From positions 14,142 through 78,141 of the forward strand of contig JADGPZ010000002.1 of NCBI GenBank assembly GCA_017882165.1: a stretch of 64,000 bases of DNA, in the 5' to 3' direction. This document shows, piece by piece, positions 1 to 64,000 of this stretch. Origin of the DNA: Candidatus Kapaibacterium sp. GTDB taxonomy: Bacteria > Bacteroidota > Ignavibacteria > Palsa-1295. Within the stretch, counting starts at the first letter, position 1; the number at the start of each line of letters is the position of its first letter. The position numbers and the translations under genes are program-made. The notes below the pieces were generated by a model that was given only the letters and a program-made list of their open reading frames with translations, ran no database searches and was not told the DNA's origin.

Positions 1-1218
1 ATCCTCTTCGATACGTTCAGCGAGAAGGAGCGCCCGATGGCCGCCAGCATTTTCGGGCTTGGCGTCGTTATTGGTCCAACGCTTGCTCCGATGCTTGGCG
101 GCTGGATCATCGACAATTATAGTTGGCCATGGATTTTCTTCATCAATTTGCCAATTGGCATCATTGCAGCGATTCTCTCCTGGACCTATATTAAAGAGCG
201 AACGCACCGGAGGCAAGTGCTGCGGATCGACTGGGCCGGCATTGCACTGCTCATTGTGGGGATTGCCTCGCTGCAATATGTGCTAGAGCGCGGTCAATCG
301 GAAGACTGGTTCGATTCGCGAACCATCGTCTTGCTTGCTGTCACCGCTGTGATCTCTCTCGTTCTCTTCGTCTGGCGCGAGTTGACGACGAAGTATCCGG
401 TCGTCAACCTGCACGTCCTCAAAAGCCGCGTTCTCGCTTCATGTGGGGTACTCACCTTTGTCATTGGCTTCGGGCTGTTTGCTTCTGTGTTCGTCGTTCC
501 CGTCTTTGCCCAGCAGTTGCTCGGATATACGGCGATGCAAACGGGTTTGCTGTTGGTGCCGGGCGCGATCGTGACGATGGTTATGATGCCTCTGGTCGGC
601 CGCATTCAGGAGAAAGGAATGCCGCCGCAGGTCATGCTCTTCACCGGCTTTGCACTGACGGCGCTCTACACCTTTATGCTCTCTCGTATCAACCTCGATG
701 CGGGATGGGGGACGTTCTTCGGTCCTCTCGTGATTCGAGGCGTCGGGATGTCGCTTGCGATGATTCCACTCATGACGCTTGCCATCTCGGGGCTTCAGCC
801 GCGAGACCTTCCTCAAGGCGTCGCCCTCAATAATATGCTGCGGCAGCTTGGCGGATCATTTGGCATTGCGATCGTTACCACCTATCTTGCGCACCGCGTC
901 GGAGTCAATCGCGTCGCCCTGCTCTCGCATGTGACCCAGTATGGCACGGCGACACAGCAGCGATTGAGTATGCTCACCAATGGCTTCATGGCGAAGGGGT
1001 CATCGCTCGCGATCGCCAAACAGCAAGCCCTTGCCGCGATCGATGGGAGCGTCATGCGGCAGACGATGGTCAAGAGTTATATCGATATTTTCCTGTTTGT
1101 CACGATTTTCTTTGTTCTCTGTCTGCCGCTCATTCTCATGATTCGCCGAGGGCATCCGGCGCTGGATCGAGAAGAGATGGAAGAGGAAAGAGAACTGGTT
1201 CTGATGAATTTTGAATGA
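1..1218 (+). CDS. MFS transporter, DHA2/EmrB-QacA-like drug efflux permease (5' partial; C-terminal ~400 aa in window)
   Basis: Frame 1 is open from base 1 and continuous with the ORF at 37..1218. It has multiple hydrophobic TM segments and typical MFS loop motifs. It is directly followed by a TolC-like gene. Confidence 0.75.
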   Translation: MLFDTFSEKERPMAASIFGLGVVIGPTLAPMLGGWIIDNYSWPWIFFINLPIGIIAAILSWTYIKERTHRRQVLRIDWAGIALLIVGIASLQYVLERGQSEDWFDSRTIVLLAVTAVISLVLFVWRELTTKYPVVNLHVLKSRVLASCGVLTFVIGFGLFASVFVVPVFAQQLLGYTAMQTGLLLVPGAIVTMVMMPLVGRIQEKGMPPQVMLFTGFALTALYTFMLSRINLDAGWGTFFGPLVIRGVGMSLAMIPLMTLAISGLQPRDLPQGVALNNMLRQLGGSFGIAIVTTYLAHRVGVNRVALLSHVTQYGTATQQRLSMLTNGFMAKGSSLAIAKQQALAAIDGSVMRQTMVKSYIDIFLFVTIFFVLCLPLILMIRRGHPALDREEMEEERELVLMNFE

Positions 1219-1221
1219 TAA

Positions 1222-2529
1222 ATGATGAAATCCATTTTGCTTAGTATTGCCTTCGTTTTTCCGAGCCTCGCCCTCTATGCGCAGCATCCGGACACACTTA
1301 CGCTCGCAAATGCCGTGCGGATGGCGGTACAGACGGCGCCCGGTGCGCACGCGGCTGCCGCCGGAGTCGACGCAGCCAAAGCGCACCTCAAGGAGACCGA
1401 TTCCTACGTCTACCCGCAGATCAATGGCGATGCGAATTACACGCGGATCGATCCGGTCATTACGCTTTCCATCCCAATGAATGGGCAATTGCAGAGCTTC
1501 AGTACCATGCCGAATGATAACTACAACGGCAATCTGAACGTCCAGCAACTCATCACGACGTTCGGCCGCGAACGCGCCAACGAGCGCGTTGCGGAAAGCG
1601 GCATCCAAACGGCGGAGGACAATCTCCGGCAGTCGCAGACACTGGCTGCATACCAGACCGTGCAGACCTACTACGCGCTGCTTACGACCGATGAGGCGAT
1701 CCACGTCGAGCAAGATCAACTCACCGTGCTTAAAGAGAACCTCGGAATCACGGAGCAGCGCGTGAAACAGGGCACCGCCACATCGCTCGATCCGCTTTCG
1801 GTGCAAGTGCGCATCTCAACGATCCAAAGTCAGATCGCCGATCTCACTTCGTCGCGGCGCAAGCAGGAGTCGCAATTGCGCCGACTCACTGGTCTCGCGC
1901 CGGGTTCGCCGGTCAATGTCACCCGCGCAACGCTGGGCGAGGCGCTCCCCGAGCAGCTCGATACACTCCACGCCATCGCCGAACGTCAGCGGACGGAGAT
2001 CCAACTGGCAAAAGATGCAATGCAGACAGCCCGGTTTCAGATCGAGGCCGCACGATCGTCGAACAATCCTGTGCTCTCGGCAAATGTTGCCGGTGGAGTC
2101 AAGGATGGCTACCTTCCTAACCTGACCGATCCAAAGCTGAACTGGGCCGGCACGGTGAGCCTCCATGTGCCGCTCTTCGATGGTGGGCGTGTTTCGAGTC
2201 AGGTCGATCAGGCCGATGCGAATTATCGCGCAGCGCAGGCGCGGCTGGAAGATGCCGAGCGCGGCGTCGAAAATGACATCGAGCAAGCGCTCGCCGATCT
2301 CGAAGCGAGCCGCTCGCGGTTAGAGCTTACAAAAGTACAGATCGATCAAGCCAAACAAGCATTCGATGTGGCGCAAGTCCGATACAAGAATGGCGCCGCG
2401 ACGAACCTTGATGTACTCACCGCGCAGCAGGCGCTCGAGGCATCGCAGTTACAGCAAGCGCAACTCATGTATGCATACGAACTGAGCGAGTACAATCTGA
2501 ACCGCGCGGTCGGGACGAAGGTGTGGTGA
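1222..2529 (+). CDS. TolC-family outer membrane efflux protein
   Basis: Signal peptide (MMKSILLSIAFVFPSLALYAQ). Two repeated coiled-coil/beta segments with the TolC-like LTLxxAxxxA / QQA patterns. Start is 4 nt after the MFS stop. Confidence 0.8.
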   Translation: MMKSILLSIAFVFPSLALYAQHPDTLTLANAVRMAVQTAPGAHAAAAGVDAAKAHLKETDSYVYPQINGDANYTRIDPVITLSIPMNGQLQSFSTMPNDNYNGNLNVQQLITTFGRERANERVAESGIQTAEDNLRQSQTLAAYQTVQTYYALLTTDEAIHVEQDQLTVLKENLGITEQRVKQGTATSLDPLSVQVRISTIQSQIADLTSSRRKQESQLRRLTGLAPGSPVNVTRATLGEALPEQLDTLHAIAERQRTEIQLAKDAMQTARFQIEAARSSNNPVLSANVAGGVKDGYLPNLTDPKLNWAGTVSLHVPLFDGGRVSSQVDQADANYRAAQARLEDAERGVENDIEQALADLEASRSRLELTKVQIDQAKQAFDVAQVRYKNGAATNLDVLTAQQALEASQLQQAQLMYAYELSEYNLNRAVGTKVW

Positions 2530-2819
2530 ACCCCTGCATGTAGGACAAGCGTCCCCGCTTGCCCCCTCTAAAAAGGCAATCGCTGCTCGGGATGTATGTA
2601 ACCCTTGCAGCGATCAGTTAGTGGTAACTTCCGCGAGTCTCGGACCGCCAACTCTGCGGGCAAGCACATCGGCGTTGCCTGGGCGATAGGGGAATGCTCG
2701 CGATACCTTTTGAGTCCGGGTTTTTCCGGACACCCCAAAATGGCAGAAGGAGATTACCTCGATATTATGATAGCGTCAGCAAGTCATTAAGACTCACAAA
2801 CCCATCCACATACGCACAA

Positions 2820-3857
2820 TCACTCGACGATCACTTTCGCGTGATCGACCTCGGTGCCATCTACAGACATGCGGACGAAGTAACAACCAGAGGGGAGTGG
2901 CGCCCCTTCGATTTCGATGGAGGACTGGCCCACGGGCATCGTCCCATCGACGAGCGTATGTACCGATCGGCCCAACATGTCGGCCAACGTGATGCGAACA
3001 CGGCCTGACTCCGGAATCTCGAATCCAATATGGGAAAGTTGCGGGGTCGGATTGGCGTTGATCCGAAGGTGAGCAGAAGATTGGGAATTTCCGCTGACCG
3101 CACCCGTGACTGCCAAACTAATCGTGCCGAGTGCCTCGATCGGATGGGACTGGCTATTGTCGGTTGCCGTGGTCTGCTGCACAAAAATCACGGCTGTCAT
3201 ATTGTCGGTGTTCCAGTTGGCGTGGAGCGATGGGTCGTAGGTAACGGAGAAGGCCTTCGGTCCGCTGAATGGCGTTGAACCGGTCGCGGTTGGCAGCATG
3301 ATACGAAAGATATTGTTCCAGAGATCGCCCGGCATGGCGCCGTACGCCAGCGTATTGTGATAGACGATATTCGACTCCGTGAGCATCACACAGACCTTGA
3401 CTACATTCGGAGAACTGACGGAGAAATTGATGGTAATTATGCCATCGGTGCCGACGGACTTCGTCACGACGATCGGCGTCAGCGGTTGTGCAAGGCTCGC
3501 GGTGGTTAGTTGCTCCCAACTGGATTCGCTCGCACCGCCGGATCCGGCAAAGTATCCATCGATAAACGTTGTCGGATCATTCAGGCCGGAGCCTGCGCTA
3601 TAGAGCGCGTCCCGATTCGTGGTGGAAGGCTTGCCATCGACAAAGAACAGATCAGTCGGATCCGTATTGCTATTGTGACTACAAATTAGCACAACGCCCG
3701 AGACGGTCGAGAGATAGGATGCGTACTTATCGTCGGCCAGGCGGCAATTCCCACAATTGATATTGCTGAAAAGCTCGGTCACCACTTTGGGCTGGGCCGT
3801 TGCAGCAACGTTAAAGGCAACGGAGAGTCCGAGAAAAACGAGTGCGCGGTACTTCAT
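2820..3857 (-). CDS. Secreted protein with type-A T9SS (Por) C-terminal sorting domain; CGNC motif near N-terminus
   Basis: N-terminal signal peptide (MKYRALVFLGLSVAFNVAATAQ). The last ~70 aa (RVRITLADMLGRSVHTLVDG...GCYFVRMSVDGTEVDHAKVIVE) match the conserved T9SS CTD beta-sandwich pattern. Confidence 0.6.
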   Translation of the reverse strand: MKYRALVFLGLSVAFNVAATAQPKVVTELFSNINCGNCRLADDKYASYLSTVSGVVLICSHNSNTDPTDLFFVDGKPSTTNRDALYSAGSGLNDPTTFIDGYFAGSGGASESSWEQLTTASLAQPLTPIVVTKSVGTDGIITINFSVSSPNVVKVCVMLTESNIVYHNTLAYGAMPGDLWNNIFRIMLPTATGSTPFSGPKAFSVTYDPSLHANWNTDNMTAVIFVQQTTATDNSQSHPIEALGTISLAVTGAVSGNSQSSAHLRINANPTPQLSHIGFEIPESGRVRITLADMLGRSVHTLVDGTMPVGQSSIEIEGAPLPSGCYFVRMSVDGTEVDHAKVIVE

Positions 3858-3872
3858 GAGGATTCCAAAAAG

Positions 3873-5612
3873 CTAAAATTGACTGGTCAGTGTCAGTCTT
3901 AGCCCTTGGAACGGCGGGACGGCGCGGCAAATTCCGCCGCTACAGTTGATGCCACCCCGCTCGGTTCCATACGAGGCGAGCAGCGTATGCCCATTTCCAA
4001 TGCGGAACGAAAGAAACCCCTGGTTCTTCCATGCGCCATCCTGATGCGTCCAGGCATCGAAGAACCCGAGGTCGGAGTTCAAGCTGGCCCCCGGGTCGGC
4101 GCCCGTCGTATGGTCGAAGCTGAAGCCGAAGGTAAAGGTCGAATTAAGGGTGTATTGGAGCGTCAGCAGTTCGTTCAAACGGTTATGGTCAGGCTGCACG
4201 GCCACGTCATAGGACCATTGGTGTTCGAAGACGGCAAGAAGGCTCTGAGTCGGTGACGTCTCATATTGGACCTTCGCCGCAAGCGTCGTCGATGAGCGGT
4301 AGTCCGACTCGGATGGCACATCTGGACGGTAGAGAATCACGTCACTGCGGCGGTGGAATGCAAACTTCGCATAGTTCAGGTCGTTCGCCGGATCGAATTC
4401 CCACTCGACCTCGCTAAAGATTTCCCAGAAGGGGTAAAAGCCAAGATCGGAGAGCTTCGGAAAAAGGTTGGTCGATTCGAGCACCTTCGGTGTGTCCGAT
4501 GCATCGTACTTATTGTGCGTGCTCGAACCCGAAGCATTGAGATTGATCGTGATGTGCGGGATCGCCGTGATGCTCGCATCGAGTTCGTAGCCGAGTTCGT
4601 CATCGTAGTTGACGGCGTGCATCGTACGCGTGATCGAGGTATAGGTGAAATCTTTATAGACCTCTGGCGGATTCGAGATGGGCATCTTCGCAAAGGTCGC
4701 GGTGAGCGGATCGCCGTATGAATGGGGATGATAAGCGTAGTTCTTGTATTCGAATGTCGCGCCGAAGCTTGGGTTTGAATAGCTGAGCGAGCCATAGACG
4801 GCGTGTCCCGTGTTCGAGGTGTCCGGGATCGGATTCAGCGGATTGAGCACGGCGGCGTGCGTGCGGTCCTCGGTCCACTCGAGGAATGCCTCGACTTCGC
4901 CGGCATTCAGATCGACGTAGAAGTCCGGCTGGTTAATCTGACGATTCGTGGTCGTTGTATATCGTCCGAAGACCTCATTCGTCGAAGTAAACGCCTGCAC
5001 GAACGACGCGCCGAGCAGCAACTTCTTTTTGAAAAATCCGAACTCCGCATTGGCCGCACGCGCGGAAATATGCATCATCGGCAGCGTAGTGTCGATCGGG
5101 TAGAAGTCTTCAATTCCTTCGATGGCCTGCACGCGGATCGACGCACCGAGATTCAGAAACTCCTTGGGTATCTTGAACTCGGTCTTGGCGGAGGCGCCGT
5201 CGAGCCAGGAGTCATAGTTCAGCGTGCGCGCCTCGAAGATATTGAATGCGACGCCCCGGCCAAAGAGGGCGCTGACATCGCCGGCCTGAAGGTCAAGCCC
5301 ATCTTTGTTATATGCGATCCAGCGCTTCCGGAAATTGCGATCCTGATACGACCGGCCGACCTCGCTCGGGTCGTCCATCTCGTAGCGGAGGCCGATGGAC
5401 AAATTCTGATAGAAGAGCCGCACGTTCGCGATTTCCTCGAAATAGCGTTTGCCGACATCCTGTGCGGCGACATTCGTCGAGCCATCCCCGAAGCGGAGGA
5501 TATTCGATCCGGCGGCATGCACACCTCCGCCATCGGACTCCTGCGCCAGAGCGGGAGCCGAAAATACCAAAAACAAGCAGATAGGGGCAATAGACCTGAT
5601 TTTCCAATTCAC
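3873..5612 (-). CDS. Outer-membrane beta-barrel protein (unknown family), probable GTG start
   Basis: Signal peptide VNWKIRSIAPICLFLVFSAPALA-QE begins at a GTG (plus 5610-5612). The sequence has alternating amphipathic beta-strand character and an aromatic-rich C-terminus ending ...LTSQF. The longer ATG-initiated ORF up to 5864 would run into the tmRNA terminator. Confidence 0.5.
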   Translation of the reverse strand: MNWKIRSIAPICLFLVFSAPALAQESDGGGVHAAGSNILRFGDGSTNVAAQDVGKRYFEEIANVRLFYQNLSIGLRYEMDDPSEVGRSYQDRNFRKRWIAYNKDGLDLQAGDVSALFGRGVAFNIFEARTLNYDSWLDGASAKTEFKIPKEFLNLGASIRVQAIEGIEDFYPIDTTLPMMHISARAANAEFGFFKKKLLLGASFVQAFTSTNEVFGRYTTTTNRQINQPDFYVDLNAGEVEAFLEWTEDRTHAAVLNPLNPIPDTSNTGHAVYGSLSYSNPSFGATFEYKNYAYHPHSYGDPLTATFAKMPISNPPEVYKDFTYTSITRTMHAVNYDDELGYELDASITAIPHITINLNASGSSTHNKYDASDTPKVLESTNLFPKLSDLGFYPFWEIFSEVEWEFDPANDLNYAKFAFHRRSDVILYRPDVPSESDYRSSTTLAAKVQYETSPTQSLLAVFEHQWSYDVAVQPDHNRLNELLTLQYTLNSTFTFGFSFDHTTGADPGASLNSDLGFFDAWTHQDGAWKNQGFLSFRIGNGHTLLASYGTERGGINCSGGICRAVPPFQGLRLTLTSQF

Positions 5613-5677
5613 GACCTCAAAAATACGGCGATATTTGCCGCCGTCCGTGATTTGCGATTCTGAAGCCCGAAAGAAAA

Positions 5678-5703
5678 GCCCCCCGGATTTGCGTCCGGGG
5701 GGC
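5678..5703 (-). terminator. Rho-independent terminator hairpin downstream of tmRNA (GCCCCCCGGA-n-TCCGGGGGGC followed by a T-rich run on the minus strand)
   Basis: Perfect 10-bp GC stem immediately 3' of the tmRNA acceptor end on the minus strand, followed by TTTTCTTTC. Confidence 0.55.
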
Positions 5704-5707
5704 TTTG

Positions 5708-6228
5708 TGGAGATGAGGGGAGTCGAACCCCTGTCCGAAGAATTCAACCGAAGGGTACTACGCACATAGTCTCCTGATAAGTTAGATGACGCGCGATCAT
5801 AGCAGGAAACGACCGATCGCATGTCATCGCCCCTCCTTGTTACTTCAGCGCAAGCGAAGAGCACTCATGCGCCAAGAGATACGGCAAGATGATACCCGCT
5901 TTCGCGAGAACCACCCGTTACACCGCAGCCAGATCCGCCATATCCAAAGACCTGGTACGATGGGCACCCTCCCACCTATCGGCGAGATAGCAGCATCAAC
6001 TTTAAGTTACCTTAAAGGAGCTTAGGCAGCCATTGCGTAGCTATAAGTGTTCGCAATTGTTTGTTGCCGCGAGTTTGAGTCAGAACGTTCTTTGGATGAT
6101 CGCTCATCCACCGAACGTTCACGAGCGTTCCCGGCGCCACTCGGTGCGCACCTGTACGTGATTCCCGCTTTCGCGAGCCTCACGCACTACTTCAGCGGAT
6201 TATCCCCCGTCGAAGCCAATGCATCCCC
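5708..6228 (-). ncRNA. ssrA: tmRNA (SsrA), ~520 nt, predicted tag peptide ANTYSYAMAA
   Basis: Minus-strand 5' end GGGGATGCATTGGCTTCGACGGGGGATAATCC is the canonical tmRNA 5' motif. The 3' end is GGACAGGGGTTCGACTCCCC-TCATCTCC-A (T-arm plus acceptor). Acceptor pairing GGGGATG/CATCTCC includes the G3-U wobble. An internal reading frame gcg aac act tat agc tac gca atg gct gcc taa gives A-N-T-Y-S-Y-A-M-A-A-stop. Confidence 0.8.
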
Positions 6229-6374
6229 AGTCGGGAAAAGATGAAAGATGAAGTATGAAATATGAAAATCGCACTTCAACCATCTTAACCCATCATGATA
6301 AGCCAAAAACCTGAACGAGTGTTCCTTAGCGCAAATTCACGGGGAGCCTCTCAAATTCTGGTAGATTTGTAGTC

Positions 6375-8081
6375 TTGAAACGCACCTTCGACATTGCACT
6401 GGCCATTCTTGGCCTCGCCGTTATCGCGTTATTCACCACGCGTTACCGGATGCCATTCCGTTTGGACGACATCCTCCTGATGGAGTGGTCGCTCGCGCAC
6501 CACTGGTGGGACGCGTTCGATCCGATCAAGGGACAACTCGTAAATAGCTATCGGCCGGTCTTTGCGCTCGCGGCGTATGGTCTCACCCACGTCGCTGGCT
6601 GGGCGCACCCTTTTTGGTGGCACCTGAAGCTCTGCTCGACGCTGATTATCGGTCTCGCGTTCGTCGGCATGACCTCGCGGCAAATCGCGGGCCGTTGGTA
6701 CGCGCTCGAAATCTCGGTACTGCTCTATCCCATCGCCTTTGCGACGATACTGAATGTCTTCTTCTGGTACAGCGATCTGACGTATGGTCTTGAATTAGTT
6801 TTTACGGCACCAGCGTGGTATTTCGGCTTGCGGGGGTTGCGCGAAGGACGGCTCACGTTCTGGCTCTTGGCGATGCTGCTCGGCACGCTCGCCGTGCTTT
6901 CAAAAGAACCGGCATTTGTACTGGTGCATGTGGTGCTGATTTGGTCCTTGTTGGAAGAGCGGGCATGGACCAAGTGGACGGGATGGACACGATGGACGGC
7001 GATCGGCGCTTACGGGGTGCTCGTTGCTGTGACGGCATTCATAATAATCAACTCGCCGACGCGGGGCAATCGTTTTCTTTCGCTGGCTTCCCCAGGAATT
7101 GGGGAGGCGGTGCGCGAGCGGATCAATTATTATAGTGCCGTCTATCTTGCCACTGTTCCGAGGCTGCTCATCTTCTTGCCGATCGTATTTGTCGCGTTGC
7201 GCGAGTTCTTCCGAAGACTCGGCAGAGGCGCATCTCTCGTGGATTTCTTCATGCTCACCGTACTCGCCGCCGTAGCGAGTGTGTTGCTCTTTACGAACAT
7301 CCTGATCGCGGTCCCGCTGCTGTTCGTAATTCTTGTGATGCTCGCCATCACGCCGAATGAAGAACAAACGCGCGCCCGGCGGCTTCTGCCATTTGCCCTC
7401 TGCCTTATGCTTGCGATGGGCGCGCTGCTTTTTACGGTGCAGCTCGTCAAGACACAGCTTACGGAAGTGGCGATCCTATCGGTTATCGTCAGCGGCTGGG
7501 CGTGGTGCGTGTGGGGGGAGGATCTGTCGGAGAAGATGAAATCGATTCAGAATCGTCGAATGCGAATCGCCGTCGCCGTAGTTTTGGTAGCATGTGAAGC
7601 GATGGTTATTGTATCATCCATCCCAAAGATGAAGGCCGAAGAGCACATGCTTCGCGACGTGCGGGACGTGCGGCAGAACGCGAACGATGCGCTGACGTGG
7701 TCAGCCAAGAATCTGCCGGAGAATTCGCTCTTCGCGCTTGCGGTCTATGCGTTGCATGGTATCGAGCATCAGAATCTGCTCACGCCGAAAGACGATGCGA
7801 CCAAACTCCGGTCACAATACACGTTCGATGGCGGATTCGTCTATCACGTTTTGGAAGTGCTGGGTCGCCGCGATATTCGTCACGCCTATCTGGAGGATAC
7901 CGCGATGCTGCCGCGCGTCCTCGCGGCCATGCGTCGCGAGCCGAATTCCTATCTCTTCCTACAGTCGGAGTTGGACCTGAAGCTATTTCACGGGCAACCG
8001 TCACTCATCCAGCCATCGGATACGCTCGTCGCCCGGTTTGCGCGCGGGCCGTATCCGTGCGAGGTGTGGTTGTTACACTAA
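6375..8081 (+). CDS. Polytopic integral membrane protein, GT-C fold (ArnT/PMT/GT39-like) glycosyltransferase candidate; TTG start
   Basis: At least 10 predicted TM helices in the N-terminal ~420 aa. An acidic DD motif (RLDDILL) follows TM1 as in GT-C enzymes, and the C-terminal domain is soluble. No closer family assignment is possible by eye. Confidence 0.4.
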   Translation: MKRTFDIALAILGLAVIALFTTRYRMPFRLDDILLMEWSLAHHWWDAFDPIKGQLVNSYRPVFALAAYGLTHVAGWAHPFWWHLKLCSTLIIGLAFVGMTSRQIAGRWYALEISVLLYPIAFATILNVFFWYSDLTYGLELVFTAPAWYFGLRGLREGRLTFWLLAMLLGTLAVLSKEPAFVLVHVVLIWSLLEERAWTKWTGWTRWTAIGAYGVLVAVTAFIIINSPTRGNRFLSLASPGIGEAVRERINYYSAVYLATVPRLLIFLPIVFVALREFFRRLGRGASLVDFFMLTVLAAVASVLLFTNILIAVPLLFVILVMLAITPNEEQTRARRLLPFALCLMLAMGALLFTVQLVKTQLTEVAILSVIVSGWAWCVWGEDLSEKMKSIQNRRMRIAVAVVLVACEAMVIVSSIPKMKAEEHMLRDVRDVRQNANDALTWSAKNLPENSLFALAVYALHGIEHQNLLTPKDDATKLRSQYTFDGGFVYHVLEVLGRRDIRHAYLEDTAMLPRVLAAMRREPNSYLFLQSELDLKLFHGQPSLIQPSDTLVARFARGPYPCEVWLLH

Positions 8082-8131
8082 GATTGGTGTAGTGTGGAGT
8101 TCTACTCTATACATTCCGCCAGTGGCGAGGG

Positions 8132-8152
8132 CTGTGGAGTACAACTCCACAG
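8132..8152. terminator. Bidirectional terminator hairpin between convergent genes (CTGTGGAGT-aca-ACTCCACAG)
   Basis: Perfect 9-bp stem with a 3-nt loop, located between the stop of the + gene (8081) and the stop of the - gene (8168). Confidence 0.5.
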
Positions 8153-8167
8153 TACACAGGGAATAGC

Positions 8168-9277
8168 TTATTCCCCCCGATGCGCCGCAGCTTGTGACGG
8201 TGGCCGGACCCAATTCCAGGCTTCAAGAAATTTGGTCCTGAGATCGAGCGGGACCTCGTGGATCATGCCGGGGACGATGGTAAGCTCGAATGGTACTCCA
8301 CCCTTTATGCACTCATCGTGAATTGCTTCGATCTGGGCGTGGAAGGTGGGGTCTTCGAATTCGCCGCTGATCGCATAGATCCGCGTGCCTCGGTTGCGGA
8401 TCGCAGCCAATGCGCTATCGGTCGGCGGATCGGACGTGAAACCGGACATGGCAATCGCGCCGTGGAATAGATCGGGATGCCGGAGCGTGAGTTCAATGGA
8501 TGCTTGCGCGCCCTGCGAAAAACCGGTCAGATACACTTGCGCCGGATCAGCGAGATGCGCGTCCGTGTATTTGCGGGCAAGCGCCATGATCGGCCCTTCG
8601 ATCTGGTCCATGTTCGAGCCCCAGGAGTTCGTGATTTCCGACTCGCGGATAATTCCGGGCGGCACGACGATGACGGCCCGCAGCAGTTTTGCCATTTCGA
8701 TCCATCGTTCGGCGAAGCTCTCGTAATTGGCATTGCCGCCGTGCATGGCAATGATGAGTGGCCAGCGGGCTGTTGAATCGTAACCGTCGGGGTAGTAGGT
8801 GTATGAAGGCTGCGCGTGCCAGGTGGACCGCTCTTCGGCGCAGACTGCGGCCCAGAATTTGGAAACGCTGTCGAGCCAGTCGGACCCGCAATCCGCGACC
8901 ACGAGCGAGTCGAGCCGGACGAGAGCGGAATTCCAGAAGTGGTGCCGGAATGCGTGATCGAGCGAGACGCGGCAAGCGGAATCCTTGTGAAGACGGGCGT
9001 AACAACGCGAGATTCCATAGGCCGCGGTTCCCTGATACCACTCGCGAACGGCCAGCGGCAACGACGCACTATGCTCTACGGCCTCTCGGTAATGCTCGAT
9101 CGCACCGGTCCAATCGGACTGGTACTCGGCGATGCCCGCGAGATGCCAGTCGGCCCTCACGAACGCGTAGTAATCCTGTTGCTGCGCCCGAAGCTCGGGA
9201 GCCCGAAGAGCGGGCACAGCAAAAACAAAAAACAAAACGATAGCACGAGCCAGCGACGTGCGCGTGTATTCAAACAT
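8168..9277 (-). CDS. Secreted alpha/beta-hydrolase, phospholipase/carboxylesterase family, with N-terminal TPR-like region
   Basis: Signal peptide. GFSQGA nucleophile-elbow motif (GxSxG) and a downstream MSG...D/H catalytic pattern (LTGFSQGAQASIELTLRHPDLFHGAIAMSGF). Confidence 0.65.
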   Translation of the reverse strand: MFEYTRTSLARAIVLFFVFAVPALRAPELRAQQQDYYAFVRADWHLAGIAEYQSDWTGAIEHYREAVEHSASLPLAVREWYQGTAAYGISRCYARLHKDSACRVSLDHAFRHHFWNSALVRLDSLVVADCGSDWLDSVSKFWAAVCAEERSTWHAQPSYTYYPDGYDSTARWPLIIAMHGGNANYESFAERWIEMAKLLRAVIVVPPGIIRESEITNSWGSNMDQIEGPIMALARKYTDAHLADPAQVYLTGFSQGAQASIELTLRHPDLFHGAIAMSGFTSDPPTDSALAAIRNRGTRIYAISGEFEDPTFHAQIEAIHDECIKGGVPFELTIVPGMIHEVPLDLRTKFLEAWNWVRPPSQAAAHRGE

Positions 9278-9460
9278 TCAATTGTCGGCAAATACTAACC
9301 TGAAACGGACCGAAACCCGCTAATGACTTCTGTGCAGTGAGTGGGGCCCTGCACATGTTGACGTATGTGAAAAACGCTCACACCGAGGTATGAGTTCGAA
9401 TTTCCCTAACGCTCCTGAAACGTTAACACAGGGAGAACGGAGAAGTCACACAAGAATTCT

Positions 9461-12328
9461 TCAGACCAGTTCTCTCAGGCTTACTTCGAGCTTTTCAATC
9501 TGATCGGCATAGTTCGCTTGCTTCTCCCGCTCCTTCAGCACGACTTGTTCCGGTGCGCGGGAGATAAACCCATCATTGGAGAGCTTGGCGGTTACTTGTT
9601 CAAACTGTGCGCGGACCCTGACGAGCTCCTTGGAAAGCCGTTCGTGTTCTTTCGCTCGTTCTGCCCCCGACATGCTTGGGATTTTCACGAAGACGCGAGC
9701 ATCGCCGCCAACTAATTCGCTCGTGTACTCGCGAGAGGAGTAATCGGTGCCTTCCCGCTCAACAATAAGCTCGCTGGCCCGCGTGAGGCGCTCGATAATA
9801 TGTGAAGTCGATTGCAGTGACCACAAGCCGGCTTCCGTTCGGGCCTGCACGATCACCGCTGCCGTTGCCGATGGCGCGAGATTGAGCGTTGAGCGGACAA
9901 GACGTGCCGCTTCGATCGTCCGCTGCACGAGCGCGAATTCGCGCTCGGCTTCGTCATCGATCTTGTAAGTATCCGGTGTGATGTAATCATCTCGGCCAAG
10001 TAGAGTGTCTTCCGGCGCGCCGGTCAAGGCATGCCAGAGCTCTTCCGTGACGAACGGCATGATCGGGTGCAGTAGCCGGAGGATACCTTCGAGGATTTCG
10101 ACCGCAAGCGGCATGGAATCCGGCTGGAGCTTGACGATCTCCAGATACCAATCGCAGAAATCGCGCCAGACGAAATCATAAAGGATTTTCGTCGCTTCGT
10201 TGATCTCGTAGTTGTCGAACGCCTTCCGAATGTCTCGCGCAGCGCGGTTGGCGCGGCCGATAATCCATTTATCGGCGAGAGATTTCTGCTCCCCCGCCTT
10301 TTCAAGGCGGGGGTTGGGGGGTGGTTGACCCTTCAACCCGGAATAACCACCCCCTGCCCCCGCCTTGAAAAGTCGGGGGTTCTTATCTTCGCTATTGAGG
10401 ACTTCCGTATCCTCACTCTCGAACTCGACGTTGGGTTGCTTGGCCTGGTACTCATCGCGCTTCATCATGACGAAGCGGGTGGCGTTCCAAAGCTTGTTGG
10501 CGAAGTTGCGGCCTATCTCGCAGGAGGCTTCAGCAAAACGGATGTCCTGTCCGAGCGGCGCGAGATAGAGCAGCGAGAAGCGCACCGCGTCCGTGCCATA
10601 TCGCGCGAGCAACTCGAGCAAGTCCGGCGAGTTGCCGAGTGATTTCGACATCTTGCGCCCATCCAAATCGCGCACGATGTTGTGGAAATAGACATCGCGG
10701 AACGGGATGAGGTCCTTCAGCTCCGTTCGCGGCGAGCCATCTTTCATCGGAATGGACGGCATGAATTCGATGCCGGCCATGATCATTCGTGCGACCCAGA
10801 AGAAAACGATCTCGAAGCCGGTCGAAAGCAACGAGGTCGGATAGAACTCGATGAGGTCCGGCGTTGCCTCTGGCCAGCCGAGCGTTGCCATCGGCCAGAG
10901 CCACGAGGAGAACCAGGTGTCGAGTACGTCGGGGTCTTGCACGAGCGCTCCGTTGTACCCTGCGGCAGTTGCGCGCGCGCGCGCTTCCGCTTCGTTGCGT
11001 CCGACGAAGATTTCGCCTGTCTCGGCGTACCATGCCGGAATGCGATGTCCCCACCAGAGTTGTCGCGAGATGCACCAATCGCGGATGTTCGTCATCCAGT
11101 GGTGGTAGGTGCTGACCCATCGCTCGGGATGCAAGCGCACCAGTCCATCGTCGACAACTTTGAGCGCCGGCTCGGCGAGCGGCTTCATACTGACAAACCA
11201 CTGGTCCGAGAGATACGGCTCGACCATCTCGCCACCGCGCTCGGAGTAGCCGACGGAGTGCGTGTAATTCTCGATCTTATCGACAAGTCCAAGGAGTTGA
11301 AGCTCCTCGACAACTCGCTTGCGGGCATCGAAGCGGTCCAATCCGGCGAAGCGTCCGCCGTTCTCGTTGATGACGCCATGCGGGTCCATCACGTTGATCT
11401 GAGGCAGATTATGCCTGAGCCCGATCTCGAAATCATTTGGATCGTGGGCCGGTGTGATTTTCACGCAGCCGGTGCCGAATTCCTTGTCAACGTAAGCATC
11501 CGCGATGATCGGAATCTCCCGCTCCACAAGCGGCAGGATGAGCGTCCGGCCAACGAGATGTTTGTAGCGATCGTCATCCGGGTTGACGGCCACAGCGACA
11601 TCGCCGAGCATCGTCTCGGGGCGAGTTGTCGCAATCGTGAGGTACTCCGGTTCGTCCTTGCTCGTGCCGACGATCGGATACCGGAAATAGTAAAGCTTCC
11701 CTTGGGTCTCTTTGTGAATGACCTCTTCATCCGAGAGCGCGGACTGAGCGAGTGGCGACCAATTGATGATCCGCTTGCCGCGATAAATCAGGCCCTTATC
11801 GTAGAGCCGGACGAATGCCTCGATCACAGCGTCGTAGTATGCCGGGTCCATCGTGAATCGTGTGCGGCGCCAGTCGCACGAACAGCCGAGTGCGCGAAGC
11901 TGATCGAGAATGATCCCGCCGTATTTCTCTCTCCACTCCCAGACGCGCTCGACGAATTTCTCGCGGCCAAGATCGTGGCGGGTCAGACCTTCGGCGCGCA
12001 TCTCGCGCTCGATCTTCGTCTGCGTTGCAATGCCAGCATGGTCGGTGCCCGGCATCCAGAGTGACTCACGGCCCAACATCCGGTTGAGGCGGACGTAGGT
12101 ATCCTGAATGGTATTGTTGAGCGCGTGACCGATGTGCAGGATGCCGGTCACGTTCGGCGGCGGAATGACGACGACGAACGGCGGCTTATCGACCGCGCGG
12201 CGTCCGGTCGGGTCCTGCGGATTCAGCTCCGCGCGGTTGGCATCGAAGAGATGATATTTCTCCCAGCGCTCGTACCACGATTTCTCGATGGAGCCCGGGG
12301 TATATGCTTTTGCTAACGGTTCGGCCAT
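9461..12328 (-). CDS. valS: Valine--tRNA ligase (ValRS)
   Basis: HIGH motif (PNVTGILHIGHALN) and KMSKS motif (KMSKSLGN). Class-I editing domain and C-terminal coiled coil are present. The start was moved to ATG at 12328 (MAEPLAKAYTP...), because the longer ORF extension lacks homology character. Confidence 0.9.
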   Translation of the reverse strand: MAEPLAKAYTPGSIEKSWYERWEKYHLFDANRAELNPQDPTGRRAVDKPPFVVVIPPPNVTGILHIGHALNNTIQDTYVRLNRMLGRESLWMPGTDHAGIATQTKIEREMRAEGLTRHDLGREKFVERVWEWREKYGGIILDQLRALGCSCDWRRTRFTMDPAYYDAVIEAFVRLYDKGLIYRGKRIINWSPLAQSALSDEEVIHKETQGKLYYFRYPIVGTSKDEPEYLTIATTRPETMLGDVAVAVNPDDDRYKHLVGRTLILPLVEREIPIIADAYVDKEFGTGCVKITPAHDPNDFEIGLRHNLPQINVMDPHGVINENGGRFAGLDRFDARKRVVEELQLLGLVDKIENYTHSVGYSERGGEMVEPYLSDQWFVSMKPLAEPALKVVDDGLVRLHPERWVSTYHHWMTNIRDWCISRQLWWGHRIPAWYAETGEIFVGRNEAEARARATAAGYNGALVQDPDVLDTWFSSWLWPMATLGWPEATPDLIEFYPTSLLSTGFEIVFFWVARMIMAGIEFMPSIPMKDGSPRTELKDLIPFRDVYFHNIVRDLDGRKMSKSLGNSPDLLELLARYGTDAVRFSLLYLAPLGQDIRFAEASCEIGRNFANKLWNATRFVMMKRDEYQAKQPNVEFESEDTEVLNSEDKNPRLFKAGAGGGYSGLKGQPPPNPRLEKAGEQKSLADKWIIGRANRAARDIRKAFDNYEINEATKILYDFVWRDFCDWYLEIVKLQPDSMPLAVEILEGILRLLHPIMPFVTEELWHALTGAPEDTLLGRDDYITPDTYKIDDEAEREFALVQRTIEAARLVRSTLNLAPSATAAVIVQARTEAGLWSLQSTSHIIERLTRASELIVEREGTDYSSREYTSELVGGDARVFVKIPSMSGAERAKEHERLSKELVRVRAQFEQVTAKLSNDGFISRAPEQVVLKEREKQANYADQIEKLEVSLRELV
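10291..10379. repeat. Palindromic mini-element (direct repeat - inverted repeat - direct repeat) inserted in-frame inside valS
   Basis: CCCCCGCCTTttcaaGGCGGGGG (10291-10313) and CCCCCGCCTTgaaaagtCGGGGG (10357-10379) flank an inner IR GGGGGGTGGTT...AACCACCCCC. On the coding strand it encodes NPRLFKAGAGGGYSGLKGQPPPNPRLEKAGEQ. The E. coli equivalent region, FVLMNTE...LSLADRWIL, is only a dozen residues long. Confidence 0.6.
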
Positions 12329-12377
12329 AAGAACAGAGAGAACAGCGCGGCGCGTGGAGTATACTCCCGCCGATTTG

Positions 12378-12947
12378 CTACTCCGATTCGGCAGGTGGCG
12401 GCGCCGTTGCGGAAGGCTTTGCGGGCTTGGATCGGTGTAAGGACCACGATTCATCCCGATCGATTTGCCGAAGTTTGAGAAAAGCCGGGTTCCGGTCGAT
12501 GAAATAGTCAACGGGGCGCAAGACAAGGAGGACCAGGAACGCGAGGACGGCAATTGCTGCGGCGCTAAAAACGAAGCCGGTTCCTGCGACAATGCCAATG
12601 CTGGCAGATACGAAGATGGAGGCGGCCGTCGTCAGACCCAGGACGCGGCCACGCTGTTGCAGGATTACACCACCTCCGAGGAAGCCAATTCCCGTCACGA
12701 TTTGCGCGGTAATGCGTCCCGGCTCACCGCCAAATAACGCAGCCGTCTCGAGCGAGATGATTGTGATGACGCAGCAAGCGATTGTGACGAGCAGGCTGGT
12801 CCGCAACCCGGCCGCTTTGCCATAAATCTGATTCTCTGCGCCGATCAGGCCGCCGCCAATGATGGAGGCAGCGATGCGCGGCCAATAGAGATCGGCAAAA
12901 GCCAGAAAATCCTGGAAGGTCTCGTTCGGTTGATGGATCGGCGGCAT
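12378..12947 (-). CDS. mgtC: MgtC/SapB family membrane protein
   Basis: Four or five TM helices with a conserved MgtC core (LETAALFGGEPGRITAQIVTGIGFLGGGVIL). The start ATG overlaps the livF stop (TGATG). Confidence 0.7.
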   Translation of the reverse strand: MPPIHQPNETFQDFLAFADLYWPRIAASIIGGGLIGAENQIYGKAAGLRTSLLVTIACCVITIISLETAALFGGEPGRITAQIVTGIGFLGGGVILQQRGRVLGLTTAASIFVSASIGIVAGTGFVFSAAAIAVLAFLVLLVLRPVDYFIDRNPAFLKLRQIDRDESWSLHRSKPAKPSATAPPPAESE

Positions 12948-13678
12948 CAGGCTGTTCCCAAATAAGCGCGTTTCACCTCCTCGTCCTGTGCGAGGTCGTG
13001 TGCCGGACCGCTCAGGACGATCTTGCCGGTCTCGATTACATAGGCGGTATGCGCGATGGCAAGCGCGAGGTTCGCGTTCTGCTCGACGAGCAGGACGGTC
13101 ACGCCAAGCTCGCGGTTAATCTCGGTGATCTTCTCGAATATGGTCCGCACAAGCTTTGGCGCAATGCCGAGCGATGGTTCATCAAGCAGCAGCATCTTCG
13201 GCTTCGACATGAGTGCGCGCGCGATGGCGAGCATTTGCTGCTCTCCGCCCGAGAGCGTGCCGCCCGGCTGCCAGAGGCGTTCCTTGAGGCGCGGAAAGAT
13301 CGTGAACGAGAAATCCAAATCACGCTTGATCTCCTCCGTGTCCTTCCGCAGGTAGGCTCCCATCCGGAGATTTTCCTGCACCGTGAGGTTCGCGAAGATC
13401 ATTCGTCCCTCGGGCGCATGTGCAATGCCGACCTTCACAACGTCGTGTGGCGGGCAGTTCGTGATATTCTTGCCGTTCCAGGTGATCGAGCCGTTCTTCG
13501 CCTTCAACAGCCCGGAGATCGTCCGCAGCAATGTCGTTTTGCCGGCGCCATTGGCGCCGATGAGCGTGACGATCGAGCCATCGGGAACCTCGAGCGAGAT
13601 CCCTCGGATCGCTTTGATCCCGCCGTACGATACGTGTAGGTCCTGGACTGTTAGCATGGTAGCGAAGTCCTCAAACAC
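12947..13678 (-). CDS. livF: ABC transporter ATP-binding protein, LivF-like (branched-chain amino acid type)
   Basis: Walker A GANGAGKTT, ABC signature LSGGEQQ, Walker B LLLDEPSLG, and the typical LivF length of 243 aa. Confidence 0.85.
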   Translation of the reverse strand: MFEDFATMLTVQDLHVSYGGIKAIRGISLEVPDGSIVTLIGANGAGKTTLLRTISGLLKAKNGSITWNGKNITNCPPHDVVKVGIAHAPEGRMIFANLTVQENLRMGAYLRKDTEEIKRDLDFSFTIFPRLKERLWQPGGTLSGGEQQMLAIARALMSKPKMLLLDEPSLGIAPKLVRTIFEKITEINRELGVTVLLVEQNANLALAIAHTAYVIETGKIVLSGPAHDLAQDEEVKRAYLGTA

Positions 13679-13700
13679 ACCGGGCGGCTACTTTCCTTCC

Positions 13701-14507
13701 TCAATCCTGCTTCGCCGCGGCATGCGGCGCGACTTCACCGAGATAGGCCTCAATCACCTTCGGGTCGTTCCGAATTTCGAGTGGTGAGCCATGCGCAATC
13801 TTCAGGCCGTAATCAAGGACGTAAATCCGTTCGCAGACACCCATGACGAGAGACATGTCGTGCTCGATGAGCAGGATGGCGATGGAGAATTGCTCGCGGA
13901 GTTGTCGGATGAGCCGCATGAGGTTCTGCTTCTCCACCATGTTCATTCCAGCGGCGGGCTCATCGAGCAGCAACAGCTTCGGCTCGGTCGCCAGTGCGCG
14001 GACGATTTCGAGTCGGCGCTGATCGCCATAAGGGAGGCTCGTCGCAAGCTCATCACGCATGGGACGAAGCTGGAAGAGATCGAGTAATTCTTCGACGCGT
14101 CGGGAAACGCGGCGCTCGTTAGAATAAAAACTGCCGAGCCGAAGCATCGAGCGCCAGTGGCCGAATGGTGTGCGGGGCGTAAGCGAGACACGGATGTTAT
14201 CGAAGACCGACATGCCGCGAAAAAGCCGGATGTTCTGAAACGTCCGCGCAATACCGTGATGGCCGATCGTATGCGGACGAAGTCCGTTGAGCAATTTGCC
14301 GCCGAATCGAACTTCTCCTTCGGTCGGCGTATAGACGCCGGTGATCACGTTGAAGACGGTCGTCTTTCCGGCACCGTTGGGGCCGATGAGTCCGACCAGA
14401 TCGTGCGGCCCGACCTCGGCATCGAGATCGCCAACGGCGGTCAGTCCGCCGAAGCGCATCGAGACGTGATCGAGTTTGAGGCCCTCGGTCATACCCTTAT
14501 CGCTCAT
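13701..14507 (-). CDS. livG: ABC transporter ATP-binding protein, LivG-like
   Basis: Walker A GPNGAGKTT, signature LPYGDQRRLEI, Walker B LLLLDEPAAG, and the LivG-type C-terminal extension. Confidence 0.85.
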   Translation of the reverse strand: MSDKGMTEGLKLDHVSMRFGGLTAVGDLDAEVGPHDLVGLIGPNGAGKTTVFNVITGVYTPTEGEVRFGGKLLNGLRPHTIGHHGIARTFQNIRLFRGMSVFDNIRVSLTPRTPFGHWRSMLRLGSFYSNERRVSRRVEELLDLFQLRPMRDELATSLPYGDQRRLEIVRALATEPKLLLLDEPAAGMNMVEKQNLMRLIRQLREQFSIAILLIEHDMSLVMGVCERIYVLDYGLKIAHGSPLEIRNDPKVIEAYLGEVAPHAAAKQD

Positions 14508-15622
14508 GCTTTGACTTCAGGTTTGACAAACGGTGGCTTTTGCACGCGCGCCTTCACGCGCTTGCCCGGACGAGTTTCGACAAGTACCTCCGTGCCGTCT
14601 TTGCCGAGCGCCGTTGGTACATATCCTAATGCAATAGCTTTGTTCAGCATTGGCGAAATATTGCCGCTCGTGATCTCGCCGATGGTGTTGCCGCTCTCAT
14701 CCACGATCTTGTGGCCATGCCGCATGATGGCGCCTTTTTCATCGGTGATGAGTCCGACGAGTTTGCGCGTCAGCCCACGCTCTTTGATCTGGCGCAGTGC
14801 CGGAAAGGCGAGGCACTCGGGCGTCTTATTCAGCTTTGTGATCCATCCGAGACCGGCTTCCAGTGGGTTCGTCTCTTCGTTGATGTCATTGCCATACAAG
14901 CAATATCCCATCTCGAGTCGCAGTGTATCGCGCGCGCCAAGACCGATGGCTTGGAGTCCGCCAACGGACTTACCGGCTTCGAAGATGGCGTCCCACACTC
15001 TGTCGGCATTGCCCTCATGCGGAAACCAGATCTCGTAGCCCGGCTCACCGGTGTAGCCAGTGCGCGAGATACCGCAATGGACGCCGGCAAGAATGCCGCT
15101 CGTGAAATGATAATACTCGATTTTGCTCAGATCGACTTTCGTCAGTGTTTGCAGAGCAGCCTGTGCGCCTTTGCCCTGAATGGCGAGAAGCGCTGTCTCT
15201 TCGGTGAAATTCGTGAGCTTGACATTGAACCGCGGGGCGTGCTTGCTGAACCAGGCCCAGTCCTTTTCCATCGTCGCACCGTTGACGATGATCATGTAGT
15301 GATTCGGCTCGACGTAATAGACGATGAGATCGTCCAGAAGCGTCCCGCGCTCGTTCGGAAGGGAGCTATACTGGGCTTGGCCGGGCACGAGGGCCGCGAC
15401 ATCGTTCGTCGTGATCGTTTGCAGAAAAGCCAGCGCGTCCGGCCCTGCAACATCGAACTCGCCCATGTGCGAGACATCGAAAACGCCGCCCGCGCCCTCG
15501 CGGACCGCTTTGTGCTCGGCGATAATGCCTGACGGATACTGGACCGGCATTTCGTAGCCAGCGAATTCAACGATCTTGCCGCCGAGCGCGACGTGCTTGT
15601 GGTAGAAGGGAGTGCGTTTCAC
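14504..15622 (-). CDS. gcvT: Glycine cleavage system T protein (aminomethyltransferase); GTG start
   Basis: N-terminus [28 protein letters not shown] and overall GcvT pattern. It overlaps livG by 4 nt. Confidence 0.9.
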
Positions 15623-15722
15623 GAATCGAGGTATGATGAATGTTAGGATGCAAATATACGAGGTAGCGTCCAGCGTGGGCGCCGGGCAAGAACTTCAGAA
15701 TGGTCGAGCCGGTTCAAGGCAC

Positions 15723-16199
15723 ATGCGAAATTATTCAAAATCGGTTCGAGCCGCCTTCATTGCCGGTGGGCTTAGTCTTCTCTTGCTCAGTGGTTCTCTC
15801 ATCACCACGAATGCTCATTCCTCGCTGCCGGTGGCGCTGGTGCATGTGACGCAGGCCGATTCCGCCGTCCCCTATACGGCGATGGGTCACACGGAGAAGA
15901 AAGAATATATGCGCGATGTGCTGACGCCCCGGTTTGGGCAGATGTTCATGGCATTTGACGCCAAGCGATTCCCGCAGATGAAATGCGTCACGTGCCACGG
16001 CAACGGCGCGCGAACCAGTGAGTTCAAAATGCCGGACGAGAAACTGCCGAAGCTTCCGAAATCTGACGCAGGCATGAAGAAGCTCGAAGTGAAGATACCG
16101 GCGATGGTTAAGTTCATGCGCGACTCCGTCGCGCCGCTCACAGCGCAGATGCTCGGCATGAAGGAGTATAAGTGTGAGGGATGTCACATGCTGAAGTGA
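15723..16199 (+). CDS. Small periplasmic diheme c-type cytochrome
   Basis: Signal peptide (AAFIAGGLSLLLLSGSLITTNAHS) and two CxxCH haem-binding motifs (CVTCH, CEGCH). The ATG at 15723 was chosen over the longer upstream extension. Confidence 0.6.
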   Translation: MRNYSKSVRAAFIAGGLSLLLLSGSLITTNAHSSLPVALVHVTQADSAVPYTAMGHTEKKEYMRDVLTPRFGQMFMAFDAKRFPQMKCVTCHGNGARTSEFKMPDEKLPKLPKSDAGMKKLEVKIPAMVKFMRDSVAPLTAQMLGMKEYKCEGCHMLK

Positions 16200-16299
16200 T
16201 GTCTGAGCCATGATTTTATGAGCTTCTTGCGACGGAGGAGAGACTGGAGAAGCTAATCTAATGAATCAGATGAATCTCAAAGTAACATAGTTCAGCCAA

Positions 16300-19101
16300 T
16301 TACCACACCCACTCCGGGATGCGAATGATCGAGCCGATGCCGCTACGGATGGGATGCCAGAGCGCCCAGAAGATATTTGCCTTCGGGTCCAAGATAGCGG
16401 AAATGTTGGCAGTCGCCAGCGGATTATCCAACTCGGGAGTGTTATGCGAGCGCATGAAGATCGCGTTCGCGAAGAACGAGACAAACCCCGGCGGGAAGCG
16501 GTCCCAGCGGAAGAATTTCACATGCAGACTATCATACTGCGGGGCGATTGTTCCAGTCATGAGGCTATCTCTGAGTCTAAAATCGAATATCGCTGAATGG
16601 ACATTGCCCGTCAACGTGAATGGCTCGCTGTATGTGAGATATTCATTGAAGAGCGACGCGTCCATCGGTCCGACTGTACCTTGAACATCGACGAAAAGAT
16701 GTGGATTGAGCAGTTGGTAGTCTAACCTAAACGTGATTAATCCTGCATTCATGATCATCAGGTTACCATCAATTTCGGTGGTGGCTGTATCGCCAAACCC
16801 GCGATCGGTCGAGATATTTGCGACACGCGCATCCACGCGCGTGAGAGTGATCGTACCAGGAGTATTCGTATCGGGCCAGCTCTCGCGGTAGGAAATGCGG
16901 CCATCGTTGAGGACCGTCTGCTTGATTCCGACCGGCATTCGGACCAACTGAAACAACTCTTGCGGATAGCGTTCGATTGTTGTTCGTGGCGCTTCGGGAT
17001 GCCGACGGTCATTATAGATATTCAACTTCCAATTATTGGCGATGATGCGGTCTGCAAAGAGGCCGCTGCCCATACATAGCTTTTGGTAGTTGACACCGAA
17101 CATCGAGAGTTTTGGTGCGATGAGATCGACTCGCGCTGTACGAAACGGGAACGCGTTACCGAAGGAGTCCTCAGTAATCAATGGACGCATGCGAATGGAA
17201 TCAATGGTGAGCGTCCGTCTGCGAAGATCGCCCGTGACAGAGCCCACGCGATATTGATACATCCCTGCCTGAGTATGTTCCGTTATCGGACTAATCGAGA
17301 AGGTCGCGGTTTTACTGAACAGCATGCCTCTTCCGCGCGTCCAGGAATGGCGGTCGAGATTGAAATCCGTGAGGCTCAGTTGCAGGCCATGGATGGAATC
17401 TCCGGAACTCCGCGGGTTTGCTGGATCGTCGAAGTAATGGATGCCACGGACCGACCCGCCCGATACAACGATCGACCCAATATGTACCTCTGGAAGGAGT
17501 GCCGGTAGTGGATACTGTTTATAGCCTCGTACGGCTGCGAGAGGATCGCTCATCAAAATAGAATCCAGGCTGGTCATTGGTGCGCTGAATGTGCGATCCA
17601 GAAACACGGATGGTTGTTGGACGCGCAAACTGGTGGAGAATATCCCCTCGCGCATCAACAGCTTCCACATGTCAAGTGCGCCAATCTCCATCGACTTCAC
17701 CGTAACCAACGCAAGTCCCTTTGCAGAAGGACTCAATCGAATGTTCGACACCAAGACCGATTTGCCAGTGCCACTCACGGTCCCGAGTTGTAGCGCACCG
17801 AATGCCGTGCTCAGGCTGCTCGGCGACGAGATGCTATAACTAGCCCGTGAACTGAAGAACGACGAGACGTTGGTGAAGGGGGTTGTGGAATCGAGCTCGA
17901 ACTGTTCAAGCAACAGCCGGATGTGTTTCAGTTCGCTGACTCTCCGCGTCCCCGGAAGCAGCGCATATACTTCGGCATTCGATACTTCGATTTCATCTAT
18001 CGCAACGTTTGGCAGGAGTGTGGGAAGCGGTATGAGGTCTGAGGCTGCGATGTGCTGTGCAGGATGAGGCGAGATTGCGGCAACATCCTGCAAATACAAC
18101 TGAGGTTTAGTGATTGCGAGATGGCGACCGTGCAGGCCGCGGCCGGCGAGGGCGCTAAACCAATCGAGTCCTGCAAATGTGACACGATCCACGCCAACCT
18201 TCCGGACCTCTTCAATCGGCCTCGTGCTCACGATGGTCTGGACCGTCATCGATGAGTCGATGAGGTCGCCATCTACTGCGGCAACGTGGATGCGAGTTGT
18301 GCGGAGAGAATCGATCTGCGATACGTCTTCGGCATGGAATGTCGCTCCTTTACAAAAGAAGGTAGAGGAAGCATTTTTGTACGTCGGCTCATCCAGGAAG
18401 AAATCTCGAAATTCAAGCGAAGCCTTCCGGACCATCACACCCGTGCGCGGGATAGAGGATGGGTCGGATGGGGAACTGGGAGAGGGGGCGTCCTCCGAGA
18501 GATAGACTTTGGCATTCTCCACGCTGATATACTTCGATGACACGGCAGGGAGGAAGCCGGGTAAGAGCTTGGTGTTGGCGGAGAACTTCGGGAGCGTACC
18601 CGGTCGGAGATAGATCGTTGGTGAGCGAATGCTGATCATATCCGCGAACAGGCCTCTCTGGAGGATCAGCTTCCAGTAATGCAAACCAGAGATCAACACT
18701 GTGTCGGTTGTCAGTCGATCGAGAGGCAACTCCATTCCGAAACTATGCGCAGAAGAATCAGTACCTCCTTGGGCTGTTCGTCCATTATCCACGATTCGGA
18801 CACCCGTTAGAATGAGGCTATCTCGATTTCGAGAGAGAACGATGCTCTTCATTTCAAGAGAATATCTCTGTCCGAGTCTGTCGGCGATGAGCTTCTTCAG
18901 CTTCGGCTCGACCACATAGTGGATTACGGTATTGGGATAAAACCTCAGCAGGACACCGCCAATAATCGCAACGAGCATAAAACACCCCCCGGCCACATAG
19001 AGGGCCTTTCTGATCGCTGAGCGGGGTTTACGTTGTTTGATGTCGTGCGTGACATCAACGTCTTCGTTCGCTGGCATACTGATGGCGCGTGTGATCCCCA
19101 A
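16300..19101 (-). CDS. Large AsmA-family-like envelope protein (N-terminal TM anchor, ~900-aa periplasmic beta-rich region)
   Basis: Single N-terminal TM (LYVAGGCFMLVAIIGGVLLRF) followed by a long repetitive beta-strand-rich region. Architecture matches AsmA/TamB-like proteins. The assignment comes from architecture only. Confidence 0.4.
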   Translation of the reverse strand: MGITRAISMPANEDVDVTHDIKQRKPRSAIRKALYVAGGCFMLVAIIGGVLLRFYPNTVIHYVVEPKLKKLIADRLGQRYSLEMKSIVLSRNRDSLILTGVRIVDNGRTAQGGTDSSAHSFGMELPLDRLTTDTVLISGLHYWKLILQRGLFADMISIRSPTIYLRPGTLPKFSANTKLLPGFLPAVSSKYISVENAKVYLSEDAPSPSSPSDPSSIPRTGVMVRKASLEFRDFFLDEPTYKNASSTFFCKGATFHAEDVSQIDSLRTTRIHVAAVDGDLIDSSMTVQTIVSTRPIEEVRKVGVDRVTFAGLDWFSALAGRGLHGRHLAITKPQLYLQDVAAISPHPAQHIAASDLIPLPTLLPNVAIDEIEVSNAEVYALLPGTRRVSELKHIRLLLEQFELDSTTPFTNVSSFFSSRASYSISSPSSLSTAFGALQLGTVSGTGKSVLVSNIRLSPSAKGLALVTVKSMEIGALDMWKLLMREGIFSTSLRVQQPSVFLDRTFSAPMTSLDSILMSDPLAAVRGYKQYPLPALLPEVHIGSIVVSGGSVRGIHYFDDPANPRSSGDSIHGLQLSLTDFNLDRHSWTRGRGMLFSKTATFSISPITEHTQAGMYQYRVGSVTGDLRRRTLTIDSIRMRPLITEDSFGNAFPFRTARVDLIAPKLSMFGVNYQKLCMGSGLFADRIIANNWKLNIYNDRRHPEAPRTTIERYPQELFQLVRMPVGIKQTVLNDGRISYRESWPDTNTPGTITLTRVDARVANISTDRGFGDTATTEIDGNLMIMNAGLITFRLDYQLLNPHLFVDVQGTVGPMDASLFNEYLTYSEPFTLTGNVHSAIFDFRLRDSLMTGTIAPQYDSLHVKFFRWDRFPPGFVSFFANAIFMRSHNTPELDNPLATANISAILDPKANIFWALWHPIRSGIGSIIRIPEWVW

Positions 19102-19392
19102 GTATGGAGAAGGTGAGGCGGAATATCAGCCTACTCAAACTCTAACGAATGTGGGGCACGGCGCGTTCAACCTCGCGCGCAAATGCGATGGCCAGCCATT
19201 CGACAACTCCGTCCACCGCGCGATTCCCGCGTCCAACCTCGTCTCACCTGCGAGCGGATGGACAAATGGTCGCGAGTGGCGACGACTGACCGGATGCTGA
19301 ATGCAACTTCCAAGTCTTATGAACGTACTTGGAAACGGAAATTGCGAAATTCTCCACCCTGTCATTTGACAATCACACTTCTGACATCGGCC

Positions 19393-19929
19393 ATGCCAAC
19401 CACACCGAATCTATTCCTCCTTGGCGCGCTCTGCGCGGTCACATTCTGGGGCTGCTCTTCCTCGAAGGGCGATCTGCCGGTCGTCAAGTCGGTCGATCTC
19501 CAAAAATACTCTGGCACCTGGTACGAGATCATGCGGATGCCGAGCAGCTTCGAGTCGGGGCTGACGTGCGTGACTGCAAACTACTCGATCAAGGAGAATG
19601 GCGACATCAAAGTTGTGAATTCAGGGCATAAGATCACGGGCCCCGAAACGATCAAGACGGCAACCGGCACGGCCTGGATTCCCGAAGCCTCGGAGCCAAC
19701 AAAGCTCAAGGTCCGATTCTTCTGGCCGTTCTCCGGAAACTACTGGATCATCGCACTCGACCCCGATTACAGATTCGTGATGATCGGCGAACCGTCGAGA
19801 GATTATCTCTGGATACTCAGTCGCGAAAAATCACTTCCGGAGGCAGCGATCAACACGTTGCTCGCGCAAGCGAAGTCACAAGGCTTCGATACCGCGAAGC
19901 TCGAGCGGGTCGCGCAGGACTGCAAGTAA
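19393..19929 (+). CDS. blc: Bacterial lipocalin Blc (outer-membrane lipoprotein)
   Basis: Lipoprotein signal with lipobox (LGALCAVTFWGC-SSS). Lipocalin SCR motifs are present (GTWYEIMRMP, TCVTANY, YWIIALDPDY, YLWILSR). Confidence 0.8.
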   Translation: MPTTPNLFLLGALCAVTFWGCSSSKGDLPVVKSVDLQKYSGTWYEIMRMPSSFESGLTCVTANYSIKENGDIKVVNSGHKITGPETIKTATGTAWIPEASEPTKLKVRFFWPFSGNYWIIALDPDYRFVMIGEPSRDYLWILSREKSLPEAAINTLLAQAKSQGFDTAKLERVAQDCK

Positions 19930-19935
19930 CAGGCC

Positions 19936-21816
19936 TCAGAGATCCCCCAGCTCGGTCCAGCGTTCGAGGGCTTTGTCGAGTCGGGTGTTCAAGTCCGTCA
20001 ACTCCGTGAAGAGCTTGCTTGTGGCTTCGTAGTCGGCGCCCATAGTGCCGAGCGCGGCTTCAATTTCGATCTTCCGCTTTTCGTCCGCAGCGATAGCTTT
20101 TTCCAGAGCGTCGAATTCCTTCTGTTCTTTAAAGCTAAGCTTCTTCGGCTTTGACGATGTTGCCGGCGCAGGTTTTGCGGATTTCTTTGGGGCTTCGAGC
20201 GCCAATCGCTCGCGCGTCTCGCGGTCCCGGATTTCTAAGAACGCGCTGTAATTGCCGGGATACTCGCGGATGTGGCCATCACCTTCAAAACGCAACACGC
20301 GATCGACGACGCGATCGAGAAAGTAGCGATCATGGCTCACCGCGATCACACTGCCAGCGAAGGAATCCAGATATTCTTCCAGTGCGACGAGCGTCGGAAT
20401 ATCAAGATCGTTGGTTGGCTCATCGAGCAGGAGAACATTCGGCGCTTCCATGAGCAGGCGAAGCAGATAGAGACGGCGGCGCTCGCCACCGGAAAGCTTC
20501 GAGATCGGCGCAAACTGCATCGCGGGCGGGAAGAGGAACCGCTCGGCCATCTGACTCGCGCTGATCGTCATCCCGTCGGCTGTTGCTAGGTTCTCGCCAG
20601 CCTCTTTGACGTAATCGATCAGTCGCTGATTCTCGGTCATGCGACGATTCTCCTGATCGTAGTATCCGATATGCACGGTCGTGCCGAGACTGATCCTTCC
20701 CGCATCGGGCTTGATGCGCTCGACGATCATGTCGAGTAGCGTCGTCTTGCCTGTGCCGTTCGGACCGATGATGCCAATGCGGTCGCCGCGCTGAAGAATG
20801 AACGTGAAATCCTTGACGAGGACGAGATCGTCGTAACGCTTCGAGACCTTCTCGAACTCAATGACCTTCGTGCCGAGCCTGCGGCCAACGGCGCCGATCT
20901 CGATCTCCTGCCGTGGTTTCTCGCGCGGGGCGGAGAGCATCTCTTCGGCGCGGTCCACGCGGGCCTTCTGCTTTGTGCTGCGCGCCTTCGCGCCGCGCCG
21001 CAGCCAGGCAAGCTCCTGCTTCATGAGTTGCTTGCGCTTTTCGTACTCGACTTCGCGGCGCGATTCCTGATCGGCTTTCTTTTCCAGGTAATAGGAGTAG
21101 TTACCGGAGAAGGTTTGCGTCGTGCCGCGATCGATTTCGACGATGCGGTTCGTGACGCGGTCGAGGAAATACCGGTCGTGCGTGACGAGAAACAGCGCAC
21201 CGGAATAGCGTGCCAGATAATCCTCCAGCCACTGGATCGTCTCTGCGTCGAGATGATTGGTCGGCTCGTCGAGGATGAGCAGATCCGGACGGACGATGAG
21301 CGCGTGTGCCAGCGCGACTCGCTTCCGCTGTCCGCCGGAGAGTGTGCCGACGATCTGCTCCGTATCGGTGATGCCAAGTTGCGAAAGAATCGCCTTGGCG
21401 TTCGCTTCCAACTCCCACGCACCGGCGGCATCAAGTTGATGCGCGAGATCGGTCATGCGCGTCAGCAGCTTCGCATTCGAGTGATCGTGTGCGACAGCCG
21501 CGCACGCCGCTTCGTAATCGTGAATGAGTTGCATGGTCGCGCTGCTTTTGGAAAATAGCGCATCAAGAACGGATAGCTTTGGGTCGAACTTCGGCTCCTG
21601 TGGCAGATAGCCGATCTGCGCGCCTTCGGCAACGACGATTTCCCCGGTGTCGGACGCCAGTTCGCCAGCCAGAATACGGATGAGCGTCGTTTTGCCGGAG
21701 CCATTGACACCGATCAGCCCGACGCGGTCGGTCCAATCAATGCCAAAGGTGACCGCAGAGAAGAGCGGCTTGTTGCGGAAGTCTTTACTAAGGTTGAGGG
21801 CGGTGAGGACGGGCAT
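19936..21816 (-). CDS. ABC-F family ATPase (two tandem ABC domains, no TM domain; Uup/EttA-like)
   Basis: Two Walker A sites (GVNGSGKTT, GPNGTGKTT), two signatures (LSGGQRKR, LSGGERRR), and a C-terminal coiled-coil/basic tail. The start is assigned to MPVLTALNLSKDF. Confidence 0.85.
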   Translation of the reverse strand: MPVLTALNLSKDFRNKPLFSAVTFGIDWTDRVGLIGVNGSGKTTLIRILAGELASDTGEIVVAEGAQIGYLPQEPKFDPKLSVLDALFSKSSATMQLIHDYEAACAAVAHDHSNAKLLTRMTDLAHQLDAAGAWELEANAKAILSQLGITDTEQIVGTLSGGQRKRVALAHALIVRPDLLILDEPTNHLDAETIQWLEDYLARYSGALFLVTHDRYFLDRVTNRIVEIDRGTTQTFSGNYSYYLEKKADQESRREVEYEKRKQLMKQELAWLRRGAKARSTKQKARVDRAEEMLSAPREKPRQEIEIGAVGRRLGTKVIEFEKVSKRYDDLVLVKDFTFILQRGDRIGIIGPNGTGKTTLLDMIVERIKPDAGRISLGTTVHIGYYDQENRRMTENQRLIDYVKEAGENLATADGMTISASQMAERFLFPPAMQFAPISKLSGGERRRLYLLRLLMEAPNVLLLDEPTNDLDIPTLVALEEYLDSFAGSVIAVSHDRYFLDRVVDRVLRFEGDGHIREYPGNYSAFLEIRDRETRERLALEAPKKSAKPAPATSSKPKKLSFKEQKEFDALEKAIAADEKRKIEIEAALGTMGADYEATSKLFTELTDLNTRLDKALERWTELGDL

Positions 21817-22000
21817 GGAGAGATAATGTGTTGAGTGCAAACCACGCAATCGCTCTCATAGCTCCGCCCCGCGCGACATATCGAGGTCGATGCTGCTCGC
21901 AAGCGTCATGTTGTATTTGGAAGGGCCGGCCTGAAAATGTATTATTTTTGTATGCGGTTCTCACCGGTTCTCATTGACAATCTTTCCAAATGATAAACTT

Positions 22001-22783
22001 ATGAAGCTCACATTCAGTATCTCCATAGCTCTTGCCTTCGTGCTCTCCACTTCGGTCTCCGCTCAGACGCGCGGCGTCGGCGCAGGTGGCCTCGTCCTTG
22101 ACGATTACACCGGTCATACGATCACGGCGCAAACGCCGCAAAACCCATCGGCGGAATGGACCGCCTGGCAAACATCTGGCCTCACGAACCTGACCTGGTA
22201 CGTACCCACGCCTCCCGCAAGCGGCGCGCAGGCGGGATTCGTATTTTCCGGGCCGCTCACCGGAACTGTCGTTCCTCAACTTGCCTATTGGGTGCCGCCC
22301 GGGCAGGCGGGTTTCCATAACAATGGTGGTTATGCTGGCGCGTGGGACTACGCGACCGAATCGCAGCTTGGCATCGGCGGCGGCGGTGGATTTACACCGT
22401 CATACCTGAACGCATACGCCAGTGCATCTCAGACCGTGGCGATAAGCGCGGCAGTGGTTTTTGCTTCGATTCCGTTTAGCGCTGGCTTCACCACGACATC
22501 CACCACATTTACGGTCACTGCGACTGGTATCTATAACGTGGAGTTTACGGTCACACCAGTCGGAGTTTCTGACTTCGCGATCACTGTGAATGGCACCGTC
22601 GCACCAAATTGTGCATTTGGCTGTGCCACCGGAACAACCGTGATCCATGGCAACGCGATCCTGTCACTCACGGCGGGTGATGTGCTCCAGCTGATAAACA
22701 ACAACTCCCCGGCTGCTGTCACCTTGACCCCTGAAGTTGCCGCATCAACATCGGCATCCATTACTGCTATACGAATCCAATAG
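22001..22783 (+). CDS. Secreted hypothetical protein, Gly/Ala/Thr-rich
   Basis: Signal peptide MKLTFSISIALAFVLSTSVSA-Q. The composition is low-complexity with no catalytic motifs. The C-terminal ~90 aa are beta-rich, possibly a jelly-roll (C1q/BclA-like) fold, which is speculative. Confidence 0.45.
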   Translation: MKLTFSISIALAFVLSTSVSAQTRGVGAGGLVLDDYTGHTITAQTPQNPSAEWTAWQTSGLTNLTWYVPTPPASGAQAGFVFSGPLTGTVVPQLAYWVPPGQAGFHNNGGYAGAWDYATESQLGIGGGGGFTPSYLNAYASASQTVAISAAVVFASIPFSAGFTTTSTTFTVTATGIYNVEFTVTPVGVSDFAITVNGTVAPNCAFGCATGTTVIHGNAILSLTAGDVLQLINNNSPAAVTLTPEVAASTSASITAIRIQ

Positions 22784-22952
22784 TTGCGGTTGATTTCGGA
22801 GCCGATCTGTGGTCATTCCACTCCGACTCCAAATGCCTTTTGTTCGGTTTTTGAAGCCCTGCCGATTCGGCGGGGCTTTCTGTTAGCAGTTGCGTTATCA
22901 GTCGCGTGTTCGTTACGGATTGTCTGAACCCGGATAGCTGGCGGTGTACGGA

Positions 22953-22999
22953 CGAATTCCAATTCGCCCGCCCTTCCTGAACCGGCGAATTGGAATTCG
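22953..22999. repeat. Perfect 16-bp inverted repeat CGAATTCCAATTCGCC-n15-GGCGAATTGGAATTCG upstream of a hypothetical gene
   Basis: Seen directly. The arms are exact reverse complements. It lies ~75 bp upstream of the ATG at 23073 and ~170 bp downstream of the preceding gene. Confidence 0.6.
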
Positions 23000-23072
23000 C
23001 CGGTACATGGCCGGTTCGTCGTATATTGTCCATGCTGTAATGGGCACCTATCTAATTACCGGGGAGAAACAC

Positions 23073-23915
23073 ATGGAAAATACCGCAATCACAACCACCC
23101 GTTCCATCCGCGCAAACGACATTTTTGGATTGCCACCGGAGCCGAAGCGGGAGGAATTATGCAAGTATCAGGGCGATTTTGGCGAGCTGCACGGCATCTT
23201 CAGCAACACGATCACGATCGCCTTGAGCCGCGATTTGCAGAAAAACGTGATGCTTGCCAATGCGGTCGCACTGCACCTGGCAATGAAATATCCCGATCGG
23301 AACGTGCTGCTCGTCAATACCTACGCGGGCACCGAGATGATGCAGCGGACGCTGGCCGATGCCGCGTACCGGGAGCTTATCAATTCCGGCAGGAAGGCAC
23401 CGACAACATTTCGAGAGTTTCTTCCGAAAGCCCTCGATGAGTATTTTGACGAACAGAGCACGTTCGAATTTCCGGAAAATCTTCGCGTCCTGAACGCGCC
23501 GACGGGCACGCTTACGGCGGCAAATTTGGCATCGGAAATCGAAGAATGTCATGCCGACACCCTGATTCTGAATTCGTTCGAGTTTTCCGCGTGGTCTATT
23601 TTCCTGAGAGCGCAGTTTGCACAGGGGTTGGTCGGGTTGCAGAAGCGGCTGCAACTGACGGTCGTTGTATTCTCGCATGAGTTGCGGTCGAACGTCGGCA
23701 GTTTTCGCGCAGGACGTGGGCCACTCGGTTTGCTTGCTGCATATGCCTATTCGGTGTGGCACGCTGTATCTTTCGAAGAGACACAACGGCTAAATCGTTC
23801 CGGAAACCGCACTGTTCATGAAAAACAAACTCAAATGCGAAAGCCGAACCAAGAGAGTAGCATCCCTTACGAATGCGATTTTTCGAACGCTGCCGGGATC
23901 GCCTACGAGGAGTAG
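23073..23915 (+). CDS. Hypothetical protein, possible degenerate RecA/KaiC/DnaB-like ATPase fold lacking a Walker A motif
   Basis: A good RBS (GGGGAG) precedes the ATG. Alternating hydrophobic beta-strand / helix pattern with Walker-B-like hhhhNS/DT motifs (LLVNTYAG, LILNSFEF, LTVVVFSHE) but no GxxGxGK[ST]. The fold call is speculative. Confidence 0.45.
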   Translation: MENTAITTTRSIRANDIFGLPPEPKREELCKYQGDFGELHGIFSNTITIALSRDLQKNVMLANAVALHLAMKYPDRNVLLVNTYAGTEMMQRTLADAAYRELINSGRKAPTTFREFLPKALDEYFDEQSTFEFPENLRVLNAPTGTLTAANLASEIEECHADTLILNSFEFSAWSIFLRAQFAQGLVGLQKRLQLTVVVFSHELRSNVGSFRAGRGPLGLLAAYAYSVWHAVSFEETQRLNRSGNRTVHEKQTQMRKPNQESSIPYECDFSNAAGIAYEE

Positions 23916-24130
23916 GAGCGAAATCTTGGTCTCCGGCGCCGCCGGCCAGAGAATATTCCACAGACTCCGCATCAAAATGGATGGACAGCGATGCCAGCGC
24001 CGGTTTTTGAGGCACCGATCGAGCCTCCGAAGCCGAAGAAAGACTTCTTTTTTTAGCCAGAATCGCCATTCAGACATTGGTATCAGGGTTCTGACGTTGA
24101 TTCTTGCGTATATTTGTACGAAAAACTTAA

Positions 24131-25747
<1,617 letters not shown>

Positions 25748-26028
25748 CTTTCCGGTGTGTGAATTCTGGAACTACGAGTCTCGTCTCATCGGTTCGGGAT
25801 GCATCGCGTTTTGGTCCGGCGACTTTGTGAAGTATCGTTGTCGGCGTCGCCTTGTTTTTGGATTGTTATCTTCTTTTTTTCTTCTTTTTTCATAATGTTC
25901 CGCTGGTAACGGGACATTTGGGGCGTGAGAGGTTTACGCTCGTAACAACGGAGGTGCCGGTGGACAGCATTAAGCGAAGTGAATTGCTACACTTCAGCCA
26001 TGTTGCGTCGCGGGACGAAGTTTTGACT

Positions 26029-26547
26029 ATGACCTCGGAGAAACGTGCCGAGGTGGTCGAGAACGCCCTGACTACGCTCTACAAGCTGAAAGCAAAGTCG
26101 GAACGGGACGAGTTGCTCGCCCTCGTTCAGACCGTCATGCGCGTCGATTCTGAAGTGAGCACACTGTTCACCGAAACGTCCTATGTCATTTGCAACAAGC
26201 ACCTCGTGATCACGCTGGTCAACGAACACTTCCTGAAGCGATCGGGCGTTGAGCGCGTTGAGATTCTCGGCAAATCGCTTTATTTCGAGCGTGAGTATGA
26301 AGGCACCCAGATCGAGCAACTCTATAGTATGGTTATGGAGACCCGGCTTGTCGGCGACGCCCTTGTGCGATACACGATGCAGAGTATTGGCGGCAAGGTC
26401 TTCGACGGCTGGTTTGTGATTGTTGTCATTCCTCTCGAAGATGGCGGCATCGGCGTCCTGAGTCGGTTCTCCAAAAACAAGGATGAAATCCTTGGCGATA
26501 TTGATCCCACTTATCCCGATGGTCCTCGGTATATCGTCCTGACCTGA
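26029..26547 (+). CDS. Hypothetical protein (~170 aa) immediately upstream of the dcw cluster promoter
   Basis: ORF with coding-like composition and no recognisable motif. The start is assigned to MTSEKRAEVV, and the longer T-rich 5' extension is unlikely to be coding. Confidence 0.35.
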   Translation: MTSEKRAEVVENALTTLYKLKAKSERDELLALVQTVMRVDSEVSTLFTETSYVICNKHLVITLVNEHFLKRSGVERVEILGKSLYFEREYEGTQIEQLYSMVMETRLVGDALVRYTMQSIGGKVFDGWFVIVVIPLEDGGIGVLSRFSKNKDEILGDIDPTYPDGPRYIVLT

Positions 26548-26661
26548 GCGTCCGCCCAAGCCGGTCGCTTTCTTTGAGAATAGAGATATTTTCTCTCTTT
26601 TGCGATTTTTATTCGCGAAAGTGATCGACTTTTCCCATTTTGTAGTTATATTTGTAGGAAA

Positions 26662-26687
26662 GTGGGGAAATGTGGGGTGAATTGGAG
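26662..26687 (+). promoter_or_regulatory. Putative MraZ operator: three direct GTGGG-type repeats with ~10-11-bp periodicity in the AT-rich mra promoter region
   Basis: GTGGGgaaatGTGGGgtgaatTGGAG located 17 bp upstream of the mraZ ATG. MraZ-binding repeats (GTGGG/TGGGN, 10-bp spacing) are established for Pmra in E. coli and B. subtilis. Confidence 0.5.
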
Positions 26688-26703
26688 TCACCCATAGAGT
26701 CGA

Positions 26704-27153
26704 ATGTCATCATTTAAAGGTAGCGATACATACACGGTCGATGCGAAAGGACGCGTCAGCATTCCGTCGAAGATGCGTAAGAACATCGAGCCGGAAGCGC
26801 GGCAGACCTTTGTCGTCACGCGCGGGCTGGAGAAATGCCTGCACGCGTATCCGCTCGACGAGTGGAAGCGGCTGGAAGCGGATATTCGCTCGTCAACGCA
26901 ATCGAGCGAGAAGGATCGCTTCTTCGTCCGGATGCTGATGCAGTGGAGCGAGGAAGTTCAGCTCGACTCGCAATTCCGTTTGCTCATACCTCGCTCGCTC
27001 ATGGATTTTGCGCAGATCAAGAAAGAAGTATTTTTCATCGGTGTGCTCGACCATATCGAACTTTGGGATCCGGGGAACTTCAAGCAGTATCTCGCTTCCA
27101 AGAAGGATACGTACGAAAAAGTAGCCGAGCATCTGATCGGTGGACAACGGTAG
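26704..27153 (+). CDS. mraZ: Transcriptional regulator MraZ
   Basis: Two tandem MraZ/SpoVT-AbrB-like domains with conserved DxxGR motifs (VDAKGRVSIP, LDSQFRLLIP). Confidence 0.9.
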   Translation: MSSFKGSDTYTVDAKGRVSIPSKMRKNIEPEARQTFVVTRGLEKCLHAYPLDEWKRLEADIRSSTQSSEKDRFFVRMLMQWSEEVQLDSQFRLLIPRSLMDFAQIKKEVFFIGVLDHIELWDPGNFKQYLASKKDTYEKVAEHLIGGQR

Positions 27154-28165
27154 CGGCAGTAGTTCATTGAAAACCGATCCGAAGCGTGACGACTCGAGCG
27201 TAGTAGGCGCATATCATACGCCTGTGATGCTCGAAGAATCGCTCGAGTGTCTTGCGTTGTGCGAGGATGGCATCTATGTGGATGCTACGCTCGGCGGCGG
27301 CGGATACGCGGAAGCGATCATCGAGCGCGCAAAGTCAGCGCGCGTGTTTGGCTTCGATACCGATCCTGCGGCGCAGCGATATGCGTCGAACCGCCTTGCG
27401 CGATTTGGCGAGAGATTCGTGCTCGTGCCGGAGAACTTTGCAAGCATCGCGGATGCACTGCGCGCGCGCGGCATCACTGCCGTAGATGGCATCGTCTTCG
27501 ATCTTGGAGTCAGCAGCCATCAACTCGATACCGACTCGATCGGGCTGAGCTACCGGATCGAAGCACCGCTCGATATGCGGCTCGATCCGAGGCTGAAGAA
27601 GTCGGCAGCAGAGGTTATTGCGAATTCAGACGAGTCGCAGCTCGCCCAGATTTTTCGAGCGTATGGCGAGGAGCGCTTTGCCGGACAGATTGCAAGGAAG
27701 ATCGTGCAGGCAAGAACGGAGGCTCGAATTGAGACCACGACTCAGCTCGCGAGCGTCATCACGAATGGCCTGCGGGAGGACAAGCGGAACGAGACGCTCT
27801 CGCGCATTTTCCAGGCGCTTCGGATCGAAGTGAACGATGAGCTTGGGAATTTACGCCAAGCGTTGGAGCAGGCGCCGGAGTTACTCCGCGATGGTGGCCG
27901 GATCGTCGTCGTGAGCTACCATTCGCTCGAGGATCGGATCGCGAAAGAGTTTTTTAGGAAAGAGAGCGCTCCCCGGTTCGAGCCGGGATCGCTCGGTGGA
28001 CTGAAGGAAGCGATCGATTTAGCGCGGGCGCGGCTGCGTCTGTTGACGCGGAAGCCGGTCGCTCCCTCGCGGGAGGAGGTCGAGAGAAATCCTCGCGCGC
28101 GGAGCGCACGGCTCAGAGCGGCCGAGCGCATTGCGCGAAGCATTGCACGAATCGACGAACAGTAG
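27140..28165 (+). CDS. rsmH: 16S rRNA (cytosine1402-N4)-methyltransferase RsmH (MraW)
   Basis: HTPVMLEESL, SAM-binding DATLGGGGYAEAI, and DLGVSSHQLD motifs. Confidence 0.9.
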   Translation: MDNGSGSSSLKTDPKRDDSSVVGAYHTPVMLEESLECLALCEDGIYVDATLGGGGYAEAIIERAKSARVFGFDTDPAAQRYASNRLARFGERFVLVPENFASIADALRARGITAVDGIVFDLGVSSHQLDTDSIGLSYRIEAPLDMRLDPRLKKSAAEVIANSDESQLAQIFRAYGEERFAGQIARKIVQARTEARIETTTQLASVITNGLREDKRNETLSRIFQALRIEVNDELGNLRQALEQAPELLRDGGRIVVVSYHSLEDRIAKEFFRKESAPRFEPGSLGGLKEAIDLARARLRLLTRKPVAPSREEVERNPRARSARLRAAERIARSIARIDEQ

Positions 28166-28173
28166 GCAAGATT

Positions 28174-28608
28174 ATGGCAACAATTGCAATTTCGGCAGGC
28201 ACGATGCGGCGTAACGCCGCGGTACAAGCGCCTACTCGCGGACTCATCGGTGTCACGAGCCGCGAGCCAGTGGCATACGTCGCGCCGGTTGCGGAGCCAC
28301 TTCCCCAGAAGCACGAGCCGAGTGAGATCGAGCGCGTCGTCAAAAAGATGCCGACGCTCTATGTCATCGTCTTCTTTGGCGTCGTGGTGAGTTGCGCGGT
28401 GCTCATCATTTGGAATACATTGCAGGTGAACCGCCTGACTGCGGAACGGACAAAACTTGACGAGCAGATTGCGCAGACGGAACAGAGAATGCTTCGGATG
28501 CGGGCGAACGAGATGCAGCTTTCGGCGCCGAGCCGTGTCGCGGAGATTGCTAAGACAAAGCTTGGCATGATCGAGGCGACTGGCGATGATTTCGTCATCG
28601 TCAAATAA
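28174..28608 (+). CDS. ftsL: Cell division protein FtsL-like (single TM + coiled coil)
   Basis: Position between rsmH and ftsI. Single TM (LYVIVFFGVVVSCAVLIIW) followed by a leucine-zipper-like helix. Confidence 0.6.
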   Translation: MATIAISAGTMRRNAAVQAPTRGLIGVTSREPVAYVAPVAEPLPQKHEPSEIERVVKKMPTLYVIVFFGVVVSCAVLIIWNTLQVNRLTAERTKLDEQIAQTEQRMLRMRANEMQLSAPSRVAEIAKTKLGMIEATGDDFVIVK

Positions 28609-28625
28609 GTGGGACGAATGAACGG

Positions 28626-31010
28626 ATGAGGTTTCGTGACCAGGACGAACTGTTTGGCGAGCCCGTGCTTCGTGCAGGGGTGGCCACGCCGCGCGCCGCT
28701 CCACGCCAGAATCCTGATGTTCGCTCGCAGGAACAACCGCGTCCATCAGCTCCGGTGTTTGGAGGAGCAAATGAGGATGTCCGCGGTACCCCGGTAGTCG
28801 AAGACGAGACTCGATCTGGAGCAGAGCCGCTATTGAAGCGATTCTTCGCAGCACCCAAACCCGCTAATGCCTTGACGAGCAATGGCCGTTTGTATACGGT
28901 ACTCATTTGCTTCCTGTTCGCGCTTGTCTTAGTTGTTGGCAAGCTCTTCAAACTTCAGGTGCTCGACCATGCTGCGTTTTCGCGCGAGGCTGCGGGGCAG
29001 TATAAGATGGTGTCAGCGATTCCGGCACGCCGCGGAGTTGTCCGCGATCGTCATGGGATGATCCTCGCGACGAATGCCTACGTTGTCAAATACGCGGTCG
29101 ACCCACGCGCGATCCAGCACAAGGAGCAGCTCGCAGCGCTCTTCTCCGAGGTGTTCGGTCGTCCGGTGAAGACGTATCTCGCACTGTTCAGCGATACGTC
29201 TCGGCGGTTTGTCGTCGTGGAAAAGGAAGTACCTCTCGAAGTTGCCGCGAGGCTCGATACCGTGAAAGACCACGGGCTAATTAGTTTGCGCGATTCACGC
29301 CGAAACTACGCATTTGGCGAGCGAGCCTCGCATGTGCTCGGCTTTGCCAGCAAGGATGGACGCGGGCTGGCCGGTATCGAACTGCTCGCGAACCGCGATC
29401 TCGCTGGCCGCGCGGGTACACAGATCATGCAGAAGGATGGGCACGGTGCGCTCCGGCCCGATGTGGACTATGAGAAGACGGCTGCTTTAGACGGAGAAAA
29501 CCTCACGCTCACAATCGACGAAGCGATTCAATCGGCCACTGAAACGGCGCTCAAGGCCGGAGTTGAAAAAGCGGGCGCGGAAGCGGGCATCGCGATTGTC
29601 CTGCGTCCTTCGACGGGTGAAATCCTTGCACTTGCAAACGTGCCGGATTTCGACCCGAACAAGTTTGGCATTGCAACAAACGACATGCTTCGCAATCGCG
29701 CGATCACGGATGCCTATGAGCCGGGTTCGACGATCAAAGTTCTGACTGCTTCGGCAGCACTCGAGGACGGCGTGTGGAAGCCGGACGACAAGATCGACGC
29801 CGAGCACGGCCATTGGGCGCCGGAGAAAGGCGTACACATTACGGACACGCATCCCTACGGGATTCTCACGTTTCGGCAGGCACTCGAGAAGTCGAGTAAT
29901 ATTTCTTTCGCCAAGATCTCGGACCGACTTGATCGCCGCCGTTTCTACAAATACTTGCGCGATTTCGGAATTGGCAATTACACCGGCATCGATCTTCCGG
30001 GCGAGGTCAAAGGCGTGCTGCACACGCCGGGAAACTGGCAAGCGAACTCGAAGCGATACATGGCCTTCGGCTACGAGATGACAGCTACACCGATGCAGAT
30101 GGCCGTGGCCTATGCGACCGTGGCGAATTTCGGTCTCATGATGAAGCCCTACATCATCGCTCGGCGCGACGGCCCGAATGGACCCATCGAGACGCAGCCG
30201 CAGGAAATTCGGCGTGTCATCAGCGAGCAAACGTGCCGGACGCTGATTAGTATCATGGAAGGTGTCGTCGATTCCGGAACGGCAACGCTCGCGCAGATCA
30301 AGGGTGTGCGCATCGCAGGCAAGACAGGCACGGCACAGCAGCTCGTCGATGGCCATTGGTCGAAGGAGCATTACACTTCCAGCTTTACAGGCTTTTTCCC
30401 GGCGCGAAAACCGGAGTATTTGATCAGCGTTATCCTTCGCTCACCGCATAATGGCTATTACGGCGGCACGGTCAGCGGGCCGATCTTTCGGGAGATCGCG
30501 ATGCGCATCATGGATATGAACGGCACTCTTCCGGCTGAGGCGCGGACGCAGATGAAGCAAGAGAAGCCGGCCGTCGATGAAGGCGTCGTCGATATCGACG
30601 GTATGTTGCTCACGACGCGATCGGAGCAGAGGCAGATGCCGAACGTGCTCGGCCTTTCGGTCGAGCAGGGGCGCTCAGTGCTGGCAAGCCAGGGGTTCGT
30701 CGTCCGTGGAGCATTGGCGAAGGATGCTCAGGACGGCATCATCGACAATGTCGAAAAGTGTGGTGGGGATACTGTTCGCTTCCAAATCGTACATCCTGAC
30801 GCGAGACAAGAAGATCGCGCCGTCGCAATGCCCGCGCTAGTGGGCCTTCCGATGACGCGCGCGATCAAATACGCATCGGCAAAGGGATTGCGCGTGCATG
30901 CCAATGGCCAGGGGACTGTCACAAGACAGGAACCGAATCCAGGGGCGTTGCTCGGTATGGAGGCGACCGGCGGTAGCCCGACCGTTACGCTCTTCGGCGA
31001 AGAACAATAA
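28626..31010 (+). CDS. ftsI: Peptidoglycan D,D-transpeptidase FtsI (class B PBP) with two C-terminal PASTA-like domains
   Basis: TM anchor, SxxK (STIK), SxN (SSN) and KTGT motifs. The C-terminal ~150 aa form two PASTA-like repeats. The N-terminal ~70-aa basic/proline-rich extension is uncertain. Confidence 0.85.
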   Translation: MRFRDQDELFGEPVLRAGVATPRAAPRQNPDVRSQEQPRPSAPVFGGANEDVRGTPVVEDETRSGAEPLLKRFFAAPKPANALTSNGRLYTVLICFLFALVLVVGKLFKLQVLDHAAFSREAAGQYKMVSAIPARRGVVRDRHGMILATNAYVVKYAVDPRAIQHKEQLAALFSEVFGRPVKTYLALFSDTSRRFVVVEKEVPLEVAARLDTVKDHGLISLRDSRRNYAFGERASHVLGFASKDGRGLAGIELLANRDLAGRAGTQIMQKDGHGALRPDVDYEKTAALDGENLTLTIDEAIQSATETALKAGVEKAGAEAGIAIVLRPSTGEILALANVPDFDPNKFGIATNDMLRNRAITDAYEPGSTIKVLTASAALEDGVWKPDDKIDAEHGHWAPEKGVHITDTHPYGILTFRQALEKSSNISFAKISDRLDRRRFYKYLRDFGIGNYTGIDLPGEVKGVLHTPGNWQANSKRYMAFGYEMTATPMQMAVAYATVANFGLMMKPYIIARRDGPNGPIETQPQEIRRVISEQTCRTLISIMEGVVDSGTATLAQIKGVRIAGKTGTAQQLVDGHWSKEHYTSSFTGFFPARKPEYLISVILRSPHNGYYGGTVSGPIFREIAMRIMDMNGTLPAEARTQMKQEKPAVDEGVVDIDGMLLTTRSEQRQMPNVLGLSVEQGRSVLASQGFVVRGALAKDAQDGIIDNVEKCGGDTVRFQIVHPDARQEDRAVAMPALVGLPMTRAIKYASAKGLRVHANGQGTVTRQEPNPGALLGMEATGGSPTVTLFGEEQ

Positions 31011-31033
31011 GCACAAACGAATGTTGAATACTG

Positions 31034-31085
31034 AGGATGAGCGATCATCCTAAGGATGAGCGATCATCAGGATGAGCAATCATCC
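31034..31085. repeat. Three tandem copies of a 17-nt self-palindromic unit (A)GGATGAGCGATCATCC in the ftsI-murE intergenic region
   Basis: Seen directly at 31034-31050, 31052-31068 and 31069-31085, with one G-to-A change in the third copy. Confidence 0.7.
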
Positions 31086-31242
31086 GCCTAACTTCAGAAT
31101 TCATCATTCGTTATTGCTGCTGTGATCACGCCGGAGGTACCTGTGCGAGAAATGCAGTGGATGAGACTGAGATCATCGATGATCTCAAAAATCGTCCACG
31201 TCACGACGCATCTCATCGCCTGAAAGCAGCGTTCTTTGAAAA

Positions 31243-32769
31243 ATGAAATTACGTGAGCTAACGCGGTTGGAGGAGATCGGTCTTCTTGGGGTATCGGCAC
31301 CGAGTGAAAGTGCCTCCTGGGAGGCCGATCTCTCCAGCCCGCGTTATGATTCGCGCGACGTACAGACGGGCGATACTTTTTTCGCCATTCGAGGCTTTGA
31401 AACGGATGGCCATCGCTTTATCCGGCAAGCGATTGCACGCGGCGTGCAAACAATCGTCATCGAGGACGAGAACACATTCTCGAGCCAGGATGCGGAGCAA
31501 GCGGGTGTCGCGCGCATTCTTGTCGAGAACACACGCCGCGCGCTCGCAATCGTTTCGGAGCAAGCTTTCGGGTCGCCCAGCTCGAAAATGCGTCTCATCG
31601 GAGTCACCGGGACGAACGGCAAAACGACGACGACCAACCTCATCAAGCAGTTTCTCGAACTGCGCGGCGAACGCGTCGGACTCATCGGGACGATCGGCAT
31701 TGAGATCGCTGGCGAGGAGATCGAGGCGACGCACACGACGCCAGAGTCACGGGATGTTTCCGAATTGCTTGCACGGATGGTTGCAGTCGAGGTAACCACC
31801 TGTGTGATGGAGGTCAGCTCACATGCACTGGCGCTCGATCGTGTGGCAGGACTTGATTTTGACATTGCCGTCTTCACTAATCTGACGCAGGACCATCTCG
31901 ACTTCCATCACACGATGGAAGAGTATTTCGCGACCAAACAAAAGTTTTTCAACGGACTCAAAGATACGGCCATTGCGATCACGAATGCGGATGACCCGTA
32001 TGGCTATCGAATGGTCGAACGAACGCGTGCCAATGCACACACTTTTTCAATCTCCGAAAACGGGATAATGGTCGGCGGAGATCTCATTGCAAGTGATCTC
32101 GATCTTTCGATCGAGGGCAGCAGCTTCGTTGTGGAAAAAAGATATTCCGACGAGAAGGCGCGTGTTAGCTCCCAGCTTGTCGGGGCGTTCAACGTCCAAA
32201 ATTTGATGGCTGCGATCGGTGCGCTTTACTTTGGAGTGGAGGGCTATCCACTCGAACGGCTGGCAATGCTTGCGCGCGAACTCCGGCCCGTGCGGGGAAG
32301 ATTCGAGACGATTCCGCTCGCGAGCGGCGCGTCGGCGATTATTGACTACGCGCATACCCCGGACGCGCTCTGCAAGGTGCTCGAGACAATCCGCCAGGTG
32401 GCGCCATCCGCAAAGATCACCACGGTTTTTGGTTGCGGAGGCGACCGCGACAGGATGAAACGCCCTCAGATGGGCCAAATCGCAAGTCTATTGTCAGATG
32501 CGGTGATCGTTACGTCCGACAATCCGCGTTCGGAATCGCCGGAAGCCATTATCAGTGAAGTTGTGGCCGGAATTCCGGCAAATGCGCTGCAAAAAGTGGC
32601 AATTAAACCAGATCGGAGCAGGGCTATCGCAATGGCGCTAAACCAATCGGAGCCCGGAGATGTCGTGTTAATAGCTGGCAAAGGGCATGAGCGAGTGCAG
32701 ATTATCGGCCACGAACGTCATCATTTTGACGATCGCGAAGAAGTGCTCCGGTGGGGTGGAATCACCTGA
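31243..32769 (+). CDS. murE: UDP-N-acetylmuramoyl-L-alanyl-D-glutamate--2,6-diaminopimelate ligase
   Basis: Mur ligase Walker-like GVTGTNGKTTTT. The DNPR motif (SDNPRSE) indicates meso-DAP specificity. Confidence 0.9.
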   Translation: MKLRELTRLEEIGLLGVSAPSESASWEADLSSPRYDSRDVQTGDTFFAIRGFETDGHRFIRQAIARGVQTIVIEDENTFSSQDAEQAGVARILVENTRRALAIVSEQAFGSPSSKMRLIGVTGTNGKTTTTNLIKQFLELRGERVGLIGTIGIEIAGEEIEATHTTPESRDVSELLARMVAVEVTTCVMEVSSHALALDRVAGLDFDIAVFTNLTQDHLDFHHTMEEYFATKQKFFNGLKDTAIAITNADDPYGYRMVERTRANAHTFSISENGIMVGGDLIASDLDLSIEGSSFVVEKRYSDEKARVSSQLVGAFNVQNLMAAIGALYFGVEGYPLERLAMLARELRPVRGRFETIPLASGASAIIDYAHTPDALCKVLETIRQVAPSAKITTVFGCGGDRDRMKRPQMGQIASLLSDAVIVTSDNPRSESPEAIISEVVAGIPANALQKVAIKPDRSRAIAMALNQSEPGDVVLIAGKGHERVQIIGHERHHFDDREEVLRWGGIT

Positions 32770-32902
32770 TTTAACGTGTTCGAGTGGGAGCGGTATCGGC
32801 CATAGATGCTGTTATCATTGCGCCCCGAGCGGCGCGGACACCGTCTGAGGCCTGCGGCATTTTGATCGTTTTTACCCTGCATACTCCACTGGCACACCAA
32901 AA

Positions 32903-34324
32903 GTGAATCTCACTGTTCAGGACCTGCTCTCGATCCCGTTCCTCCACGAGGACCGGCTGAGCAGGCTCGATCCGAACCGGACATTCCGCGATGTCTCGAC
33001 CGATTCGCGGACTGTGCACCGGGACGATCTGTTCGTCGCGCTCAAGGGACCGCACTTCGACGGCCACAAATTTTTGGATACCGCACGAAATGAAGGCGCA
33101 GTAGCAGCCATCGTCTCCGACCATTGGTATCGTGCGCAGAAAGGAAAGCAGCTTTCACTTCCGTTACTCGTTGTCAAGGACACACTCGATGCGCTGGGCG
33201 CGCTGGCGAATTGTTACCGGAAGAAATTCAAGATTCCAATCTTAGCCATCGCAGGCTCGAATGGAAAGACGACAACGAAGGAGTTGGTTGCCCACCTGCT
33301 TTCAGATTCGTACGATGTGCTGAAGACGGAGGCGAATTTCAACAACCAGATCGGCGTGCCGCGAATGCTATTCCAGTTGCGCGATGGGCATGACATGGCC
33401 GTGCTCGAGATCGGCACCAACCATCCGGGCGAAATCGCATGGCTTTGCAATGTGACAGAGCCAACACACGTGCTGGTGACGAATATCGGCCGCGAGCATC
33501 TTGAGTTTTTCAAAGACTTGAAGGGCGTTGCGGAAGAAGAGAAAATAGCATTTGCGTATGCGCAAGCGCATAGCGGATTTGCATTCGTCAATCTGGACGA
33601 TCGGTATTTGCGCCAAGCCGCTAAGCAGTTCGGAGATCGCTGCACGACCTTCGGAACGAACGCTCAGGAGAGCCCACATCACGTTAATGTGACCAAGATT
33701 GCCAACTCGAAGGATGGACAAGCCGAGTTACGCGTCGGATTCGATGGCAAGTCCTTCAAAGTGCGGACGCAATTGATCGCAGACTACGCACCGAACATGG
33801 TTGCGGCAGCCGTCGCGGTTGCATTCCATTTCAAGGTTCGGCGAGCCGAGATCAAGTCTCAACTCGAGATCTTCCGGCCCCATACGAAGCGCATGGAGGT
33901 TATGCACACGCCGCACGGTGTGACGATTCTGAACGATGCCTACAACGCTAATCCGGACTCCATGGAAGCCGCAGTTCGCACGCTCGCGACGTTCCCAGCC
34001 GAAGGGCGGAGATATGCGGTTCTCGGAGATATGTTCGAGCTTGGCGATCGATCGAGCAAGGAGCATCGAGCTTTGGGACGATGGCTTGCGACGTGCCATG
34101 TTGACCAAGTCTTCTTTACCGGCAAAGATATGGAGCTGGCCTGGAAGGCATTCGGCTCCGCCAGCGCAAACCAGAAGAGTTCGGCAACCGAGTCGTACTT
34201 CAAGACCAAGAAGCAGCTCGCGACGACTCTTCGAGAGCTTCTGAAGCCTGGCGATGCGGTGCTCATCAAGGGGTCGCGCGGCATGAAGATGGAGGAGCTG
34301 ATCGAAATGCTTCAGCGAGCCTAA
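32903..34324 (+). CDS. murF: UDP-N-acetylmuramoyl-tripeptide--D-alanyl-D-alanine ligase; GTG start
   Basis: IAIAGSNGKTTTKEL P-loop and Mur ligase middle and C-terminal domains. Confidence 0.9.
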   Translation: MNLTVQDLLSIPFLHEDRLSRLDPNRTFRDVSTDSRTVHRDDLFVALKGPHFDGHKFLDTARNEGAVAAIVSDHWYRAQKGKQLSLPLLVVKDTLDALGALANCYRKKFKIPILAIAGSNGKTTTKELVAHLLSDSYDVLKTEANFNNQIGVPRMLFQLRDGHDMAVLEIGTNHPGEIAWLCNVTEPTHVLVTNIGREHLEFFKDLKGVAEEEKIAFAYAQAHSGFAFVNLDDRYLRQAAKQFGDRCTTFGTNAQESPHHVNVTKIANSKDGQAELRVGFDGKSFKVRTQLIADYAPNMVAAAVAVAFHFKVRRAEIKSQLEIFRPHTKRMEVMHTPHGVTILNDAYNANPDSMEAAVRTLATFPAEGRRYAVLGDMFELGDRSSKEHRALGRWLATCHVDQVFFTGKDMELAWKAFGSASANQKSSATESYFKTKKQLATTLRELLKPGDAVLIKGSRGMKMEELIEMLQRA

Positions 34325-34339
34325 CGATCCTTCACCCCA

Positions 34340-35467
34340 ATGTTCTACTATCTTTTTAACTGGATCAATCGAACGTTCAGCCCACCCGGCGGCGACCTGT
34401 TCCGATACCTGACCTTTCGCAGCGCGCTCGCAGCGATTACAGCGCTGCTCATCAGCCTTTGGAGTGGCCCGAAGATCATCGCACGCTTGCACTCGCTGCA
34501 GATTGGCGAGCAAGGGAAGGTCGAGGCGCCCAAACAGCACCTCAAAAAAGCCGGCACGCCGACGATGGGCGGCATCATCGTGCTGATCTCCATCGTGATA
34601 CCCACGCTGCTCTGGGCAGAACTCAGCAATGTATTTATCATCCTGATATTGGTTGCCACCGTTTTGCTCGGTGGCGTTGGATTCCTCGATGATTACCTAA
34701 AAGTTGTAAAGAAGAAGAAGAAGGGATTGGTTGGCCGCTACAAGATTCTCGGGCAGATCGTGGTGGGGCTTGTGGTTTCGCTCACGATCATGTTCTCAAC
34801 CAATCTCTTCAAGTACGCCGGAGTCGATATTACGACTGCGACGACGGTCCCGTTTTTCAAAAATCTCGTATTCGAGTTCGGGCCGGTGTTTTATGTGCTG
34901 TTCGTGATATTTGTTATCACGGCGACATCAAACGCGGTAAACCTGACAGACGGCCTCGATGGGCTCGCTGCGGGGACGGTGGCAATTGCCTTCATTCCAA
35001 TCGCGGCGATCGTTTACTTCTCCGGCAACTTGCAACTCAGCGATTATCTGAATATTCCGTACCTGCGCGGAGCCGGTGAACTGAGTGTGTTCTCGGCCTC
35101 GCTGGTCGGAGCGGTGCTCGGCTTCCTCTGGTACAATGCGCATCCTGCGGAAGTATTCATGGGAGACACCGGATCGCTGGCATTGGGTGGAGCGATTGGG
35201 ACGATGATGGTGCTCTGCAAAAAGGAGTTCGTGCTCCCGATCGTCGGCGGTATCTTCATTCTCGAATCCGTGTCGGTGATCATTCAGACGAGTTACTTCA
35301 AGTATACTCGAAAGCGCTATGGCGAAGGCAAACGAATCTTCCGGATGGCGCCGCTGCACCATCACTTCGAGCTGTGCGGTTGGGACGAGTCGAAGATCGT
35401 GACGCGTGCTTATATCACAGCGATCATCCTCGCAATCCTGGCGCTGACTACTTTCAAAGTTAGATAG
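34340..35467 (+). CDS. mraY: Phospho-N-acetylmuramoyl-pentapeptide transferase
   Basis: Ten TM helices. Conserved KxGTPTMGG, NAVNLTDGLDGLA, and HHHFE motifs. Confidence 0.9.
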   Translation: MFYYLFNWINRTFSPPGGDLFRYLTFRSALAAITALLISLWSGPKIIARLHSLQIGEQGKVEAPKQHLKKAGTPTMGGIIVLISIVIPTLLWAELSNVFIILILVATVLLGGVGFLDDYLKVVKKKKKGLVGRYKILGQIVVGLVVSLTIMFSTNLFKYAGVDITTATTVPFFKNLVFEFGPVFYVLFVIFVITATSNAVNLTDGLDGLAAGTVAIAFIPIAAIVYFSGNLQLSDYLNIPYLRGAGELSVFSASLVGAVLGFLWYNAHPAEVFMGDTGSLALGGAIGTMMVLCKKEFVLPIVGGIFILESVSVIIQTSYFKYTRKRYGEGKRIFRMAPLHHHFELCGWDESKIVTRAYITAIILAILALTTFKVR

Positions 35468-35483
35468 ACATTCTGGTCAACGA

Positions 35484-35557
35484 GGGTGTAGGGTATAGGG
35501 TGTAGGGTATGAATACCCTGCATCCTCTACCCTATACCCTAAACGCTATACCCTATG
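35484..35557. repeat. Nested palindrome built from TAGGGTAT / ATACCCT units spanning the mraY-murD junction and the murD start codon
   Basis: gggtgTAGGGTATAGGGTGTAGGGTATgaATACCCTgcatcctctACCCTATACCCTaaacgctATACCCTATG. The murD ATG (35555) lies inside the 3' arm. Confidence 0.55.
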
Positions 35558-36907
35558 TTAGTCCGTGGCAAACGTTTTTCGATCTTAGGTGCCGGCAGGT
35601 CCGGCCTCGCGGTCGCGCGCTTGCTCAAGACGCGACGGGCCAAAGTATTTCTTTCCGAGAGCGGCAAAAAGTCGAAGTTCGAGGATGCCGCGCGCGAGTT
35701 GGACGAGATTGGAGTCGAGTACGAGTTTGGGAACAACACGCACCGCGTGCTCGATGCCGATTATGTCATACTTAGCCCCGGCGTTCCAATGGAAGCGCCG
35801 ATCGTAAAGCTCGCGCGAGAGAAGGGTATCAAGATCTTGGCAGAGATCGAGATCGCGTTCGATCAATGCGAAGTGCCGGTCATTGCAATCACAGGCACGA
35901 ACGGAAAGACGACGACGACAACGCTCGTCGGGGAGATATTCAAGCGCGCCGAGTGGAACACGCTGGTTGCCGGCAACATCGGAATTGCGTTCTCGGAAAT
36001 TGTCGATCAGGCGAAAGGCGAAAAGGCGGTGGTCGTGCTCGAAGTATCGAGCTTCCAGCTCGATGCGATCGATACGTTCCGACCAAAGGTCTCCGCCATC
36101 TTGAATATCACGCCGGACCACTTAGACCGATACAAGAATTACGAAGCCTATATCCAGTCGAAGTTTCGGATTGTCGAGAACCAGAAGGGACACGATGTCT
36201 TCGTCTATAATCACGATGACGAGACCGTCCGCAATGTTGCGGAAACTGTCAGTGTCCGAACACTCGGATTTTCGCTAAAAGAAGAACTGAAGCAAGGCGC
36301 CTATCTGCAAGGCGACGACATCGTCCTTCGCATTGGCCGCGAAAAGGAAGTGCTGATGAACCGCGCGGAGATCGGCATTCCGGGGCCGCACAATCTGATG
36401 AACGCCATGGCGGCGGCGCTCATGACTCGGACGATGGGTGTCGAGTTCGACGTGATTCGCGAGACGATGCGTGAATTCAAGGGCGTCGAGCATCGCATCG
36501 AATTCGTCCGCGAGTTGAACGGCGTGAAGTATTACAACGACTCCAAAGCGACGAACGTCGATTCGGTTTTTTACGCACTCGGTAGCTTTGCAGAGCCGAT
36601 CATCCTTATCGCCGGTGGCAAGGACAAAGGCAACGATTACTCGAAGATCAAAGATTTAGTCGAGGAGCATGTGAAGGCAATTGTCACCGTCGGCAAAGGT
36701 GCCGAGAAGATCGAGAAATTCTTCAAAGGGATGAAGCCGATTCACTCTGCCGGGATGTCGATGGAGGAAGCCGTGCGATTAGCGAAGGACGCTGCCGCAC
36801 CTGGCGACATTGTGCTCCTCTCACCCGCCTGCGCGAGCTTCGACATGTTCGATAATTACGAACACCGGGGGAGAGTGTTTAAGAAATTAGTGAATCAATT
36901 GAAATGA
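35555..36907 (+). CDS. murD: UDP-N-acetylmuramoylalanine--D-glutamate ligase
   Basis: N-terminal Rossmann GxGxxG (ILGAGRSGLAVARLL), P-loop IAITGTNGKTTTT, and Mur ligase C-terminal domain. Confidence 0.9.
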   Translation: MLVRGKRFSILGAGRSGLAVARLLKTRRAKVFLSESGKKSKFEDAARELDEIGVEYEFGNNTHRVLDADYVILSPGVPMEAPIVKLAREKGIKILAEIEIAFDQCEVPVIAITGTNGKTTTTTLVGEIFKRAEWNTLVAGNIGIAFSEIVDQAKGEKAVVVLEVSSFQLDAIDTFRPKVSAILNITPDHLDRYKNYEAYIQSKFRIVENQKGHDVFVYNHDDETVRNVAETVSVRTLGFSLKEELKQGAYLQGDDIVLRIGREKEVLMNRAEIGIPGPHNLMNAMAAALMTRTMGVEFDVIRETMREFKGVEHRIEFVRELNGVKYYNDSKATNVDSVFYALGSFAEPIILIAGGKDKGNDYSKIKDLVEEHVKAIVTVGKGAEKIEKFFKGMKPIHSAGMSMEEAVRLAKDAAAPGDIVLLSPACASFDMFDNYEHRGRVFKKLVNQLK

Positions 36908-36917
36908 AATTTCCAAT

Positions 36918-37325
36918 ATGGATCCCGTTATCGGCATTCTAACATCGATTGTTATCCTCGCGATTATTTACCTCTGCGTATGGCTAATTCTGAGAATGCT
37001 CATTCGAAGAAGAATCATCAGCGTGCTAATTTCTTCCCTCATTGCACTAATCGTATTTGCAGTGCTCATTACATGGTCCTATTCAAAATGGTATGAACAC
37101 CATATTAAGAGCCTCTCATACGTTGATCCTATCGCTGCGAAGTTCTTTCATGAGCATCCGCTTCGAAGGGATAGCCTGCTCGGAATGACGAAACCGCAAG
37201 TGTTTACCACACTGGGCCTGCCGGAAGATACTGCCGGAGATCGAATCGTTTACACAATCGAACCATACTACCGGACGATTGTCCTATTTTTTAAGAATGG
37301 AACGGTAATCGAAGTTGAGAAATGA
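36918..37325 (+). CDS. Small membrane-anchored protein with BamE/SmpA-OmlA-like C-terminal domain, inserted between murD and ftsW
   Basis: Two N-terminal TM helices. C-terminal GMTKPQVFTTLGLPEDT...RIVYTIEP...VLFFKNGTVIEVEK resembles the BamE fold pattern. GC content is visibly lower than the flanks. Its stop overlaps the ftsW start. Confidence 0.45.
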   Translation: MDPVIGILTSIVILAIIYLCVWLILRMLIRRRIISVLISSLIALIVFAVLITWSYSKWYEHHIKSLSYVDPIAAKFFHEHPLRRDSLLGMTKPQVFTTLGLPEDTAGDRIVYTIEPYYRTIVLFFKNGTVIEVEK

Positions 37326-38497
37326 AACCCAAACGTACTGCCGACCTTAGTCTTTTTTTGGCCGTGACTGGCCTGTTGCTCGCGTCGTTGGCGTTCGTTT
37401 ATACGGCGAGCGCGCACTTCAGCTCGATCAGGGGCACAAGCGAGTCGATGCTCTTCAATCACGCGAAGAAAGTCTTCTTGTCCTTTGCGGCAATGCTTTT
37501 CTTCACGAAGATCGACTACCACAAGTTCGAGAAGCATACGAAGTGGATCATGCTCTCCTCGCTTCTTCTGTTGGTGATGGTACTCTTTGTCGGCACGCGG
37601 GAGCTTGGCGCAAAGCGCTGGCTTGCGCTCGGGCCACTCAGCTTCCAACCGGCGGAGTTTGCAAAGTTCGCCTTGGTGCTGCATGTTGCAGCGCTCTGCG
37701 CGGCGAAGCAGGAGATCATCGGCGATTTCAAGAAGGCATTCTTGCCGATTGTGGCCTGGGCCATTGCGGCGGCAGCGCTGATTGCCAAGCAGCCGAATAT
37801 GTCCACTGCAAGCGTACTGGTGCTCATCACGTTCGGCATCATGTATGTGGCGCAAGTGCCGATGAAGTACATGCTCAGCACCGGGGCGCTGGCCGTGTTC
37901 GGTGGCGGGATCTTCGCGCTGACTGCAAGCTATCGCGTTCAACGGATGCTGGCCTTCGTTGGACATCACAATGCGAGTACGGACAAAGTCACGTATCAGC
38001 TCGATCAGGCGCTGCTCGCCTTTGGTAATGGCGGAATATTCGGAGTCGGCATAGGGCAGTCAAAGCAAAGCATGTTCTTCTTGCCGGAGTCGTATGGCGA
38101 CTTTATTTACTCCGTGATCGGCGAGGAGTACGGGTTTATCGGTGCGGCGCTGCTTGTGGTCCTCTTCGGCTTCATCATTGTGCGGGGCTTCCAGATCGCC
38201 AAGCACGCGCCGGACACATTCGGGCGATTCACGGCTTTCGGTATTACGATGACAATTGCAATTTACGTCATCATCAACGCCTTCGTCAACGTTGGGCTGA
38301 TGCCCGTGACCGGACTACCGATGCCATTCGTGAGCTATGGCGGCACAAGCATGATCTTTGGCGCGGCGGCAGTTGGAATTCTGCTGAATATTTCGAAGCA
38401 TGTTGAATTGCTTCCGCGCGCCTCGACGGTCTCGCTATTCGATCGGCTTGAGCGGCTCTTTCGTCCGCGATCGGAGGAAGGAGCACAACCGGCTTGA
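37322..38497 (+). CDS. ftsW: Peptidoglycan glycosyltransferase FtsW (SEDS family)
   Basis: Ten TM helices and SEDS motifs (GIGQSKQ, PESYGDFIYSVIGEE, PMPFVSYGGTS). Confidence 0.85.
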   Translation: MKPKRTADLSLFLAVTGLLLASLAFVYTASAHFSSIRGTSESMLFNHAKKVFLSFAAMLFFTKIDYHKFEKHTKWIMLSSLLLLVMVLFVGTRELGAKRWLALGPLSFQPAEFAKFALVLHVAALCAAKQEIIGDFKKAFLPIVAWAIAAAALIAKQPNMSTASVLVLITFGIMYVAQVPMKYMLSTGALAVFGGGIFALTASYRVQRMLAFVGHHNASTDKVTYQLDQALLAFGNGGIFGVGIGQSKQSMFFLPESYGDFIYSVIGEEYGFIGAALLVVLFGFIIVRGFQIAKHAPDTFGRFTAFGITMTIAIYVIINAFVNVGLMPVTGLPMPFVSYGGTSMIFGAAAVGILLNISKHVELLPRASTVSLFDRLERLFRPRSEEGAQPA

Positions 38498-39606
38498 TGA
38501 AGAGCGCAAAGAAGACAATCCTCATCGCTGCAGGTGGCACGGGCGGCCATTTGTATCCGGCATTGGCAGTCGCGGAAGAGATTCGCCGCATGCGGCGGGA
38601 TGTCCGTGTCATCTTCGTCGGCACCCGCAAGCGGATCGAGTCGCGCGAGGTGCCGAGAGCCGGGTTTCCGTTTCATCCGATCAAAATCGAAGCACCGCGC
38701 AAGTCTGCGGCAGGAATGCTGCGATTTCCATTCCAATTCGCCGCTGCCACGGTTGATTGTATGCGACTGATGTCCGGCGAGCGGCCTGCAGCGATGCTGG
38801 GCGGTGGCGCGTATCTCAGCGTGCCAGTAGGCATTGCGGCCTGGATCATGCGAATGCCGATAGCGCTACTCGAAATTAACTCGATCGCCGGTTCAGCGAA
38901 TAAACTCCTCGCGCCATTTGCGGATAAGCTGTTCGCGGCCTATCAGGAATCGCTCGATCAATTCACAAAACCTCTTGCACAATCGGCGATTGTCTGCGGA
39001 ACGCCCGTGCGGCCCGAGCTCGGCGCGCTCCAGCTTTCGCAAGCGGAGGCAAGATCGAGTTTCGGCCTCGACGCCGCACGCCGGACGATCTTCATATTCG
39101 GCGGTTCGCTCGGTGCGCGACCGATTAACGAAGCGGTCGAGAGTGCGGCCCCGGGGCTTACCCAGCAGGGGTACAACATCCTGTGGCAGACCGGAAAGAG
39201 CGCTGACGCCGAGCGTCTACGCGAGAAGTTTAGGAATCAGCCGAACGTTCGTGCGATGGAGTACATTTACGAGATGGAGCGGGCCTTCCGCGCTGCGGAC
39301 TTAGTCGTGTGTCGCGCGGGAGCATCGTCGCTGGCCGAGCTTGCACGGCTTGGGAAGCCAACGGTGCTGGTTCCGTGGTCGGGCGCGATGGCGAACCATC
39401 AGGAGATGAACGCACTTGCATTCGAGAAGGATGGAGCGGCCGTAGTGCTTCAAGACGGCGAAGTCAGAGACCGATTGTTAGAGACGGTCCTGTTGTTGCT
39501 TCACGATCCAGAACGATTACGCACGATGTCAGAGGCAATGGCCCGCAGAGACAAACCGGATGCTGCAAAGATTGTGGCCGAATGGTTGTTAGAGAGAGTC
39601 ACATGA
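38497..39606 (+). CDS. murG: UDP-GlcNAc:undecaprenyl-PP-MurNAc-pentapeptide GlcNAc transferase
   Basis: N-terminal GGTGGH(L/V)xPAxAV motif (AAGGTGGHLYPALAVAEE) and GT28 C-terminal domain. The ATG at 38497 overlaps the ftsW stop. Confidence 0.9.
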   Translation: MKSAKKTILIAAGGTGGHLYPALAVAEEIRRMRRDVRVIFVGTRKRIESREVPRAGFPFHPIKIEAPRKSAAGMLRFPFQFAAATVDCMRLMSGERPAAMLGGGAYLSVPVGIAAWIMRMPIALLEINSIAGSANKLLAPFADKLFAAYQESLDQFTKPLAQSAIVCGTPVRPELGALQLSQAEARSSFGLDAARRTIFIFGGSLGARPINEAVESAAPGLTQQGYNILWQTGKSADAERLREKFRNQPNVRAMEYIYEMERAFRAADLVVCRAGASSLAELARLGKPTVLVPWSGAMANHQEMNALAFEKDGAAVVLQDGEVRDRLLETVLLLLHDPERLRTMSEAMARRDKPDAAKIVAEWLLERVT

Positions 39607-40124
39607 CCGAGGAATCAACACACGTCTATCGAGCACGCCTCGATTTCCTGTATCAGTCTATCGCGATGTACGCGGTGGCGCTGGTGCTATATCTCATTGT
39701 TCGGTCGTCCGTTGCATCCGAGGCGTTTCCTTCGCTATGGCAGGACCCACTGTTGTTCCTGCTCTCCGCAATCACGTTGATTTCCGTTTGTGCCTTGGCT
39801 TATAATCTATTTATGGGCCGCCAAATTGAGATCGCACGGGATGCAATCCGGTTTAAGAGCCGCGCGCGCCAGCGCTCTGTGGCGCGATCTGAGGTAGCCT
39901 TTCTGCAATTCGGACCGCGGTTTCGCCAGCCTCGCGGACGTATCCGTGTCGTACGCATTCGGTTGAAAGGCGAGCGGCGCCCAATCCGAATTCGTCTGGC
40001 GAACTTCGATCGCCGCAGACAGTTGCTTGCCGACTTGCGCCAGTGGGCGGGACCGCTGGGCAGAGAAGCGCGTCCGGCGTCAGGCGCGCCACGTAAGATA
40101 GCGCTCGGGAAGGAGTCTGGCTGA
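39603..40124 (+). CDS. Small 2-TM membrane protein with basic, possibly bacterial-PH-like, C-terminal domain, between murG and murC
   Basis: The ATG overlaps the murG stop (ATGA). Two TM helices (IAMYAVALVLYLIV, LLFLLSAITLISVCALAY) and an Arg-rich C-terminal ~90 aa. Part of the frame overlaps the murG 3' end, so the call is tentative. Confidence 0.35.
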   Translation: MTEESTHVYRARLDFLYQSIAMYAVALVLYLIVRSSVASEAFPSLWQDPLLFLLSAITLISVCALAYNLFMGRQIEIARDAIRFKSRARQRSVARSEVAFLQFGPRFRQPRGRIRVVRIRLKGERRPIRIRLANFDRRRQLLADLRQWAGPLGREARPASGAPRKIALGKESG

Positions 40125-40135
40125 GGCCAGCGACT

Positions 40136-41560
40136 ATGCGTCACGTTCATTTTATTGGCATCGGCGGAGCCGGTACGAGCGGGCTTGCGGAGATATTGCT
40201 GCTCCGGGGCATCGAAGTCTCCGGAAGCGATCTGGTTGCGAATGCAAAGACGGACGAACTCGCATTGCTTGGCGCGACCATCCATGAAGGACATGCCGGG
40301 CAGAATGTGAACGGGGCGGATATCGTCGTTTATTCTTCCGCCGTGCATCGCGACAATCCTGAATACGCGGAAGCCGTGCAGCGCGGTGTTCGAATCCTTC
40401 GCCGTGCGGACTTCATGGCCGAGCTACTGGCCGATCACAGTGTCATTGCCGTTGCTGGCACGCACGGAAAGACCACGGTGACCAGTATGATCGCCTCGAT
40501 CCTCATCGAGGCAAAGCTCGATCCGCTCGTGCTTGTTGGCGCCAGCGTTGCGGAACTGGATGGGAAGAATTCGCGCGCCGGGACCGGACGCATTGCCGTT
40601 GTTGAAGCGGACGAGTACGATCGCAGCTTCCTCGCGCTCCGGCCATTCATCGCCGTCATGACCTCTCTTGAAGAAGAGCACCTCGATATATACAAAGACT
40701 TGGACGATCTGAAAGACGCGTTCGTCGAGTTCGCGAACCAGGGTCCATCATCGCCGCAAACCGGATACGCGGTTGTTTGCATCGATGAGCCAGCCTTGCG
40801 CGCCATCACACCACGGCTTCAGAAGCGGATCGTGAGTTATGGCCTTCGGTCGATGGAAGCAAAGTATCGTGCGACGAACGTTTTGCTGAGTGCCCAACGG
40901 ATGCGTGCAACGATCATGCGAGGCAGCGATGCAGTTGGAGAGTTGGAATTACGCGTACCCGGGGAGCACAATATCTACAATGCGCTTGCCGCGCTGACCG
41001 TCGGAGAGATCTTATCGATTCCTTTCGAGACCTCGGTGCGGGCGCTGAAACGCTTTACGGGTGCCGAGCGGCGGTTTGAACGTATCGGCGAGGCTGCCGG
41101 TGTGGTTGTGATCGATGATTACGCGCATCATCCCACCGAAGTCCGAGAGACGCTCCTGACAGCCCGAAAATGCTATCCGGGCCGGCGCATCGTCGCGTGT
41201 TTCCAGCCGCACACATTTACGCGGACACGTGATTTTGCAACTGGTTTCGGCCAGGTATTTGCGGAACTTGCCGATGTGCTCGTGCTGCTGGACATATATC
41301 CGGCGCGCGAACAGCCGATTGAAGGTGTCACCAGTAAGCTGATCGCCGAGGCGGTGCTGGAGCTGAAGGAAATCCATGAGGTTGCAACCGTCGAAGAGTT
41401 GCCGGATCGGGTCGTCGCGATCGCGCAGGCCGGCGATGTCATCCTGACCATCGGCGCCGGGACGATTACGAACGCAGCCCGACCGATATTCGAACTCATG
41501 AAGGATAGGGAGCAAACTGGTGTTACCGTGCCGGCCTCAGAATTTGCCATCGCACAATGA
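40136..41560 (+). CDS. murC: UDP-N-acetylmuramate--L-alanine ligase
   Basis: N-terminal HFIGIGGAGTSGLAEIL, P-loop AVAGTHGKTTVTSM, and Mur ligase domains. Confidence 0.9.
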   Translation: MRHVHFIGIGGAGTSGLAEILLLRGIEVSGSDLVANAKTDELALLGATIHEGHAGQNVNGADIVVYSSAVHRDNPEYAEAVQRGVRILRRADFMAELLADHSVIAVAGTHGKTTVTSMIASILIEAKLDPLVLVGASVAELDGKNSRAGTGRIAVVEADEYDRSFLALRPFIAVMTSLEEEHLDIYKDLDDLKDAFVEFANQGPSSPQTGYAVVCIDEPALRAITPRLQKRIVSYGLRSMEAKYRATNVLLSAQRMRATIMRGSDAVGELELRVPGEHNIYNALAALTVGEILSIPFETSVRALKRFTGAERRFERIGEAAGVVVIDDYAHHPTEVRETLLTARKCYPGRRIVACFQPHTFTRTRDFATGFGQVFAELADVLVLLDIYPAREQPIEGVTSKLIAEAVLELKEIHEVATVEELPDRVVAIAQAGDVILTIGAGTITNAARPIFELMKDREQTGVTVPASEFAIAQ

Positions 41561-43026
41561 CCCAAGAAACTCCCATACACGAGATAGAAGAAACGCCATC
41601 CCCCTTGGAGATGGTGACCGATGAGAGTACCATCCCTTCGGATGGCGCTGCTTCGGATGTCGCTTCAGAAGAAACGGAAGCTCCACCCACCGATGGTGCG
41701 GTCGCTGCCAATGGCACGGCCCGCCGCGAATACCGCCCGCAAAGGGAGCGTGAGCCACGGGAGCGTGAGCCGCGCGCGCGAAAGGCACGCAAACCAGCCC
41801 CAGCAATCTTCGAGCGCTTTGTCGTCATCCGCTGGTCCGGACGCCGCGAGCCGGTCGATGATATGTTCTGGGCCGAGGCGACCAAGGAAGGCGAGTGGAT
41901 GGTCCTGACGGAGTTCGAGCAGATCCGTTCTCGCAAGGATATTTTGGCACGGCTACTGGAATTGCCGCCTGCGTTGGTCGCGCTTGATTTCCCGCTCAGC
42001 TATCCCGCTGACTTTTTCGAATTTTTGAAGGGCGAAGGGATCACCGACTGGAGATCGCTCGCAAAGCGAGTGCGGGAGGATCTCAAAAAGAACGTTGATG
42101 ACGGCGTGCGGCTTTGGATCGAACGGATGGGCGCCTATCGTGAGTCGCGGTTGGAAGACGAAGCACTCTGGCCCGATCGCCGGGACGACCGCTACAACGA
42201 CCGCCGAGGCGACCGGTATAACGATCGAGGGAATGACCGGTACAACGATCGCCGCTCGCCACTACCTCGTGAGCCTTTAGCACCCTACGAGCGCGGATCG
42301 CTCGCCGAGCGCTTTCGCCGCACGGACCATGCCCTGCGCCGCGTGGCCGACCGGCATCTTGTCAGTCCGGTTCAGATTGGTTACAACCGTCTGACCAATC
42401 GTTATGAGTTTACCGATGCGAACTCGCAGGGCCGCGCGGCGCTGCTTGGCATGTCGATGCTCGATCAAGTGCTCGATGTTCGTCAAGATGCGGCAGTCTG
42501 GCCGATGATGGCGCCGAAGCCGCTGACAATCGTTGAGGTGTTGCCATGGGTCTTCACCGCTGGTGACCGGTTGCAACCCGATGTGCTTCGGAAGCAAATG
42601 GCCACACTGGAAGATCGCGGCTGGGATATCCCGAGTCATGCGATCGACCAGGCCGCTCGAAATCCCGAGGCGCAAAGTGCCCTCCGGTGTTTGCTCGGCA
42701 TGATTAAGACCGAGAGCCGAGAGGATCGGCAACGGCGCCCGATCCGCGATTACTTGCCTGCATTCTATGATGATCCGCAGGTCAAACTCGAAGGGTGGTT
42801 CTATAGCGTTGGCTATCGGTCGATGACTGAAGAATCCAAATCGGAGCACCCACATAAGGAGGAAGCGAAAGACTCGCATCCGAAAGAGAAGCAAGAGACC
42901 AAGAAGAATATAGCGCTGCCAACGCCTCTGGAGAGTGTCCAGACCGAAAGTCCGGAAGCAGCAGTCCTTGCCGAAGTGACCGAACCCGCTGTTTCTGCGG
43001 AAGCCGAGCAAGAGCCAAGCCTTTAG
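41557..43026 (+). CDS. Hypothetical 489-aa protein inserted between murC and ftsQ: acidic/RE-rich termini, three DRYND repeats, possible RNase-H-like (DUF429-like) core
   Basis: The ATG overlaps the murC stop (ATGA). It contains a 21-nt tandem DNA repeat x3 (GACCGCTACAACGACCGCCGA...) encoding DRYNDRRGDRYNDRGNDRYNDRR. Core motifs VVIRWSGRRE, LVALDFPLSYP, RTDHALRRV...SPV and TIVEVLPWVF loosely resemble DUF429-type proteins. The fold assignment is speculative. Confidence 0.5.
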   Translation: MTQETPIHEIEETPSPLEMVTDESTIPSDGAASDVASEETEAPPTDGAVAANGTARREYRPQREREPREREPRARKARKPAPAIFERFVVIRWSGRREPVDDMFWAEATKEGEWMVLTEFEQIRSRKDILARLLELPPALVALDFPLSYPADFFEFLKGEGITDWRSLAKRVREDLKKNVDDGVRLWIERMGAYRESRLEDEALWPDRRDDRYNDRRGDRYNDRGNDRYNDRRSPLPREPLAPYERGSLAERFRRTDHALRRVADRHLVSPVQIGYNRLTNRYEFTDANSQGRAALLGMSMLDQVLDVRQDAAVWPMMAPKPLTIVEVLPWVFTAGDRLQPDVLRKQMATLEDRGWDIPSHAIDQAARNPEAQSALRCLLGMIKTESREDRQRRPIRDYLPAFYDDPQVKLEGWFYSVGYRSMTEESKSEHPHKEEAKDSHPKEKQETKKNIALPTPLESVQTESPEAAVLAEVTEPAVSAEAEQEPSL

Positions 43027-43175
43027 ACGAGAGCAGTGGAGCTTCCGCTGCCCGCAAGCCCTATTTGCATTGCCTCTCAACGAGGCAAGCCTTTAACTCA
43101 CGTATTTCATTTTTCAGCGAACGCTGTTTTCGTGCTGCGCGCAGGCAACTGTGCGTGTTTGCGAAAGTTTTTGCT

Positions 43176-44399
43176 ATGCGATTTACGATCAATCCGCCGA
43201 ATGGCGGCCGCAAAGAACTGACGAATCTTCGGGCGCGGGAGCCGGACGATCTCGTCCGGCAGCGACTGGGCGAGCGACAGAGCGAGCACCTTGGCGCGTC
43301 CGCACTGCGGACGGATGTAGAGGCATATCTCGATCGGGCGGCCGCGAGCGACGCTCCCGAAAGCGAGAGCATGCCGAGCGATACGTTCGAACAGTTCCTT
43401 GCGGAGGATACTCATGATTTATCTGGAACGAACGGTGACGAAGGGACTTCCTGGAGGCATTCTCGCTGGGCACCGGCGCTATTTCTTCTGGCAGTTGGTG
43501 CGCTAGCTTCACTGTGGTACTTCGCGGCGCATTTCGATCGCTCGCTCGCGCTTGAGAGCGTAAAAGTGGAAGGTGCCGATCTTGTGGCCGAGCGGGAGAT
43601 CGTCCGGCTTGCCGCAATCGACATGAAGCAAGCATTCTACTCGATCGACCTCCGGCGCATTGAGTCGAGGGTCGCGCAGCACTCTTTAGTCAAACATGTG
43701 CATGTTCGCCGAGAACTGAGTCCGGCAAGCATCGTCATCTCCATCGAAGAACGGCGGCCAGTGGCGATGCTAAAGTCAGATTCGTCGGGTGAGACTTATC
43801 TTATCGATCGGGATGGACACCTGCTTCGACCCAAGCTGCTTGCGGGTCTCAGCGATCCCGCGCGTTTGCTCGCGGTGCCACTCCTGAGCGGTGTGAGCGA
43901 GCGGGACACGGTCGGCTTCCAGGCGATGGCGCGACTCGTCGCGACGATCGGCGCGATTGACTCCGGGGCGTTGGGCAAAGCGATCGGCGAATTGCGCCGG
44001 ACGCCCAACGGATCATACGTCATCTATACTGCCGAGACACAGACGCCGATCTTCATCGGATCGCCGTTCGACGCACCATTTCAGACCGCGCTTGAAGAAG
44101 AGCGTGGCACAACCACGCGCGTGACAAACGATCACTTCTTCATGACACAGATCGCGCTGCTTGCCAAAGTCTGGAGATCCAAGCTTGAGAAGTCGCTCCG
44201 GGCCGGCGATGCGCTCTATGTCGATGCGCGGTTTCGAGGGCAGATCATCCTGAAGCGCCGCAACCAAGCCATGCTGCATGGTGCGCCGCCAGCATCTCAG
44301 AAATTTTCTGGACTCAATGGACTTGATGGACGATGTGGACCGTCCACCGCGTCCATGGTGTCCGTTCCGTCCATCGAGTCCATTCAGTCCACATCATAA
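43176..44399 (+). CDS. ftsQ: Cell division protein FtsQ/DivIB-like (POTRA domain)
   Basis: Position before ftsA. Single TM (WAPALFLLAVGALASLWYF) followed by a POTRA-like LESVKVEGADLVAEREIVRLAAID...IESRVAQHSLVKHVHVRRELSPASIVISIEERRP. Start chosen at ATG 43176. The cytoplasmic tail is unusually long. Confidence 0.6.
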   Translation: MRFTINPPNGGRKELTNLRAREPDDLVRQRLGERQSEHLGASALRTDVEAYLDRAAASDAPESESMPSDTFEQFLAEDTHDLSGTNGDEGTSWRHSRWAPALFLLAVGALASLWYFAAHFDRSLALESVKVEGADLVAEREIVRLAAIDMKQAFYSIDLRRIESRVAQHSLVKHVHVRRELSPASIVISIEERRPVAMLKSDSSGETYLIDRDGHLLRPKLLAGLSDPARLLAVPLLSGVSERDTVGFQAMARLVATIGAIDSGALGKAIGELRRTPNGSYVIYTAETQTPIFIGSPFDAPFQTALEEERGTTTRVTNDHFFMTQIALLAKVWRSKLEKSLRAGDALYVDARFRGQIILKRRNQAMLHGAPPASQKFSGLNGLDGRCGPSTASMVSVPSIESIQSTS

Positions 44400-44405
44400 C
44401 TTGTT

Positions 44406-45848
44406 ATGCAACGAACGCGAATGAGCGATCCCCGGATGAGCGATCGTCCGACCTATTCAGAACCAGCGTATAGCACGAGCAGCTATTCGAGTGGGGCCCC
44501 GATGGGTGGCTCACCCATGGGTGGCTCTCCCATGATGGGCGTCCCAGCGCAACACGAGCCGGCGAAGATCATCGTCGGGCTTGATGTGGGCACGACGAAG
44601 GTCTGTGCGATCGTCGCGGCGATCTCGCTGCGCGAGCCGCACACGATGACCGTGCTCGGCGTGGGGCATGCCCCGGCCGATGGACTTTCGCGCGGCGTCG
44701 TGACGAACATCGAGAAGACGGTGCGCTCGATCGAGCGCGCCATTGCGGAGGCCGAGGCTCAGAGCGGTGTGAAGATCCGCGAGGTCGTTGTTGGCATTGC
44801 GGGCGATCACATTCAGTCGTTCCAGTCGCGCGGCGTTGTCACGATCTCGAATGCCGAGCGGACGATCTCGCAGGATGATGTCGATCGGCTGATCGAGGAT
44901 ACGAAGAAGGTGCATCTGCCCATGGACCGCCGAATTTTGCACGTAATCCCGCAAGAGTTTATCGTCGATGGACAGGACGGGATTTACGAACCGATCGGTA
45001 TGTCCGGCGTGCGGCTGGAGGCGAGCGTCCACATCATCAACGGCCTCGTCACCGCCGTGCAAAACATCTACAACTGTGTGGAGCGCGCTGGACTCCGCGT
45101 CCGCGATATCGTTCTTGAACCGCTCGCGTCGAGCTATGCCGTGCTTGACGATGAGGAAAAGGAGGTTGGCGTGGCGCTCGTCGATATTGGCGGTGGCACC
45201 ACGGACATTGCGGTATTCGAAGAACGGACCATCCGCCACACGGCTGTTGTCGGTATTGCCGGACAAAAAGTCACGGATGATATTCGCAAGGGACTCGGCA
45301 TTCTCGGCGATCAGGCCGAACGTCTCAAACGTGAGTATGGCTGCGCCGTTGTCTCGCACATCCTGCGTGACGAAGTGATCCAATTGCCAGGACTCGCCGG
45401 CCGCAAGCCTCGTGAAATTCAGAAGTCCGTAATCGCGCGCGTGATTCAGCCGCGAATGGAGGAGATTCTCGAATTCGCGCTCTCCGAGATCAAACGATCC
45501 GGGTACGCGCGGCATCTCTCGGCGGGTGTCGTGCTCACGGGCGGTGGCTCGATGACGAATGGCACGCGCGAACTGGCCGAAGAAGTCTTCCAGATGCCGG
45601 TCAAGATCGGAATGCCGATGGGCTTCGGCGCGGGACTCGTCAAAGAGGTCGAGTCGCCGGTCTTCTCGACAGCGGTCGGACTCGTGCTCTATGCCTTCCG
45701 GCATCACGAGAAGAGCGACCTTATGTCATACGTGGAGACGTTGGCTGCGGAAGAACCCGTTGTCGTTAGCGAAGAGACGCATCTGGAAGATGACGAGCAA
45801 AAGGGCTCGATCTTCTCGAAGATGAAAGAATGGTTTGAACAACTCTAA
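44406..45848 (+). CDS. ftsA: Cell division protein FtsA (actin-like ATPase) with ~50-aa low-complexity N-terminal extension
   Basis: IIVGLDVGTTKVCAIV phosphate-1 motif, DIGGGTTDIAVF phosphate-2, and the overall FtsA pattern. The extension carries a 15-nt tandem repeat encoding PMGGSPMGGSPMMG. Confidence 0.85.
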   Translation: MQRTRMSDPRMSDRPTYSEPAYSTSSYSSGAPMGGSPMGGSPMMGVPAQHEPAKIIVGLDVGTTKVCAIVAAISLREPHTMTVLGVGHAPADGLSRGVVTNIEKTVRSIERAIAEAEAQSGVKIREVVVGIAGDHIQSFQSRGVVTISNAERTISQDDVDRLIEDTKKVHLPMDRRILHVIPQEFIVDGQDGIYEPIGMSGVRLEASVHIINGLVTAVQNIYNCVERAGLRVRDIVLEPLASSYAVLDDEEKEVGVALVDIGGGTTDIAVFEERTIRHTAVVGIAGQKVTDDIRKGLGILGDQAERLKREYGCAVVSHILRDEVIQLPGLAGRKPREIQKSVIARVIQPRMEEILEFALSEIKRSGYARHLSAGVVLTGGGSMTNGTRELAEEVFQMPVKIGMPMGFGAGLVKEVESPVFSTAVGLVLYAFRHHEKSDLMSYVETLAAEEPVVVSEETHLEDDEQKGSIFSKMKEWFEQL

Positions 45849-45943
45849 CAGTGCTGAGTGCTCAGTGTTGAGTGCTAAGTATGGCATTCGGCAGAGACAC
45901 TCAGCGTCCTTTGAAACACAGCACTCAGCACTTAGCACTTAGA
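45849..45943. repeat. Palindromic repeat element (AGTGCTGAGTGCT ... AGCACTCAGCACTTAGCACT) filling the ftsA-ftsZ intergenic space
   Basis: Left arm cagtgctgagtgctcagtgttgagtgctaagt and right arm acacagcactcagcacttagcacttag. A 12-bp perfect core stem GTGCTGAGTGCT/AGCACTCAGCAC. It ends 4 nt before the ftsZ ATG. Confidence 0.55.
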
Positions 45944-45946
45944 ACT

Positions 45947-47431
45947 ATGATAGAACTCGATACCAAACAAGAATACGGCGCGAAAATCCGGGTGGTCGGC
46001 GTGGGCGGCGGTGGCTCCAATGCTGTCAACGCAATGATCAACAAAGGCCTGGAGGGCGTGGAATTCTGCGTGCTCAACACCGACATGCAGGCGCTCGAAA
46101 AGAGCACGGCCTCGATCAAGCTGCAAATCGGCAAGAACCTGACGCGGGGACTTGGCGCTGGCGCCGATCCGGAAGTCGGGCGCAAAGCCGTCGAAGAAGA
46201 CCGCGAAGAGATCATGCACATGATGGCGGGGAGCGATATGATCTTTGTCACGGCCGGCATGGGTGGCGGCACCGGCACGGGTGGCGTCCCCGTCGTGGCG
46301 TCGATTGCGAAGTCGATTGGCGCGCTCGTAGTCGGAATCGTCACGAAGCCGTTCGCCTTCGAAGGCAAGCGCCGATCGCGGCAGGCTGAAGATGGCATCG
46401 AGGAGCTTCGCCGCAATGTCGATACGCTCATCGTGATCCCTAACCAGAAGTTGCTCGGGTTGGTCGAGAATTCAACCTCGTTTCTCGATGGCTTCTCGCT
46501 CGCAAATCAGGTGCTTTACAATGCCACGCGGGGCATCAGCGAACTGATTATTCGTCACGGATACATCAACGTTGATTTCGCTGACGTGCGGACCGTCATG
46601 CGCGAGATGGGCGATGCCATCATGGGCTCGGGTGTTGGCCGTGGCGAGCACCGCGCCTCCGTCGCGGCGGAGCACGCGATCTCCTCGCCGCTGCTCGAAG
46701 GGGTATCCATTCAGGGCGCGCAAGGAGTGCTCGTCAACATCACTGGTGGGCGCTCAATGTCGCTGATCGAAGTGAGCGAGGCGACGCAGATCATCCACGA
46801 CGCGGCCGGCGACGATGCGAATATCATCTTCGGTGCCGTGCTCGATGAGACGATGGAAGAAGAGATCATGGTGACGGTGATCGCGACCGGATTTAACTCG
46901 CGGCCAAAGTACAATGGCCTGAGCGTGGGCGGCGGCGGCGAGCTGCGTCCAACCCGTGTGACGGAACGAGTAGAGGAAGAAGTACCGCGCCTGCGAACGC
47001 AGCGCATCAATCAGGCATCGACCGAAGAGGTCGTTGCGACCTCGCGGCCGCCATTGCGAGAGACGGCGATGGCCGACACACAGGCGATGCCGCTGCCGCG
47101 CGTCGAACGGATGTTTGTACCGCGTGGCACGCTCCGTGAAAAAGAACGCGGGACTTCATTCGAGACGAACGAGGTAGAAACGCCGGAGCGTCCGCTAACG
47201 ACCGGAGTCTCGCGGCTGACGCCGCGTACCGATACGCGGCACGTTCCATCAGGTCCACGCGATTTGAAGGACTACGACCAACCAGCGTATCTGCGACGTG
47301 GCGTGCAGCTTCCGCCCATCGGCGAAGCAGAGGAACCGCAGGCCGTCGCGCAAGAAGCGGCAAAGGTGGAAGAACCGCGTAGCCGCGACCACGATGACAA
47401 GCCAGCGTTCCTGAAGCGGATTATGGATTAA
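45947..47431 (+). CDS. ftsZ: Cell division GTPase FtsZ
   Basis: GVGGGGSNAVN tubulin signature, T7 loop NVDFADV, long disordered C-terminal linker, and conserved C-terminal peptide (DKPAFLKR). Confidence 0.9.
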   Translation: MIELDTKQEYGAKIRVVGVGGGGSNAVNAMINKGLEGVEFCVLNTDMQALEKSTASIKLQIGKNLTRGLGAGADPEVGRKAVEEDREEIMHMMAGSDMIFVTAGMGGGTGTGGVPVVASIAKSIGALVVGIVTKPFAFEGKRRSRQAEDGIEELRRNVDTLIVIPNQKLLGLVENSTSFLDGFSLANQVLYNATRGISELIIRHGYINVDFADVRTVMREMGDAIMGSGVGRGEHRASVAAEHAISSPLLEGVSIQGAQGVLVNITGGRSMSLIEVSEATQIIHDAAGDDANIIFGAVLDETMEEEIMVTVIATGFNSRPKYNGLSVGGGGELRPTRVTERVEEEVPRLRTQRINQASTEEVVATSRPPLRETAMADTQAMPLPRVERMFVPRGTLREKERGTSFETNEVETPERPLTTGVSRLTPRTDTRHVPSGPRDLKDYDQPAYLRRGVQLPPIGEAEEPQAVAQEAAKVEEPRSRDHDDKPAFLKRIMD

Positions 47432-48991
47432 GTGTCACGGTTGGATCCGAGACGCGAGAGCAGTCTCTCACCCTTGAAGAGTAGTCTACTTCCAATCGGC
47501 GTTGCCATTGGGAGTAGTCTGCTCACGCTCATCCCGCCCTCGATCATCGGGACCGATTCGAGCGCGCTCACCCTGCAAAGCCTCGAGCATTGGATGCACG
47601 GGACACCAGACCGCTTCGAGGCGCTGCGCATTCACTGGCTGTGGATACCTCGCGTGATCGCATATCTGACGGGCGATGCGTTTGCCGCGCTCGTGATCTT
47701 CCGAGCGATCATATTCGGCCTCACGATCTATCTCTTCGCGAAAGTTGGCGAGCGGTTCGGGCGTGGAGACCGCGCCACAACAATCCTTGCGGCTGCGATG
47801 CTCGCGCTGAACGTGGTCGTTCTCTACTTCTCGCACACATTCGCCTCGCAATTGCTGACGTTGTTCGTTGCGGTCTGGATGCTCTATCTTTTGACGAGTG
47901 ACAAGACGCAGAATCATCGGCTCGCCGCGCTGATTTTCGGACTGAGTCTGTCGATTGGTTTTTGGCCGTTTGTGCTTCTGCTTGCTGTCGTGACGGTAGG
48001 ACTGAATTTTCATCACGCGACGTATACTCCTCGCTTGCGACAAACCTATCAGCTATTTGGTCTCGTGCTGCTCGGAGCCGCCTCCTATATTTTGTTGGAA
48101 ATATTCCTCTTCGGCACAGCGCATGTTTGGGAAATGATGATGCCAAAAGTCTACCAGCCACGCGAGATCAGCCTCATCGCACAGGGGCTCATCATTGGGC
48201 TCTTCTCGGTCAACATGCTGGTCATAGCTGTATTCGTTCGCAGGCAAGACAGCATCGCTCGCGATTTCCAATCGGCATTTGTTATTCTCGTCGCATTTCT
48301 TTTGCTGAATACCTTTTCGCGCGAGGATATGCTGCACGATGTGATGGTACTGATCCCTTGTGTGATCCTCGTTGGAGTGGACAAATGTGGACTTAGTAGA
48401 CGGCGTGGACTTATCGGAGCAGCATATTTGGGGGTGAACCTCGGACTGTTCTTCTTGCTTCCGACTTTTTTGCCGGACCCGCAAATCGCCATGCCGAGTG
48501 CGAAGCGCACGGTAAGCTCAAGCGATGTCTCGCTGCACCACTATGCCAGCGCAGATTTCTTTAGCTATGCGAAGCTGCGAGAGCAGGCGGCAGGAGAGGA
48601 AGAAGTCAGAGCCGTTCTTGAAACAGCTCGACTGGATTCGACGCTTGTGTTAATTACTCCTGGCACCGATTATTGGTTCGATGCCGCAACGCTCGGCGCA
48701 ATGTATCCGAGTGCGAAGTTCGGCTGGTTCTATGGTAATCCGATTAATATGGTTCGGATCAATGGGCTGCTCGATACGGCGTTTATTCGCCCTCCATCCG
48801 GTACGCCATATCTCGCCGGGTTGTTTGAGAAGTCGTATGCGATGCGATTCATCGATAGCTCACTTCCATCAGGTGTGCCCATACGGGAATCTGCGCGATT
48901 TCAATACATCGACACACGAGGCAACACGGATGCGCGAAAGGCGCTGATCGATCGGCTGATCTTCTTACAATATCAGGGCTTTCGACATTGA
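47432..48991 (+). CDS. Polytopic integral membrane protein (GT-C-like / unknown) directly abutting ftsZ; GTG start
   Basis: The GTG is 1 nt after the ftsZ stop. Roughly 11 predicted TM helices with a C-terminal soluble ~180-aa domain. No catalytic motif is recognised. Confidence 0.4.
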   Translation: MSRLDPRRESSLSPLKSSLLPIGVAIGSSLLTLIPPSIIGTDSSALTLQSLEHWMHGTPDRFEALRIHWLWIPRVIAYLTGDAFAALVIFRAIIFGLTIYLFAKVGERFGRGDRATTILAAAMLALNVVVLYFSHTFASQLLTLFVAVWMLYLLTSDKTQNHRLAALIFGLSLSIGFWPFVLLLAVVTVGLNFHHATYTPRLRQTYQLFGLVLLGAASYILLEIFLFGTAHVWEMMMPKVYQPREISLIAQGLIIGLFSVNMLVIAVFVRRQDSIARDFQSAFVILVAFLLLNTFSREDMLHDVMVLIPCVILVGVDKCGLSRRRGLIGAAYLGVNLGLFFLLPTFLPDPQIAMPSAKRTVSSSDVSLHHYASADFFSYAKLREQAAGEEEVRAVLETARLDSTLVLITPGTDYWFDAATLGAMYPSAKFGWFYGNPINMVRINGLLDTAFIRPPSGTPYLAGLFEKSYAMRFIDSSLPSGVPIRESARFQYIDTRGNTDARKALIDRLIFLQYQGFRH

Positions 48992-48997
48992 AGGGGA

Positions 48998-49016
48998 GGA
49001 CGTGCGCGGCACGTCC
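48998..49016. terminator. Bidirectional terminator hairpin GGACGTGC-gcg-GCACGTCC between convergent genes
   Basis: 8-bp perfect GC-rich stem in the 31-bp gap between the stops at 48991 (+) and 49023 (-). Confidence 0.5.
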
Positions 49017-49022
49017 CTACGA

Positions 49023-50465
49023 TTACCCCAAGAAGTGGACCTTCACCATGTTCGTGTGGCTGACCTGAAAAGTCGGGTGACCACCGGTCAGCACGACCCA
49101 TCCTGAACCGTCGATGAGTTCCTTGGCTTGCGCATCTCGGACCATGCGTTCGAGCGTCTCGTCGAAGGTCTTAACCTCTTCGAGCTTGAGCGGAATGACA
49201 CCGTGATAGAATGCCATGCGGCGCAATACGGTGTCATCGGTGGACATGCCGATCACCATCTTCGAGAACCGGTACTTGGCAACAGATCGCGCGCTACGTC
49301 CCGAGAGCGTGGCGCAAATGATTGCCTGAGCGTGTACCTCCTCTGCGAGGACACACGCGGCGCGGGCGACGGAATCGGTTGCATACTCGACTTCGTCCTG
49401 TGGGAGCACGAATTCGCGGTCAACTCGCACATACCCGCTCCGCTCGGCGGCTAAGATGATTTCTCGCATCGTTGCGACCGACTCGACCGGATAGGCTCCC
49501 GCGCCCGTTTCGGCTGAAAGCATGACGCAGTCCGAGCCATCGAATACGGCGTTTGCCACATCGCTCGCCTCGGCGCGGGTGGGACGCGAGTGGACGATCA
49601 TGGATTCCAACATCTGCGTCGCCGTGATCACGGGAATTCCACGCGCATTGGCGAGATCGACCAAGCGCTTCTGTATCGGCGGCACGCGTTCGAGCGGCAT
49701 TTCGACACCGAGATCGCCGCGCGCGACCATAATCATATCCGTCTCGTTGAGAATATCCTTGATGTTCTCGACGGCCTCCGGTTTCTCGATTTTGGCGATC
49801 AGCGGTGTCCAAGTGTCGTTGAACTCTGTCTTCAGGAATTGCCGCAGTTCCCTGATGTCTTCGGCTTTTCGGACAAAGCTGAGTGCCAGCGCATCCACGC
49901 CGATCTTCTGAATGGCAAAACGAACGATCTCCTTGTCATGGTCCGTGAACGTCGGGATGCGGAGTACGGTCGCGGGAAAGTTAATTCCCTTGTGGCTTTT
50001 GAGGGTCCCGCCGGTCTTGACCGTGCAGACGATCTCGGTCGCGGAGATTACGGACTTCACCACCAGTTCGATCGCGCCATCATCGAGCAGGACCGAATGG
50101 CCGGTCTTGATATCAACCCCCAGATATTGATAGGACGTCGTGATCCGCTCGGTGGTCGTGGGGACTTCGGGATCATACGCGAGCCGGACATCGGTGCCGA
50201 CCATAAGCAAGACGCCATTTGGATCGGCTACATCTCCGGTGCGCATTTTGGGACCAGGCAGATCGGCAAGGATCGCAATATGCCGGCCGAGCCGCTGGCT
50301 CACGGCGCGGACCTTCGTGGCGATGTCGAGGTGGGTTTCGAACGTGCCGTGAGAGAAGTTCAGCCGGGCGATGTCCATTCCGGCCAGCACCAGCTTTTCG
50401 ATGATCTCTTCGGTCGCGCTCGAAGGACCTAACGTCGCGACAATTTTCGTCTTGGCCTGAAGCAT
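49023..50465 (-). CDS. pyk: Pyruvate kinase
   Basis: KIVATLGPSS N-terminus and conserved MVARGDLGVE and ATQMLESM motifs. Length is 480 aa. Confidence 0.9.
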   Translation of the reverse strand: MLQAKTKIVATLGPSSATEEIIEKLVLAGMDIARLNFSHGTFETHLDIATKVRAVSQRLGRHIAILADLPGPKMRTGDVADPNGVLLMVGTDVRLAYDPEVPTTTERITTSYQYLGVDIKTGHSVLLDDGAIELVVKSVISATEIVCTVKTGGTLKSHKGINFPATVLRIPTFTDHDKEIVRFAIQKIGVDALALSFVRKAEDIRELRQFLKTEFNDTWTPLIAKIEKPEAVENIKDILNETDMIMVARGDLGVEMPLERVPPIQKRLVDLANARGIPVITATQMLESMIVHSRPTRAEASDVANAVFDGSDCVMLSAETGAGAYPVESVATMREIILAAERSGYVRVDREFVLPQDEVEYATDSVARAACVLAEEVHAQAIICATLSGRSARSVAKYRFSKMVIGMSTDDTVLRRMAFYHGVIPLKLEEVKTFDETLERMVRDAQAKELIDGSGWVVLTGGHPTFQVSHTNMVKVHFLG

Positions 50466-50468
50466 GAG

Positions 50469-50545
50469 GAAGTGCTAAAGTGCTGAAGTGCTAAGATGCT
50501 CGTCTCGCGCTGAACTCAGCACACGAGCACTTTAGCACTTCGGCA
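50469..50545. repeat. Palindromic repeat element, same family as 45849-45943 (GAAGTGCTAAAGTGCT ... AGCACTTTAGCACTTC), between tRNA-Val and pyk
   Basis: 16-bp perfect inverted repeat with a ~40-nt loop. It begins 4 nt upstream of the pyk start codon on the minus strand. Confidence 0.55.
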
Positions 50546-50555
50546 CCTATAAAAG

Positions 50556-50629
50556 TGGGCAATACGGGATTCGAACCTGTGACCTCTTCCATGTCAAGGA
50601 AGCGCGCTAACCAACTGCGCCAATTGCCC
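50556..50629 (-). tRNA. tRNA-Val (anticodon GAC)
   Basis: Cloverleaf folded by hand: acceptor GGGCAAT/ATTGCCC, D-arm GCGC-AGTTGGTTA-GCGC, anticodon arm CTTCC-TTGACAT-GGAAG, T-loop TTCGAAT. There is one A.C mismatch in the T-stem. CCA is not encoded. Confidence 0.8.
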
Positions 50630-50718
50630 ATCGGTTGAAGTAAGGAACGCCTAACCGGAAACGAGTCCGGGGCCGTTCCCAAAGCATGGCACGCCGCGGC
50701 GGGCGGGCGGATACTTCC

Positions 50719-51024
50719 TCAAGAGAACCGGCGGAGTGTCATGACGGCTTGCCGTGCCTCGGCGAAATCAGTCGCGATACGGCTGATCAGCCGACTCGTT
50801 TCGTCGTCCAGGCTGTCTTCGAGCGCATCATAGGCGGGCGTCGAGTCGCATTCGTAGAGTTCGACGAATGTTCCTGGCGTATCTTCCGACTGGTAAACCG
50901 AAAAGCGGACGGCCTGCTGAGTGCTATTGATGCGGTTCTCAAGGTCCCGAATGATGCCCTCGAATTCCCTTCGCTTGGCCCCGGGCACCGAATACGTGAT
51001 AGTGACGAGTGTGTTCGCTGCCAT
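50719..51024 (-). CDS. Small ABM-domain-like protein (antibiotic-biosynthesis-monooxygenase / stress-responsive alpha-beta-barrel fold)
   Basis: VTITYSVPGAKRREFEGIIRDLE...AVRFSVYQSEDTPGTFVELYECDSTPAYDAL follows the ABM pattern (beta-alpha-beta, ...F...E.W.S..A...H-like). The start is assigned to MAANTLV. Confidence 0.4.
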   Translation of the reverse strand: MAANTLVTITYSVPGAKRREFEGIIRDLENRINSTQQAVRFSVYQSEDTPGTFVELYECDSTPAYDALEDSLDDETSRLISRIATDFAEARQAVMTLRRFS

Positions 51025-51137
51025 TCTTCCGATGTTATCGCTATTAGTGAGATTGCAATTCTGAACTGCAAAGTTACGGCACTTTGGAGAGCTTTCCAAG
51101 AAATCGGGCTGAATTTCCTCTATTTTCGTAGTACCTT

Positions 51138-53444
51138 ATGCAAACACCACTCTTTTCCCGGCTTTGGCCGAATGCTGTTCTTATAGGCGCGGTCTCGATC
51201 ATCGAGATTGCCTTTTCCAGTCCGCTCTTTGCCACGTTGGGGTTTGAGTACTCCGCGCTCATGGCCTTGTCGCTCAGTTTCGTGTGCGGGATGGAAGCCA
51301 GCTTGAACAAGCTCGCGTGGCGCAGCAGGCTTGGCCGCGTGCTTACACTTTGGTCGATTCCGCTGTTGGTCTCGCTCCTCTCACTCCTGTGGCTTCGGAA
51401 CTGCGCACTGTGGGATGGGATCATACTATACTTTGAGATTGCACTTCCGAGCGCGCTCCTTGGTGGCGCGTTCGGCGCGGCCTTCTCGATGTTCTTCCGC
51501 TCACGTCGGACAAGCTTCCTGGTGTTCGTGGCATTCTGGATTGTTACTCTCGTCCTTTCACTACTGCCCGGTTACACGAATCCCCAGCTTTTCACCTATG
51601 GCTGGCAGTATGGCTTCTTTCCCGGCCTCGTCTGGGATGAAGCGCTCGAGTTATCGAACGCCTATCTGCTATTCCGCGCCGAGAACCTCGTCTGGGCGGC
51701 GTTCGTGATCTCGATTCCGATTGCGATCGGATCGACAGGCTCGCTTCTCAAACGTGTCGGCATCCCCACCGCGCTTGCCGTTGCTGCATTCTGGATACTG
51801 TCTCAAAATGACCTCTTCCAAATTACTTCGTCGCACGCTCGCGTCGAGCATTCGCTTAGCCATGTGTCGCGACCCGCCCAAGGTTGCGTGGTCCACTACG
51901 ATTCCGCATCATTGACCGCGGAGGAGATCGAGCAGGTCAATGCCGATATTCGCTGGTATCTCTACGACGTTCGCCAACGGTTTTTGCTGCGCGATACGAG
52001 CAGTCCGATCAACATCTACATCTATCCTTCGACGGAGACACTCAACGAGTTGGTCGGCACGCGCGCTGCCTCGATTGCGAAACCCTGGCTCGGCGAGCTT
52101 CATATCGCGAAGGGCAATCTGCATTCTCTGAAGCACGAGTTGACGCATATCTTGCTGCGGGAGAAGGCTGCGTGGCCGTTCTATGCGAGCTGGTCTACCG
52201 GACTTACGGAAGGTGCCGCGATGTCTGTCGAGCCAGAGTTCGATGGGATATATTCGCTCGATGAGCACGCAGCTCGGATTCTGCAATTGCATTACGCTTC
52301 CGGAGTAAAGCCGGTGATGGCATTCACCGGGTTCGCTGCGAATGCTTCGACGAAGAGTTACGTGCTGGCGGGATCGTTCTCGCGATATTTGTTGAACACC
52401 TATGGCCCGGAACACTTCGATCGAGTGTATGTGACACTGAATTTCGAAAAGGAATACGGGAAGCCGATTGATTCGCTCGACGCCGAATGGAAGCGGTGGC
52501 TGGCACCACTCATGACGCCACTGGAAGCGGACGATTCCGAGCACTTTCGATATTACTATGACCGCGCTTCGATCATTTTTAACCCCTGCCTCCGCCGCAT
52601 CGGAAAACTGGAGCGCAAAGCGCAGGAGGCATTCGGTCGCAAAGGGTACTCGGATGCGGAGCGATTGTATCGCGACGCTGTCACCGCAGGTGGCGGGATT
52701 GGGCCACTCGTCGGCGAGTCCTACGCGATCCTGATGCAGGATAAAGATGAGCGCGCACTCGAACTTCTGGATACGTCACGGTCCCCCGAACTCCAAAAAC
52801 AACGCGCCGCGCTCTATCTCGAAAAGGCTGATCTCGGAGTGCTGACCCATGGGCAATCAGCGCAAGCGAATTATGCAAGCGCCGAGCGGGTGAAGATTAG
52901 CAGTGGACAGTTCATTCTCGCCTATGTTCGTAGCGTTCTCGACACCTCCGATGTCGCGTCGATCTTCCACACGTATCTCCACCATCTTTATCATCGTCGC
53001 ACGCTTGACGACTCGATCCGCCGCGTCCTGATCGATTCCATGGCTTCAATGCACCATCGAACCGAGCACTTCGACAGAGTGGCGCTTTCGATTCGCTTTC
53101 TCCAAACTTCGATGCTCCAGCAAATGGGAATGCTCACGAAGGCGGCAGAACTCGATCCGTTTGGGAATGTGGAGGAGGAAGCCAACGGCCACTCAGACAT
53201 CGACTTATTTCTTAAGACAGAATCTCTGACTGCGACGGATTCGCTTGCGATCTCCGCTGTCTATCTTCACTTTGCCACCTTGCCGGAGGGAGATCGGCGT
53301 GTCCTCGGCGAACTGCTTCAGGCGGAGGTGTATTGTCCCCAAAAGTACGCACGGACAGTTCGAGACATTTCTGATGAAATAGATCGGCAATGGCATTTCA
53401 GGCATGGGATTCCGCCGACACCCTACCGTGGAACGTCTCCGTGA
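51138..53444 (+). CDS. Large membrane protein: N-terminal polytopic domain + soluble region with HExxH zincin-like motif + C-terminal helical repeats
   Basis: About 8 TM helices in the first 230 aa. HELTHILLRE...E suggests a zinc metallopeptidase (MA-clan-like) domain. The C-terminus has a TPR-like helical character. Confidence 0.45.
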   Translation: MQTPLFSRLWPNAVLIGAVSIIEIAFSSPLFATLGFEYSALMALSLSFVCGMEASLNKLAWRSRLGRVLTLWSIPLLVSLLSLLWLRNCALWDGIILYFEIALPSALLGGAFGAAFSMFFRSRRTSFLVFVAFWIVTLVLSLLPGYTNPQLFTYGWQYGFFPGLVWDEALELSNAYLLFRAENLVWAAFVISIPIAIGSTGSLLKRVGIPTALAVAAFWILSQNDLFQITSSHARVEHSLSHVSRPAQGCVVHYDSASLTAEEIEQVNADIRWYLYDVRQRFLLRDTSSPINIYIYPSTETLNELVGTRAASIAKPWLGELHIAKGNLHSLKHELTHILLREKAAWPFYASWSTGLTEGAAMSVEPEFDGIYSLDEHAARILQLHYASGVKPVMAFTGFAANASTKSYVLAGSFSRYLLNTYGPEHFDRVYVTLNFEKEYGKPIDSLDAEWKRWLAPLMTPLEADDSEHFRYYYDRASIIFNPCLRRIGKLERKAQEAFGRKGYSDAERLYRDAVTAGGGIGPLVGESYAILMQDKDERALELLDTSRSPELQKQRAALYLEKADLGVLTHGQSAQANYASAERVKISSGQFILAYVRSVLDTSDVASIFHTYLHHLYHRRTLDDSIRRVLIDSMASMHHRTEHFDRVALSIRFLQTSMLQQMGMLTKAAELDPFGNVEEEANGHSDIDLFLKTESLTATDSLAISAVYLHFATLPEGDRRVLGELLQAEVYCPQKYARTVRDISDEIDRQWHFRHGIPPTPYRGTSP

Positions 53445-54018
53445 CCGAATGAAGAAACTCGGCGATCTTAGATTGCCGAATCGCGACCCGGAGTGTCACA
53501 CTTTCGAGGTACGTCGATTCCTCGATACTGCCATCGAATGCCTTGATGAGCCGCTCCATATGCGGCAGGTCCTCGTATATGACGTGGAAGATAATATCGC
53601 TGGTGAGATAGACACGTATCACATGAGCCATCGAGACGGCCTGCTGCGCAGCCTCTGCGTATGCGCGGGCCAGTCCACCCGTGCCGAGCTTCGTCCCACC
53701 GAAGTACCGCGCGACAACTAAGAGGACATTCGTTAACTTTTGGGCGGTGAGCACGAATAGAATTGGCTTTCCGGCCGTCCCGGTTGGCTCGCCGTCGTCT
53801 GCCGCTCGGACAAGCTTCGCATCCGCGCCAAGTCGATAGGCAAAACAATGGTGGCTCGCGTCGTGAAACTCCTTGCGAATGCTCGCGAGAGCGGCGTCCA
53901 CGTCCTCTTTGGAACCAACGGGCACAAGGTCCGCGATGAAGCGCGAGCCCCTCACTTTCACGTCTGGCGCACGCAACGGTGCGGCGATGGTATAATAAAA
54001 ATCCTCCTCGTTCGTCAT
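53398..54018 (-). CDS. yigZ: IMPACT/YigZ family protein (UPF0029)
   Basis: N-terminal domain pattern KVRGSRFIADLVPV...HHCFAYRLG...DDGEPTGTAGKPIL...VVARYFGGTKLGTGGL is highly characteristic. Confidence 0.75.
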   Translation of the reverse strand: MTNEEDFYYTIAAPLRAPDVKVRGSRFIADLVPVGSKEDVDAALASIRKEFHDASHHCFAYRLGADAKLVRAADDGEPTGTAGKPILFVLTAQKLTNVLLVVARYFGGTKLGTGGLARAYAEAAQQAVSMAHVIRVYLTSDIIFHVIYEDLPHMERLIKAFDGSIEESTYLESVTLRVAIRQSKIAEFLHSVTETFHGRVSAESHA

Positions 54019-54083
54019 TCTCTGAGCCGCGTAACAGCGCGGAGCGGGACGAAGTGCGGTATCTCTCTGTTTTGAAACCCTCT

Positions 54084-55253
54084 ATGAATATCGGTATCAC
54101 TTGTTATCCTACCTACGGCGGCTCGGGCGTCGTTGCGACCGAGCTTGGAAAATCGCTTGCCAGCCGCGGTCATCGGGTCCACTTTATCACCTATGCGCTG
54201 CCGATGCGGCTGACCGGCATCGGCCATACCGAGTCGGAATACATCGACAACATCTTCTACCATGAAGTTGAAATGTCCACCTATCCGCTCTTCGAGTTTC
54301 CACTCTACTCGATGGCGCTGACGAGCAAGATGGTGGAAGTTGCCCGGTTCGAAAAGCTCGATCTGATCCACGCGCACTACGCAATCCCTCACGCGACCAG
54401 TGCTGTTCTCGCGAAGCAGATACTGCACGGGGATGGCCGATCATTGACCAGTGACATCAAGATCGTTACGACCCTGCATGGCACCGACATCACCTTGGTT
54501 GGACTCGAGCCGAGCTTTGAACCGCTCATGAAGTTCTCGATCGAGTCGTCCGATGTTGTAACCGCCGTCTCGCGGTATCTGCGTGACGAAACGATTGGAA
54601 ATTACGGCGTCAGCAAGGAAATCGACGTAATCCCGAATTTCATCGATACGGAGGTCTTCCGTCCCGTCGATGCTAAGAACCTGCGCCGCCTACTCGCTCC
54701 GAACGGCGAAAAGCTGCTCATCCATATCTCGAACTTCCGCGAGGTCAAGCGTGTCAAGGACGCGATTCGAGCACTCAAGATCATTCTCGACGCCGGTGTC
54801 AAGGCGAAGTTCCTCCTTGTCGGCGATGGACCGGATCGCGGCGAGTGCCAGGCTCTTGCTCGCGATCTCGGGATCTGGCAACAGACCCGATTTCTCGGCA
54901 AGCAAAGTGAGCTTGCCTCGATCCTCTCGGCGAGTGACGTGTTCCTCATCCCGTCCGGCAACGAGAGCTTCGGTCTCTCGGCATTAGAAGCCATGGCCTG
55001 TGGTGTGCCGGTCGTTTCGAGCGATGTCGGCGGCTTGCCTGAACTCAATGTGGACGGTGAAACCGGCTTCGTGGTGAAGGTTGGCGATGTCGAAGCCCTT
55101 GCCGAAAGAACGCTCCAAATTCTGCGCGAGCCGAAACTCCATGCAAAGCTCTCTCGCGGCGCACTCCGTCACGCGACCACCGAGTTCACGAAGGAGCGAA
55201 TCGTCCCGATGTATGAAGCCGCCTACGAGCGAGCACTCTCTAGAGCCCGTTAG
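54084..55253 (+). CDS. bshA: GT4 glycosyltransferase, BshA-like (N-acetyl-alpha-D-glucosaminyl L-malate synthase, bacillithiol pathway)
   Basis: The N-terminus MNIGITCYPTYGGSGVVATELGKSLASRGHRVHFIT...ALTSKMVEVARFEKLDLIHAHYAIPHA is close to B. subtilis BshA (KIGITCYPSVGGSGVV...HVHYAIPHA). GT4 C-terminal EX7E region is present. Confidence 0.75.
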   Translation: MNIGITCYPTYGGSGVVATELGKSLASRGHRVHFITYALPMRLTGIGHTESEYIDNIFYHEVEMSTYPLFEFPLYSMALTSKMVEVARFEKLDLIHAHYAIPHATSAVLAKQILHGDGRSLTSDIKIVTTLHGTDITLVGLEPSFEPLMKFSIESSDVVTAVSRYLRDETIGNYGVSKEIDVIPNFIDTEVFRPVDAKNLRRLLAPNGEKLLIHISNFREVKRVKDAIRALKIILDAGVKAKFLLVGDGPDRGECQALARDLGIWQQTRFLGKQSELASILSASDVFLIPSGNESFGLSALEAMACGVPVVSSDVGGLPELNVDGETGFVVKVGDVEALAERTLQILREPKLHAKLSRGALRHATTEFTKERIVPMYEAAYERALSRAR

Positions 55254-55326
55254 CCGTCTAATATCGCGGATAAGGGCTTCCGTAGGACAGCTTGCCCATT
55301 CTTTTTCTGCTATTTTCGGAAATCGC

Positions 55327-55355
55327 TTGACTTTTGGCCTGAGATTGTGTATAAT
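55327..55355 (+). promoter_or_regulatory. Near-consensus sigma70-type promoter (TTGACT - 17 bp - TATAAT) upstream of the hypothetical gene at 55407
   Basis: cTTGACTtttggcctgagattgtgTATAATaagg with exactly 17-bp spacing. It lies about 50 bp upstream of the ATG. Confidence 0.5.
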
Positions 55356-55406
55356 AAGGGTTGATTCATGTGAGGTTGAATAGCGTGAGGGAGAGGAAGA
55401 TAGGCA

Positions 55407-56345
55407 ATGGAAACCGCGACACATGCCGCAGATGGGAGAGTAATCGTTGGTAGCATTCATGCTGCCTCGGGCGGAGCGTTGTTCGATCCCGACATTGTCG
55501 TGCGCGCTCCGCGTGTAATCACCACACGACCGCACGTCGCGATTAGCGATCAGGAACTGCGCGCGCGCGTGCAGTGGGACCACCGGACGAGCCCGCACTT
55601 TGCCCTCACCTTCGACCGAGTCGCCTTCGAGGAACGACAGTCCCAATCGCTTCTCGGTACGCTTGAGGCTGCGTATAATCAGATTTTCCATTTCACACAC
55701 GAGTCGTTCGCCGATCGTTTCCATGTCTACGCGATCGATCATCATGCGGCATCGCTGCTCGGATGCAGTGTGCAGCCGCACTTCAATCTGGAGGAACAGG
55801 CGATCTATCTGGTCGAGACCAGTCGTCATCGGGCGGAGAGCGATATCGTCCGGCAAGTTACTCATGCGATGCGGACCGCACGGGTTGCGCGACACTATCA
55901 GCAGACTCCGGGCTGGGCTGCGCTCGAGGAAGGGTTTGGCATTTTCCTCAGCGAGCGCCTGGCGATCACCGAGGAAGCGTTTCCCCTCTATGGTGCCCAG
56001 CCGGAGGTGATCGCCCACCACCTCACGCAGTCCCAAGGCATGGCGCTTGGCGAGCATTGGCCCAGCCCTGCGACGAACCTACAGGCGGATCAACTCGCGC
56101 TCCTCGGAGCCTTCTTTCTCTACCTCGGTGACACATTCAGCGACGACCGTGTTGTTGCATTCTCGAAAAGCGAAGACGCAATCACGCCGGAGACATTCCA
56201 GGCGTGCTTCGGCGAAAGTCTGGATGAATTGGAATACGGATGGATCCAACGTTTGCCAGTCTCGCTCATGGCGCTGACGCAATCCGAGAAAGACGCAATG
56301 GTCCTGAAATGGGAGCAAGCGATCGAAGGGCACCGTCACTCATAA
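55407..56345 (+). CDS. Hypothetical protein (312 aa), first gene of an apparent hyp-hemC-hemD operon
   Basis: It has a consensus promoter and an RBS (GGGAGAGGAAG) upstream. The competing antisense ORF 54984-56057 overlaps the bshA 3' end and was rejected. No motif is recognised. Confidence 0.4.
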   Translation: METATHAADGRVIVGSIHAASGGALFDPDIVVRAPRVITTRPHVAISDQELRARVQWDHRTSPHFALTFDRVAFEERQSQSLLGTLEAAYNQIFHFTHESFADRFHVYAIDHHAASLLGCSVQPHFNLEEQAIYLVETSRHRAESDIVRQVTHAMRTARVARHYQQTPGWAALEEGFGIFLSERLAITEEAFPLYGAQPEVIAHHLTQSQGMALGEHWPSPATNLQADQLALLGAFFLYLGDTFSDDRVVAFSKSEDAITPETFQACFGESLDELEYGWIQRLPVSLMALTQSEKDAMVLKWEQAIEGHRHS

Positions 56346-56360
56346 TACACTACGAATCCA

Positions 56361-57317
56361 TTGATCATCGGCTCTCGAGGCAGCGATCTTGCGCTGTGGC
56401 AGGCGAACCATGTTCGCGATTGGCTTCTTTCCCTCCATCCGGGTTTCCATGTTGACATCGAGATCATCCACACCATGGGTGACAAGATCCTCGACTCCCC
56501 GCTCGCGCAGATCGGCGGCAAGGGGGTCTTCACCAAGGAGATCGAGACCGCGCTGCTCGATCGCAGCATTGACGTTGCCGTCCATAGTCTGAAGGACTTA
56601 CCGACGGAGAACCCGCAGGATCTCACGATCGCAGCCATTCCAGAGCGCGCGCCTGTCGAGGATGCATTCCTCGCCAAAGACATCAGCTTGCGACTTATGG
56701 ACCTGCCGGATGGAGCACGCATCGCCACCGGAAGTCTTCGCCGCAAAGCGCAACTGCTTTCGAAGCGGCCCGATCTTCAGATCGTTGACATTCGTGGCAA
56801 CGTCCCGACCCGCATCCGGAAGCTTCTCGATTCCGACTGGGATGGCATGGTGCTCGCAAGTGCCGGCCTCTATCGGCTCGGACTCACGGAGCATGTCGCG
56901 CACACGATCTCGCTCGAATGGGTCCTGCCAGCCGTCGGGCAAGGCGCGCTTGGCATTCAGTGTCGCACCGACGATGCTGCCACGATAAGCCTTCTCGCAC
57001 CACTCGATCATGCCGCGACGCGTGCCGCCGTGACGGCCGAACGCGCGCTGCTCGCTGAGATGGGCGGCGGATGCCAAGTGCCGATCGGAGCATACGGCAG
57101 GCTTGTCGGCGAAGTGTTGGACCTCACGGCCTGTGTCGCCTCGCTGACTGGCGAGTCGATCATCCGGGCTTCACACACCGGCCTCGCTACGGACGCGGAG
57201 CGAATCGGCACCGAGCTTGCCCGAACGCTGCTCGAACAAGGCGGGCGCGAGATTCTCGATGTCGTGTTTCGGATGGAGTCCGGCGAAACGCGCGTCAGTC
57301 CGCGTCCCCAAGCGTAG
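56361..57317 (+). CDS. hemC: Hydroxymethylbilane synthase (porphobilinogen deaminase)
   Basis: IGSRGSDLALWQA N-terminus, GGKGVFTKEIE, and the HemC C-terminal domain. Confidence 0.9.
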   Translation: MIIGSRGSDLALWQANHVRDWLLSLHPGFHVDIEIIHTMGDKILDSPLAQIGGKGVFTKEIETALLDRSIDVAVHSLKDLPTENPQDLTIAAIPERAPVEDAFLAKDISLRLMDLPDGARIATGSLRRKAQLLSKRPDLQIVDIRGNVPTRIRKLLDSDWDGMVLASAGLYRLGLTEHVAHTISLEWVLPAVGQGALGIQCRTDDAATISLLAPLDHAATRAAVTAERALLAEMGGGCQVPIGAYGRLVGEVLDLTACVASLTGESIIRASHTGLATDAERIGTELARTLLEQGGREILDVVFRMESGETRVSPRPQA

Positions 57318-57320
57318 TCC

Positions 57321-58112
57321 ATGCCGAGCGTTCTTCTGACGCGGCCGCTATTGCAATCCTCGGGGGAGGATACGCTGCATGTAGTCCTTACGCAATCAGG
57401 GATTACCGTTCTCGAACTTCCGATGCTGAACTTCGAGCTGCCGCCTGAGACGGAAGAACTGGATGCCGCGCTCCATCGCGCATCGCGTGGCGAGTTCCAC
57501 GCGATCGTCCTGTCGAGTCCCACCGCAGTTCACTTTTTCAAAGAACGCGCTCGCGATCTGGGTCTGCTCGATGCACTCCAGATCACGGCCCGGTTCGGTG
57601 CCGTCGGCCGCGCGACTGCCGATGCACTGGAAGCCCTCGGTTGTGACATCACACTGCCAATACCGATTCATGCCGGCAGCCACCACCTTGTGGCGATGCT
57701 CGCACAGCATGACCTTGCCGGTAAGCCGATCCTGCTTCTCCAATCTCAACTTGGCCTCGAAATCCTGGAGCACTCGCTCCACGAACTTGGAGCCGAGCCG
57801 CACCGTGTAACGCTCTATCATACCAACGGTCCATCGCTGCATGACACAGCGCGGCTTCTAAATCTTCTGGAAGGACCGTCTCGACCTGATGTGATTGCCT
57901 TCTTTTCGCCATCTGCTGTTTCTTATTTCATTCGCGCGCTTGCGGAAATGGGAGCCGGTCATCTGCACAATCTACCAGCCCTGGCAACCATTGGTGAGAC
58001 CACGGCCAAAGCTGTGGAAGAATCGCTCCGCCGACGCCCCGAGATCGTGGCGCGAAAGGCAGATCAGCGAAGCCTGGCGGAGGATATTCTCAGATTTCTG
58101 CAACTCTCATGA
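57321..58112 (+). CDS. hemD: Uroporphyrinogen-III synthase
   Basis: Position directly after hemC and the HemD/HEM4-like two-domain pattern (VLLTRP..., SSPTAV..F). Confidence 0.7.
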   Translation: MPSVLLTRPLLQSSGEDTLHVVLTQSGITVLELPMLNFELPPETEELDAALHRASRGEFHAIVLSSPTAVHFFKERARDLGLLDALQITARFGAVGRATADALEALGCDITLPIPIHAGSHHLVAMLAQHDLAGKPILLLQSQLGLEILEHSLHELGAEPHRVTLYHTNGPSLHDTARLLNLLEGPSRPDVIAFFSPSAVSYFIRALAEMGAGHLHNLPALATIGETTAKAVEESLRRRPEIVARKADQRSLAEDILRFLQLS

Positions 58113-58133
58113 GTATACGCCAACGGCTTGTCC

Positions 58134-59375
58134 CTACTTTGCTACTCGCTCGGCTGCGCACTTTGCAAGGTATGCCGTTCGGTCCAGCTTATGCCCGCGC
58201 TTCCACACCGCGACGATGTTCCGTGTGGCGGTGATCGTAGTCGTTGCGTCACCACTCACGAGCAGCAGATCGGCGCGAAAGCCGACATGAATGTGCCCGC
58301 GATCGCGGAGATGAAACGCATCGGCAACAAAACCTGTCGCGGCGGCCAGCGCGTGGACTGGTGTCAGCCCGGCGTTCGTCAGCAATTCCATCTCGCGGTG
58401 CATGCTTACTCCAAACGCGGTTCCAGGATTGGGCGCGTCCGTGCCGGCCAGAATATGAACGTGCGCCTGCTGAAGCTTCTTGGTCGATAGCTCGGCCAGA
58501 GGATAGCTGAGCGCCGCGCCATCCCCGCTGAAACGCAACGCCAGATTTTGCGCGCTCGCCCGAGGCAGATAGGGGATGATGTTCGTGTCGAGCGCGAAGG
58601 CGGCATTGCTGCTTCCGGACTTCCAATAGATCGAGGACAAGCTCGGAACGACGAAGACATTGCGGGCGCGGGCGAGCTTCATCAGAGACGAATCCAACTC
58701 GGCCGGATCGCCGATCAGGCCATCCACTCCGGCTTCGATGCAGACGCGCGCGTCGCAATGAAGGTGAACGACAGCCAGGCGCCCGCGGGTGTGCGCAGCC
58801 GCCACCGTTGCTTCGAGATTCCGTTTGATGATGGATGCTGTGCCACACAAGTAGTCGATATTGACGTAATCCGATCCATGAGCAAGTCTCTCATCGACCG
58901 TATCCGTCATGCTCGTTGGCGTTGCGGGACGAGCTGCGTCACCTCGCACGAGCATGTGGATCGTCCGTCCTGCCCAAAACACGTCCGCATCGGAGGCATC
59001 GTCTTTGGGAAGTTGCCGCGCGGTGTCGCTTCCCATATCGAGCACGGTCGTGACGCCGGCCATGATCGCATCTTCGAGCGCGTGGCCCGAGACATGCGCA
59101 TGCGCATCGATCAGTCCCGGCAGCAGCGTCTTACCAGTGCCGTCGATCGTGTCCGTCCCCGGCGGTGCGGCGAAGTCATGCCCCATCTGTGTGATCTTTT
59201 CACCTTCGACAAGTATGTTCGTCTGCGACAGGAGCGTCAGACCGTCGAAGACGCGAACGTCTTTGAAGAGGGTGGCTGGCTGGGCACTCGCAGTGTGCGC
59301 GAACAGCAGCATTGCGAGAAGGATGAAGGATGAGGGATGAAGGATGAGGGTCTGGAGTGCTGAGCGATGCTTCAT
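58134..59375 (-). CDS. Secreted metal-dependent amidohydrolase (amidohydrolase superfamily)
   Basis: Signal peptide. LPGLIDAHAHV metal-binding HxH motif and downstream H/D ligand pattern. The start is assigned to MKHRSAL immediately after the yebC stop. Confidence 0.65.
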   Translation of the reverse strand: MKHRSALQTLILHPSSFILLAMLLFAHTASAQPATLFKDVRVFDGLTLLSQTNILVEGEKITQMGHDFAAPPGTDTIDGTGKTLLPGLIDAHAHVSGHALEDAIMAGVTTVLDMGSDTARQLPKDDASDADVFWAGRTIHMLVRGDAARPATPTSMTDTVDERLAHGSDYVNIDYLCGTASIIKRNLEATVAAAHTRGRLAVVHLHCDARVCIEAGVDGLIGDPAELDSSLMKLARARNVFVVPSLSSIYWKSGSSNAAFALDTNIIPYLPRASAQNLALRFSGDGAALSYPLAELSTKKLQQAHVHILAGTDAPNPGTAFGVSMHREMELLTNAGLTPVHALAAATGFVADAFHLRDRGHIHVGFRADLLLVSGDATTTITATRNIVAVWKRGHKLDRTAYLAKCAAERVAK

Positions 59376-59400
59376 TCGTAATTCGTCATTCGTCATTCGT
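59321..59400. repeat. Two adjacent heptanucleotide tandem arrays (GGATGAR x4; CATTCGT/AATTCGT x4-5) spanning the yebC stop / amidohydrolase start
   Basis: ggatgaaggatgagggatgaaggatgaggg ... cattcgtaattcgtcattcgtcattcgtaattgc. The minus strand encodes the yebC C-terminus (...AITNDE*) and the amidohydrolase N-terminus (...LILHPSSFIL). Confidence 0.55.
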
Positions 59401-60141
59401 AATTGCTAAAGCCGTTTCATCAATATCCGCATTCGAGAAGACGTTCTGCACGTCGTCGTTGTCTTCGAGTGCTTCGATGAGATGCACCAGCTTCGCCGCA
59501 TCCGATCCGGCAACAGCCACGAGATTCTCCGCAATCATGCTGACCTTCGCCTCTTCGATCGCGATGTTCGCGGTGACCAACGCATCGCGGACTTTGTCGA
59601 AGTCCGAGGGTGCTGTTCGAACCTCGAAAAACTCCGGATCGTCTGTCCGCAGGTCTTCCGCGCCGGCATCGAGGGCGAGTTCGAGCAGACGATCCTCTTC
59701 CAGACCGGCACGCGGCACGACGATCGTCCCGGCCTTCGTAAACATCCAGCTCACCGAGCCGGACTCGCCGAGATTGCCGCCATACTTACTGAGGACATGC
59801 CGGATCTCGCCGATCGTCCGGTTCTTGTTGTCCGTCGCGGTCTCGACAATAATCGCGACTCCGCCCGGACCATAAATCTCATACGCGCCTTCGACGAGCG
59901 CCGCGCCGCCCTCGCCGCCCGCGCCGCGAGCAATGGCCCGCTTGATGTTATCGGCCGGCATCGAGTTTTTTCGCGCCTGCTCGACGGCAAACCTCAGGCG
60001 TGGATTACCCACCGGATCGCCGCCGCCCTCGCGTGCCGCAATCATGATTTCCCGGATAAACCGCGTGAAAAGCCGCCCCCGATTGCGGTCCGTGACTGCT
60101 TTCTTGCGCTTAATTTGTGACCACTTGTTATGTCCGCTCAT
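59386..60141 (-). CDS. yebC: YebC/PmpR family DNA-binding regulatory protein
   Basis: MSGHNKWSQIKRKKAVTDRNRGRLFTRFIREI... is canonical YebC. Confidence 0.85.
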   Translation of the reverse strand: MSGHNKWSQIKRKKAVTDRNRGRLFTRFIREIMIAAREGGGDPVGNPRLRFAVEQARKNSMPADNIKRAIARGAGGEGGAALVEGAYEIYGPGGVAIIVETATDNKNRTIGEIRHVLSKYGGNLGESGSVSWMFTKAGTIVVPRAGLEEDRLLELALDAGAEDLRTDDPEFFEVRTAPSDFDKVRDALVTANIAIEEAKVSMIAENLVAVAGSDAAKLVHLIEALEDNDDVQNVFSNADIDETALAITNDE

Positions 60142-60369
60142 ACTTTTTTGGAAGTGTGGAGTGCTAAGTGCGAAGCGTGGAGTTGTGTTCCATCGTTGCC
60201 GCACATCCCGGTAAGACCACAATACAAAAATACGGGTCGAATCCGCGATGGGCACGCATAAATGCCCTGTCCCAATGCGCAAAAATCGGAACTCAACGAT
60301 TCGACAGCTACTTAAAGGGTCTGTTCGTTCCGGCGAGTATTCAGCCCCAGGCACGCGCTTCAACTGGCT

Positions 60370-62079
60370 GTGGTCCGTGGGCCGACATGTAGTACGACAA
60401 CACCGAGCCGGAAGCATCTTTACCACTACAATTCCTTGAATTCAAACCGTATTCGCCTCTTTCTTCTCAGCCTACTCCTCGCGGTGCTTGCTTTCCCGCT
60501 GAGCGTGCGTGCGCAGGTTACAGGCGAGGCCTTTCAAAACCGGCTCGGTGTTGCCGATACGACAACAGAGAAACTGCTTTCCGGACGCCGGACTGGGGGT
60601 TCTGTCGCCGACGCGCAGCCGCTCGAAGGCAAAATCGATCCGAACACCTATGTGCTTGGTCCGGGCGATGGCGTCTATTTGAATGTCTATGCGATGCACG
60701 CGCTCGATCAGGATCTGACCGTGACGCCCGATGGCAAGCTCCTCATTCCGCGCATCGGCGAGGCTCAGGTTTCGGGACTGACCGTAGCCGATGCGCAGAA
60801 AGCGATCACGAAGCTGCTTGCCCGCGAGTACAAGATGCCGGACGCCTCACTTTCAATGCGTCGCGTTCGGCCGCTGAAGGTTTCGGTTCTCGGGGAGGTA
60901 TTGCAGCCCGGCATTCAGACCGGTACGGCACTCCAACGCGTCAGCGAGGTGATCGACCGCTGCGGCGGATTGCTCAAGACGTCTTCGCTTCGGAATATCG
61001 AAATCCGCTCACCGACCGGAGCCGTGCGCGCGCGCGCCGACTTGATGCGGTACTACGCAATCGGCGATCTGAAATCGAATCCAACCATCGAGGGCGGCGA
61101 TGTGATCGTTGTTCCGACCGTCGCCCATTCCATCACGATCGCAGGCAGTGTAGTGCAGCCGCAGCGGATGGAATTTGCAGATGGCGACTCGCTCTCGACT
61201 GCGATCGCGCTTGCACGCGGCTTGCTTCCGGCAGCGATCACGGACTCGATCGAGCTTGCTCGATTTGGAGAAAACGATCCCTCGCACGCGGCGCGCAGTT
61301 ACATTGACTACCAACGCGGCGAGAACCCATTGTTGCACGATGGCGATCAGATCTTCATTCGCTCGATGACGCAATACCATGTACCGCGATATGTCATTGT
61401 TGGTGGCGAGGTACAGTTTCCTGGCCGATTTGCCATCGAGCCTGGCACGACCCGGCTGAAGGACATGATCCAGCGGGCGGGTGGTGTACTCTCTACGGCT
61501 TCGCTCGAGGAGGCCGTGCTCATCCGCCGTGTGGGTGTGGGCTCATGGGAAAACGATCCCGAATTTATCCACATCCGCGAACTTGCGCCGATGCGAAAAG
61601 AAGGCTTGAGTGACCAGGAGTTGTCTTACTACACCGGACGGCTCGATCAACTCATGCGATCGTCGATGGTCGTGGATTTCAAGGCACTCCTCTTAAATCA
61701 CGACGAATCGCAGAACATCCTCCTGCGCGAGCAGGACTCGATCTATTTTCCCCGCGCGCTCGGATATGTGACGGTCTCGGGAAGCGTCAATCAGCAGGGG
61801 AATGTCGGCTATATTGAAGGGGGCTCCTACGAAGATTACATTGTCAAAGCTGGTGGGTTTGCTTCAAATGCCGACCGGGGGGCGTTACGGGTCGTGAATC
61901 CCAAGACCGGATCGTACATCGACCCTCACTCGTCGCGCGACTATAAGATCGCGCCGGGCGACATGATTATCGTGCCGCAAGAGCGTCCCACATTCTGGAA
62001 GGACTTGCAATCGGCGACGACATTCACAGCGGAGATTCTGACCATTCTCGCCGGCATTCTCATCCTGAGAAAAGGATAA
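60370..62079 (+). CDS. Polysaccharide export outer-membrane protein, Wza/KpsD-like (multiple SLBB domains, C-terminal helix)
   Basis: Signal peptide. Polysaccharide-export motif YVLGPGDGVYLNVY plus repeated SLBB-like segments. C-terminal hydrophobic helix TFTAEILTILAGILIL. The true start may be the in-frame TTG at 60436. Confidence 0.65.
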   Translation: MVRGPTCSTTTPSRKHLYHYNSLNSNRIRLFLLSLLLAVLAFPLSVRAQVTGEAFQNRLGVADTTTEKLLSGRRTGGSVADAQPLEGKIDPNTYVLGPGDGVYLNVYAMHALDQDLTVTPDGKLLIPRIGEAQVSGLTVADAQKAITKLLAREYKMPDASLSMRRVRPLKVSVLGEVLQPGIQTGTALQRVSEVIDRCGGLLKTSSLRNIEIRSPTGAVRARADLMRYYAIGDLKSNPTIEGGDVIVVPTVAHSITIAGSVVQPQRMEFADGDSLSTAIALARGLLPAAITDSIELARFGENDPSHAARSYIDYQRGENPLLHDGDQIFIRSMTQYHVPRYVIVGGEVQFPGRFAIEPGTTRLKDMIQRAGGVLSTASLEEAVLIRRVGVGSWENDPEFIHIRELAPMRKEGLSDQELSYYTGRLDQLMRSSMVVDFKALLLNHDESQNILLREQDSIYFPRALGYVTVSGSVNQQGNVGYIEGGSYEDYIVKAGGFASNADRGALRVVNPKTGSYIDPHSSRDYKIAPGDMIIVPQERPTFWKDLQSATTFTAEILTILAGILILRKG

Positions 62080-62083
62080 ACAC

Positions 62084-63358
62084 ATGCCCCAATCCAAATC
62101 TCAAAACGGTCAGCATTCGAACATCCGCCCGGACTTCTGGCTGCTCATGCTGCGCAGCCGGAAGACGTTACTAATGGGTACACTGCTCGGCGGTCTTCTC
62201 CTCTTCGCCTATGCGAAGCTAACGCCGGAAACCTACGAAGCGACCGCAACGGTGCTGCCACCGGAGCGTTCTGGATCTGGTGGGATGCTCGCATTCCTTG
62301 CCAATAGTTCGTCGGCGCTCGATTTCCTGAAAAGTGCCGGTGGTGCCGAGAATCCAGCGCTCGATCTTTTTAAGACGATCATCGACTCGCGAACGATTGC
62401 CGAAGATGTCGCACGCGACTCCGTCGTCCATTCCTTTTTGATGCGAACCGACACCAGTTGGAAGGGGGTGGTCGGGCGCCTGCAAGGGGGTCTTACGAGC
62501 GAAGCGATGCGAACCGGGATGTTCACCGTGAGCGTGAAGCTCAGGACATCACGGCTTCCATCTGCGCGCGAGCGCGATTCCGTCCGAACCATGTCCGCCT
62601 ATATCGCAAACGCGTATGTTGCGGCGCTCGACCGCTACAACCGCGACCGGCTCATGACGAGCGCGCGCTCCACACGCATTTTCATCGAGAGCGAGTATCA
62701 CTTAAAGCTCGCACAGCTCGACAGCTCCTACGCGCGACTTCAATCGTTTCAGGAGGGGCACAAGGCGATCGCACTGCCGGAGCAACTCTCTGCGACCGTC
62801 TCCGCCGCTGCGAAGCTGACGAGCCAGATCCAGCAGACCGAAATGCAAATGGATGTCGAGGAGCACGAACTCGGCGCCTCCTCGCCACGCATGAAGGCGC
62901 TCGCCGCCCAACTCGAAGCGGCAAAAGCAGAGTTGCAGAAATACGACGACGGCGGGGCCGGGGAGTACATCATCGCGCTTCGGAGTGCCCCGGCTCTTTC
63001 TCGCGAACTCGCAGGCTATCTGCGCGAAACAAAAGTGCTCGAACAAGTCACGGGCTTTTTGCGCCAGCAGTTCGAGGAACAGCGGATCAACGAAGAGCGC
63101 GATCTGCCCTCTCTCCAACTGCTCGACCGCGCTCAGCCTCCGACCGCGCCAACGGCTCCGAACACGAAGTTGCTTGCAATGCTGGGTTTGATCCTTGGCC
63201 TGTTCGGTTCAATCGGATATGTCTGGACGCAGTCCTTCCTGCATGATGTGCGCGAGCGCCCGGAGGCACACTACCGGCTCATCAATTTCCTCCGCACCGC
63301 CCGCTACGGCCGACGCGTGAAGCTGATTGAACCAGCCAAGACAACAGAAAATAATTAG
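62084..63358 (+). CDS. Polysaccharide co-polymerase (Wzz/GumC-like chain-length determinant) without kinase domain
   Basis: N-terminal TM and a Wzz-like periplasmic coiled-coil region. C-terminal TM (LLAMLGLILGLFGSIGYVW). It follows the Wza-like gene with a 4-nt gap. Confidence 0.6.
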   Translation: MPQSKSQNGQHSNIRPDFWLLMLRSRKTLLMGTLLGGLLLFAYAKLTPETYEATATVLPPERSGSGGMLAFLANSSSALDFLKSAGGAENPALDLFKTIIDSRTIAEDVARDSVVHSFLMRTDTSWKGVVGRLQGGLTSEAMRTGMFTVSVKLRTSRLPSARERDSVRTMSAYIANAYVAALDRYNRDRLMTSARSTRIFIESEYHLKLAQLDSSYARLQSFQEGHKAIALPEQLSATVSAAAKLTSQIQQTEMQMDVEEHELGASSPRMKALAAQLEAAKAELQKYDDGGAGEYIIALRSAPALSRELAGYLRETKVLEQVTGFLRQQFEEQRINEERDLPSLQLLDRAQPPTAPTAPNTKLLAMLGLILGLFGSIGYVWTQSFLHDVRERPEAHYRLINFLRTARYGRRVKLIEPAKTTENN

Positions 63359-63445
63359 GAATTAGGAATGAGGACTGAGGATGAAGAAGTGTTTTGGATG
63401 TGTCCAGCCATTCCTCAATCCTAATTCCTCATTCCTAATTTTCCG
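63358..63445. repeat. Heptamer-based (GGAATNA)n inverted repeat / terminator-like hairpin downstream of the wzz-like gene
   Basis: GGAATTAGGAATGAGGACTGAGGATGAAG ... CATTCCTCAATCCTAATTCCTCATTCCTAATT. The arms are largely complementary. Confidence 0.4.
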
Positions 63446-64000
63446 ATGCGCGTTCTCATCATCAACTCCATGTTCGCGAACCGGCTCTACCGCCGGGCGG
63501 CCGATGAGTTGGGTACACTCGGCGGTATCGATCTCACGATGCTCACCGTCGATGCGTGGCGCATGAATGGACGCCCGATGCCATTCGAAGAGTTGCAAGC
63601 TGGATCGCCGTATGCAACGGTTGTCGGCAAGGCCGGCTGGCGCGGATTTGAGAACCGCGGGTTCTACCGCAGCGGCCTGATCCGCGCTTTCCGGCTGGCC
63701 AAGCCGGATGTGCTGTTCCTGATGGAGGAGCCGTTTTCGGTTTTCACCGCAGAAATCTTATTTGTCAAGTCGTTGCTCGCGCCGAACACTCCGGTGGTGT
63801 TCTTCACATGGAATAATCTCTCGCTTACGAAGTTCGACTACCGGCCAGGTCTCTTTTATCGCACGATTGCCCGGTGGGCGCTCCCACGCATGCACTTCGC
63901 TCTCACGGCGAACAACGCTGGCCATCATGTGCTCCGCGAAGCGGGATTCCGAGACCCAATCCGAACCGTCGGCTATGGCGTCGATAGTGAAGTCTATAGC
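63446..64000 (+). CDS. Glycosyltransferase family 4-like (N-terminal domain; 3' partial)
   Basis: GT-B N-terminal domain pattern (MRVLIINSMF...). Context is the EPS export locus. It runs off the end of the window. Confidence 0.55.
   Translation, partial: MRVLIINSMFANRLYRRAADELGTLGGIDLTMLTVDAWRMNGRPMPFEELQAGSPYATVVGKAGWRGFENRGFYRSGLIRAFRLAKPDVLFLMEEPFSVFTAEILFVKSLLAPNTPVVFFTWNNLSLTKFDYRPGLFYRTIARWALPRMHFALTANNAGHHVLREAGFRDPIRTVGYGVDSEVYS

Follow-up and report, generated by a model that had tools for sequence, protein, structure and literature searches.

A palindromic element translated within valS

How did a long DNA palindrome come to be read in frame within a gene for an essential tRNA synthetase? 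The question is raised by valS in the window (the whole 64-kb stretch of DNA that was analysed). The gene lies on the minus strand at 9461-12328, stop codon included, within a listed ORF that extends upstream to 12598, and it encodes a valine--tRNA ligase (ValRS) of 955 aa starting with MAEPLAKAY. PF00133, PF08264 and PF10458 were found on an identical 955-aa protein (P0001) and on hundreds of ValRS homologues, and the AF2 model of the valS product had a mean pLDDT of 85.5.

The palindromic element that an earlier note had described in the valS reading frame was present, but the insert has 31 codons and not about 33 as estimated there: the in-frame unit of 93 nt at 10289-10381 (minus strand) encodes N650-E680 (NPRLFKAGAGGGYSGLKGQPPPNPRLEKAGE). 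Within it, positions 10291-10379 form a near-perfect palindrome of 89 nt. The two near-identical GC hairpins and the inner inverted repeat between them were also located as described. Hairpin 1 (10291-10313) reads CCCCCGCCTT-TTC-AAGGCGGGGG, hairpin 2 (10357-10379) reads CCCCCGCCTT-GAA-AAGTCGGGGG with one mismatch, and the inner repeat consists of GGGGGGTGGTT (10316-10326) and AACCACCCCC (10345-10354). Each of the two CCCCCGCCTT..AAGGCGGGGG hairpins carries a GGGGGTGGTT tail, and the two stand in opposite orientation within the element. Unit 1 (10291-10326, plus strand) has the hairpin followed by the tail, CCCCCGCCTTTTCAAGGCGGGGG-TTG-GGGGGTGGTT, and on the valS strand it is translated as QPPPNPRLEKAG. 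The central spacer, which is the loop of the doublet (10327-10344), reads GACCCTTCAACCCGGAAT, and GGTTGACCC follows the tail in several other copies of the family as well. Unit 2 (10345-10379) is the inverted copy, reads CCCCCGACTTTTCAAGGCGGGGG-CA-GGGGGTGGTT on the minus strand with one stem mismatch, and encodes NPRLFKAGAGGGY. The whole valS element is open in just two frames, the valS frame and one antisense frame.

The element folds into a single long hairpin with an RNA minimum free energy (MFE) of -70.9 kcal/mol, against -40.3 +/- 3.9 kcal/mol for shuffled sequences of equal dinucleotide content (z = -7.8; none of the 200 reached such a value). The hairpin pattern had a chance expectation of 0.00 occurrences in the window, and no further copy of the element was found in these 64 kb. 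Several known classes of element were considered and rejected: an integron attC site on inspection (the ends are unlike RYYYAAC/GTTRRRY), an intein or intron because such domains are absent and the insert has just 31 aa, and an intrinsic (Rho-independent) terminator because the transcribed strand has no hairpin with a U-run. A scan of the valS sense (minus) strand gave no terminator-like site at 10289-10381. Many intergenic copies of the family do have a hairpin followed by a T-run. In Rfam 15 no family scored above its gathering threshold for the element, and the sub-threshold matches were hairpin models of the miRNA-precursor type (28 bits, with a cut-off of 70 bits).

The ValRS loop is polymorphic among Kapabacteria

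Alignment with relatives, which had been proposed as a check of the insertion, showed that the segment from NATRFV..K to LADKWI has 76 aa here vs 35-52 aa in relatives outside the Kapabacteria (Ignavibacteriota, Bacteroidota and others), while some 2 residues occupy this position in T. thermophilus ValRS (1GAX). Among Kapabacteria the content of the loop is polymorphic. The valS-element family is carried by four ValRS genes (the window, L113, L196 and P0245), which were not monophyletic in a neighbour-joining tree with short internal branches. L194 and L197 have a different palindrome (GTCATTGCGAGCGAAGC...; MFE -43 and -62), L195 has a hairpin built of heptamers (MFE -51), and no palindrome is present in L114 and L116 (-21). 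When metagenomes were scanned for relatives of valS, three of the 80 matches listed were Kapabacteria loci, and an exhaustive search with the 31-aa insert gave four matches, including the fourth ValRS carrier; one of the four was a eukaryotic repeat protein and was judged spurious. P0241 was considered as a relative of more than 90% identity and rejected, being a family-B carrier of roughly 80% identity. No empty-site allele was found in a close relative, the nearest full-length ValRS being 79% identical, and the insertion event with its boundaries was therefore not seen directly.

In the AF2 model the insert forms part of a loop of low confidence with a confident helix on each side, which was the outcome expected from the proposed structure check. 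The pLDDT was 36-54 over residues 631-680, insert included, and below 50 for residues 652-680, while the helices at 600-630 and 684-705 had block-mean values of at least 88. The insertion site is a helix-loop-helix junction just before the anticodon-binding domain, that is, a domain boundary. On this prediction the Gly/Pro-rich insert of 31 residues is probably a disordered surface loop, with the reservation that low pLDDT by itself is not proof of surface exposure or neutrality.

The valS element is a doublet of a dispersed repeat unit

A search for other copies, the last of three proposed checks, all of which favoured the interpretation in the earlier note, showed that the exact hairpin with a GGGGYGGTT tail recurs in many loci of Kapabacteria and Ignavibacteria. 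The unit has about 35 nt and consists of the GC hairpin CCCCCGCCTTTTCAAGGCGGGGG, a spacer of 2-7 nt and the tail GGGGG(T/C)GGTT; the family consensus drawn from 42 units is aAaACT-CCCCCGCCTTTTCAAGGCGGGGG-tTG-GGGGGTGGTT, and unit 1 of the window fits it. In total 78 units were collected from 47 loci, mostly from Kapabacteria and Ignavibacteria MAGs, where they lie both between and inside genes; the loci were picked by an exact 21-mer, so these counts describe the sampled loci and not whole genomes. The orientation of the hairpin loop relative to the tail was constant across units, which occurred as singlets, as tail-to-tail doublets and as head-to-head doublets, and the valS element is a tail-to-tail doublet of this family. 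Judging from its relatives, the source genome probably carries further units besides its one copy seen, the valS doublet. The unit was absent from the IMG/VR viral contigs searched. The flanks of five copies (the window, L113, L088, L012 and L070) had no consistent direct repeat, as read with no empty site for comparison, and they instead prolong the palindrome by an A-run or T-run. No transposition intermediate was seen.

Five of the six reading frames of the unit are free of stop codons, and all five are in use among the intragenic copies. At least 16 of about 55 sites were confirmed as lying deep within genes, which is about 30% in the sampled loci: 13 sites by Pfam, and the other three, which are the ValRS copies, by homology. 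The hosts confirmed by Pfam were an ADH/GFO oxidoreductase, a BCKDH-type E1, UvrD, an MR/MLE enzyme, IleRS, CarB, DXS, an acyl-CoA dehydrogenase, a CCG Fe-S protein, MutL, an Eco57I-type methylase (two sites) and an asparaginase. In-frame copies occurred in 13 gene families and at least five Kapabacteria genomes, and the copy in IleRS sits in the loop homologous to the ValRS insertion site. A synthetic multi-frame peptide query for host proteins returned just two matches, probably owing to composition filtering.

Origin of the insert

Taken together, the valS insert is most probably a tolerated selfish doublet, similar to REP/REPIN elements, of a dispersed non-autonomous family of Kapabacteria (Bacteroidota/Ignavibacteriota group). 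It would have reached the helix-loop-helix junction of ValRS by insertion or through gene conversion. The right unit (unit 1) agrees with its orthologue in L113 at 39/39 positions although four-fold sites of the two genes are saturated (45.6% identical); this conservation beyond neutral expectation points to recent insertion or gene conversion and not to selection at the protein level. The valS copy would then be transcribed and translated through, since no T-run follows its hairpins, giving a loop of 31 residues that the enzyme appears to tolerate. The ValRS loop would act as a permissive site and selection filter, in which palindromes of several families may accumulate, decay and be replaced. 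The earlier label "MITE/REP-like" can be kept for its REP-doublet (REPIN) part but is too narrow in its MITE part, as neither a target-site duplication (TSD) in the flanks read nor a parent IS was seen.

The first alternative, which we consider unlikely, is one ancient insertion event, maintained because selection acts on its RNA or DNA. It could act as an mRNA hairpin in valS (for stability, or for a translational pause, at the border of the catalytic and anticodon-binding domains, that helps co-translational folding) or, at the DNA level, bind a protein of the nucleoid or gyrase type, a role suggested for REP/BIME. All four carriers have the element at a distance of 3 codons from LADKW, exactly on the domain boundary, and this identical distance could also stem from one early insertion that other lineages later lost or replaced. 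The very stable hairpin and the 39/39 identity of the right unit despite saturated four-fold sites would also suit such a role. Against one ancient insertion, the carriers are not monophyletic, most Kapabacteria ValRS genes are without the element and have unrelated palindromes or none there, and the left unit decays differently in L113 and L196. A role specific to valS is also hard to reconcile with units found both in intergenic DNA and in unrelated genes, where all five open frames and either orientation occur.

More doubtful still is a domesticated peptide, in which the loop of 31 residues would have a regulatory function or bind tRNA or a partner. At least four lineages do keep the insert in the frame of this essential gene, and its peptide in P0245 is 27/32 identical to that of the window, against 68% identity over the remaining C-terminal part. 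But this conservation is explained by the identity of the DNA to the consensus of the repeat family, different proteins use this DNA in different frames, the inserts of other lineages are wholly unlike it or absent, and the loop has no modelled structure, with pLDDT below 50. So where the element had been described as domesticated into the loop, the evidence fits a tolerated passenger instead, and the insert is presumably neutral for the enzyme. A local de novo palindrome from template switching, or a chimeric assembly artefact, would account for the sole copy in the window, and repeats are frequent points of breakage or mis-joining in MAG assemblies, but it is very improbable because the valS frame is unbroken, the same protein of 955 aa is recorded on a 97-kb contig, independent assemblies (JGI Ga0207664, NCBI DASYAJ and P0245) have the element at the same site, and the unit matches to the base a consensus common to dozens of loci.

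A candidate enzyme beside the units

The family is presumably mobile, with an enzyme behind its spread. No transposase-like ORF recurred beside the units (ORFs within 600 nt); RAYT genes, the partners of REPs, are usually single-copy. When the 371 ORFs at most 600 nt from units were clustered, two recurrent non-syntenic families only were obtained, DUF559 and an uncharacterised one. Units lie on both sides of the DUF559 ORFs in L003, L004, L012 and L083, and also in L202, which was found via its protein and not the DNA motif; elsewhere the DUF559 flanks have related hairpin-and-tail units (L199) or a different hairpin repeat (L200). The units flanking DUF559 stand in direct orientation. In L012 a 90-nt duplication of the 5' end of dnaK brackets an 867-nt insertion of DUF559 with its units, and among 120 DUF559 homologues, which span several phyla, about one in four has termini that are translated units of this kind.

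Our best guess for the enzyme, a tentative one, is the DUF559 Vsr-like PD-(D/E)xK endonuclease. To our knowledge, DUF559 is not a known transposase, and our literature search gave nothing relevant on DUF559 with palindromic repeats, nor on Kapabacteria repeats. By analogy with RAYT and REPIN, the units could possibly be the cognate DNA of DUF559 endonucleases, which would make a similar partnership of nuclease and repeat with another class of enzyme. In that case the hairpins, which DUF559 would nick or use as homing sites, would owe to it their spread and homogenisation, including the spread into coding loops such as that of valS, and an undescribed, widespread partnership would extend across Kapabacteria, Patescibacteria, Bacteroidota and possibly other phyla. 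Since units also lie upstream of the uncharacterised gene family in seven loci, the link is open to the reverse reading, and the adjacency may reflect small selfish genes targeting hairpins and not DUF559 mobilising them. That hairpins stand on both sides of DUF559 genes offers a testable hint at what this large family of unknown function does. DUF559 resembles Vsr-like homing endonucleases such as I-Bth0305I (PMC3239194, PMC2677866) as a selfish gene with a Vsr-fold nuclease, and the L012 cassette, a discrete insertion next to or into dnaK, is comparable to them. Unlike the I-Bth0305I family, the DUF559 proteins seen here are free-standing and not in introns or inteins, and their link to the units is one of adjacency only.

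Comparison with known repeats

Like REPs and REPINs (Di Nocera et al. 2013, PMC3733652; Bertels & Rainey 2011, PMC3116915), which are GC-rich imperfect palindromes of 20-40 nt with an unpaired conserved end motif, the units occur as singlets and as inverted doublets, and the doublet folds into a long hairpin. They differ from REPs in that the GTAG/CGTC tag is absent from the consensus and the unpaired motif is GGGGG(T/C)GGTT, no RAYT gene (Y1 HUH transposase) was seen near units, the unit-flanked gene here being DUF559, the location is not predominantly extragenic in the sampled loci, and the host lineage is Kapabacteria. Intragenic REP dimers with GTAG/CGTC tags encode 20-30 aa, are reported from tRNA synthetase and DNA-repair genes, and were interpreted as neutral loop or linker inserts (Di Nocera et al. 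2013, PMC3733652). Such dimers, tRNA synthetases included, are already published, and the valS insert is a fresh case of a known phenomenon.

The palindromic elements of Rickettsia (RPEs) are reported to have about 150 bp and a conserved peptide in a preferred frame (review PMC10969869). Like RPEs, the Kapabacteria units are selfish palindromes translated in frame in many unrelated housekeeping genes at fold-compatible sites. They differ in being a 35-nt unit or doublet of about 90 nt, with five frames and a probably unrelated sequence, in hosts that are free-living and whose genome is not reduced; length and host differ, and the resemblance is functional only. MITEs (Coxiella QMITE, Correia, ERIC; PMC10969869, PMC5896051) are likewise small and non-autonomous, with inverted ends and occasional intragenic in-frame fusions. 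But MITEs have two terminal inverted repeats around a core whereas here the whole element is a hairpin, and no TSD or parent IS with a DDE transposase was detected.

After the RPEs of Rickettsia and the REPs of proteobacteria and Opitutus, free-living Kapabacteria are the third well-documented setting of selfish palindromes in essential proteins. The ValRS loop and the homologous IleRS loop, colonised by at least three unrelated palindrome families, form a clear natural experiment; their colonisation points to a permissive site of class Ia synthetases and illustrates how proteins can gain longer loops through the turnover of repeats. In annotation work, the low-complexity peptides PRLEKAGE, PPPFQGGG, SPAFSRRG and NHPxxPALKRRG should be read as repeat signatures and not as protein motifs.

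Structure of the valS element and its effect on the protein

The valS gene (9461-12328, minus strand) encodes 955 aa beginning with MAEPLAKAY, identical to database protein P0001, and the in-frame palindromic hairpin structure that an earlier note had described inside it was confirmed at 10291-10379. It consists of GC hairpins CCCCCGCCTT-TTC-AAGGCGGGGG (10291-10313) and CCCCCGCCTT-GAA-AAGTCGGGGG (10357-10379), with an inner inverted repeat, GGGGGGTGGTT/AACCACCCCC, between them. As a single strand the whole element folded into one long hairpin of -70.9 kcal/mol, while dinucleotide shuffles gave a mean of -40.3 ± 3.9 kcal/mol (native z = -7.8), and zero chance occurrences of the hairpin pattern were expected in the window. 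The extra in-frame peptide was also real, but its length is not about 33 residues: with flanking bases the element covers 93 nt (10289-10381), i.e., 31 codons (N650-E680), and Gly and Pro make up 12 of the 31 residues. Across the element only the valS frame and one antisense frame were open. The HIGH and KMSKS motifs of ValRS were intact, and on the valS sense strand there was no U-run after either hairpin and the scan returned no terminator-like site. Long ORFs on the opposite strand, up to 460 aa (e.g., window 10682-12064, plus strand), are in all likelihood spurious and only shadow valS, and the same holds for the TTG-extended N-terminus of the valS ORF (12329-12598).

The AF2 model of ValRS, based on an alignment of 64 sequences, had a mean pLDDT of 85.5 and a pTM of 0.78. 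The insert fell in a low-pLDDT stretch (residues 631-680, block means 36-54) between confident helices 600-630 and 684-705 (block means of at least 88). We infer that the insert is probably a tolerated, flexible surface loop.

Insertion and turnover in the ValRS loop

Loop length was measured between the conserved anchors NATRFV..K and LADKWI. Alignment with relatives bore out the claimed insertion: the loop had 76 aa in the window and 60-86 aa in most Kapabacteria, but 35-52 aa in the listed non-Kapabacteria relatives (Ignavibacteriota, Bacteroidota and others) and about 2 aa in Thermus thermophilus ValRS (1GAX). The ValRS proteins nearest to that of the window were 65-79% identical, and the named ones were all Candidatus Kapabacteria. 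The window itself comes from a member of Kapabacteria. In the orthologous loop DNA of other genomes, the valS unit family was also present in loci L113 (protein 79% identical) and L196 and in the protein fragment P0245. In L194 and L197 the loop carried a second palindrome that is unrelated to the first (GTCATTGCGAGCGAAGCGAAGCAATC..., with peptides VIASEAKQS..LLAMT), a third insert type, a GGCGAGT-heptamer hairpin, was found in L195, a single arm of heptamer repeats was left in L115, and the loops of L114 and L116 had no palindrome. Carriers of the valS unit family were interspersed among carriers of the other insert types in a rough NJ tree. Judged from these sequences, the ValRS loop appears to be an insertion hotspot with turnover.

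The right-hand unit with its flanks was identical between the window and L113 at 39 of 39 positions and matched the family consensus, while four-fold degenerate valS sites of the same pair were 45.6% identical, which is essentially saturated; the chance of 39/39 under neutrality, calculated with 0.46 per site, was about 1e-13. Selection on the protein cannot account for this identity, since other lineages have a hypervariable loop. Something else is required: the unit was re-inserted recently, underwent gene conversion by other copies, or is constrained at the nucleotide level. The left-hand unit has decayed differently from lineage to lineage.

A dispersed REP-like repeat family

The 21-mer hairpin, searched in one genome per species, occurred at more than 112 loci, many in Candidatus Kapaibacterium or Ignavibacteriae MAGs; no further copy of the element was found in the 64-kb window. 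The repeat unit in these loci was CCCCCGCCTTTTCAAGGCGGGGG + 2-7 nt + GGGGG(T/C)GGTT, with the tail constant beside the hairpin and the hairpin-loop orientation constant relative to the tail; in intergenic units an A-run usually lay on the side away from the tail. The 78 units counted were spread over 47 loci and were arranged singly, tail-to-tail (valS, L012, L070, L088, L038) or head-to-head, the same organisation of singlets and inverted doublets as in REPs and REPINs (PMC3116915, PMC3733652). The GTAG and CGTC REP super-families are tagged, whereas the unit here has no tag and thus stands outside them.

The element matched no Rfam family, and the unit was absent from viral contigs (IMG/VR). 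Consistent target-site duplications were not seen in the flanks of the window copy, L113, L088, L012 and L070. The valS element works like the in-frame palindromic repeats well known in Rickettsia housekeeping genes (RPEs), and like the intragenic REP dimers of uvrA, dnaE and tRNA synthetase genes, which encode 20-30 aa and which the authors reporting them read as neutral loop inserts (Di Nocera et al. 2013, PMC3733652). It is a new family, in a new host lineage, of a known kind of element. The idea of a domesticated REP-like element in the loop was supported, except that "tolerated" should replace "domesticated".

An identical CCCCGCCTTGAAAAGGCGGGG hairpin beside AACCGCCCC was present in a ~150-nt repeat with dozens of copies in the Verrucomicrobiota MAG CAZAYP (L009-L011, L015, L032, L036, L041-L043, L046, L093, L095, L101, L107, L109), and the same module occurred in other composite elements of gamma- and betaproteobacterial, Patescibacteria and cyanobacterial MAGs. 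The hairpin module is common to several phyla.

In-frame units inside other genes

Sixteen of about 55 sampled sites lay deep within long ORFs representing genuine genes. At thirteen of the 16, Pfam domains either lay on both sides of the unit or were interrupted by it, and the other three were the ValRS copies (window, L113, L196), called by homology. The Pfam-backed hosts with one site each were an ADH/GFO oxidoreductase, UvrD, an MR/MLE enzyme, IleRS, CarB, DXS, an acyl-CoA dehydrogenase, MutL (in the linker) and an asparaginase; a BCKDH-type E1 and a CCG Fe-S protein carried a doublet, and an Eco57I-type methylase had two sites. Ten host genes came from a single MAG, SMAG_U4877. Only one of the six frames of the unit contains stop codons, and all five open frames were in use (QPPPxPRLEKAGE, NHPxxPALKRRG, PRLFKAGxGGW/Y, PPPFQGGGxGVV and SPAFSRRGxGGG).

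The single in-frame unit of IleRS (NHPLTPALKRRG; L065 6118-6152, Kapaibacterium SMAG_U4877 ileS) lay in the loop that is homologous to the ValRS one, at the equivalent position, directly N-terminal of the DRWI(LS) helix that opens the anticodon-binding domain. A multi-family insertion hotspot common to ValRS and IleRS adds to the interest of the element. In the acyl-CoA dehydrogenase (L079 1473-1600), the in-frame unit was followed by tandem half-hairpin copies RLEKAGEINSRLEKAGEINARLEKAEEINAR, suggesting that coding sequence derived from the repeat has been amplified locally within an enzyme domain.

Neighbouring genes and a possible partner

Clustering of the 371 ORFs within 600 nt of units revealed no recurrent transposase, RAYT gene or parent IS near the units, but two small gene families recurred. 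The first was DUF559 (PF04480, E = 4e-26), a Vsr-fold PD-(D/E)xK endonuclease, with units or doublets on both sides of the gene in L003, L004, L012 and L083, and likewise in L202, which was reached via the protein and not the DNA motif. In L199, from another lineage, the gene was flanked by related hairpin+tail units, in L200 (Pseudopedobacter saltans) by a different hairpin repeat, and in L198 there was an upstream hairpin only. Among 120 DUF559 homologues, which came from Kapabacteria, Patescibacteria and other groups, roughly one in four had termini that are translated units, such as TTPQPPP, STAPSPRLEKAGEF, PPPFQGGG and TPPQPSPKLGEGE. On the Kapabacteria chromosome OY969726.1 (L012 4281-5237), DUF559 and five units formed an 867-nt block. 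It lay between the two copies of a 90-nt direct duplication that includes dnaK codons 1-24, which marks the block as a discrete insertion. It looks either like an insertion whose target duplication is unusually long or like an element bringing a replacement gene start. Literature searches found no report tying DUF559 to palindromic repeats. A nuclease partner for the units would be of added interest, but we regard DUF559 in this role as a tentative and rather doubtful candidate, and gene adjacency is no demonstration of mobilisation.

The second family, uncharacterised and of about 200-300 aa, had seven members at seven loci (L014 1361-2257, L016 3547-4155, L019 619-2097, L021 6216-7103, L028 1-558, L054 3229-4116 and L058 4739-5446). 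It was multi-copy, its contexts were otherwise unrelated, and a head-to-head doublet always lay just upstream (20-250 nt); L019, L021 and L058 also had the upstream motif TTGATATTTTGAAAAYGG in common. The conserved protein motifs were NSWEWA, VxIYSQ and GGLGKL, with no Pfam or PHROG match and one far-sub-threshold NCBIfam match only.

Other palindromes in the window

Three intergenic long hairpins of tandem heptamers and their complements were located just beyond gene ends, at 63353-63440 (AATTAGG/AATGAGG), 50469-50546 (AAGTGCT) and 35483-35555 (GGGTGTA/GGGTATA), with MFE values of -39 to -51 kcal/mol. Because the L195 valS insert has the same architecture, the heptamer hairpins may represent another, second class of repeat here. 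A 73-nt palindrome with GGCGAATTGGAATTCGCC arms (22940-23012, -51 kcal/mol) was located at the start of ORF 22944-23915.

Follow-up and report, generated by a model that had tools for sequence, protein, structure and literature searches.

Conserved and variable extra genes in the dcw cluster of a Kapaibacteria-type bacterium

The locus described here raises the question of what three extra open reading frames represent in an otherwise canonical dcw cluster. It lies in a 64-kb stretch of DNA, hereafter the window, for which an initial annotation had described a complete mraZ to ftsZ cluster in canonical order and had proposed that all three extra frames encode undescribed, lineage-specific accessory proteins of the divisome or cell wall. 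Every gene of this cluster was confirmed by Pfam and NCBIfam: the 14 canonical genes are contiguous on the + strand and in canonical order, with domain matches above threshold. The extra frames, here termed ins1, ins2 and ins3, had been placed at 36918-37325, 39603-40124 and 41557-43026 and are present at exactly those positions. The complete order is mraZ, rsmH, ftsL, ftsI, murE, murF, mraY, murD, [ins1], ftsW, murG, [ins2], murC, [ins3], ftsQ, ftsA, ftsZ.

The cluster and the gene junctions

26704..47431, + strand: FCB-type dcw cluster with three extra open reading frames; Pfam/NCBIfam matches for all 14 canonical genes
26704-27153, + strand: mraZ
27140-28165, + strand: rsmH
28174-28608, + strand: ftsL (TIGR02209, 52 bits against a cutoff of 42.45)
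28626-31010, + strand: ftsI
31243-32769, + strand: murE
32903-34324, + strand: murF
34340-35467, + strand: mraY
35555-36907, + strand: murD
36908..37321, no strand assigned: variable murD-ftsW slot, a hotspot of accessory cargo that holds ins1 in the window
36918..37325, + strand: ins1, 135 aa, between murD and ftsW
37322-38497, + strand: ftsW
38494-39606, + strand: murG
39603..40124, + strand: ins2, 173 aa, between murG and murC
40136-41560, + strand: murC
41557..43026, + strand: ins3, 489 aa, immediately after murC
41797..42885, + strand: ins3 core used for structure prediction (AF2 pLDDT 88.7, pTM 0.85)
43065-44399, + strand: ftsQ (POTRA)
44406-45848, + strand: ftsA
45872-47431, + strand: ftsZ

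Translational coupling, which had been assigned to all three inserts, holds on one side of each: 4-bp ATGA overlaps join the ins1 stop to the ftsW start, the murG stop to the ins2 start and the murC stop to the ins3 start. On the other side, murD is separated from ins1 by 10 bp, ins2 from murC by 11 bp and ins3 from ftsQ by at least 38 bp. Names of homologs and titles of related loci refer to Kapaibacterium, Kapabacteria or Ignavibacteriota/Bacteroidota MAGs, and the NCBI taxonomy places Kapaibacterium within the Bacteroidota. In our view, the region is best explained as a dcw operon that an uncultured bacterium of Kapaibacteria type (Bacteroidota, FCB group) inherited vertically; for this explanation together with the roles proposed below for the inserts, we estimate a probability of roughly 0.55.

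The reported lack of murB and ddl from the cluster was confirmed and extends to the whole window. No MurB, FAD_binding_4, MurB_C or D-Ala-D-Ala ligase domain was detected in its open reading frames of at least 180 aa, and a tblastn search with Kapaibacteria MurB as the query gave no match in the 64 kb. Fused or hidden copies, against which the initial annotation had cautioned, were found neither in MurC nor in ins3. MurC has a normal length of 474 aa and contains three Mur-ligase domains and nothing else, so that a fusion to it was rejected; ins3 was rejected on account of its predicted RNase H-like fold and of the separate murB that accompanies it in 12 loci. The absence of both genes is ordinary for the group, because the FBC/FCB superphylum is reported to have characteristically lost murB and ddlB from its dcw clusters (PMC8871954). 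One Kapaibacteria clade has retained murB in the cluster, with the order murC-ins3-murB-ftsQ and murB directly 3' of ins3 in 12 of 30 related loci, and the window's clade has no murB there. Since murB directly follows ins3 in that clade, ins3 is no substitute for it. The description of the inserts as standing in the place of murB and ddl was therefore misleading, and only ins3 is located at the murC-ftsQ junction at all.

Conservation, predicted structure and possible roles of ins2 and ins3

Both murG-ins2-murC and murC-ins3 were found in 30 of 30 Kapaibacteria-type loci examined, across an identity range of 35-91%. The loci were collected via ins3 (L007-L036) or via ins2 (L003-L005), a retrieval to which genomes without both genes are invisible; the presence of ins2 in the ins3-fetched set and of ins3 in the ins2-fetched set are therefore independent observations. 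Values of dN/dS were 0.10-0.12 for ins2 and 0.10-0.15 for ins3, with murG in the same range, and the composition of both genes is native (GC 58-59%, GC3 62-64%). Thus, ins2 and ins3 are genuine genes under purifying selection, and neither matched any Pfam or NCBIfam model at threshold. In position, composition and selection they have the properties that we required of a lineage-specific dcw accessory gene, and a fixed position combined with selection and no described family is what such a component would look like. The proposal of undescribed lineage-specific accessory proteins accordingly stands for ins2 and ins3. Absence from close relatives or lack of conservation in them, by which the initial annotation wanted its proposal to be judged, applies to ins1, which is missing from the related strain L003, and clearly does not apply to the other two.

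For ins2, 67 homologs were found, which share 46-100% identity and are without exception named "hypothetical"; its start codon is consistent with the homologs. Its predicted layout comprises a short N-terminal strand, two transmembrane helices (residues ~15-37 and ~49-70) and an arginine-rich PH-like domain (~74-155); the hydrophobic helices are conserved over 37 homologs. The AF2 model (pLDDT 80.5) contains a PH-fold beta-sandwich with a C-terminal capping helix, as in bacterial PH (bPH) domains, and by this model ins2 combines two transmembrane helices with a PH-like domain. As judged from charge only, the domain would be cytoplasmic, because it is very rich in arginine and the loop between the helices is acidic (positive-inside rule). 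Searched against the Pfam bPH models, ins2 of the window gave no match even at E ≤ 10, and its ortholog P0089 showed a weak match to bPH_10 that, at 24.7 bits, falls short of the PF23494 cutoff of 27.

ins3 has a conserved core (residues ~86-420) between a disordered N-terminal tail (1 to ~85, acidic and then basic) and a disordered C-terminal tail. It has 65 homologs, and 43-44 residues are invariant in alignments A1 and A2, including E98, D182, E196, E284, E327, E352, D353 and E412 as well as many arginines. The core model has an RNase H-like fold of the RuvC/DUF429 type, with TEFM as the top structural neighbor besides Cce1, RuvC, terminases, Tex, Spt6 and YqgF, and on this basis ins3 is predicted to be an RNase H-fold protein. 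A family-specific insertion of roughly 100 residues (~165-290) includes a disordered RD-rich loop and carries its own invariant Arg, Glu and Asp residues in the invariant motifs KKNxDDG, ERFRR, NRLTxRYEF and ED. No Pfam family matched ins3, PF04250 (DUF429) included, whereas a profile search led to stand-alone proteins of ~270 aa with the motifs DWSG, LDFxFSxP, VEIYPR, DAFDA and EGW. Among these remote relatives a single weak match to PF04250 was obtained (E 0.0088), whose 16 bits fall below the cutoff of 23. We infer that ins3 descends from a DUF429-like family of predicted nucleases, the tie to DUF429 itself being weak.

Strands 1 and 4 contribute the acidic residues of the predicted DUF429 active site (PMC3985635). 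The 63 ins3 orthologs compared mostly have the strand-4 residue at position 144 (D in 49, E in 10, N in 4; D in 86/86 stand-alone relatives) and lack the conserved acidic residue of strand 1 and the acidic pair of the C-terminal helix (DAFDA). Position 92 is D in 86/86 relatives but in 0/63 orthologs, where S, T, L, R, G or A is found instead; position 371 is D in 76/86 versus 16/63 and position 374 in 75/86 versus 5/63. E327, E412 and mostly D144 are kept. Because the catalytic aspartates that are conserved in the stand-alone relatives are lost, ins3 is probably a pseudo-nuclease.

Taking gene order as the sole functional link, we infer that ins2 and ins3 are most likely adaptors without enzymatic activity that serve the MurG/MurC steps or the divisome on the cytoplasmic side of the membrane. 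ins2 would present its basic PH-like domain for binding on that side of the inner membrane, beside MurG and MraY, and ins3, which would be produced in step with MurC via the ATGA overlap, could act as a non-catalytic adaptor or scaffold. Together they might tether or organize the last cytoplasmic and membrane-associated steps of peptidoglycan precursor synthesis (MurC, MurB, MurG). Alternatively, they might couple these steps to the FtsQ/FtsA/FtsZ machinery.

It is conceivable, if doubtful, that ins3 is instead a working nucleic-acid enzyme or binding factor with a rewired active site (E98, D144, E327, E352/D353, E412) and ins2 its membrane anchor. Its target could be DNA, such that the status of the chromosome or of junctions would be coupled to septation in a manner resembling nucleoid occlusion. 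Alternatively, it could act on RNA or in transcribing the long dcw operon, as YqgF/RuvC-like domains do in Tex, Spt6 and TEFM. All structural neighbors of ins3 are nucleic-acid proteins and its relatives are predicted nucleases (PMC3985635); D144, E327 and E412 are kept, new invariant acidic residues are present, and 11 invariant arginines together with the R/K-rich N-terminal tail and the RD-rich loop would suit the binding of a polyanion. However, the basic tail is wholly missing in clade-A orthologs, and the neighborhood contains no genes of DNA or RNA metabolism. Moreover, the complete loss of the strand-1 aspartate and helix positions that vary between K, R, Q, H, S and E are the pattern of a lost active site.

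Unlikely, in our assessment, is that ins2 and ins3 are passengers with an unrelated role, in housekeeping or in a niche rather than in division or the cell wall, that entered the operon in an ancestor of the Kapaibacteria and were kept only because disruption of its tightly packed and overlapping genes would be costly. Neither domain has a known cell-wall function, and the operon does tolerate unrelated cargo between murD and ftsW (a glyoxalase, a PLD-like gene, an IS200 transposase) as well as between ins3 and ftsQ, where L002 carries an Asp_protease gene and three further loci have gaps of similar size. Yet such slot cargo is low in GC and turns over between species, whereas ins2 and ins3 are native in composition, as constrained as murG and never lost or moved in any of the 30 loci, down to 35% identity. 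In addition, an exhaustive search returned 19 orthologue-grade representatives (E ≤ 1e-30, defined by sequence and not by genomic position), followed by a sharp drop to remote relatives.

ins1 and the murD-ftsW slot

The product of ins1 has two predicted transmembrane helices around an RRR loop, followed by a small C-terminal domain with the motif G-x-T...LG-x-P-x-D...F-x-NG-x-V. It matched no Pfam family, and the searches returned nothing but ins1 itself among 5.8 billion proteins and no homolog in metagenome contigs or viral contigs. In the near-identical strain L003, whose genes flanking this position are 97-100% identical to those of the window, ins1 is missing and murD and ftsW are 46 bp apart. 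It is also absent from 28 of 30 other lineages; the sole relative is a frame in the same slot of another MAG (L015:4483-4881; 25% identity, E 7e-11). Its GC content is 43.6% and its GC3 47%, compared with 53-60% and 61-71% in its neighbors. Around the gene, identity to L003 falls to ~90% over an 8-kb block, with ~100% identity on both flanks; ins1 is close to the left end of this block, which suggests that it was imported by recombination.

The slot itself is shorter than 160 bp in 19 of 28 loci measured and has a GC content of 0.40-0.49. Elsewhere it holds LprI (L005, L012, L015 and L018), a glyoxalase/Ble-like gene (L010), PLDc_2 (L014), an IS200-type Y1 transposase (L019) or a gene for a 250-aa secreted protein (L007). 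ins1 is thus strain-specific, variable cargo in a hotspot rather than a conserved component of the cluster. Most likely, it encodes a small periplasm-facing membrane protein that would have arrived with the recombined block and would be dispensable for division. The view of the initial annotation, in which ins1 is a lineage-specific accessory protein of the divisome or cell wall and is expressed together with ftsW, could draw on the shared strand and ATGA overlap with the ftsW start, on its plausible assignment as a membrane protein whose small domain is extracytoplasmic, on the remote relative in L015 and on the envelope-related LprI in the same slot, but is rendered highly improbable by its patchy occurrence, lack of homologs, deviating GC3 and position near the edge of a putatively imported block.

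Comparison with known systems

Genes for LprI (PF07007, lysozyme inhibitor) occupy the slot of ins1 elsewhere, and ins1 itself has no LprI match. Its C-terminal motif resembles BamE-type domains of BamE/SmpA_OmlA-like proteins, and BamE chains were the third and fourth PDB matches of a two-sequence profile of ins1 and the L015 frame, at non-significant E-values of 1.4 and 1.9. With two N-terminal transmembrane helices followed by a PH fold, ins2 is, by its model, laid out like the bPH membrane proteins of PF23494 (bPH_10, YqeB-like) and PF03703 (bPH_2, YdbS/YdbT type), although it does not reach the gathering threshold of a Pfam bPH family.

The predicted fold of ins3 and its RuvC, Cce1, terminase and YqgF neighbors are shared with DUF429 (PF04250; COG2410/COG4328/COG4923; RNase H-like clade D), which Majorek et al. 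placed in the RuvC/Cce1/terminase/YqgF clade (PMC3985635). D144, E327 and E412 are common to ins3 and its DUF429-like relatives; the stand-alone relatives match the "unknown domain" of NCBIfam NF011066 (MobB/unknown-domain fusion). One relative is fused to HD_4, in accordance with the reported co-occurrence of DUF429 with RelA/SpoT (PMC3985635). Unlike DUF429, ins3 lacks the strand-1 aspartate (0/63) and the helix pair and has the ~100-aa insertion, long disordered tails and a fixed position in the dcw cluster. Members of DUF429 are themselves predicted nucleases, for which we found no demonstration of activity in the literature searched. TEFM is a RuvC-fold pseudonuclease. TEFM (PDB 5ola) and the YqgF-like domains of Tex and Spt6 share 4-13% identity with ins3 over ~150 aligned residues; these are eukaryotic or transcription-related proteins.

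The cluster as a whole is not of the long E. coli/Bacillus type with murB and ddl between murC and ftsQ. Instead, its 14 core genes, their canonical order and the absence of murB and ddlB agree with the dcw clusters of the FCB superphylum (Bacteroidota/Chlorobiota/Fibrobacterota; PMC8871954), and the literature searched contained no description of a dcw cluster with genes of the ins2 or ins3 type. It departs from the FCB type in the location of murF inside the window's cluster, in the murD-ftsW slot with its variable cargo, in the presence of murB in the cluster of one Kapaibacteria clade, and in the additional genes ins2 and ins3, which all 30 Kapaibacteria-type loci examined carry in the arrangement murG-ins2-murC-ins3.

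Composition of the dcw cluster and the absence of murB and ddl

The dcw cluster is an unbroken run of co-oriented ORFs (26704-47431, + strand), and the three extra ORFs that the initial annotation had claimed within it, here called ins1, ins2 and ins3, were recovered at exactly matching coordinates.

Genes of the dcw cluster, with strand and source of assignment
MraZ and RsmH (MraW methylase), +, Pfam/NCBIfam
FtsL, +, TIGR02209, above cutoff
28626-31010, +, FtsI with PBP dimer, transpeptidase and C-terminal PASTA domains, Pfam/NCBIfam
MurE, MurF, MraY, MurD, FtsW, MurG and MurC, +, Pfam/NCBIfam
FtsQ (POTRA), FtsA and FtsZ, +, Pfam/NCBIfam
36918-37325, +, ins1, ORF of 135 aa
39603-40124, +, ins2, ORF of 173 aa
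41557-43026, +, ins3, ORF of 489 aa

Translational coupling, proposed for all three inserts, holds on one side of each and not on both: 4-bp ATGA overlaps occur at ins1/ftsW, murG/ins2 and murC/ins3, whereas the opposite ends are gapped, with 10 bp between murD and ins1, 11 bp between ins2 and murC and at least 38 bp between ins3 and ftsQ. Promoter-like sites inside the cluster (7 versus 8.3 +/- 2.9 in shuffled sequence, in a sigma-70-based scan that is probably unsuited to Bacteroidota) and terminator-like sites (26 versus 18.1 +/- 4.5) were near the shuffled expectation. No such site coincided with the junctions of ins1, ins2 or ins3, and an Rfam scan returned no RNA elements within the cluster.

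That murB and ddl are missing was borne out, as domain scans detected MurB or Ddl domains in no large ORF of the 64-kb window and a MurB query from a related MAG gave no tblastn match to it. A hidden or fused copy is ruled out by the domain scans of all large window ORFs together with the fold of ins3, and MurC is normal in length and domain content, so that nothing is fused to it or concealed in it. According to a reconstruction of dcw evolution, it is characteristic of the FBC (FCB) superphylum that the cluster has lost murB and ddlB (PMC8871954); their absence is thus ordinary for this lineage. Among 30 related loci, the order murC-ins3-murB-ftsQ was found in 12, murB in none of the window's own clade, and ddl in none of the 30. 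Since ins3 and murB stand side by side in 12 loci, ins3 cannot be said to lie in place of murB. It was present before murB left the cluster in the window's clade.

Two features of the cluster and its border are recorded here in their own right. FtsI is long (794 aa), with the PASTA domain at residues 733-774 (37 bits); this domain, better known from Gram-positive PBP2x/PknB-type proteins, was also flagged faintly in the related loci L003 and L005. A 519-aa multi-pass membrane ORF (47432-48991, +) starts at the base that directly follows the ftsZ stop codon, has no match in Pfam or NCBIfam and is kept downstream of ftsZ in L005 (72%) and L007 (61%).

Elsewhere in the window, Rfam places a full-length tmRNA (90 bits) at 5705-6228 (-), which spans 524 nt versus a 374-position model and was not reported by ARAGORN. 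The mechanical ORF 3873-5864 (DUF6029) overlaps it with its 5' end, so the true start of this ORF is probably further downstream. A 269-aa ORF at 21974-22783 (+) carries a BclA C-terminal domain (39.3 bits versus a cutoff of 38), as in the exosporium collagen-like protein, which is unexpected for a Bacteroidota MAG. ORFs 16300-19101 (-, 933 aa), 51138-53444 (+, 768 aa) and 6375-8081 (+, 568 aa) matched no Pfam family at E <= 1e-4.

ins1 as cargo of a variable slot

ins1 had been put forward as a candidate divisome component but is cargo instead, being absent from a near-identical strain, low in GC and located in a variable slot. In that strain (L003; Logan SRR30681715), whose MurE, FtsA and FtsZ are 100% identical to those of the window, murD and ftsW are separated by only 46 bp containing a small hairpin-like repeat. 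The GC content of ins1 is 43.6% (GC3 47%) compared with 53-60% (61-71%) in its neighbours. A search of 5.8 billion proteins returned only the self-match, and ins1 was found neither in other loci at BLAST level nor in scans of metagenome and viral contigs. The murD-ftsW slot was measured in 28 loci and is shorter than 160 bp in 19 of them; the occupied slots are all of low GC (0.40-0.49).

Cargo of the murD-ftsW slot in related loci
LprI-type lysozyme inhibitor gene: L005, L012, L015, L018
Glyoxalase/bleomycin-resistance (Ble)-like gene: L010
PLD-like gene: L014
IS200-type Y1 transposase: L019
250-aa secreted protein: L007

The murD-ftsW junction of L035 also belongs to the low-GC variable-slot loci. 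With an HMM run over every ORF in the loci fetched, we found a single relative of ins1, a 132-aa ORF that accompanies LprI in the slot of L015 and has an ins1-like architecture (25% identity, E 7e-11; 31%, E 5e-9, for the C-terminal domain alone). Given this remote homologue in the same slot, ins1 is unlikely to be a chance ORF and probably encodes a genuine small membrane protein that evolves fast. Its two helices are joined by an RRR loop, which suggests that the C-terminal domain is periplasmic; the resemblance of this domain to BamE was without significance.

No meaningful direct or inverted repeats of the mobile-element kind flank ins1. DNA identity between the window and L003 is ~100% over 30.2-36.2 and 44.2-47.4 kb and drops to ~90% over 36.2-44.2 kb (murD 3' end to ftsQ); ins1 sits close to the left boundary of this divergent block. 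The mosaic points either to recombination within the dcw operon, with an 8-kb segment replaced by homologous DNA of a related lineage, or to a strain-chimeric assembly. An operon regarded as very stable can still host, between murD and ftsW, a slot with fast-turnover cargo such as a lysozyme inhibitor or a transposase. The mraY-murD interval, ~0.9-1.3 kb in L021, L022, L023 and L027 of clade A (a Kapaibacteria-type clade) versus 87 bp in the window, is possibly a second variable slot in several loci of that clade. Between ins3 and ftsQ, locus L002 holds an extra gene of ~1.3 kb (11449-12744) with retropepsin-like Asp_protease_2/gag-asp_proteas domains, and L009, L011 and L013 have gaps of similar size there.

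Conservation and predicted structure of ins2 and ins3

The related loci were fetched through one gene or the other (L007-L036 via ins3, L003-L005 via ins2), a sampling confined to genomes with at least one of the two. Within each set, the gene that was not used for retrieval was thus observed independently. In tblastn searches of the fetched loci with the window proteins, murG-ins2-murC was kept in 30/30 loci spanning this interval and murC-ins3 in 30/30 loci spanning murC-ftsQ, with identities of ins2 and ins3 down to 35%. Composition is native (GC 58-59%, GC3 62-64%), and Nei-Gojobori dN/dS against the near strain L003 and against L005 was 0.12 and 0.10 for ins2, 0.15 and 0.10 for ins3, and 0.13 and 0.09 for murG. 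Both inserts are genuine genes on which ordinary purifying selection acts; the homologues and dN/dS rule out chance ORFs.

All homologues and the 30 species-level loci (GTDB representative genomes) come from MAGs labelled Candidatus Kapaibacterium, Kapabacteria, or generically Ignavibacteriota/Bacteroidota; in NCBI taxonomy, Kapaibacterium belongs to the Bacteroidota of the FCB group. A clade-A dcw cluster with ins2, ins3 and murB also occurs in a MAG titled 'uncultured Alphaproteobacteria bacterium' (L032, CAYOJJ010000001.1), a public record that is probably mislabelled. None of the 65 ins3 and 67 ins2 homologues bears a functional name, and one sub-threshold bPH_10 match was the only Pfam domain among them. 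Pfam, NCBIfam and PHROGs gave no significant match for any of the three inserts, and nothing on these genes was found in the literature searched on Kapabacteria, cell division and dcw.

Aligning 37 homologues confirms that ins2 starts with the ATG at 39603. Two hydrophobic segments are conserved in the alignment, as is the stretch of ~80 residues after them, which is very rich in arginine. The AlphaFold2 model (pLDDT 80.5) opens with a short N-terminal strand and continues with helices 15-37 and 49-70, then six or seven strands and a C-terminal helix (138-152). Because the inter-helix loop is acidic and the PH-like domain strongly basic, the positive-inside rule suggests that this domain faces the cytoplasm.

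Members of the ins3 family share a conserved core of ~330 residues, in which 43-44 positions are invariant; the N- and C-terminal tails on either side are variable and of low complexity, and clade A lacks the N-terminal one. The core model (pLDDT 88.7, pTM 0.85) is confident apart from a disordered RD-rich loop (core residues ~125-165); it had no significant Foldseek match in the PDB, nor did the profile match PDB sequences. An exhaustive HMMER search with this profile over 1.84 billion cluster representatives gave 19 orthologue-grade matches (E <= 1e-30) and, after a sharp drop, ~275 remote relatives. The latter are mostly stand-alone proteins of 255-300 aa that share the motifs DWSG (strand 1), LDFxFSxP (strand 4), VEIYPR, DAFDA (C-terminal helix) and EGW. 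In NCBIfam, these proteins hit the 'unknown domain' of NF011066; a weak match to DUF429 came from a single one.

Acidic positions (ins3 numbering) in stand-alone relatives (n=86) versus dcw-linked orthologues (n=63)
92: Asp 86/86; Asp 0/63 (S/T/L/R/G/A)
371: Asp 76/86; Asp 16/63
374: Asp 75/86; Asp 5/63, otherwise variable
144: Asp 86/86; D 49, E 10, N 4
327: Glu 85/86; Glu 63/63
412: Glu 83/86; Glu 63/63

The orthologues have invariant residues of their own (R97-E98-P99, KKNxDDG, ERFRR, NRLTxRYEF and E352-D353), many of them on an insertion that the stand-alone relatives lack. Judged from these alignments, the ancestral active site is dismantled and new conserved surfaces have been gained, a combination that is the hallmark of a pseudoenzyme; the acidic residues, some retained and some new, may nevertheless form a rewired active site. 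In the C-terminal tail, which is otherwise variable, unalignable and disordered, a weakly conserved ENPIVxEP / xPxPxE motif (alignment A1, columns ~570-590) occurs in both clades and could be a docking peptide.

Possible roles and relation to known systems

The dcw cluster is among the most conserved bacterial gene arrangements, and its members are nearly all core envelope or division factors. Two undescribed families within it across Kapaibacteria loci are therefore strong, testable candidates for accessory factors of division or peptidoglycan-precursor synthesis. We consider it probable (roughly 0.7-0.8) that ins2 and ins3 are conserved, lineage-specific members of the dcw operon with an envelope or division-related role. 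More tentatively, ins2 would provide the cytoplasmic side of the membrane with a basic PH-like binding module and ins3 would be, made in step with MurC, a non-catalytic adaptor; together they would organise the MurC/(MurB)/MurG steps or link these to FtsQ, FtsA and FtsZ. It is equally speculative that a membrane-anchored PH-like receptor (ins2) and a nuclease-derived pseudoenzyme with disordered tails (ins3) are new essential components of envelope growth and division in the whole class, physically coupling MurC, MurB and MurG to the membrane or to FtsA/FtsZ.

Alternatively, ins3 might bind or cut nucleic acid and tie the state of the chromosome or of transcripts to division. The invariant Glu 327 and Glu 412 would suit this reading, but Asp 92 is lost from every orthologue, and we regard it as unlikely. 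Less probable still is that ins2 and ins3 are passengers with an unrelated function, held in place by the compactness of the operon; both evolve under purifying selection close to that on murG.

The phylum Bacteroidota often lacks division regulators of the kind of Min, Noc, SlmA and ZipA. Both the 'missing' murB/ddl and ins1 turned out to be false leads. Our literature search found no paper describing ins2/ins3 families fixed in dcw, a nuclease-derived pseudoenzyme among them, or a cargo hotspot inside this operon. Lineage-specific additions to dcw are already known, and folds of the PH-like and RNase H-like kind are widespread. What appears new is a cargo hotspot within an operon usually regarded as very stable and, as read from sequence, two undescribed families fixed in the cluster of an uncultured class (30/30 loci), one of them a putative nuclease-derived pseudoenzyme. 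ins3 would be a clean example of a fold that loses catalytic residues and gains invariant surfaces, a route to pseudoenzyme scaffolds, and its proposed role, if true, would give an RNase H-fold pseudoenzyme a function without known counterpart in model bacteria.

Follow-up and report, generated by a model that had tools for sequence, protein, structure and literature searches.

The junction between murD and ftsW in the dcw cluster of this genome is a lineage-specific position of fast turnover, and the gene that occupies it here, orfX, is a genuine accessory gene. It is compositionally foreign, co-oriented with the operon and tightly packed inside it, and its protein belongs to a family of only two members among ~15 billion sequences, both in the murD–ftsW position. 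Here we describe the gene, the slot in which it lies and the predicted architecture of its product, and we weigh the explanations of its origin and function. Throughout, the window is the whole 64-kb stretch of DNA that was analysed.

Composition and operon setting of orfX

The window holds a complete dcw cluster (mraZ, rsmH, ftsL, ftsI, murE, murF, mraY, murD, orfX, ftsW, murG, orf173, murC, orf489, ftsQ, ftsA; Table 1), and an independent Logan assembly (L001) holds an identical copy of the locus. Relatives of MurD place the organism, which is Kapaibacterium-like, in the Ignavibacteriota/Bacteroidota. A sequence-only reading of this DNA had placed a low-GC gene for a 135-aa protein between murD and ftsW; both the location and the sequence motifs quoted for its translation were confirmed, and a GC and codon-adaptation scan showed the gene to be atypical for the window. 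Among the 47 non-overlapping ORFs of at least 100 aa on which our statistics are based, orfX has the lowest GC (0.436, versus 0.567 for the window as a whole), the lowest GC3 (0.471; mean 0.663, sd 0.052, second-lowest 0.551) and the lowest CAI-like index (0.55; mean 0.689, second-lowest 0.597). When 408-nt segments were taken in 10-nt steps, all 20 of the 20 with the lowest GC fell at 36761-36961, where they cover parts of the murD 3′ end and of orfX, and only 0.17% of the segments had a GC as low as that of orfX. The surroundings had been put at ~60% GC, which is slightly too high, as the genes around orfX have 53-59%. The flanks beside the slot, checked for compositional oddities of a recombination tract, were normal.

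The description of the gene as wired into the division operon is borne out by its two junctions, a short spacer after the murD stop and an ATGA overlap of its own stop with the ftsW start, as had been proposed. The ftsW N-terminus (MKPKRTADLSLFL...) is common to all relatives, so the start used is the conserved one. No promoter-like or terminator-like sites were detected on the + strand inside or upstream of orfX; terminator-like matches on this strand fell only in ftsW, and their total number was at chance level. We recovered no meaningful direct or inverted repeats around orfX in a test for mobile elements, and a search beside the gene for the terminal inverted repeats, target-site duplication, attC-like hairpin or recombinase of a transposon, integron cassette or MITE gave no support for membership in a mobile element. 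From base frequencies, the arithmetic chance of a 135-codon ORF at the composition of orfX is ~4e-4; given that a protein homolog exists elsewhere in the same frame and position (see below), we regard orfX as a genuine coding gene.

The cluster has other non-canonical features. Between murG and murC lies orf173, whose product matches nothing in Pfam and combines hydrophobic segments in its N-terminal part with a C-terminal half rich in Arg; in 48 Ignavibacteria/Kapaibacteria loci that were fetched, the gene keeps this position (24-64% identity), and it looks like an uncharacterised lineage-wide gene of the dcw cluster. Conservation of orf489, between murC and ftsQ, was confined to close Kapaibacteria loci (36-55% identity), and its product combines acidic/Pro-rich tails with a DRYNDR-type repeat. 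Both genes are conserved and compositionally native, in contrast to orfX. The FtsI/PBP3 homolog ends in a PASTA domain, a domain commoner in Gram-positive PBP2x-type proteins, and the POTRA domain of the FtsQ homolog begins only at residue 162, indicating an N-terminal extension of ~160 residues, which has no Pfam match.

Table 1. Features of the window and of the murD–ftsW junction and neighbouring dcw junctions in close relatives; positions are those of the locus named in the first column.
Locus	Feature	Position	Strand	murD–ftsW gap (bp)	Description
Window	FtsI/PBP3 homolog	28626-31010	+		C-terminal PASTA domain, residues 733-774, Pfam E 3e-9
Window	murD	35555-36907	+		450 aa; upstream conserved flank; Mur ligase domains called on the identical Logan contig
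Window	Spacer	36908-36917	+		10 nt, AATTTCCAAT; separates murD stop from orfX start
Window (L001)	orfX	36918-37325	+	414	135-aa accessory gene; from ORF list and composition
Window	TM helix 1 (predicted), ~residues 4-26	36927-36995	+		Hydropathy peak; AF2 helix pLDDT >89; kept in P0004
Window	Arg-rich loop RMLIRRR, residues 26-32	36993-37013	+		Sequence reading; P0004 counterpart RKKLIHRKRAR
Window	TM helix 2 (predicted), ~residues 33-55	37014-37082	+		Second hydropathy peak; kept in P0004
Window	C-terminal domain, residues 62-135 (predicted periplasmic)	37101-37322	+		Motif LLGMTKPQVFTTLGLPEDT; predicted BamE/BLIP-like helix-helix-strand-strand-strand
Window	ATGA overlap	37322-37325	+		orfX stop (TGA at 37323-37325) and ftsW start (ATG from 37322); translational coupling-type junction
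Window	ftsW	37322-38497	+		391 aa; downstream conserved flank; FTSW_RODA_SPOVE, Pfam E 2.7e-92
Window	orf173	39603-40124	+		173 aa; ATGA overlap with murG stop; GC3 0.62
Window	orf489	41557-43026	+		489 aa; no Pfam match; native GC
Window	FtsQ homolog	43065-44399	+		444 aa; POTRA domain
L008, L011	murD–ftsW slot			1	Empty
L007	murD–ftsW slot			82	Empty
L002	murD–ftsW slot			131	Two hairpins, nothing else
L010	murD–ftsW slot			154	Empty
L006	murD–ftsW slot			488	164-aa LprI/PF07007 protein
L009	murD–ftsW slot			582	174-aa PLD-like protein, lipobox-like N-terminus
L082	murD–ftsW slot			601	orfX homolog and hairpin spacer
L005	murD–ftsW slot			750	250-aa secreted unknown
L004	murD–ftsW slot			949	309-aa LprI protein
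L003	murD–ftsW slot			1815	Homing-endonuclease-like gene and 280-aa unknown
L003	Homing-endonuclease-like gene	7397-8086	+		Free-standing; HNH_repeat x2 and MUG113/T5orf172 domain
L002	Hairpin spacer	7379-7456			Two copies
L003	Hairpin spacer	8100-8150; 9061-9116			One behind each cargo gene
L082	Hairpin spacer	972-1027
L008	mraY–murD insert	3132-4767			Two 252-aa lipoprotein-like proteins, low GC
L010	mraY–murD insert	4673-5799	-		268-aa protein, opposite strand, low GC; 134-aa minus-strand ORF overlaps its end
L004	murF–mraY insert	4407-4769			120-aa ORF, low GC

A variable slot in the dcw operon

We compared the junction across a close set of 12 genomes, comprising the window locus (as its Logan copy) and 11 genomes whose MurD is at least 68% identical. 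MurD is 68-90% identical across these relatives (88% between the window copy and those of the nearest species representatives) and FtsW 67-86% identical, and the slot between the two genes is occupied in seven of the 12 genomes by five unrelated types of cargo. All of the cargo lies on the operon strand and tight against ftsW, and has a GC below that of its locus. An all-against-all comparison of slots recovered three relationships only: that between orfX and its homolog P0004, a weak one between the two LprI proteins, and a shared hairpin spacer. The presence or absence of the gene in sister genomes had been proposed as a check: the orfX family occurs in two of the 12 close genomes, the window included, and orfX is missing from 10 of the 11 close relatives.

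For outgroups we used metagenome matches to the MurD C-terminus, all of them distant (at most 64% identity among the matches listed). In the 141 distant genomes or contigs among the matches listed the slot was always empty, with a median gap of 27 bp and a maximum of at most 250 bp; outgroup murD and ftsW were found 1-5 bp apart. Within the close set, the flanks of the locus with the orfX homolog (L082) are 92-93% identical to those of L002, which has an empty slot, and of L003, which carries the endonuclease-like gene, and 89% identical to those of the window. The nearest flanks are therefore not those of the other carrier, and slot content does not track flank similarity. Given these slot contents, the empty distant genomes and the mismatch between content and flanks, we conclude that the empty slot is ancestral and has since been filled, emptied or replaced repeatedly.

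Several further observations concern the junction and its neighbours. The free-standing homing-endonuclease-like gene in one slot hints at a possible route by which cargo entered the junction. A GC-rich hairpin spacer (…GCCCAGGGTGAAGCGAAGCGGAACCCTGGG…) lies just upstream of ftsW in L002, L003 and L082, with folding z-scores of -4.2 to -6.6 (L082, L002), and no copy of it was found anywhere in the 64-kb window; compared with Rfam, the spacer matched Acido-Lenti-1 (RF01687) below threshold, at 32.2 bits versus a gathering score of 37, and on the opposite strand. Other dcw junctions are mostly constant, with occasional inserts in the close clade between mraY and murD and between murF and mraY (Table 1).

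A protein family of two members

Scans of orfX with Pfam, NCBIfam, PADLOC and PHROGs returned nothing, or transmembrane noise below threshold. In a word-indexed search of 5.8 billion clusters orfX matched itself alone, and an exhaustive HMMER search of 1.84 billion representatives yielded a single true relative, P0003 (E 4.4e-5). The same program also reported a 3398-aa protein, P0002 (E 2e-19), which we discarded as spurious since its score adds up 24 weak matches, each of 29 residues, to a tandem repeat. A word-indexed search with a profile of the two sequences recovered orfX and P0003 and no further member, a viral contig scan and a BFVD fold search gave no relative, and the 64-kb window contains no paralog or second protein with the GMTK motif.

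The full-length form of P0003 is P0004, a protein of 153 aa that is 34% identical to orfX (BLASTP 1e-13). Its gene lies on a soil contig of 1.3 kb, directly 3′ of a murD end 90% identical to that of the window and 138 bp upstream of an ftsW 5′ end 86% identical to that of the window, and has a GC3 of 0.40 versus 0.65-0.68 in its flanks. In both proteins a pair of hydrophobic helices comes with a strongly basic loop, and a linker, the LIGMTKREVIKLLGVPSDT helix and the terminal strands follow; the conserved elements include a PI..A..F/Y linker, an R.D.L.GMTK..V...LG.P.DT motif and a terminal FK.G.VI strand, and the two slots are alike at the protein level only, in the coding frame. An identity of 34% between the proteins, versus 86-90% for the MurD and FtsW segments beside them, indicates rapid sequence evolution in what is a single comparison.

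These results bear on the origin of the gene, which had been read as horizontally acquired. The foreign composition and patchy distribution agree with that claim, but no donor was found. An alternative is that orfX is an ancestral gene of the sub-clade, vertically inherited, evolving very fast and often lost, a scenario that speaks to origin and not to function. Both family members do lie in the murD–ftsW position of related genomes, homolog searches (viral contigs included) revealed neither a donor nor any other genomic context, and there is no mobile-element signature beside orfX. However, the two carriers are not mutual nearest relatives by flank identity, the outgroup genes are separated by a few base pairs only, GC3 is 0.40-0.47 in both copies versus 0.65-0.71 in the flanks, and several independent losses and replacements would be required. 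We thus consider vertical descent unlikely, although it retains an appreciable chance.

Membrane topology and predicted fold of the orfX protein

The prediction of two TM helices in the initial reading was upheld, with two hydrophobic segments on either side of an Arg-rich loop (Table 1). By the positive-inside rule, this loop would be cytoplasmic and both termini of the protein periplasmic, and the two-helix hairpin probably anchors orfX in the inner membrane with a domain of ~70 residues in the periplasm. The protein had also been called a lipoprotein, which is wrong: signal peptide and lipobox are both lacking, the N-terminus (MDPVIG) is without a basic n-region, and the sole Cys (C20, in IYLC) lies inside TM1, is not part of a lipobox and has no counterpart in the homolog, which is without any Cys.

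We modelled the full protein and residues 62-135 separately with AF2, and the two runs agreed on the secondary structure of the C-terminal part, in which helices precede three strands. The domain has a pLDDT of ~65-87, a modest fold confidence, and the model is compact and reproducible between runs; its arrangement of two helices and then three strands is that of BamE/SmpA_OmlA. A Foldseek search of the PDB placed BamE of N. gonorrhoeae at the top (E 0.022, prob 0.97), and its top 11 matches also include BamE in the BAM complex, YjgB/DUF4309 and a BLIP-like protein. In a second fold search the figures listed were 5.1 for the BLIP-like protein 3d4e, 5.0 for TpgA, 4.9 for BLP and BLIP, 4.8, 4.5 and 4.3 for BamE, 4.1 for BtiO and 4.0 for OsmE. 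BamE, BLIP, OsmE and OmlA head both searches, and the structural neighbours are mostly members of the BamE/BLIP-like superfamily.

By sequence, this relationship does not reach significance. Neither the full protein nor its C-terminal domain matched PF04355 even at E<=10, and the C-terminal part of P0003 reached 14.1 bits (E 0.04) versus a gathering score of 23.2. Sequence and profile searches of the PDB were non-significant (E ~1), with OsmE and BamE accounting for two of the three weak profile matches. Of the BamE-like C-terminal domain proposed initially, the predicted fold therefore stands and membership in PF04355 does not. Based on these models and searches, we consider it probable that the domain has a BamE/BLIP-like fold, but its sequence family is new and its membrane anchor is of another kind.

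Comparison with known systems

A close parallel by description is Imm-BamE (Burroughs et al., eLife 2025, PMC12419801), a class of rapidly evolving, membrane-anchored BamE-like immunity proteins that belong to polymorphic toxins of the Lipocone (Min-Wnt, CapCone) and colicin-M-like kinds. The toxins paired with these proteins hit lipid head groups, the immunity proteins act in the periplasm, and the class is present in the FCB group and Bacteroidota, mostly in lipoprotein-anchored form (LP+Imm-BamE; PMC12419801). In its predicted BamE-like fold of helices and then three strands, predicted membrane anchor and predicted periplasmic location orfX may resemble this class, and it shares fast evolution or turnover with it, in a comparison made by description. 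It differs in its TM hairpin, where the published class is mostly anchored as lipoproteins, and in having no adjacent toxin gene: the neighbours of orfX are murD and ftsW, not a Min-Wnt, CapCone or colicin-M-like toxin.

Other proteins of related fold are more distant in their setting. BLIP, BLP and BLIP-like proteins (1jtg_B, 3gmx_B, 3d4e_A) are secreted protein inhibitors without sequence similarity to orfX, and BLIP is soluble and a tandem duplication of the unit. BtiO (9uu1_A) is a periplasmic T6SS immunity protein of Bacteroides fragilis against a cell-wall-disturbing effector (PMC12541434); it has a cleavable signal peptide and an effector neighbour in a T6SS variable region, whereas orfX has neither. 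The LprI/DUF1311 domain, present in the same slot of two sister genomes, has been cited as an inhibitor of lysozyme with an implicated role in T6SS immunity (PMC12135965).

As a locus, the junction resembles a flexible islet in that conserved flanks surround cargo of low GC and uniform orientation that is non-homologous and changes from one close relative to the next. Replacement-type flexible genomic islets lie between core genes, for example at O-antigen or capsule loci. The murD–ftsW islet differs from these in being tiny (0-1.8 kb, one or two genes), in its location within the dcw operon, which is essential and normally invariant, and in the absence of an integrase or transposase.

Possible function of orfX

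The reading we favour, tentatively and at somewhat less than an even chance, is that orfX is a fast-turnover, membrane-anchored periplasmic inhibitor, or orphan immunity protein, against a cell-wall-targeting toxin or enzyme, passively expressed from the dcw operon. Under this proposal the two-helix hairpin would anchor the protein in the inner membrane with its Arg-rich loop in the cytoplasm, and the BamE/BLIP-like domain would act in the periplasm as a protein-binding module, inhibiting a toxin or enzyme that acts in the periplasm or membrane and targets the cell wall. Expression would follow passively from read-through of the dcw operon and translational coupling, alongside the lipid-II pathway, and coupling at the orfX stop would also preserve the translation of FtsW. 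We favour such a role given the parallels with Imm-BamE, BLIP and BtiO together with the LprI/DUF1311 proteins in the slots of sister genomes; the slot itself contains no toxin gene.

An alternative is that orfX is an accessory of the divisome or of peptidoglycan synthesis, its hairpin and periplasmic domain binding FtsW/FtsI or lipid-II enzymes and so tuning septal wall synthesis. Such a role would explain the coupling to ftsW, and the murD–ftsW position and the ATGA overlap speak for it, as do the small size of orfX, its bitopic or hairpin form in the membrane and its predicted periplasmic domain; the cluster also holds other non-canonical conserved small membrane ORFs, such as orf173. A part of the machinery would nonetheless be expected to be conserved, whereas orfX is lacking in 10 of the 11 close relatives and in each of the 141 distant genomes among the matches listed, unrelated genes occupy the same slot in other genomes, and the sole homolog shares 34% identity although its flanks are ~89% identical. 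Its composition is also foreign, unlike that of the conserved orf173. Thus, we find this role unlikely.

We give a slightly lower chance to the possibility that orfX is a functionless passenger or young ORF, tolerated because it keeps operon transcription and the coupling of murD to ftsW intact. The gene is nearly an orphan with the poorest codon adaptation in the window, and its slot tolerates many unrelated inserts or none; yet the architecture of the protein is conserved across 34% identity, similarity to the homolog is confined to the coding frame, and the predicted fold is compact and reproducible.

Finally, it is highly improbable that orfX is a true BamE/SmpA-OmlA envelope lipoprotein of outer-membrane protein assembly, since BamE, OsmE and OmlA (PF04355) are outer-membrane lipoproteins, whereas orfX has no signal peptide or lipobox, a single Cys that is not conserved, no PF04355 match and a TM hairpin that points to the inner membrane, and a core BAM subunit would not be missing from nearly all sister genomes.

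Returning to the inhibitor or immunity reading, a broader proposal would be that in this Kapaibacteria lineage the murD–ftsW junction, and to a lesser extent other dcw junctions, serves as an exchange slot for envelope-defence cargo such as orfX-type and LprI/DUF1311 proteins. In such a 'defence islet', set within the operon most conserved among bacteria, the essential and conserved flanks would act as homology arms through which alleles are replaced, and operon transcription together with coupling would ensure expression where lipid II is made and used. We offer this as a speculative proposal with a small chance of being correct.

The BamE-like fold, and immunity proteins that have it, are already known. 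What is new is the two-member sequence family, the pairing of a TM hairpin and a predicted BamE-like domain in one protein, and the placement of the gene in a slot of the dcw operon that varies at the species level. The dcw cluster is commonly given as an example of conserved gene order, and here one of its junctions behaves as a locus that differs from species to species. If orfX does act in immunity, an anti-toxin defence would be placed in an essential cell-wall operon and co-expressed with the pathway under attack, and low-GC inserts between murD and ftsW would provide a simple genomic marker for new envelope-protective proteins. If it does not, orfX would still represent a clean case in which translational coupling has captured an accessory gene in an essential operon.

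Follow-up and report, generated by a model that had tools for sequence, protein, structure and literature searches.

X489, a gene located between murC and ftsQ in the window (the whole 64-kb stretch of DNA analysed here), encodes a 489-aa protein that, judged from sequence and predicted structure, has about an even chance of being a non-catalytic pseudo-nuclease derived from a DUF429-like fold of the RuvC class, likely serving as an anionic-ligand-binding or scaffold protein coupled to murC. The gene is vertically inherited and has so far been found only in Kapaibacteria-type MAGs. The preliminary description of this DNA had placed a 489-aa ORF at 41557–43026 on the forward strand, between murC and ftsQ, with its start codon overlapping the murC stop codon; we recovered the same arrangement, the X489 ATG and the murC TGA together forming ATGA at 41557–41560. 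The features of this locus are as follows.

39603–40124, forward strand: orfS (173 aa), a second lineage-specific gene, which always co-occurs with X489
40136–41560, forward strand: murC, the invariant upstream neighbour in related loci
41557–43026, forward strand: X489, ORF of 489 aa, encoding a cytoplasmic protein that branches off the DUF429-like RNase H fold and is specific to Kapaibacteria
41557–41560, forward strand: ATGA, X489 start overlapping the murC stop (predicted translational coupling)
43065–44399, forward strand: ftsQ, the downstream neighbour, given as its longest ORF (POTRA_1, E = 3.3e-11)

X489 directly follows murC in all 34 loci found via X489 and in all seven informative loci found independently via orfS; the murC–X489 junction is unbroken in these 41 loci, while the X489–ftsQ junction is broken by murB or other inserted genes. 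The gap between murC and X489 lies between −4 and +9 nt in most of 33 loci, and a 4-nt overlap of the ATGA type is also present in seven related loci. In the window, ftsQ likely begins with the ATG at 43176, so that X489 is followed by a 149-nt spacer; the matching spacer in one related locus (L001) is also 149 nt. X489 thus keeps its place and direction in the cluster from species to species, as well as a tight spacing to murC, as expected of a dcw (division and cell wall) gene. A position in the dcw cluster is no proof of a role in division; the dcw genes rsmH and ylmH, for example, have products acting on RNA or ribosomes. The orfS protein has two hydrophobic segments, likely transmembrane as read from its sequence, and a basic β-rich domain; no transmembrane segment was found in X489 (top Kyte-Doolittle average of 1.43 in a 19-residue window). 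No sigma-70-like promoter was identified near X489 in a promoter scan whose coverage does not extend to Bacteroidota promoters. An apparent MurC–X489 fusion in one locus (L020, 871-aa frame) was an artefact, as the tblastn segment crossed a stop codon at 6115–6117 into the murC frame.

A total of 65 X489 homologues were identified, none of them annotated. The novelty claimed for this protein holds, as the family has neither a Pfam nor an NCBIfam model; direct searches of Pfam, NCBIfam, and PDB sequences with the window protein and the family profile returned nothing usable, and no publication was found that deals with the family or with division genes of Kapaibacteria. Matches to PIN_10 (E = 0.03), ZorC (E = 0.03), and DUF924, as well as other single-member matches, were below threshold and inconsistent among members. 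Absence of the ORF from related genomes had been named as grounds for abandoning it; the gene is instead kept in the dcw cluster of its relatives. Across homologues, X489 identity to the window protein tracks the identities of murG, murC, and ftsA (Spearman 0.81–0.86), which argues for vertical descent. The family alignment contains 22 invariant residues. Compared to the 92%-identical homologue (P0210), the window protein presented 42 differences in total, with 26 of these within residues 1–84 and 11 in the core of about 300 residues. The mean pI of the folded core (7.7, near neutral) does not discriminate the family from its parent family (7.4); the whole X489 protein is acidic. These values do not bear the hallmark of a general DNA binder.

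A search of 1.84 billion representative proteins with the family profile yielded 18 matches at E < 1e-30, then about 240 distant proteins of 255–300 aa whose matches cover both halves of the X489 core and leave out a region between them. The parent family, here termed the DWSG family (A3; 255–300 aa, uncharacterised), was matched by the X489 family alignment (A2) in hhalign at 99.96% (E = 3.9e-39, 260 columns). The two families have in common both core halves and the motifs xWSG, LDFxFSxP, RxT(E/D), WP, VE(I/V)xP, and EGW; the DWSG family, unlike X489, keeps D12, D71, E190, D238, and D241 and has no helical insert, linker, or tails. Its match in NCBIfam is the unknown domain of the MobB fusion protein NF011066, and it overlaps in part with DUF429 (PF04250): 4 of 30 members match this Pfam model, and one exceeds the gathering score (best 27.3 bits). 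The DUF429-type RNase H likeness hinted at in the preliminary description is borne out by these comparisons, and the four core motifs listed there (VVIRWSGRRE; LVALDFPLSYP; RTDHALRRV...SPV; TIVEVLPWVF) are present and are those common to the DUF429-like parent family. PF04250 itself does not match the window protein at E ≤ 10 and matches 1 of 19 X489 family members (best E = 0.11), the gathering threshold of 23 bits not being reached. On sequence comparison, X489 is homologous at the superfamily level to DUF429-related sequences; by Pfam's definition, it is not a PF04250 member. Parent-family members include fusions to a RelA/SpoT-type HD_4 domain (four cases), a HEPN RNase, and MobB; both of the parent-family members whose loci were examined lie outside dcw clusters.

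In the AlphaFold2 model, the X489 core opens with three antiparallel strands, followed by a helix, strand 4, another helix, and strand 5, and its closest structural neighbours are in RNase H-like clade D (RuvC/YqgF/terminase/DUF429), in keeping with membership of this superfamily. DUF429 belongs to the same clade (Majorek et al. 2014), its link to X489 running through the DWSG family. Foldseek searches against PDB and BFVD gave no match at E ≤ 0.001, the weak matches being to terminase and RuvC nuclease domains, and the Holliday-junction resolvases RuvC, Ydc2 (Cce1), MOC1, and those of poxviruses are 8–12% identical to X489 in sequence. TEFM, a mitochondrial transcription elongation factor, is a catalytically dead resolvase-like protein, but it is eukaryotic and has another domain context and other partners; no specific homology between X489 and TEFM was found. 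The parts of X489 are as follows.

41557–41721, forward strand: acidic N-terminal tail, predicted disordered, residues 1–55, net charge −13 (pLDDT about 45–50, composition)
41722–41808, forward strand: basic Arg/Pro/Glu-rich segment, residues 56–84, net charge +7
41743–41775, forward strand: 15-nt repeat, two copies (REREP), inside the basic segment
41809–42006, forward strand: RNase H-like core, N-terminal half (AlphaFold2 model, hhalign)
41830–41832, forward strand: R92, at the strand-1 catalytic Asp site (Asp in 0 of 54 in this column)
41986–41988, forward strand: D144, strand-4 acidic residue (column D41/E10/N3)
42007–42168, forward strand: family-specific three-helix insert, residues 151–204 (pLDDT above 95)
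42169–42285, forward strand: Arg/Asp-rich linker, predicted disordered, residues 205–243 (pLDDT 53–70)
42187–42258, forward strand: three imperfect 24-nt units, in frame, encoding DRYNDRRG, DRYNDRGN, and DRYNDRRS (TRF)
42286–42816, forward strand: RNase H-like core, C-terminal half, residues 244–420 (AlphaFold2 model, hhalign)
42535–42537, forward strand: E327, retained acidic residue
42667–42669, forward strand: E371, at the D..D pair invariant in the parent family
42676–42678, forward strand: S374, at the same D..D pair
42817–43023, forward strand: C-terminal tail, Lys/Glu-rich then acidic, predicted disordered, residues 421–489, net charge −8 (composition, pLDDT)

The charges of residues 1–55 and 421–489 agree with the acidic termini noted previously; the N-terminal tail is missing in a short-form clade of the family alignment, and the C-terminal tail ranges from 20 to 101 aa across the family. 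No family-wide C-terminal docking motif was found, the motifs ENPIV(S/N)EP and DLDKAAxxPQP being subclade-specific. The N-terminal core half includes strands 1 (87–92), 2 (104–111), and 3 (114–122), a helix (126–134), and strand 4 (139–143); the C-terminal half includes the ERFRRTD helix, the YNRLTxRYEF hairpin, strands 312–315 and 323–327, and a C-terminal helical bundle. The three-helix insert, which is the region skipped by the distant relatives in both the profile search and hhalign, bears the most conserved motif of the family (VREDLKKNxDDGVRLWIERxGxYRES), with R173, K177, N179, D182, G183, R185, W187, G192, Y194, R195, and E196 invariant. Between family members, the linker (mean pI 11.2) differs in both its length and its sequence.

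RNase H-like nucleases essentially all carry an Asp on strand 1. In the parent family, D12, D71, E190, and D241 are invariant and D238 is present in 28 of 30 members; in the X489 family, three of these five acidic residues are lost or unconstrained, so that a working nuclease is unlikely. The strand-1 site is occupied by S, T, L, R, G, A, V, M, or I, and never by Asp or Glu, in 54 members; this range of nine different non-acidic residues indicates that the site is unconstrained. At the C-terminal-helix sites, Asp is found in 14 of 54 members at the first and in 4 of 54 at the second, and the catalytic acidic tetrad of the RuvC/Ydc2 type (strand 1, strand 4, C-terminal helix) is not conserved. 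The strand-4 site is acidic in 51 of 54 members, and E327 is invariant in every member covering that column; E98 is invariant and family-specific, and position 257 is always acidic (D/E). The strand-1 Asp has been described as essentially universal among RNase H-like nucleases, and the putative active site of DUF429 as made up of conserved acidic residues, one set on strand 1 and another on strand 4 (Majorek 2014); X489 differs from DUF429 in having no such strand-1 residue, which was what suggested nuclease activity for DUF429. The earlier wording, a nuclease-fold or scaffold protein, is thus apt as to the RNase H-like fold, and the nuclease activity that it might imply is improbable. We infer that X489 is inactive as an enzyme; on sequence criteria, it resembles a pseudo-enzyme, which still has the fold of an enzyme family and is homologous to it, has lost residues that are invariant in the active relatives, and apparently remains under purifying selection.

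X489 is probably transcribed together with murC, and in most genomes translation of the two genes is probably coupled. Its core derives from a DUF429-like nuclease of the RuvC-class RNase H fold through loss of the strand-1 Asp and of the C-terminal-helix D..D pair and through gain of the invariant charged three-helix insert and the Arg/Asp-rich disordered linker, as well as, in the long-form clade, of charged disordered tails. Such a protein may still bind an anionic ligand (i.e., nucleic acid or a nucleotide-containing molecule) through retained ancestral Arg residues (R126 and R254) and the new conserved surface, and its tails may engage other products of the operon (MurC, MurB, orfS, or FtsQ/A/Z) in a multivalent manner. 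Both the ligand binding and a role in peptidoglycan-precursor synthesis or division are presumptive. We propose tentatively, and regard as unlikely in its full form, that X489 acts in the Kapaibacterial cell-envelope and division machinery as a new component without enzymatic activity, a nuclease fossil turned adaptor, which together with orfS tethers MurC/MurB or FtsQAZ and might sense a nucleic-acid or nucleotide-sugar ligand, thereby linking septation to precursor supply or to the status of the chromosome.

A possible, though rather unlikely, explanation is that X489 is a housekeeping pseudo-nuclease or a nucleic-acid or nucleotide binder (e.g., in RNA or nucleotide metabolism) with no relation to division, adjacent to murC as a frozen operon accident, as with rsmH and ylmH. 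The fusion partners of the parent family (HD_4, HEPN RNase, and MobB) point in this direction, as does the resemblance of the Arg-rich, aromatic-containing linker to an RNA-binding disordered region; RNase HII activity has also been reported for the N-terminal DUF429 domain of M. smegmatis MSMEG_5849 (PMC4429107). The selective preservation of the murC–X489 junction over the X489–ftsQ junction and the strict co-occurrence with the lineage-specific membrane gene orfS speak against a housekeeping role but are compatible with it all the same. A distinctly improbable alternative is an active nuclease, resolvase-like or RNase H-like, expressed with the septation genes and using a rebuilt centre of E98, D/E144, D/E257, and E327. 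The conservation of these four positions and a fold class that includes resolvases and YqgF would fit such an enzyme; on the other side are the unconstrained strand-1 site, the Asn found at the strand-4 site in three members, and the variability of both helix Asp sites. As a counterpoint to the pseudo-nuclease reading, the family-specific E98 could make up a reconstructed metal site with D144, D/E257, and E327.

The proposal in the preliminary description that X489 replaces murB/ddl drew on this locus, where neither gene lies between murC and ftsQ and where no murB homologue was found in the 64-kb window. However, among the first 34 related loci, 15 carry both X489 and murB, in the order murC–X489–murB–ftsQ, as do two more loci found via orfS, and the X489 fold is unrelated to the FAD-binding fold of MurB or the ATP-grasp fold of Ddl; a functional replacement of either enzyme is refuted by this co-occurrence and has very little probability. 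murB and ddl are commonly missing at this position in Bacteroidota clusters anyway. The probability that X489 is a mobile-element or defence gene inserted in the cluster, or a spurious ORF, is close to negligible; phages and transposons do encode many proteins with a RuvC-class RNase H fold, but the 65 homologues share a conserved core, synteny holds in every locus, and X489 diverges together with its neighbours, the last two points refuting this reading. In addition, no significant PADLOC match and no significant viral-structure match were found.

The dcw cluster is among the most conserved bacterial gene arrangements, and genes added to it in a particular lineage are therefore promising when looking for division or cell-wall factors not yet known. 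Here, an uncultured lineage of at least 29 species-level genomes has fixed two added genes, X489 and orfS, around murC. X489 provides a clear case of a nuclease fold giving rise to a protein that is likely non-catalytic, that displays a new invariant surface, and whose disordered regions are charged; the family, which is not in Pfam, is defined here, and DUF429-like proteins are tied to a concrete cellular context. The analysis also yields a compact set of residues and constructs for testing. If X489 were a housekeeping RNA or nucleotide binder, it would represent another case of a misleading dcw position.

The linker also contains the DRYND repeat, which had been described as a perfect 21-nt repeat in three copies. 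The protein does contain the hexapeptide DRYNDR, in exactly three copies, each inside an 8-aa unit; at the DNA level, the period is 24 nt and the repeat is imperfect (TRF at 42174–42254: 3.4 copies, 73% matches), and the X489 ORF has no perfect repeat at any of the periods scanned (8–39 nt). Repeat copy-number variation, suggested earlier as a check, was not seen, as the sole close homologue, P0210, has the same three units with identical sequence; the repeat region is absent from a 61%-identical homologue (P0002). Pairwise DNA identities among the three 24-nt units are 15/24, 18/24, and 17/24, and the copies differ mostly at synonymous sites.

The division and cell wall (dcw) cluster of the window is of a typical Bacteroidota style, with the order murD, a small membrane ORF, ftsW, murG, orfS, murC, X489, ftsQ, ftsA, and ftsZ, where X489 is the ORF between murC and ftsQ. 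The features concerned are as follows.

35555-36907, murD
36918-37325 (+), 135-aa membrane ORF between murD and ftsW
39603-40124 (+), orfS, 173 aa
40136-41560, murC
41557-43026 (+), X489, 489 aa
43140-43163 (+), terminator-like hairpin and T-run inside the 149-nt X489-ftsQ spacer
43176, ATG, likely start of ftsQ
47432-48991 (+), 519-aa polytopic membrane protein ORF, its first base directly following the ftsZ stop

As the preliminary description had it, the ATG of X489 overlaps the murC TGA (as ATGA) and both protein tails are acidic, with net charges of -13 (residues 1-55) and -8 (residues 421-489); residues 56-84, just before the folded part, are basic (+7), and X489 has no transmembrane segment. 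The hairpin in the spacer could, on weak grounds, be a transcription boundary or attenuator (four terminator-like sites in the 2.1 kb scanned versus 1.7 expected).

X489 is a real gene, and its family is narrow. Among 5.8 billion protein clusters there were 65 homologues, all unannotated and none with a Pfam domain, whose source names, where given, were Candidatus Kapabacteria, Kapaibacterium, Ignavibacteriota, or Bacteroidota metagenome-assembled genomes (MAGs); with each GTDB species represented by a single genome, scanning gave 29 loci, in records titled Kapaibacterium, Ignavibacteriota/Ignavibacteriae, Bacteroidota/Bacteroidetes, or simply "bacterium", and one labelled Alphaproteobacteria. 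The family has no Pfam or NCBIfam model, no literature on it was found, and it is undescribed. The conserved core, which spans query residues of about 85-204 plus 244-420, includes 22 invariant positions, while the N- and C-terminal tails and an Arg/Asp-rich linker are highly variable.

Absence of the gene from related genomes had been named beforehand as part of the grounds for abandoning the proposal; X489 was instead present directly 3′ of murC in 34/34 loci, which were found through the X489 protein itself, and an independent search led by orfS gave 14 metagenome loci with X489 at the same place in all seven that extend past murC. Counted from the murC stop, the earliest start codon that X489 could use mostly falls at -4 to +9 nt, and several other loci share the ATGA overlap. 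The X489-ftsQ interval elsewhere holds unrelated inserted genes; the murC-X489 junction was never broken in the loci found. Sequence identity of X489 relative to the window copy correlates with the values for murG, murC, and ftsA (Spearman 0.81-0.86), with a mean (45%) similar to that of FtsQ (47%). X489 is a conserved, vertically inherited, operon-embedded gene. It had been proposed to replace murB; however, the order murC-X489-murB-ftsQ occurs in 15/34 loci and X489 therefore does not replace murB, of which no homologue was found anywhere in the 64-kb window.

These 15 loci represent one of two clades, a short-form clade in which X489 has about 350-390 aa and entirely lacks the N-terminal tail, murB lies between X489 and ftsQ, and FtsQ is short (321 aa in L002, the sole locus with a gene call). 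In the long-form clade, X489 has about 420-540 aa with a disordered N-terminal tail, the cluster lacks murB, and FtsQ is long (395-444 aa, judged by gene calls or ORF lengths where these exist); disordered extensions seem to have grown in X489 and FtsQ within the same clade. On one long-read metagenome contig (L003, 6001-8744), the X489 orthologue is interrupted and reads as two ORFs of 281 and 178 aa, owing to a frameshift or else to faulty assembly, and a gene for a 431-aa retropepsin-like aspartyl protease (Asp_protease_2 / gag-asp_proteas) lies between it and ftsQ.

Direct Pfam, NCBIfam, and PDB sequence searches with X489 gave no matches. When 1.84 billion representative proteins were scored with a profile of the family core, the 18 matches below E 1e-30 were the X489 family itself and its fragments, and about 240 further proteins, mostly of 255-300 aa, matched in two stretches (profile positions of about 2-90 and 190-325) corresponding to both core halves, not to the helical insert or linker. 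An alignment of 30 of these distant proteins (the "DWSG" family) matched the X489 core alignment in hhalign with 99.96% probability (E 3.9e-39, 260 columns); Pfam DUF429 is matched by four of the 30, with one exceeding the gathering score, and 19 match the "unknown domain" of NCBIfam NF011066 (MobB fusion protein). Because of this chain of homology, the DUF429-type RNase H fold suggested in the preliminary description is correct at the superfamily level, and the core motifs quoted there are exactly those common to both families.

An AlphaFold2 model built with a 54-sequence alignment had pLDDT > 90 for residues 85-205 and 241-420 and about 45-55 in the tails and linker; as modelled, the core begins with the strand/helix order of an RNase H-like fold. 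Its structural neighbours were the Holliday-junction resolvase Ydc2/Cce1 (9.9), TEFM (8.8), herpesvirus and phage terminase nuclease domains (about 8.4), poxvirus resolvase (8.4), RuvC (8.2), and MOC1 (8.2), with YqgF-like domains of Spt6 and Tex, Cas9/Cas12 RuvC domains, and YqgF lower; Foldseek against PDB and BFVD gave weak matches only, of the same kind. The structural neighbours of the model are members of clade D in the scheme that Majorek et al. 2014 (PMC3985635) drew up for RNase H-like proteins, a clade to which they also assign DUF429. X489 has an RNase H-like, DUF429-related fold, which has gained an invariant insert and disordered charged regions.

In the parent family (the "DWSG" proteins), D12 ("DWSG"), D71 ("LDF"), E190 ("EIYP"), and D241 never vary, and 28/30 members have Asp at position 238; D238 and D241 form "DAFDA" in the C-terminal helix.

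Parent catalytic positions, window residues, and counts in 54 X489 family members
D12 (strand 1): R92; S21 T10 L9 R4 G3 A3 V2 M1 I1, never acidic
D71 (strand 4): D144; D41 E10 N3
E190: E327; E in 53/53 present
D238 (helix): E371; K15 D14 L5 E4 Q4 and others
D241 (helix): S374; R16 Q11 E7 H6 N4 D4 and others

Three of the five ancestral catalytic carboxylates are lost, and because unconstrained residues have taken the place of the strand-1 Asp and the helix pair is gone as well, two-metal nuclease activity appears unlikely from the residues present. Retained ancestral features include the WSG motif, R126, R254, T256, D/E257, WP, P330, and EGW. The family has also gained invariant positions, namely R97-E98-P99 following strand 1, the motif VREDLKKNxDDGVRLWIERxGxYRES within a three-helix insert, ERFRR, and a YNRLTxRYEF hairpin. 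The X489 family, with its recognisable active parent family, is a catalytically degenerate, insert-bearing, dcw-fixed branch of a known superfamily.

We give an even chance to X489 being a pseudo-nuclease with a retained binding function, a non-catalytic adaptor that would be made together with MurC; its putative binding site would combine the ancestral R126 and R254 with the new conserved surface, and its partners may be the strictly co-occurring membrane protein orfS, MurB, or the FtsQAZ proteins. Lineage-specific additions to dcw clusters have precedents. The main rival, which we consider rather unlikely, is a housekeeping RNA or nucleotide function with a historical dcw position, as for rsmH and ylmH. 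In the parent family, fusions to HD_4 and a HEPN RNase and the NF011066 matches suggest an ancestral role of the "DWSG" domain in nucleotide or RNA metabolism. The two parent-family members with loci examined have contexts unrelated to dcw. RNase HII activity has been reported for the DUF429 domain of M. smegmatis MSMEG_5849 (PMC4429107). An active X489 nuclease, with a site rebuilt around the invariant E98, is improbable, given the carboxylates lost. Other readings are effectively refuted, namely MurB/Ddl replacement, origin from a mobile or defence element, and a spurious ORF. X489 is a solid lead to a lineage-specific cell-envelope or division factor of an uncultured group, with a function that we infer.

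Longer parent-type relatives carry HD_4 (RelA/SpoT-type) or HEPN_Swt1 domains, in agreement with published notes on DUF429 fusions (PMC3153485). Five such fusion proteins (P0088, P0102, P0153, P0185, and P0136) have a catalytically intact "DWSG"/DUF429-like domain, with HD_4 on either side and a Swt1-like HEPN RNase once.

The perfect 21-nt x3 repeat previously described in X489 does not exist; TRF reported a period of 24 with 3.4 copies and 73% matches, and an exhaustive scan of periods of 8 to 39 nt found no perfect repeat. Three in-frame units (42187-42258) have 15-18 of 24 bases in common and encode DRYNDRRG, DRYNDRGN, and DRYNDRRS; an exact hexapeptide with differing codons speaks for an ancient duplication maintained at the protein level and against recent slippage. 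Copy-number variation, suggested as a check, was not seen in a 92%-identical homologue, where the region is identical; a 61%-identical orthologue lacks the repeat. The basic segment before the core contains a second small repeat (41743-41775, +), in which two 15-nt units with 14 of 15 bases identical code for REREP-REREP.

Like X489, orfS is a lineage-specific dcw gene. Its protein has two hydrophobic segments that are likely transmembrane, as well as a C-terminal domain that is basic and beta-rich; weak, sub-threshold matches to bacterial PH domains (bPH_10, bPH_6) were obtained with the orthologues. All related loci with sequence reaching that far upstream have orfS between murG and murC, and wherever a locus is long enough to tell, orfS co-occurs with X489, of which it is a candidate partner.

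The murD-ftsW position is occupied in relatives by a 165-aa LprI-domain protein (L001), a 230-aa protein (L004), or no gene (L002). The 519-aa ORF after ftsZ has no significant Pfam match; L001 instead has a redoxin-family gene on the opposite strand. Two RNA genes were also identified in the window.

5705-6228 (-), tmRNA gene (Rfam RF00023, 90 bits)
50556-50629 (-), tRNA gene (Rfam RF00005, 68 bits)

The tmRNA gene spans 524 nt versus a 374-position model and therefore has sizeable insertions relative to the consensus.
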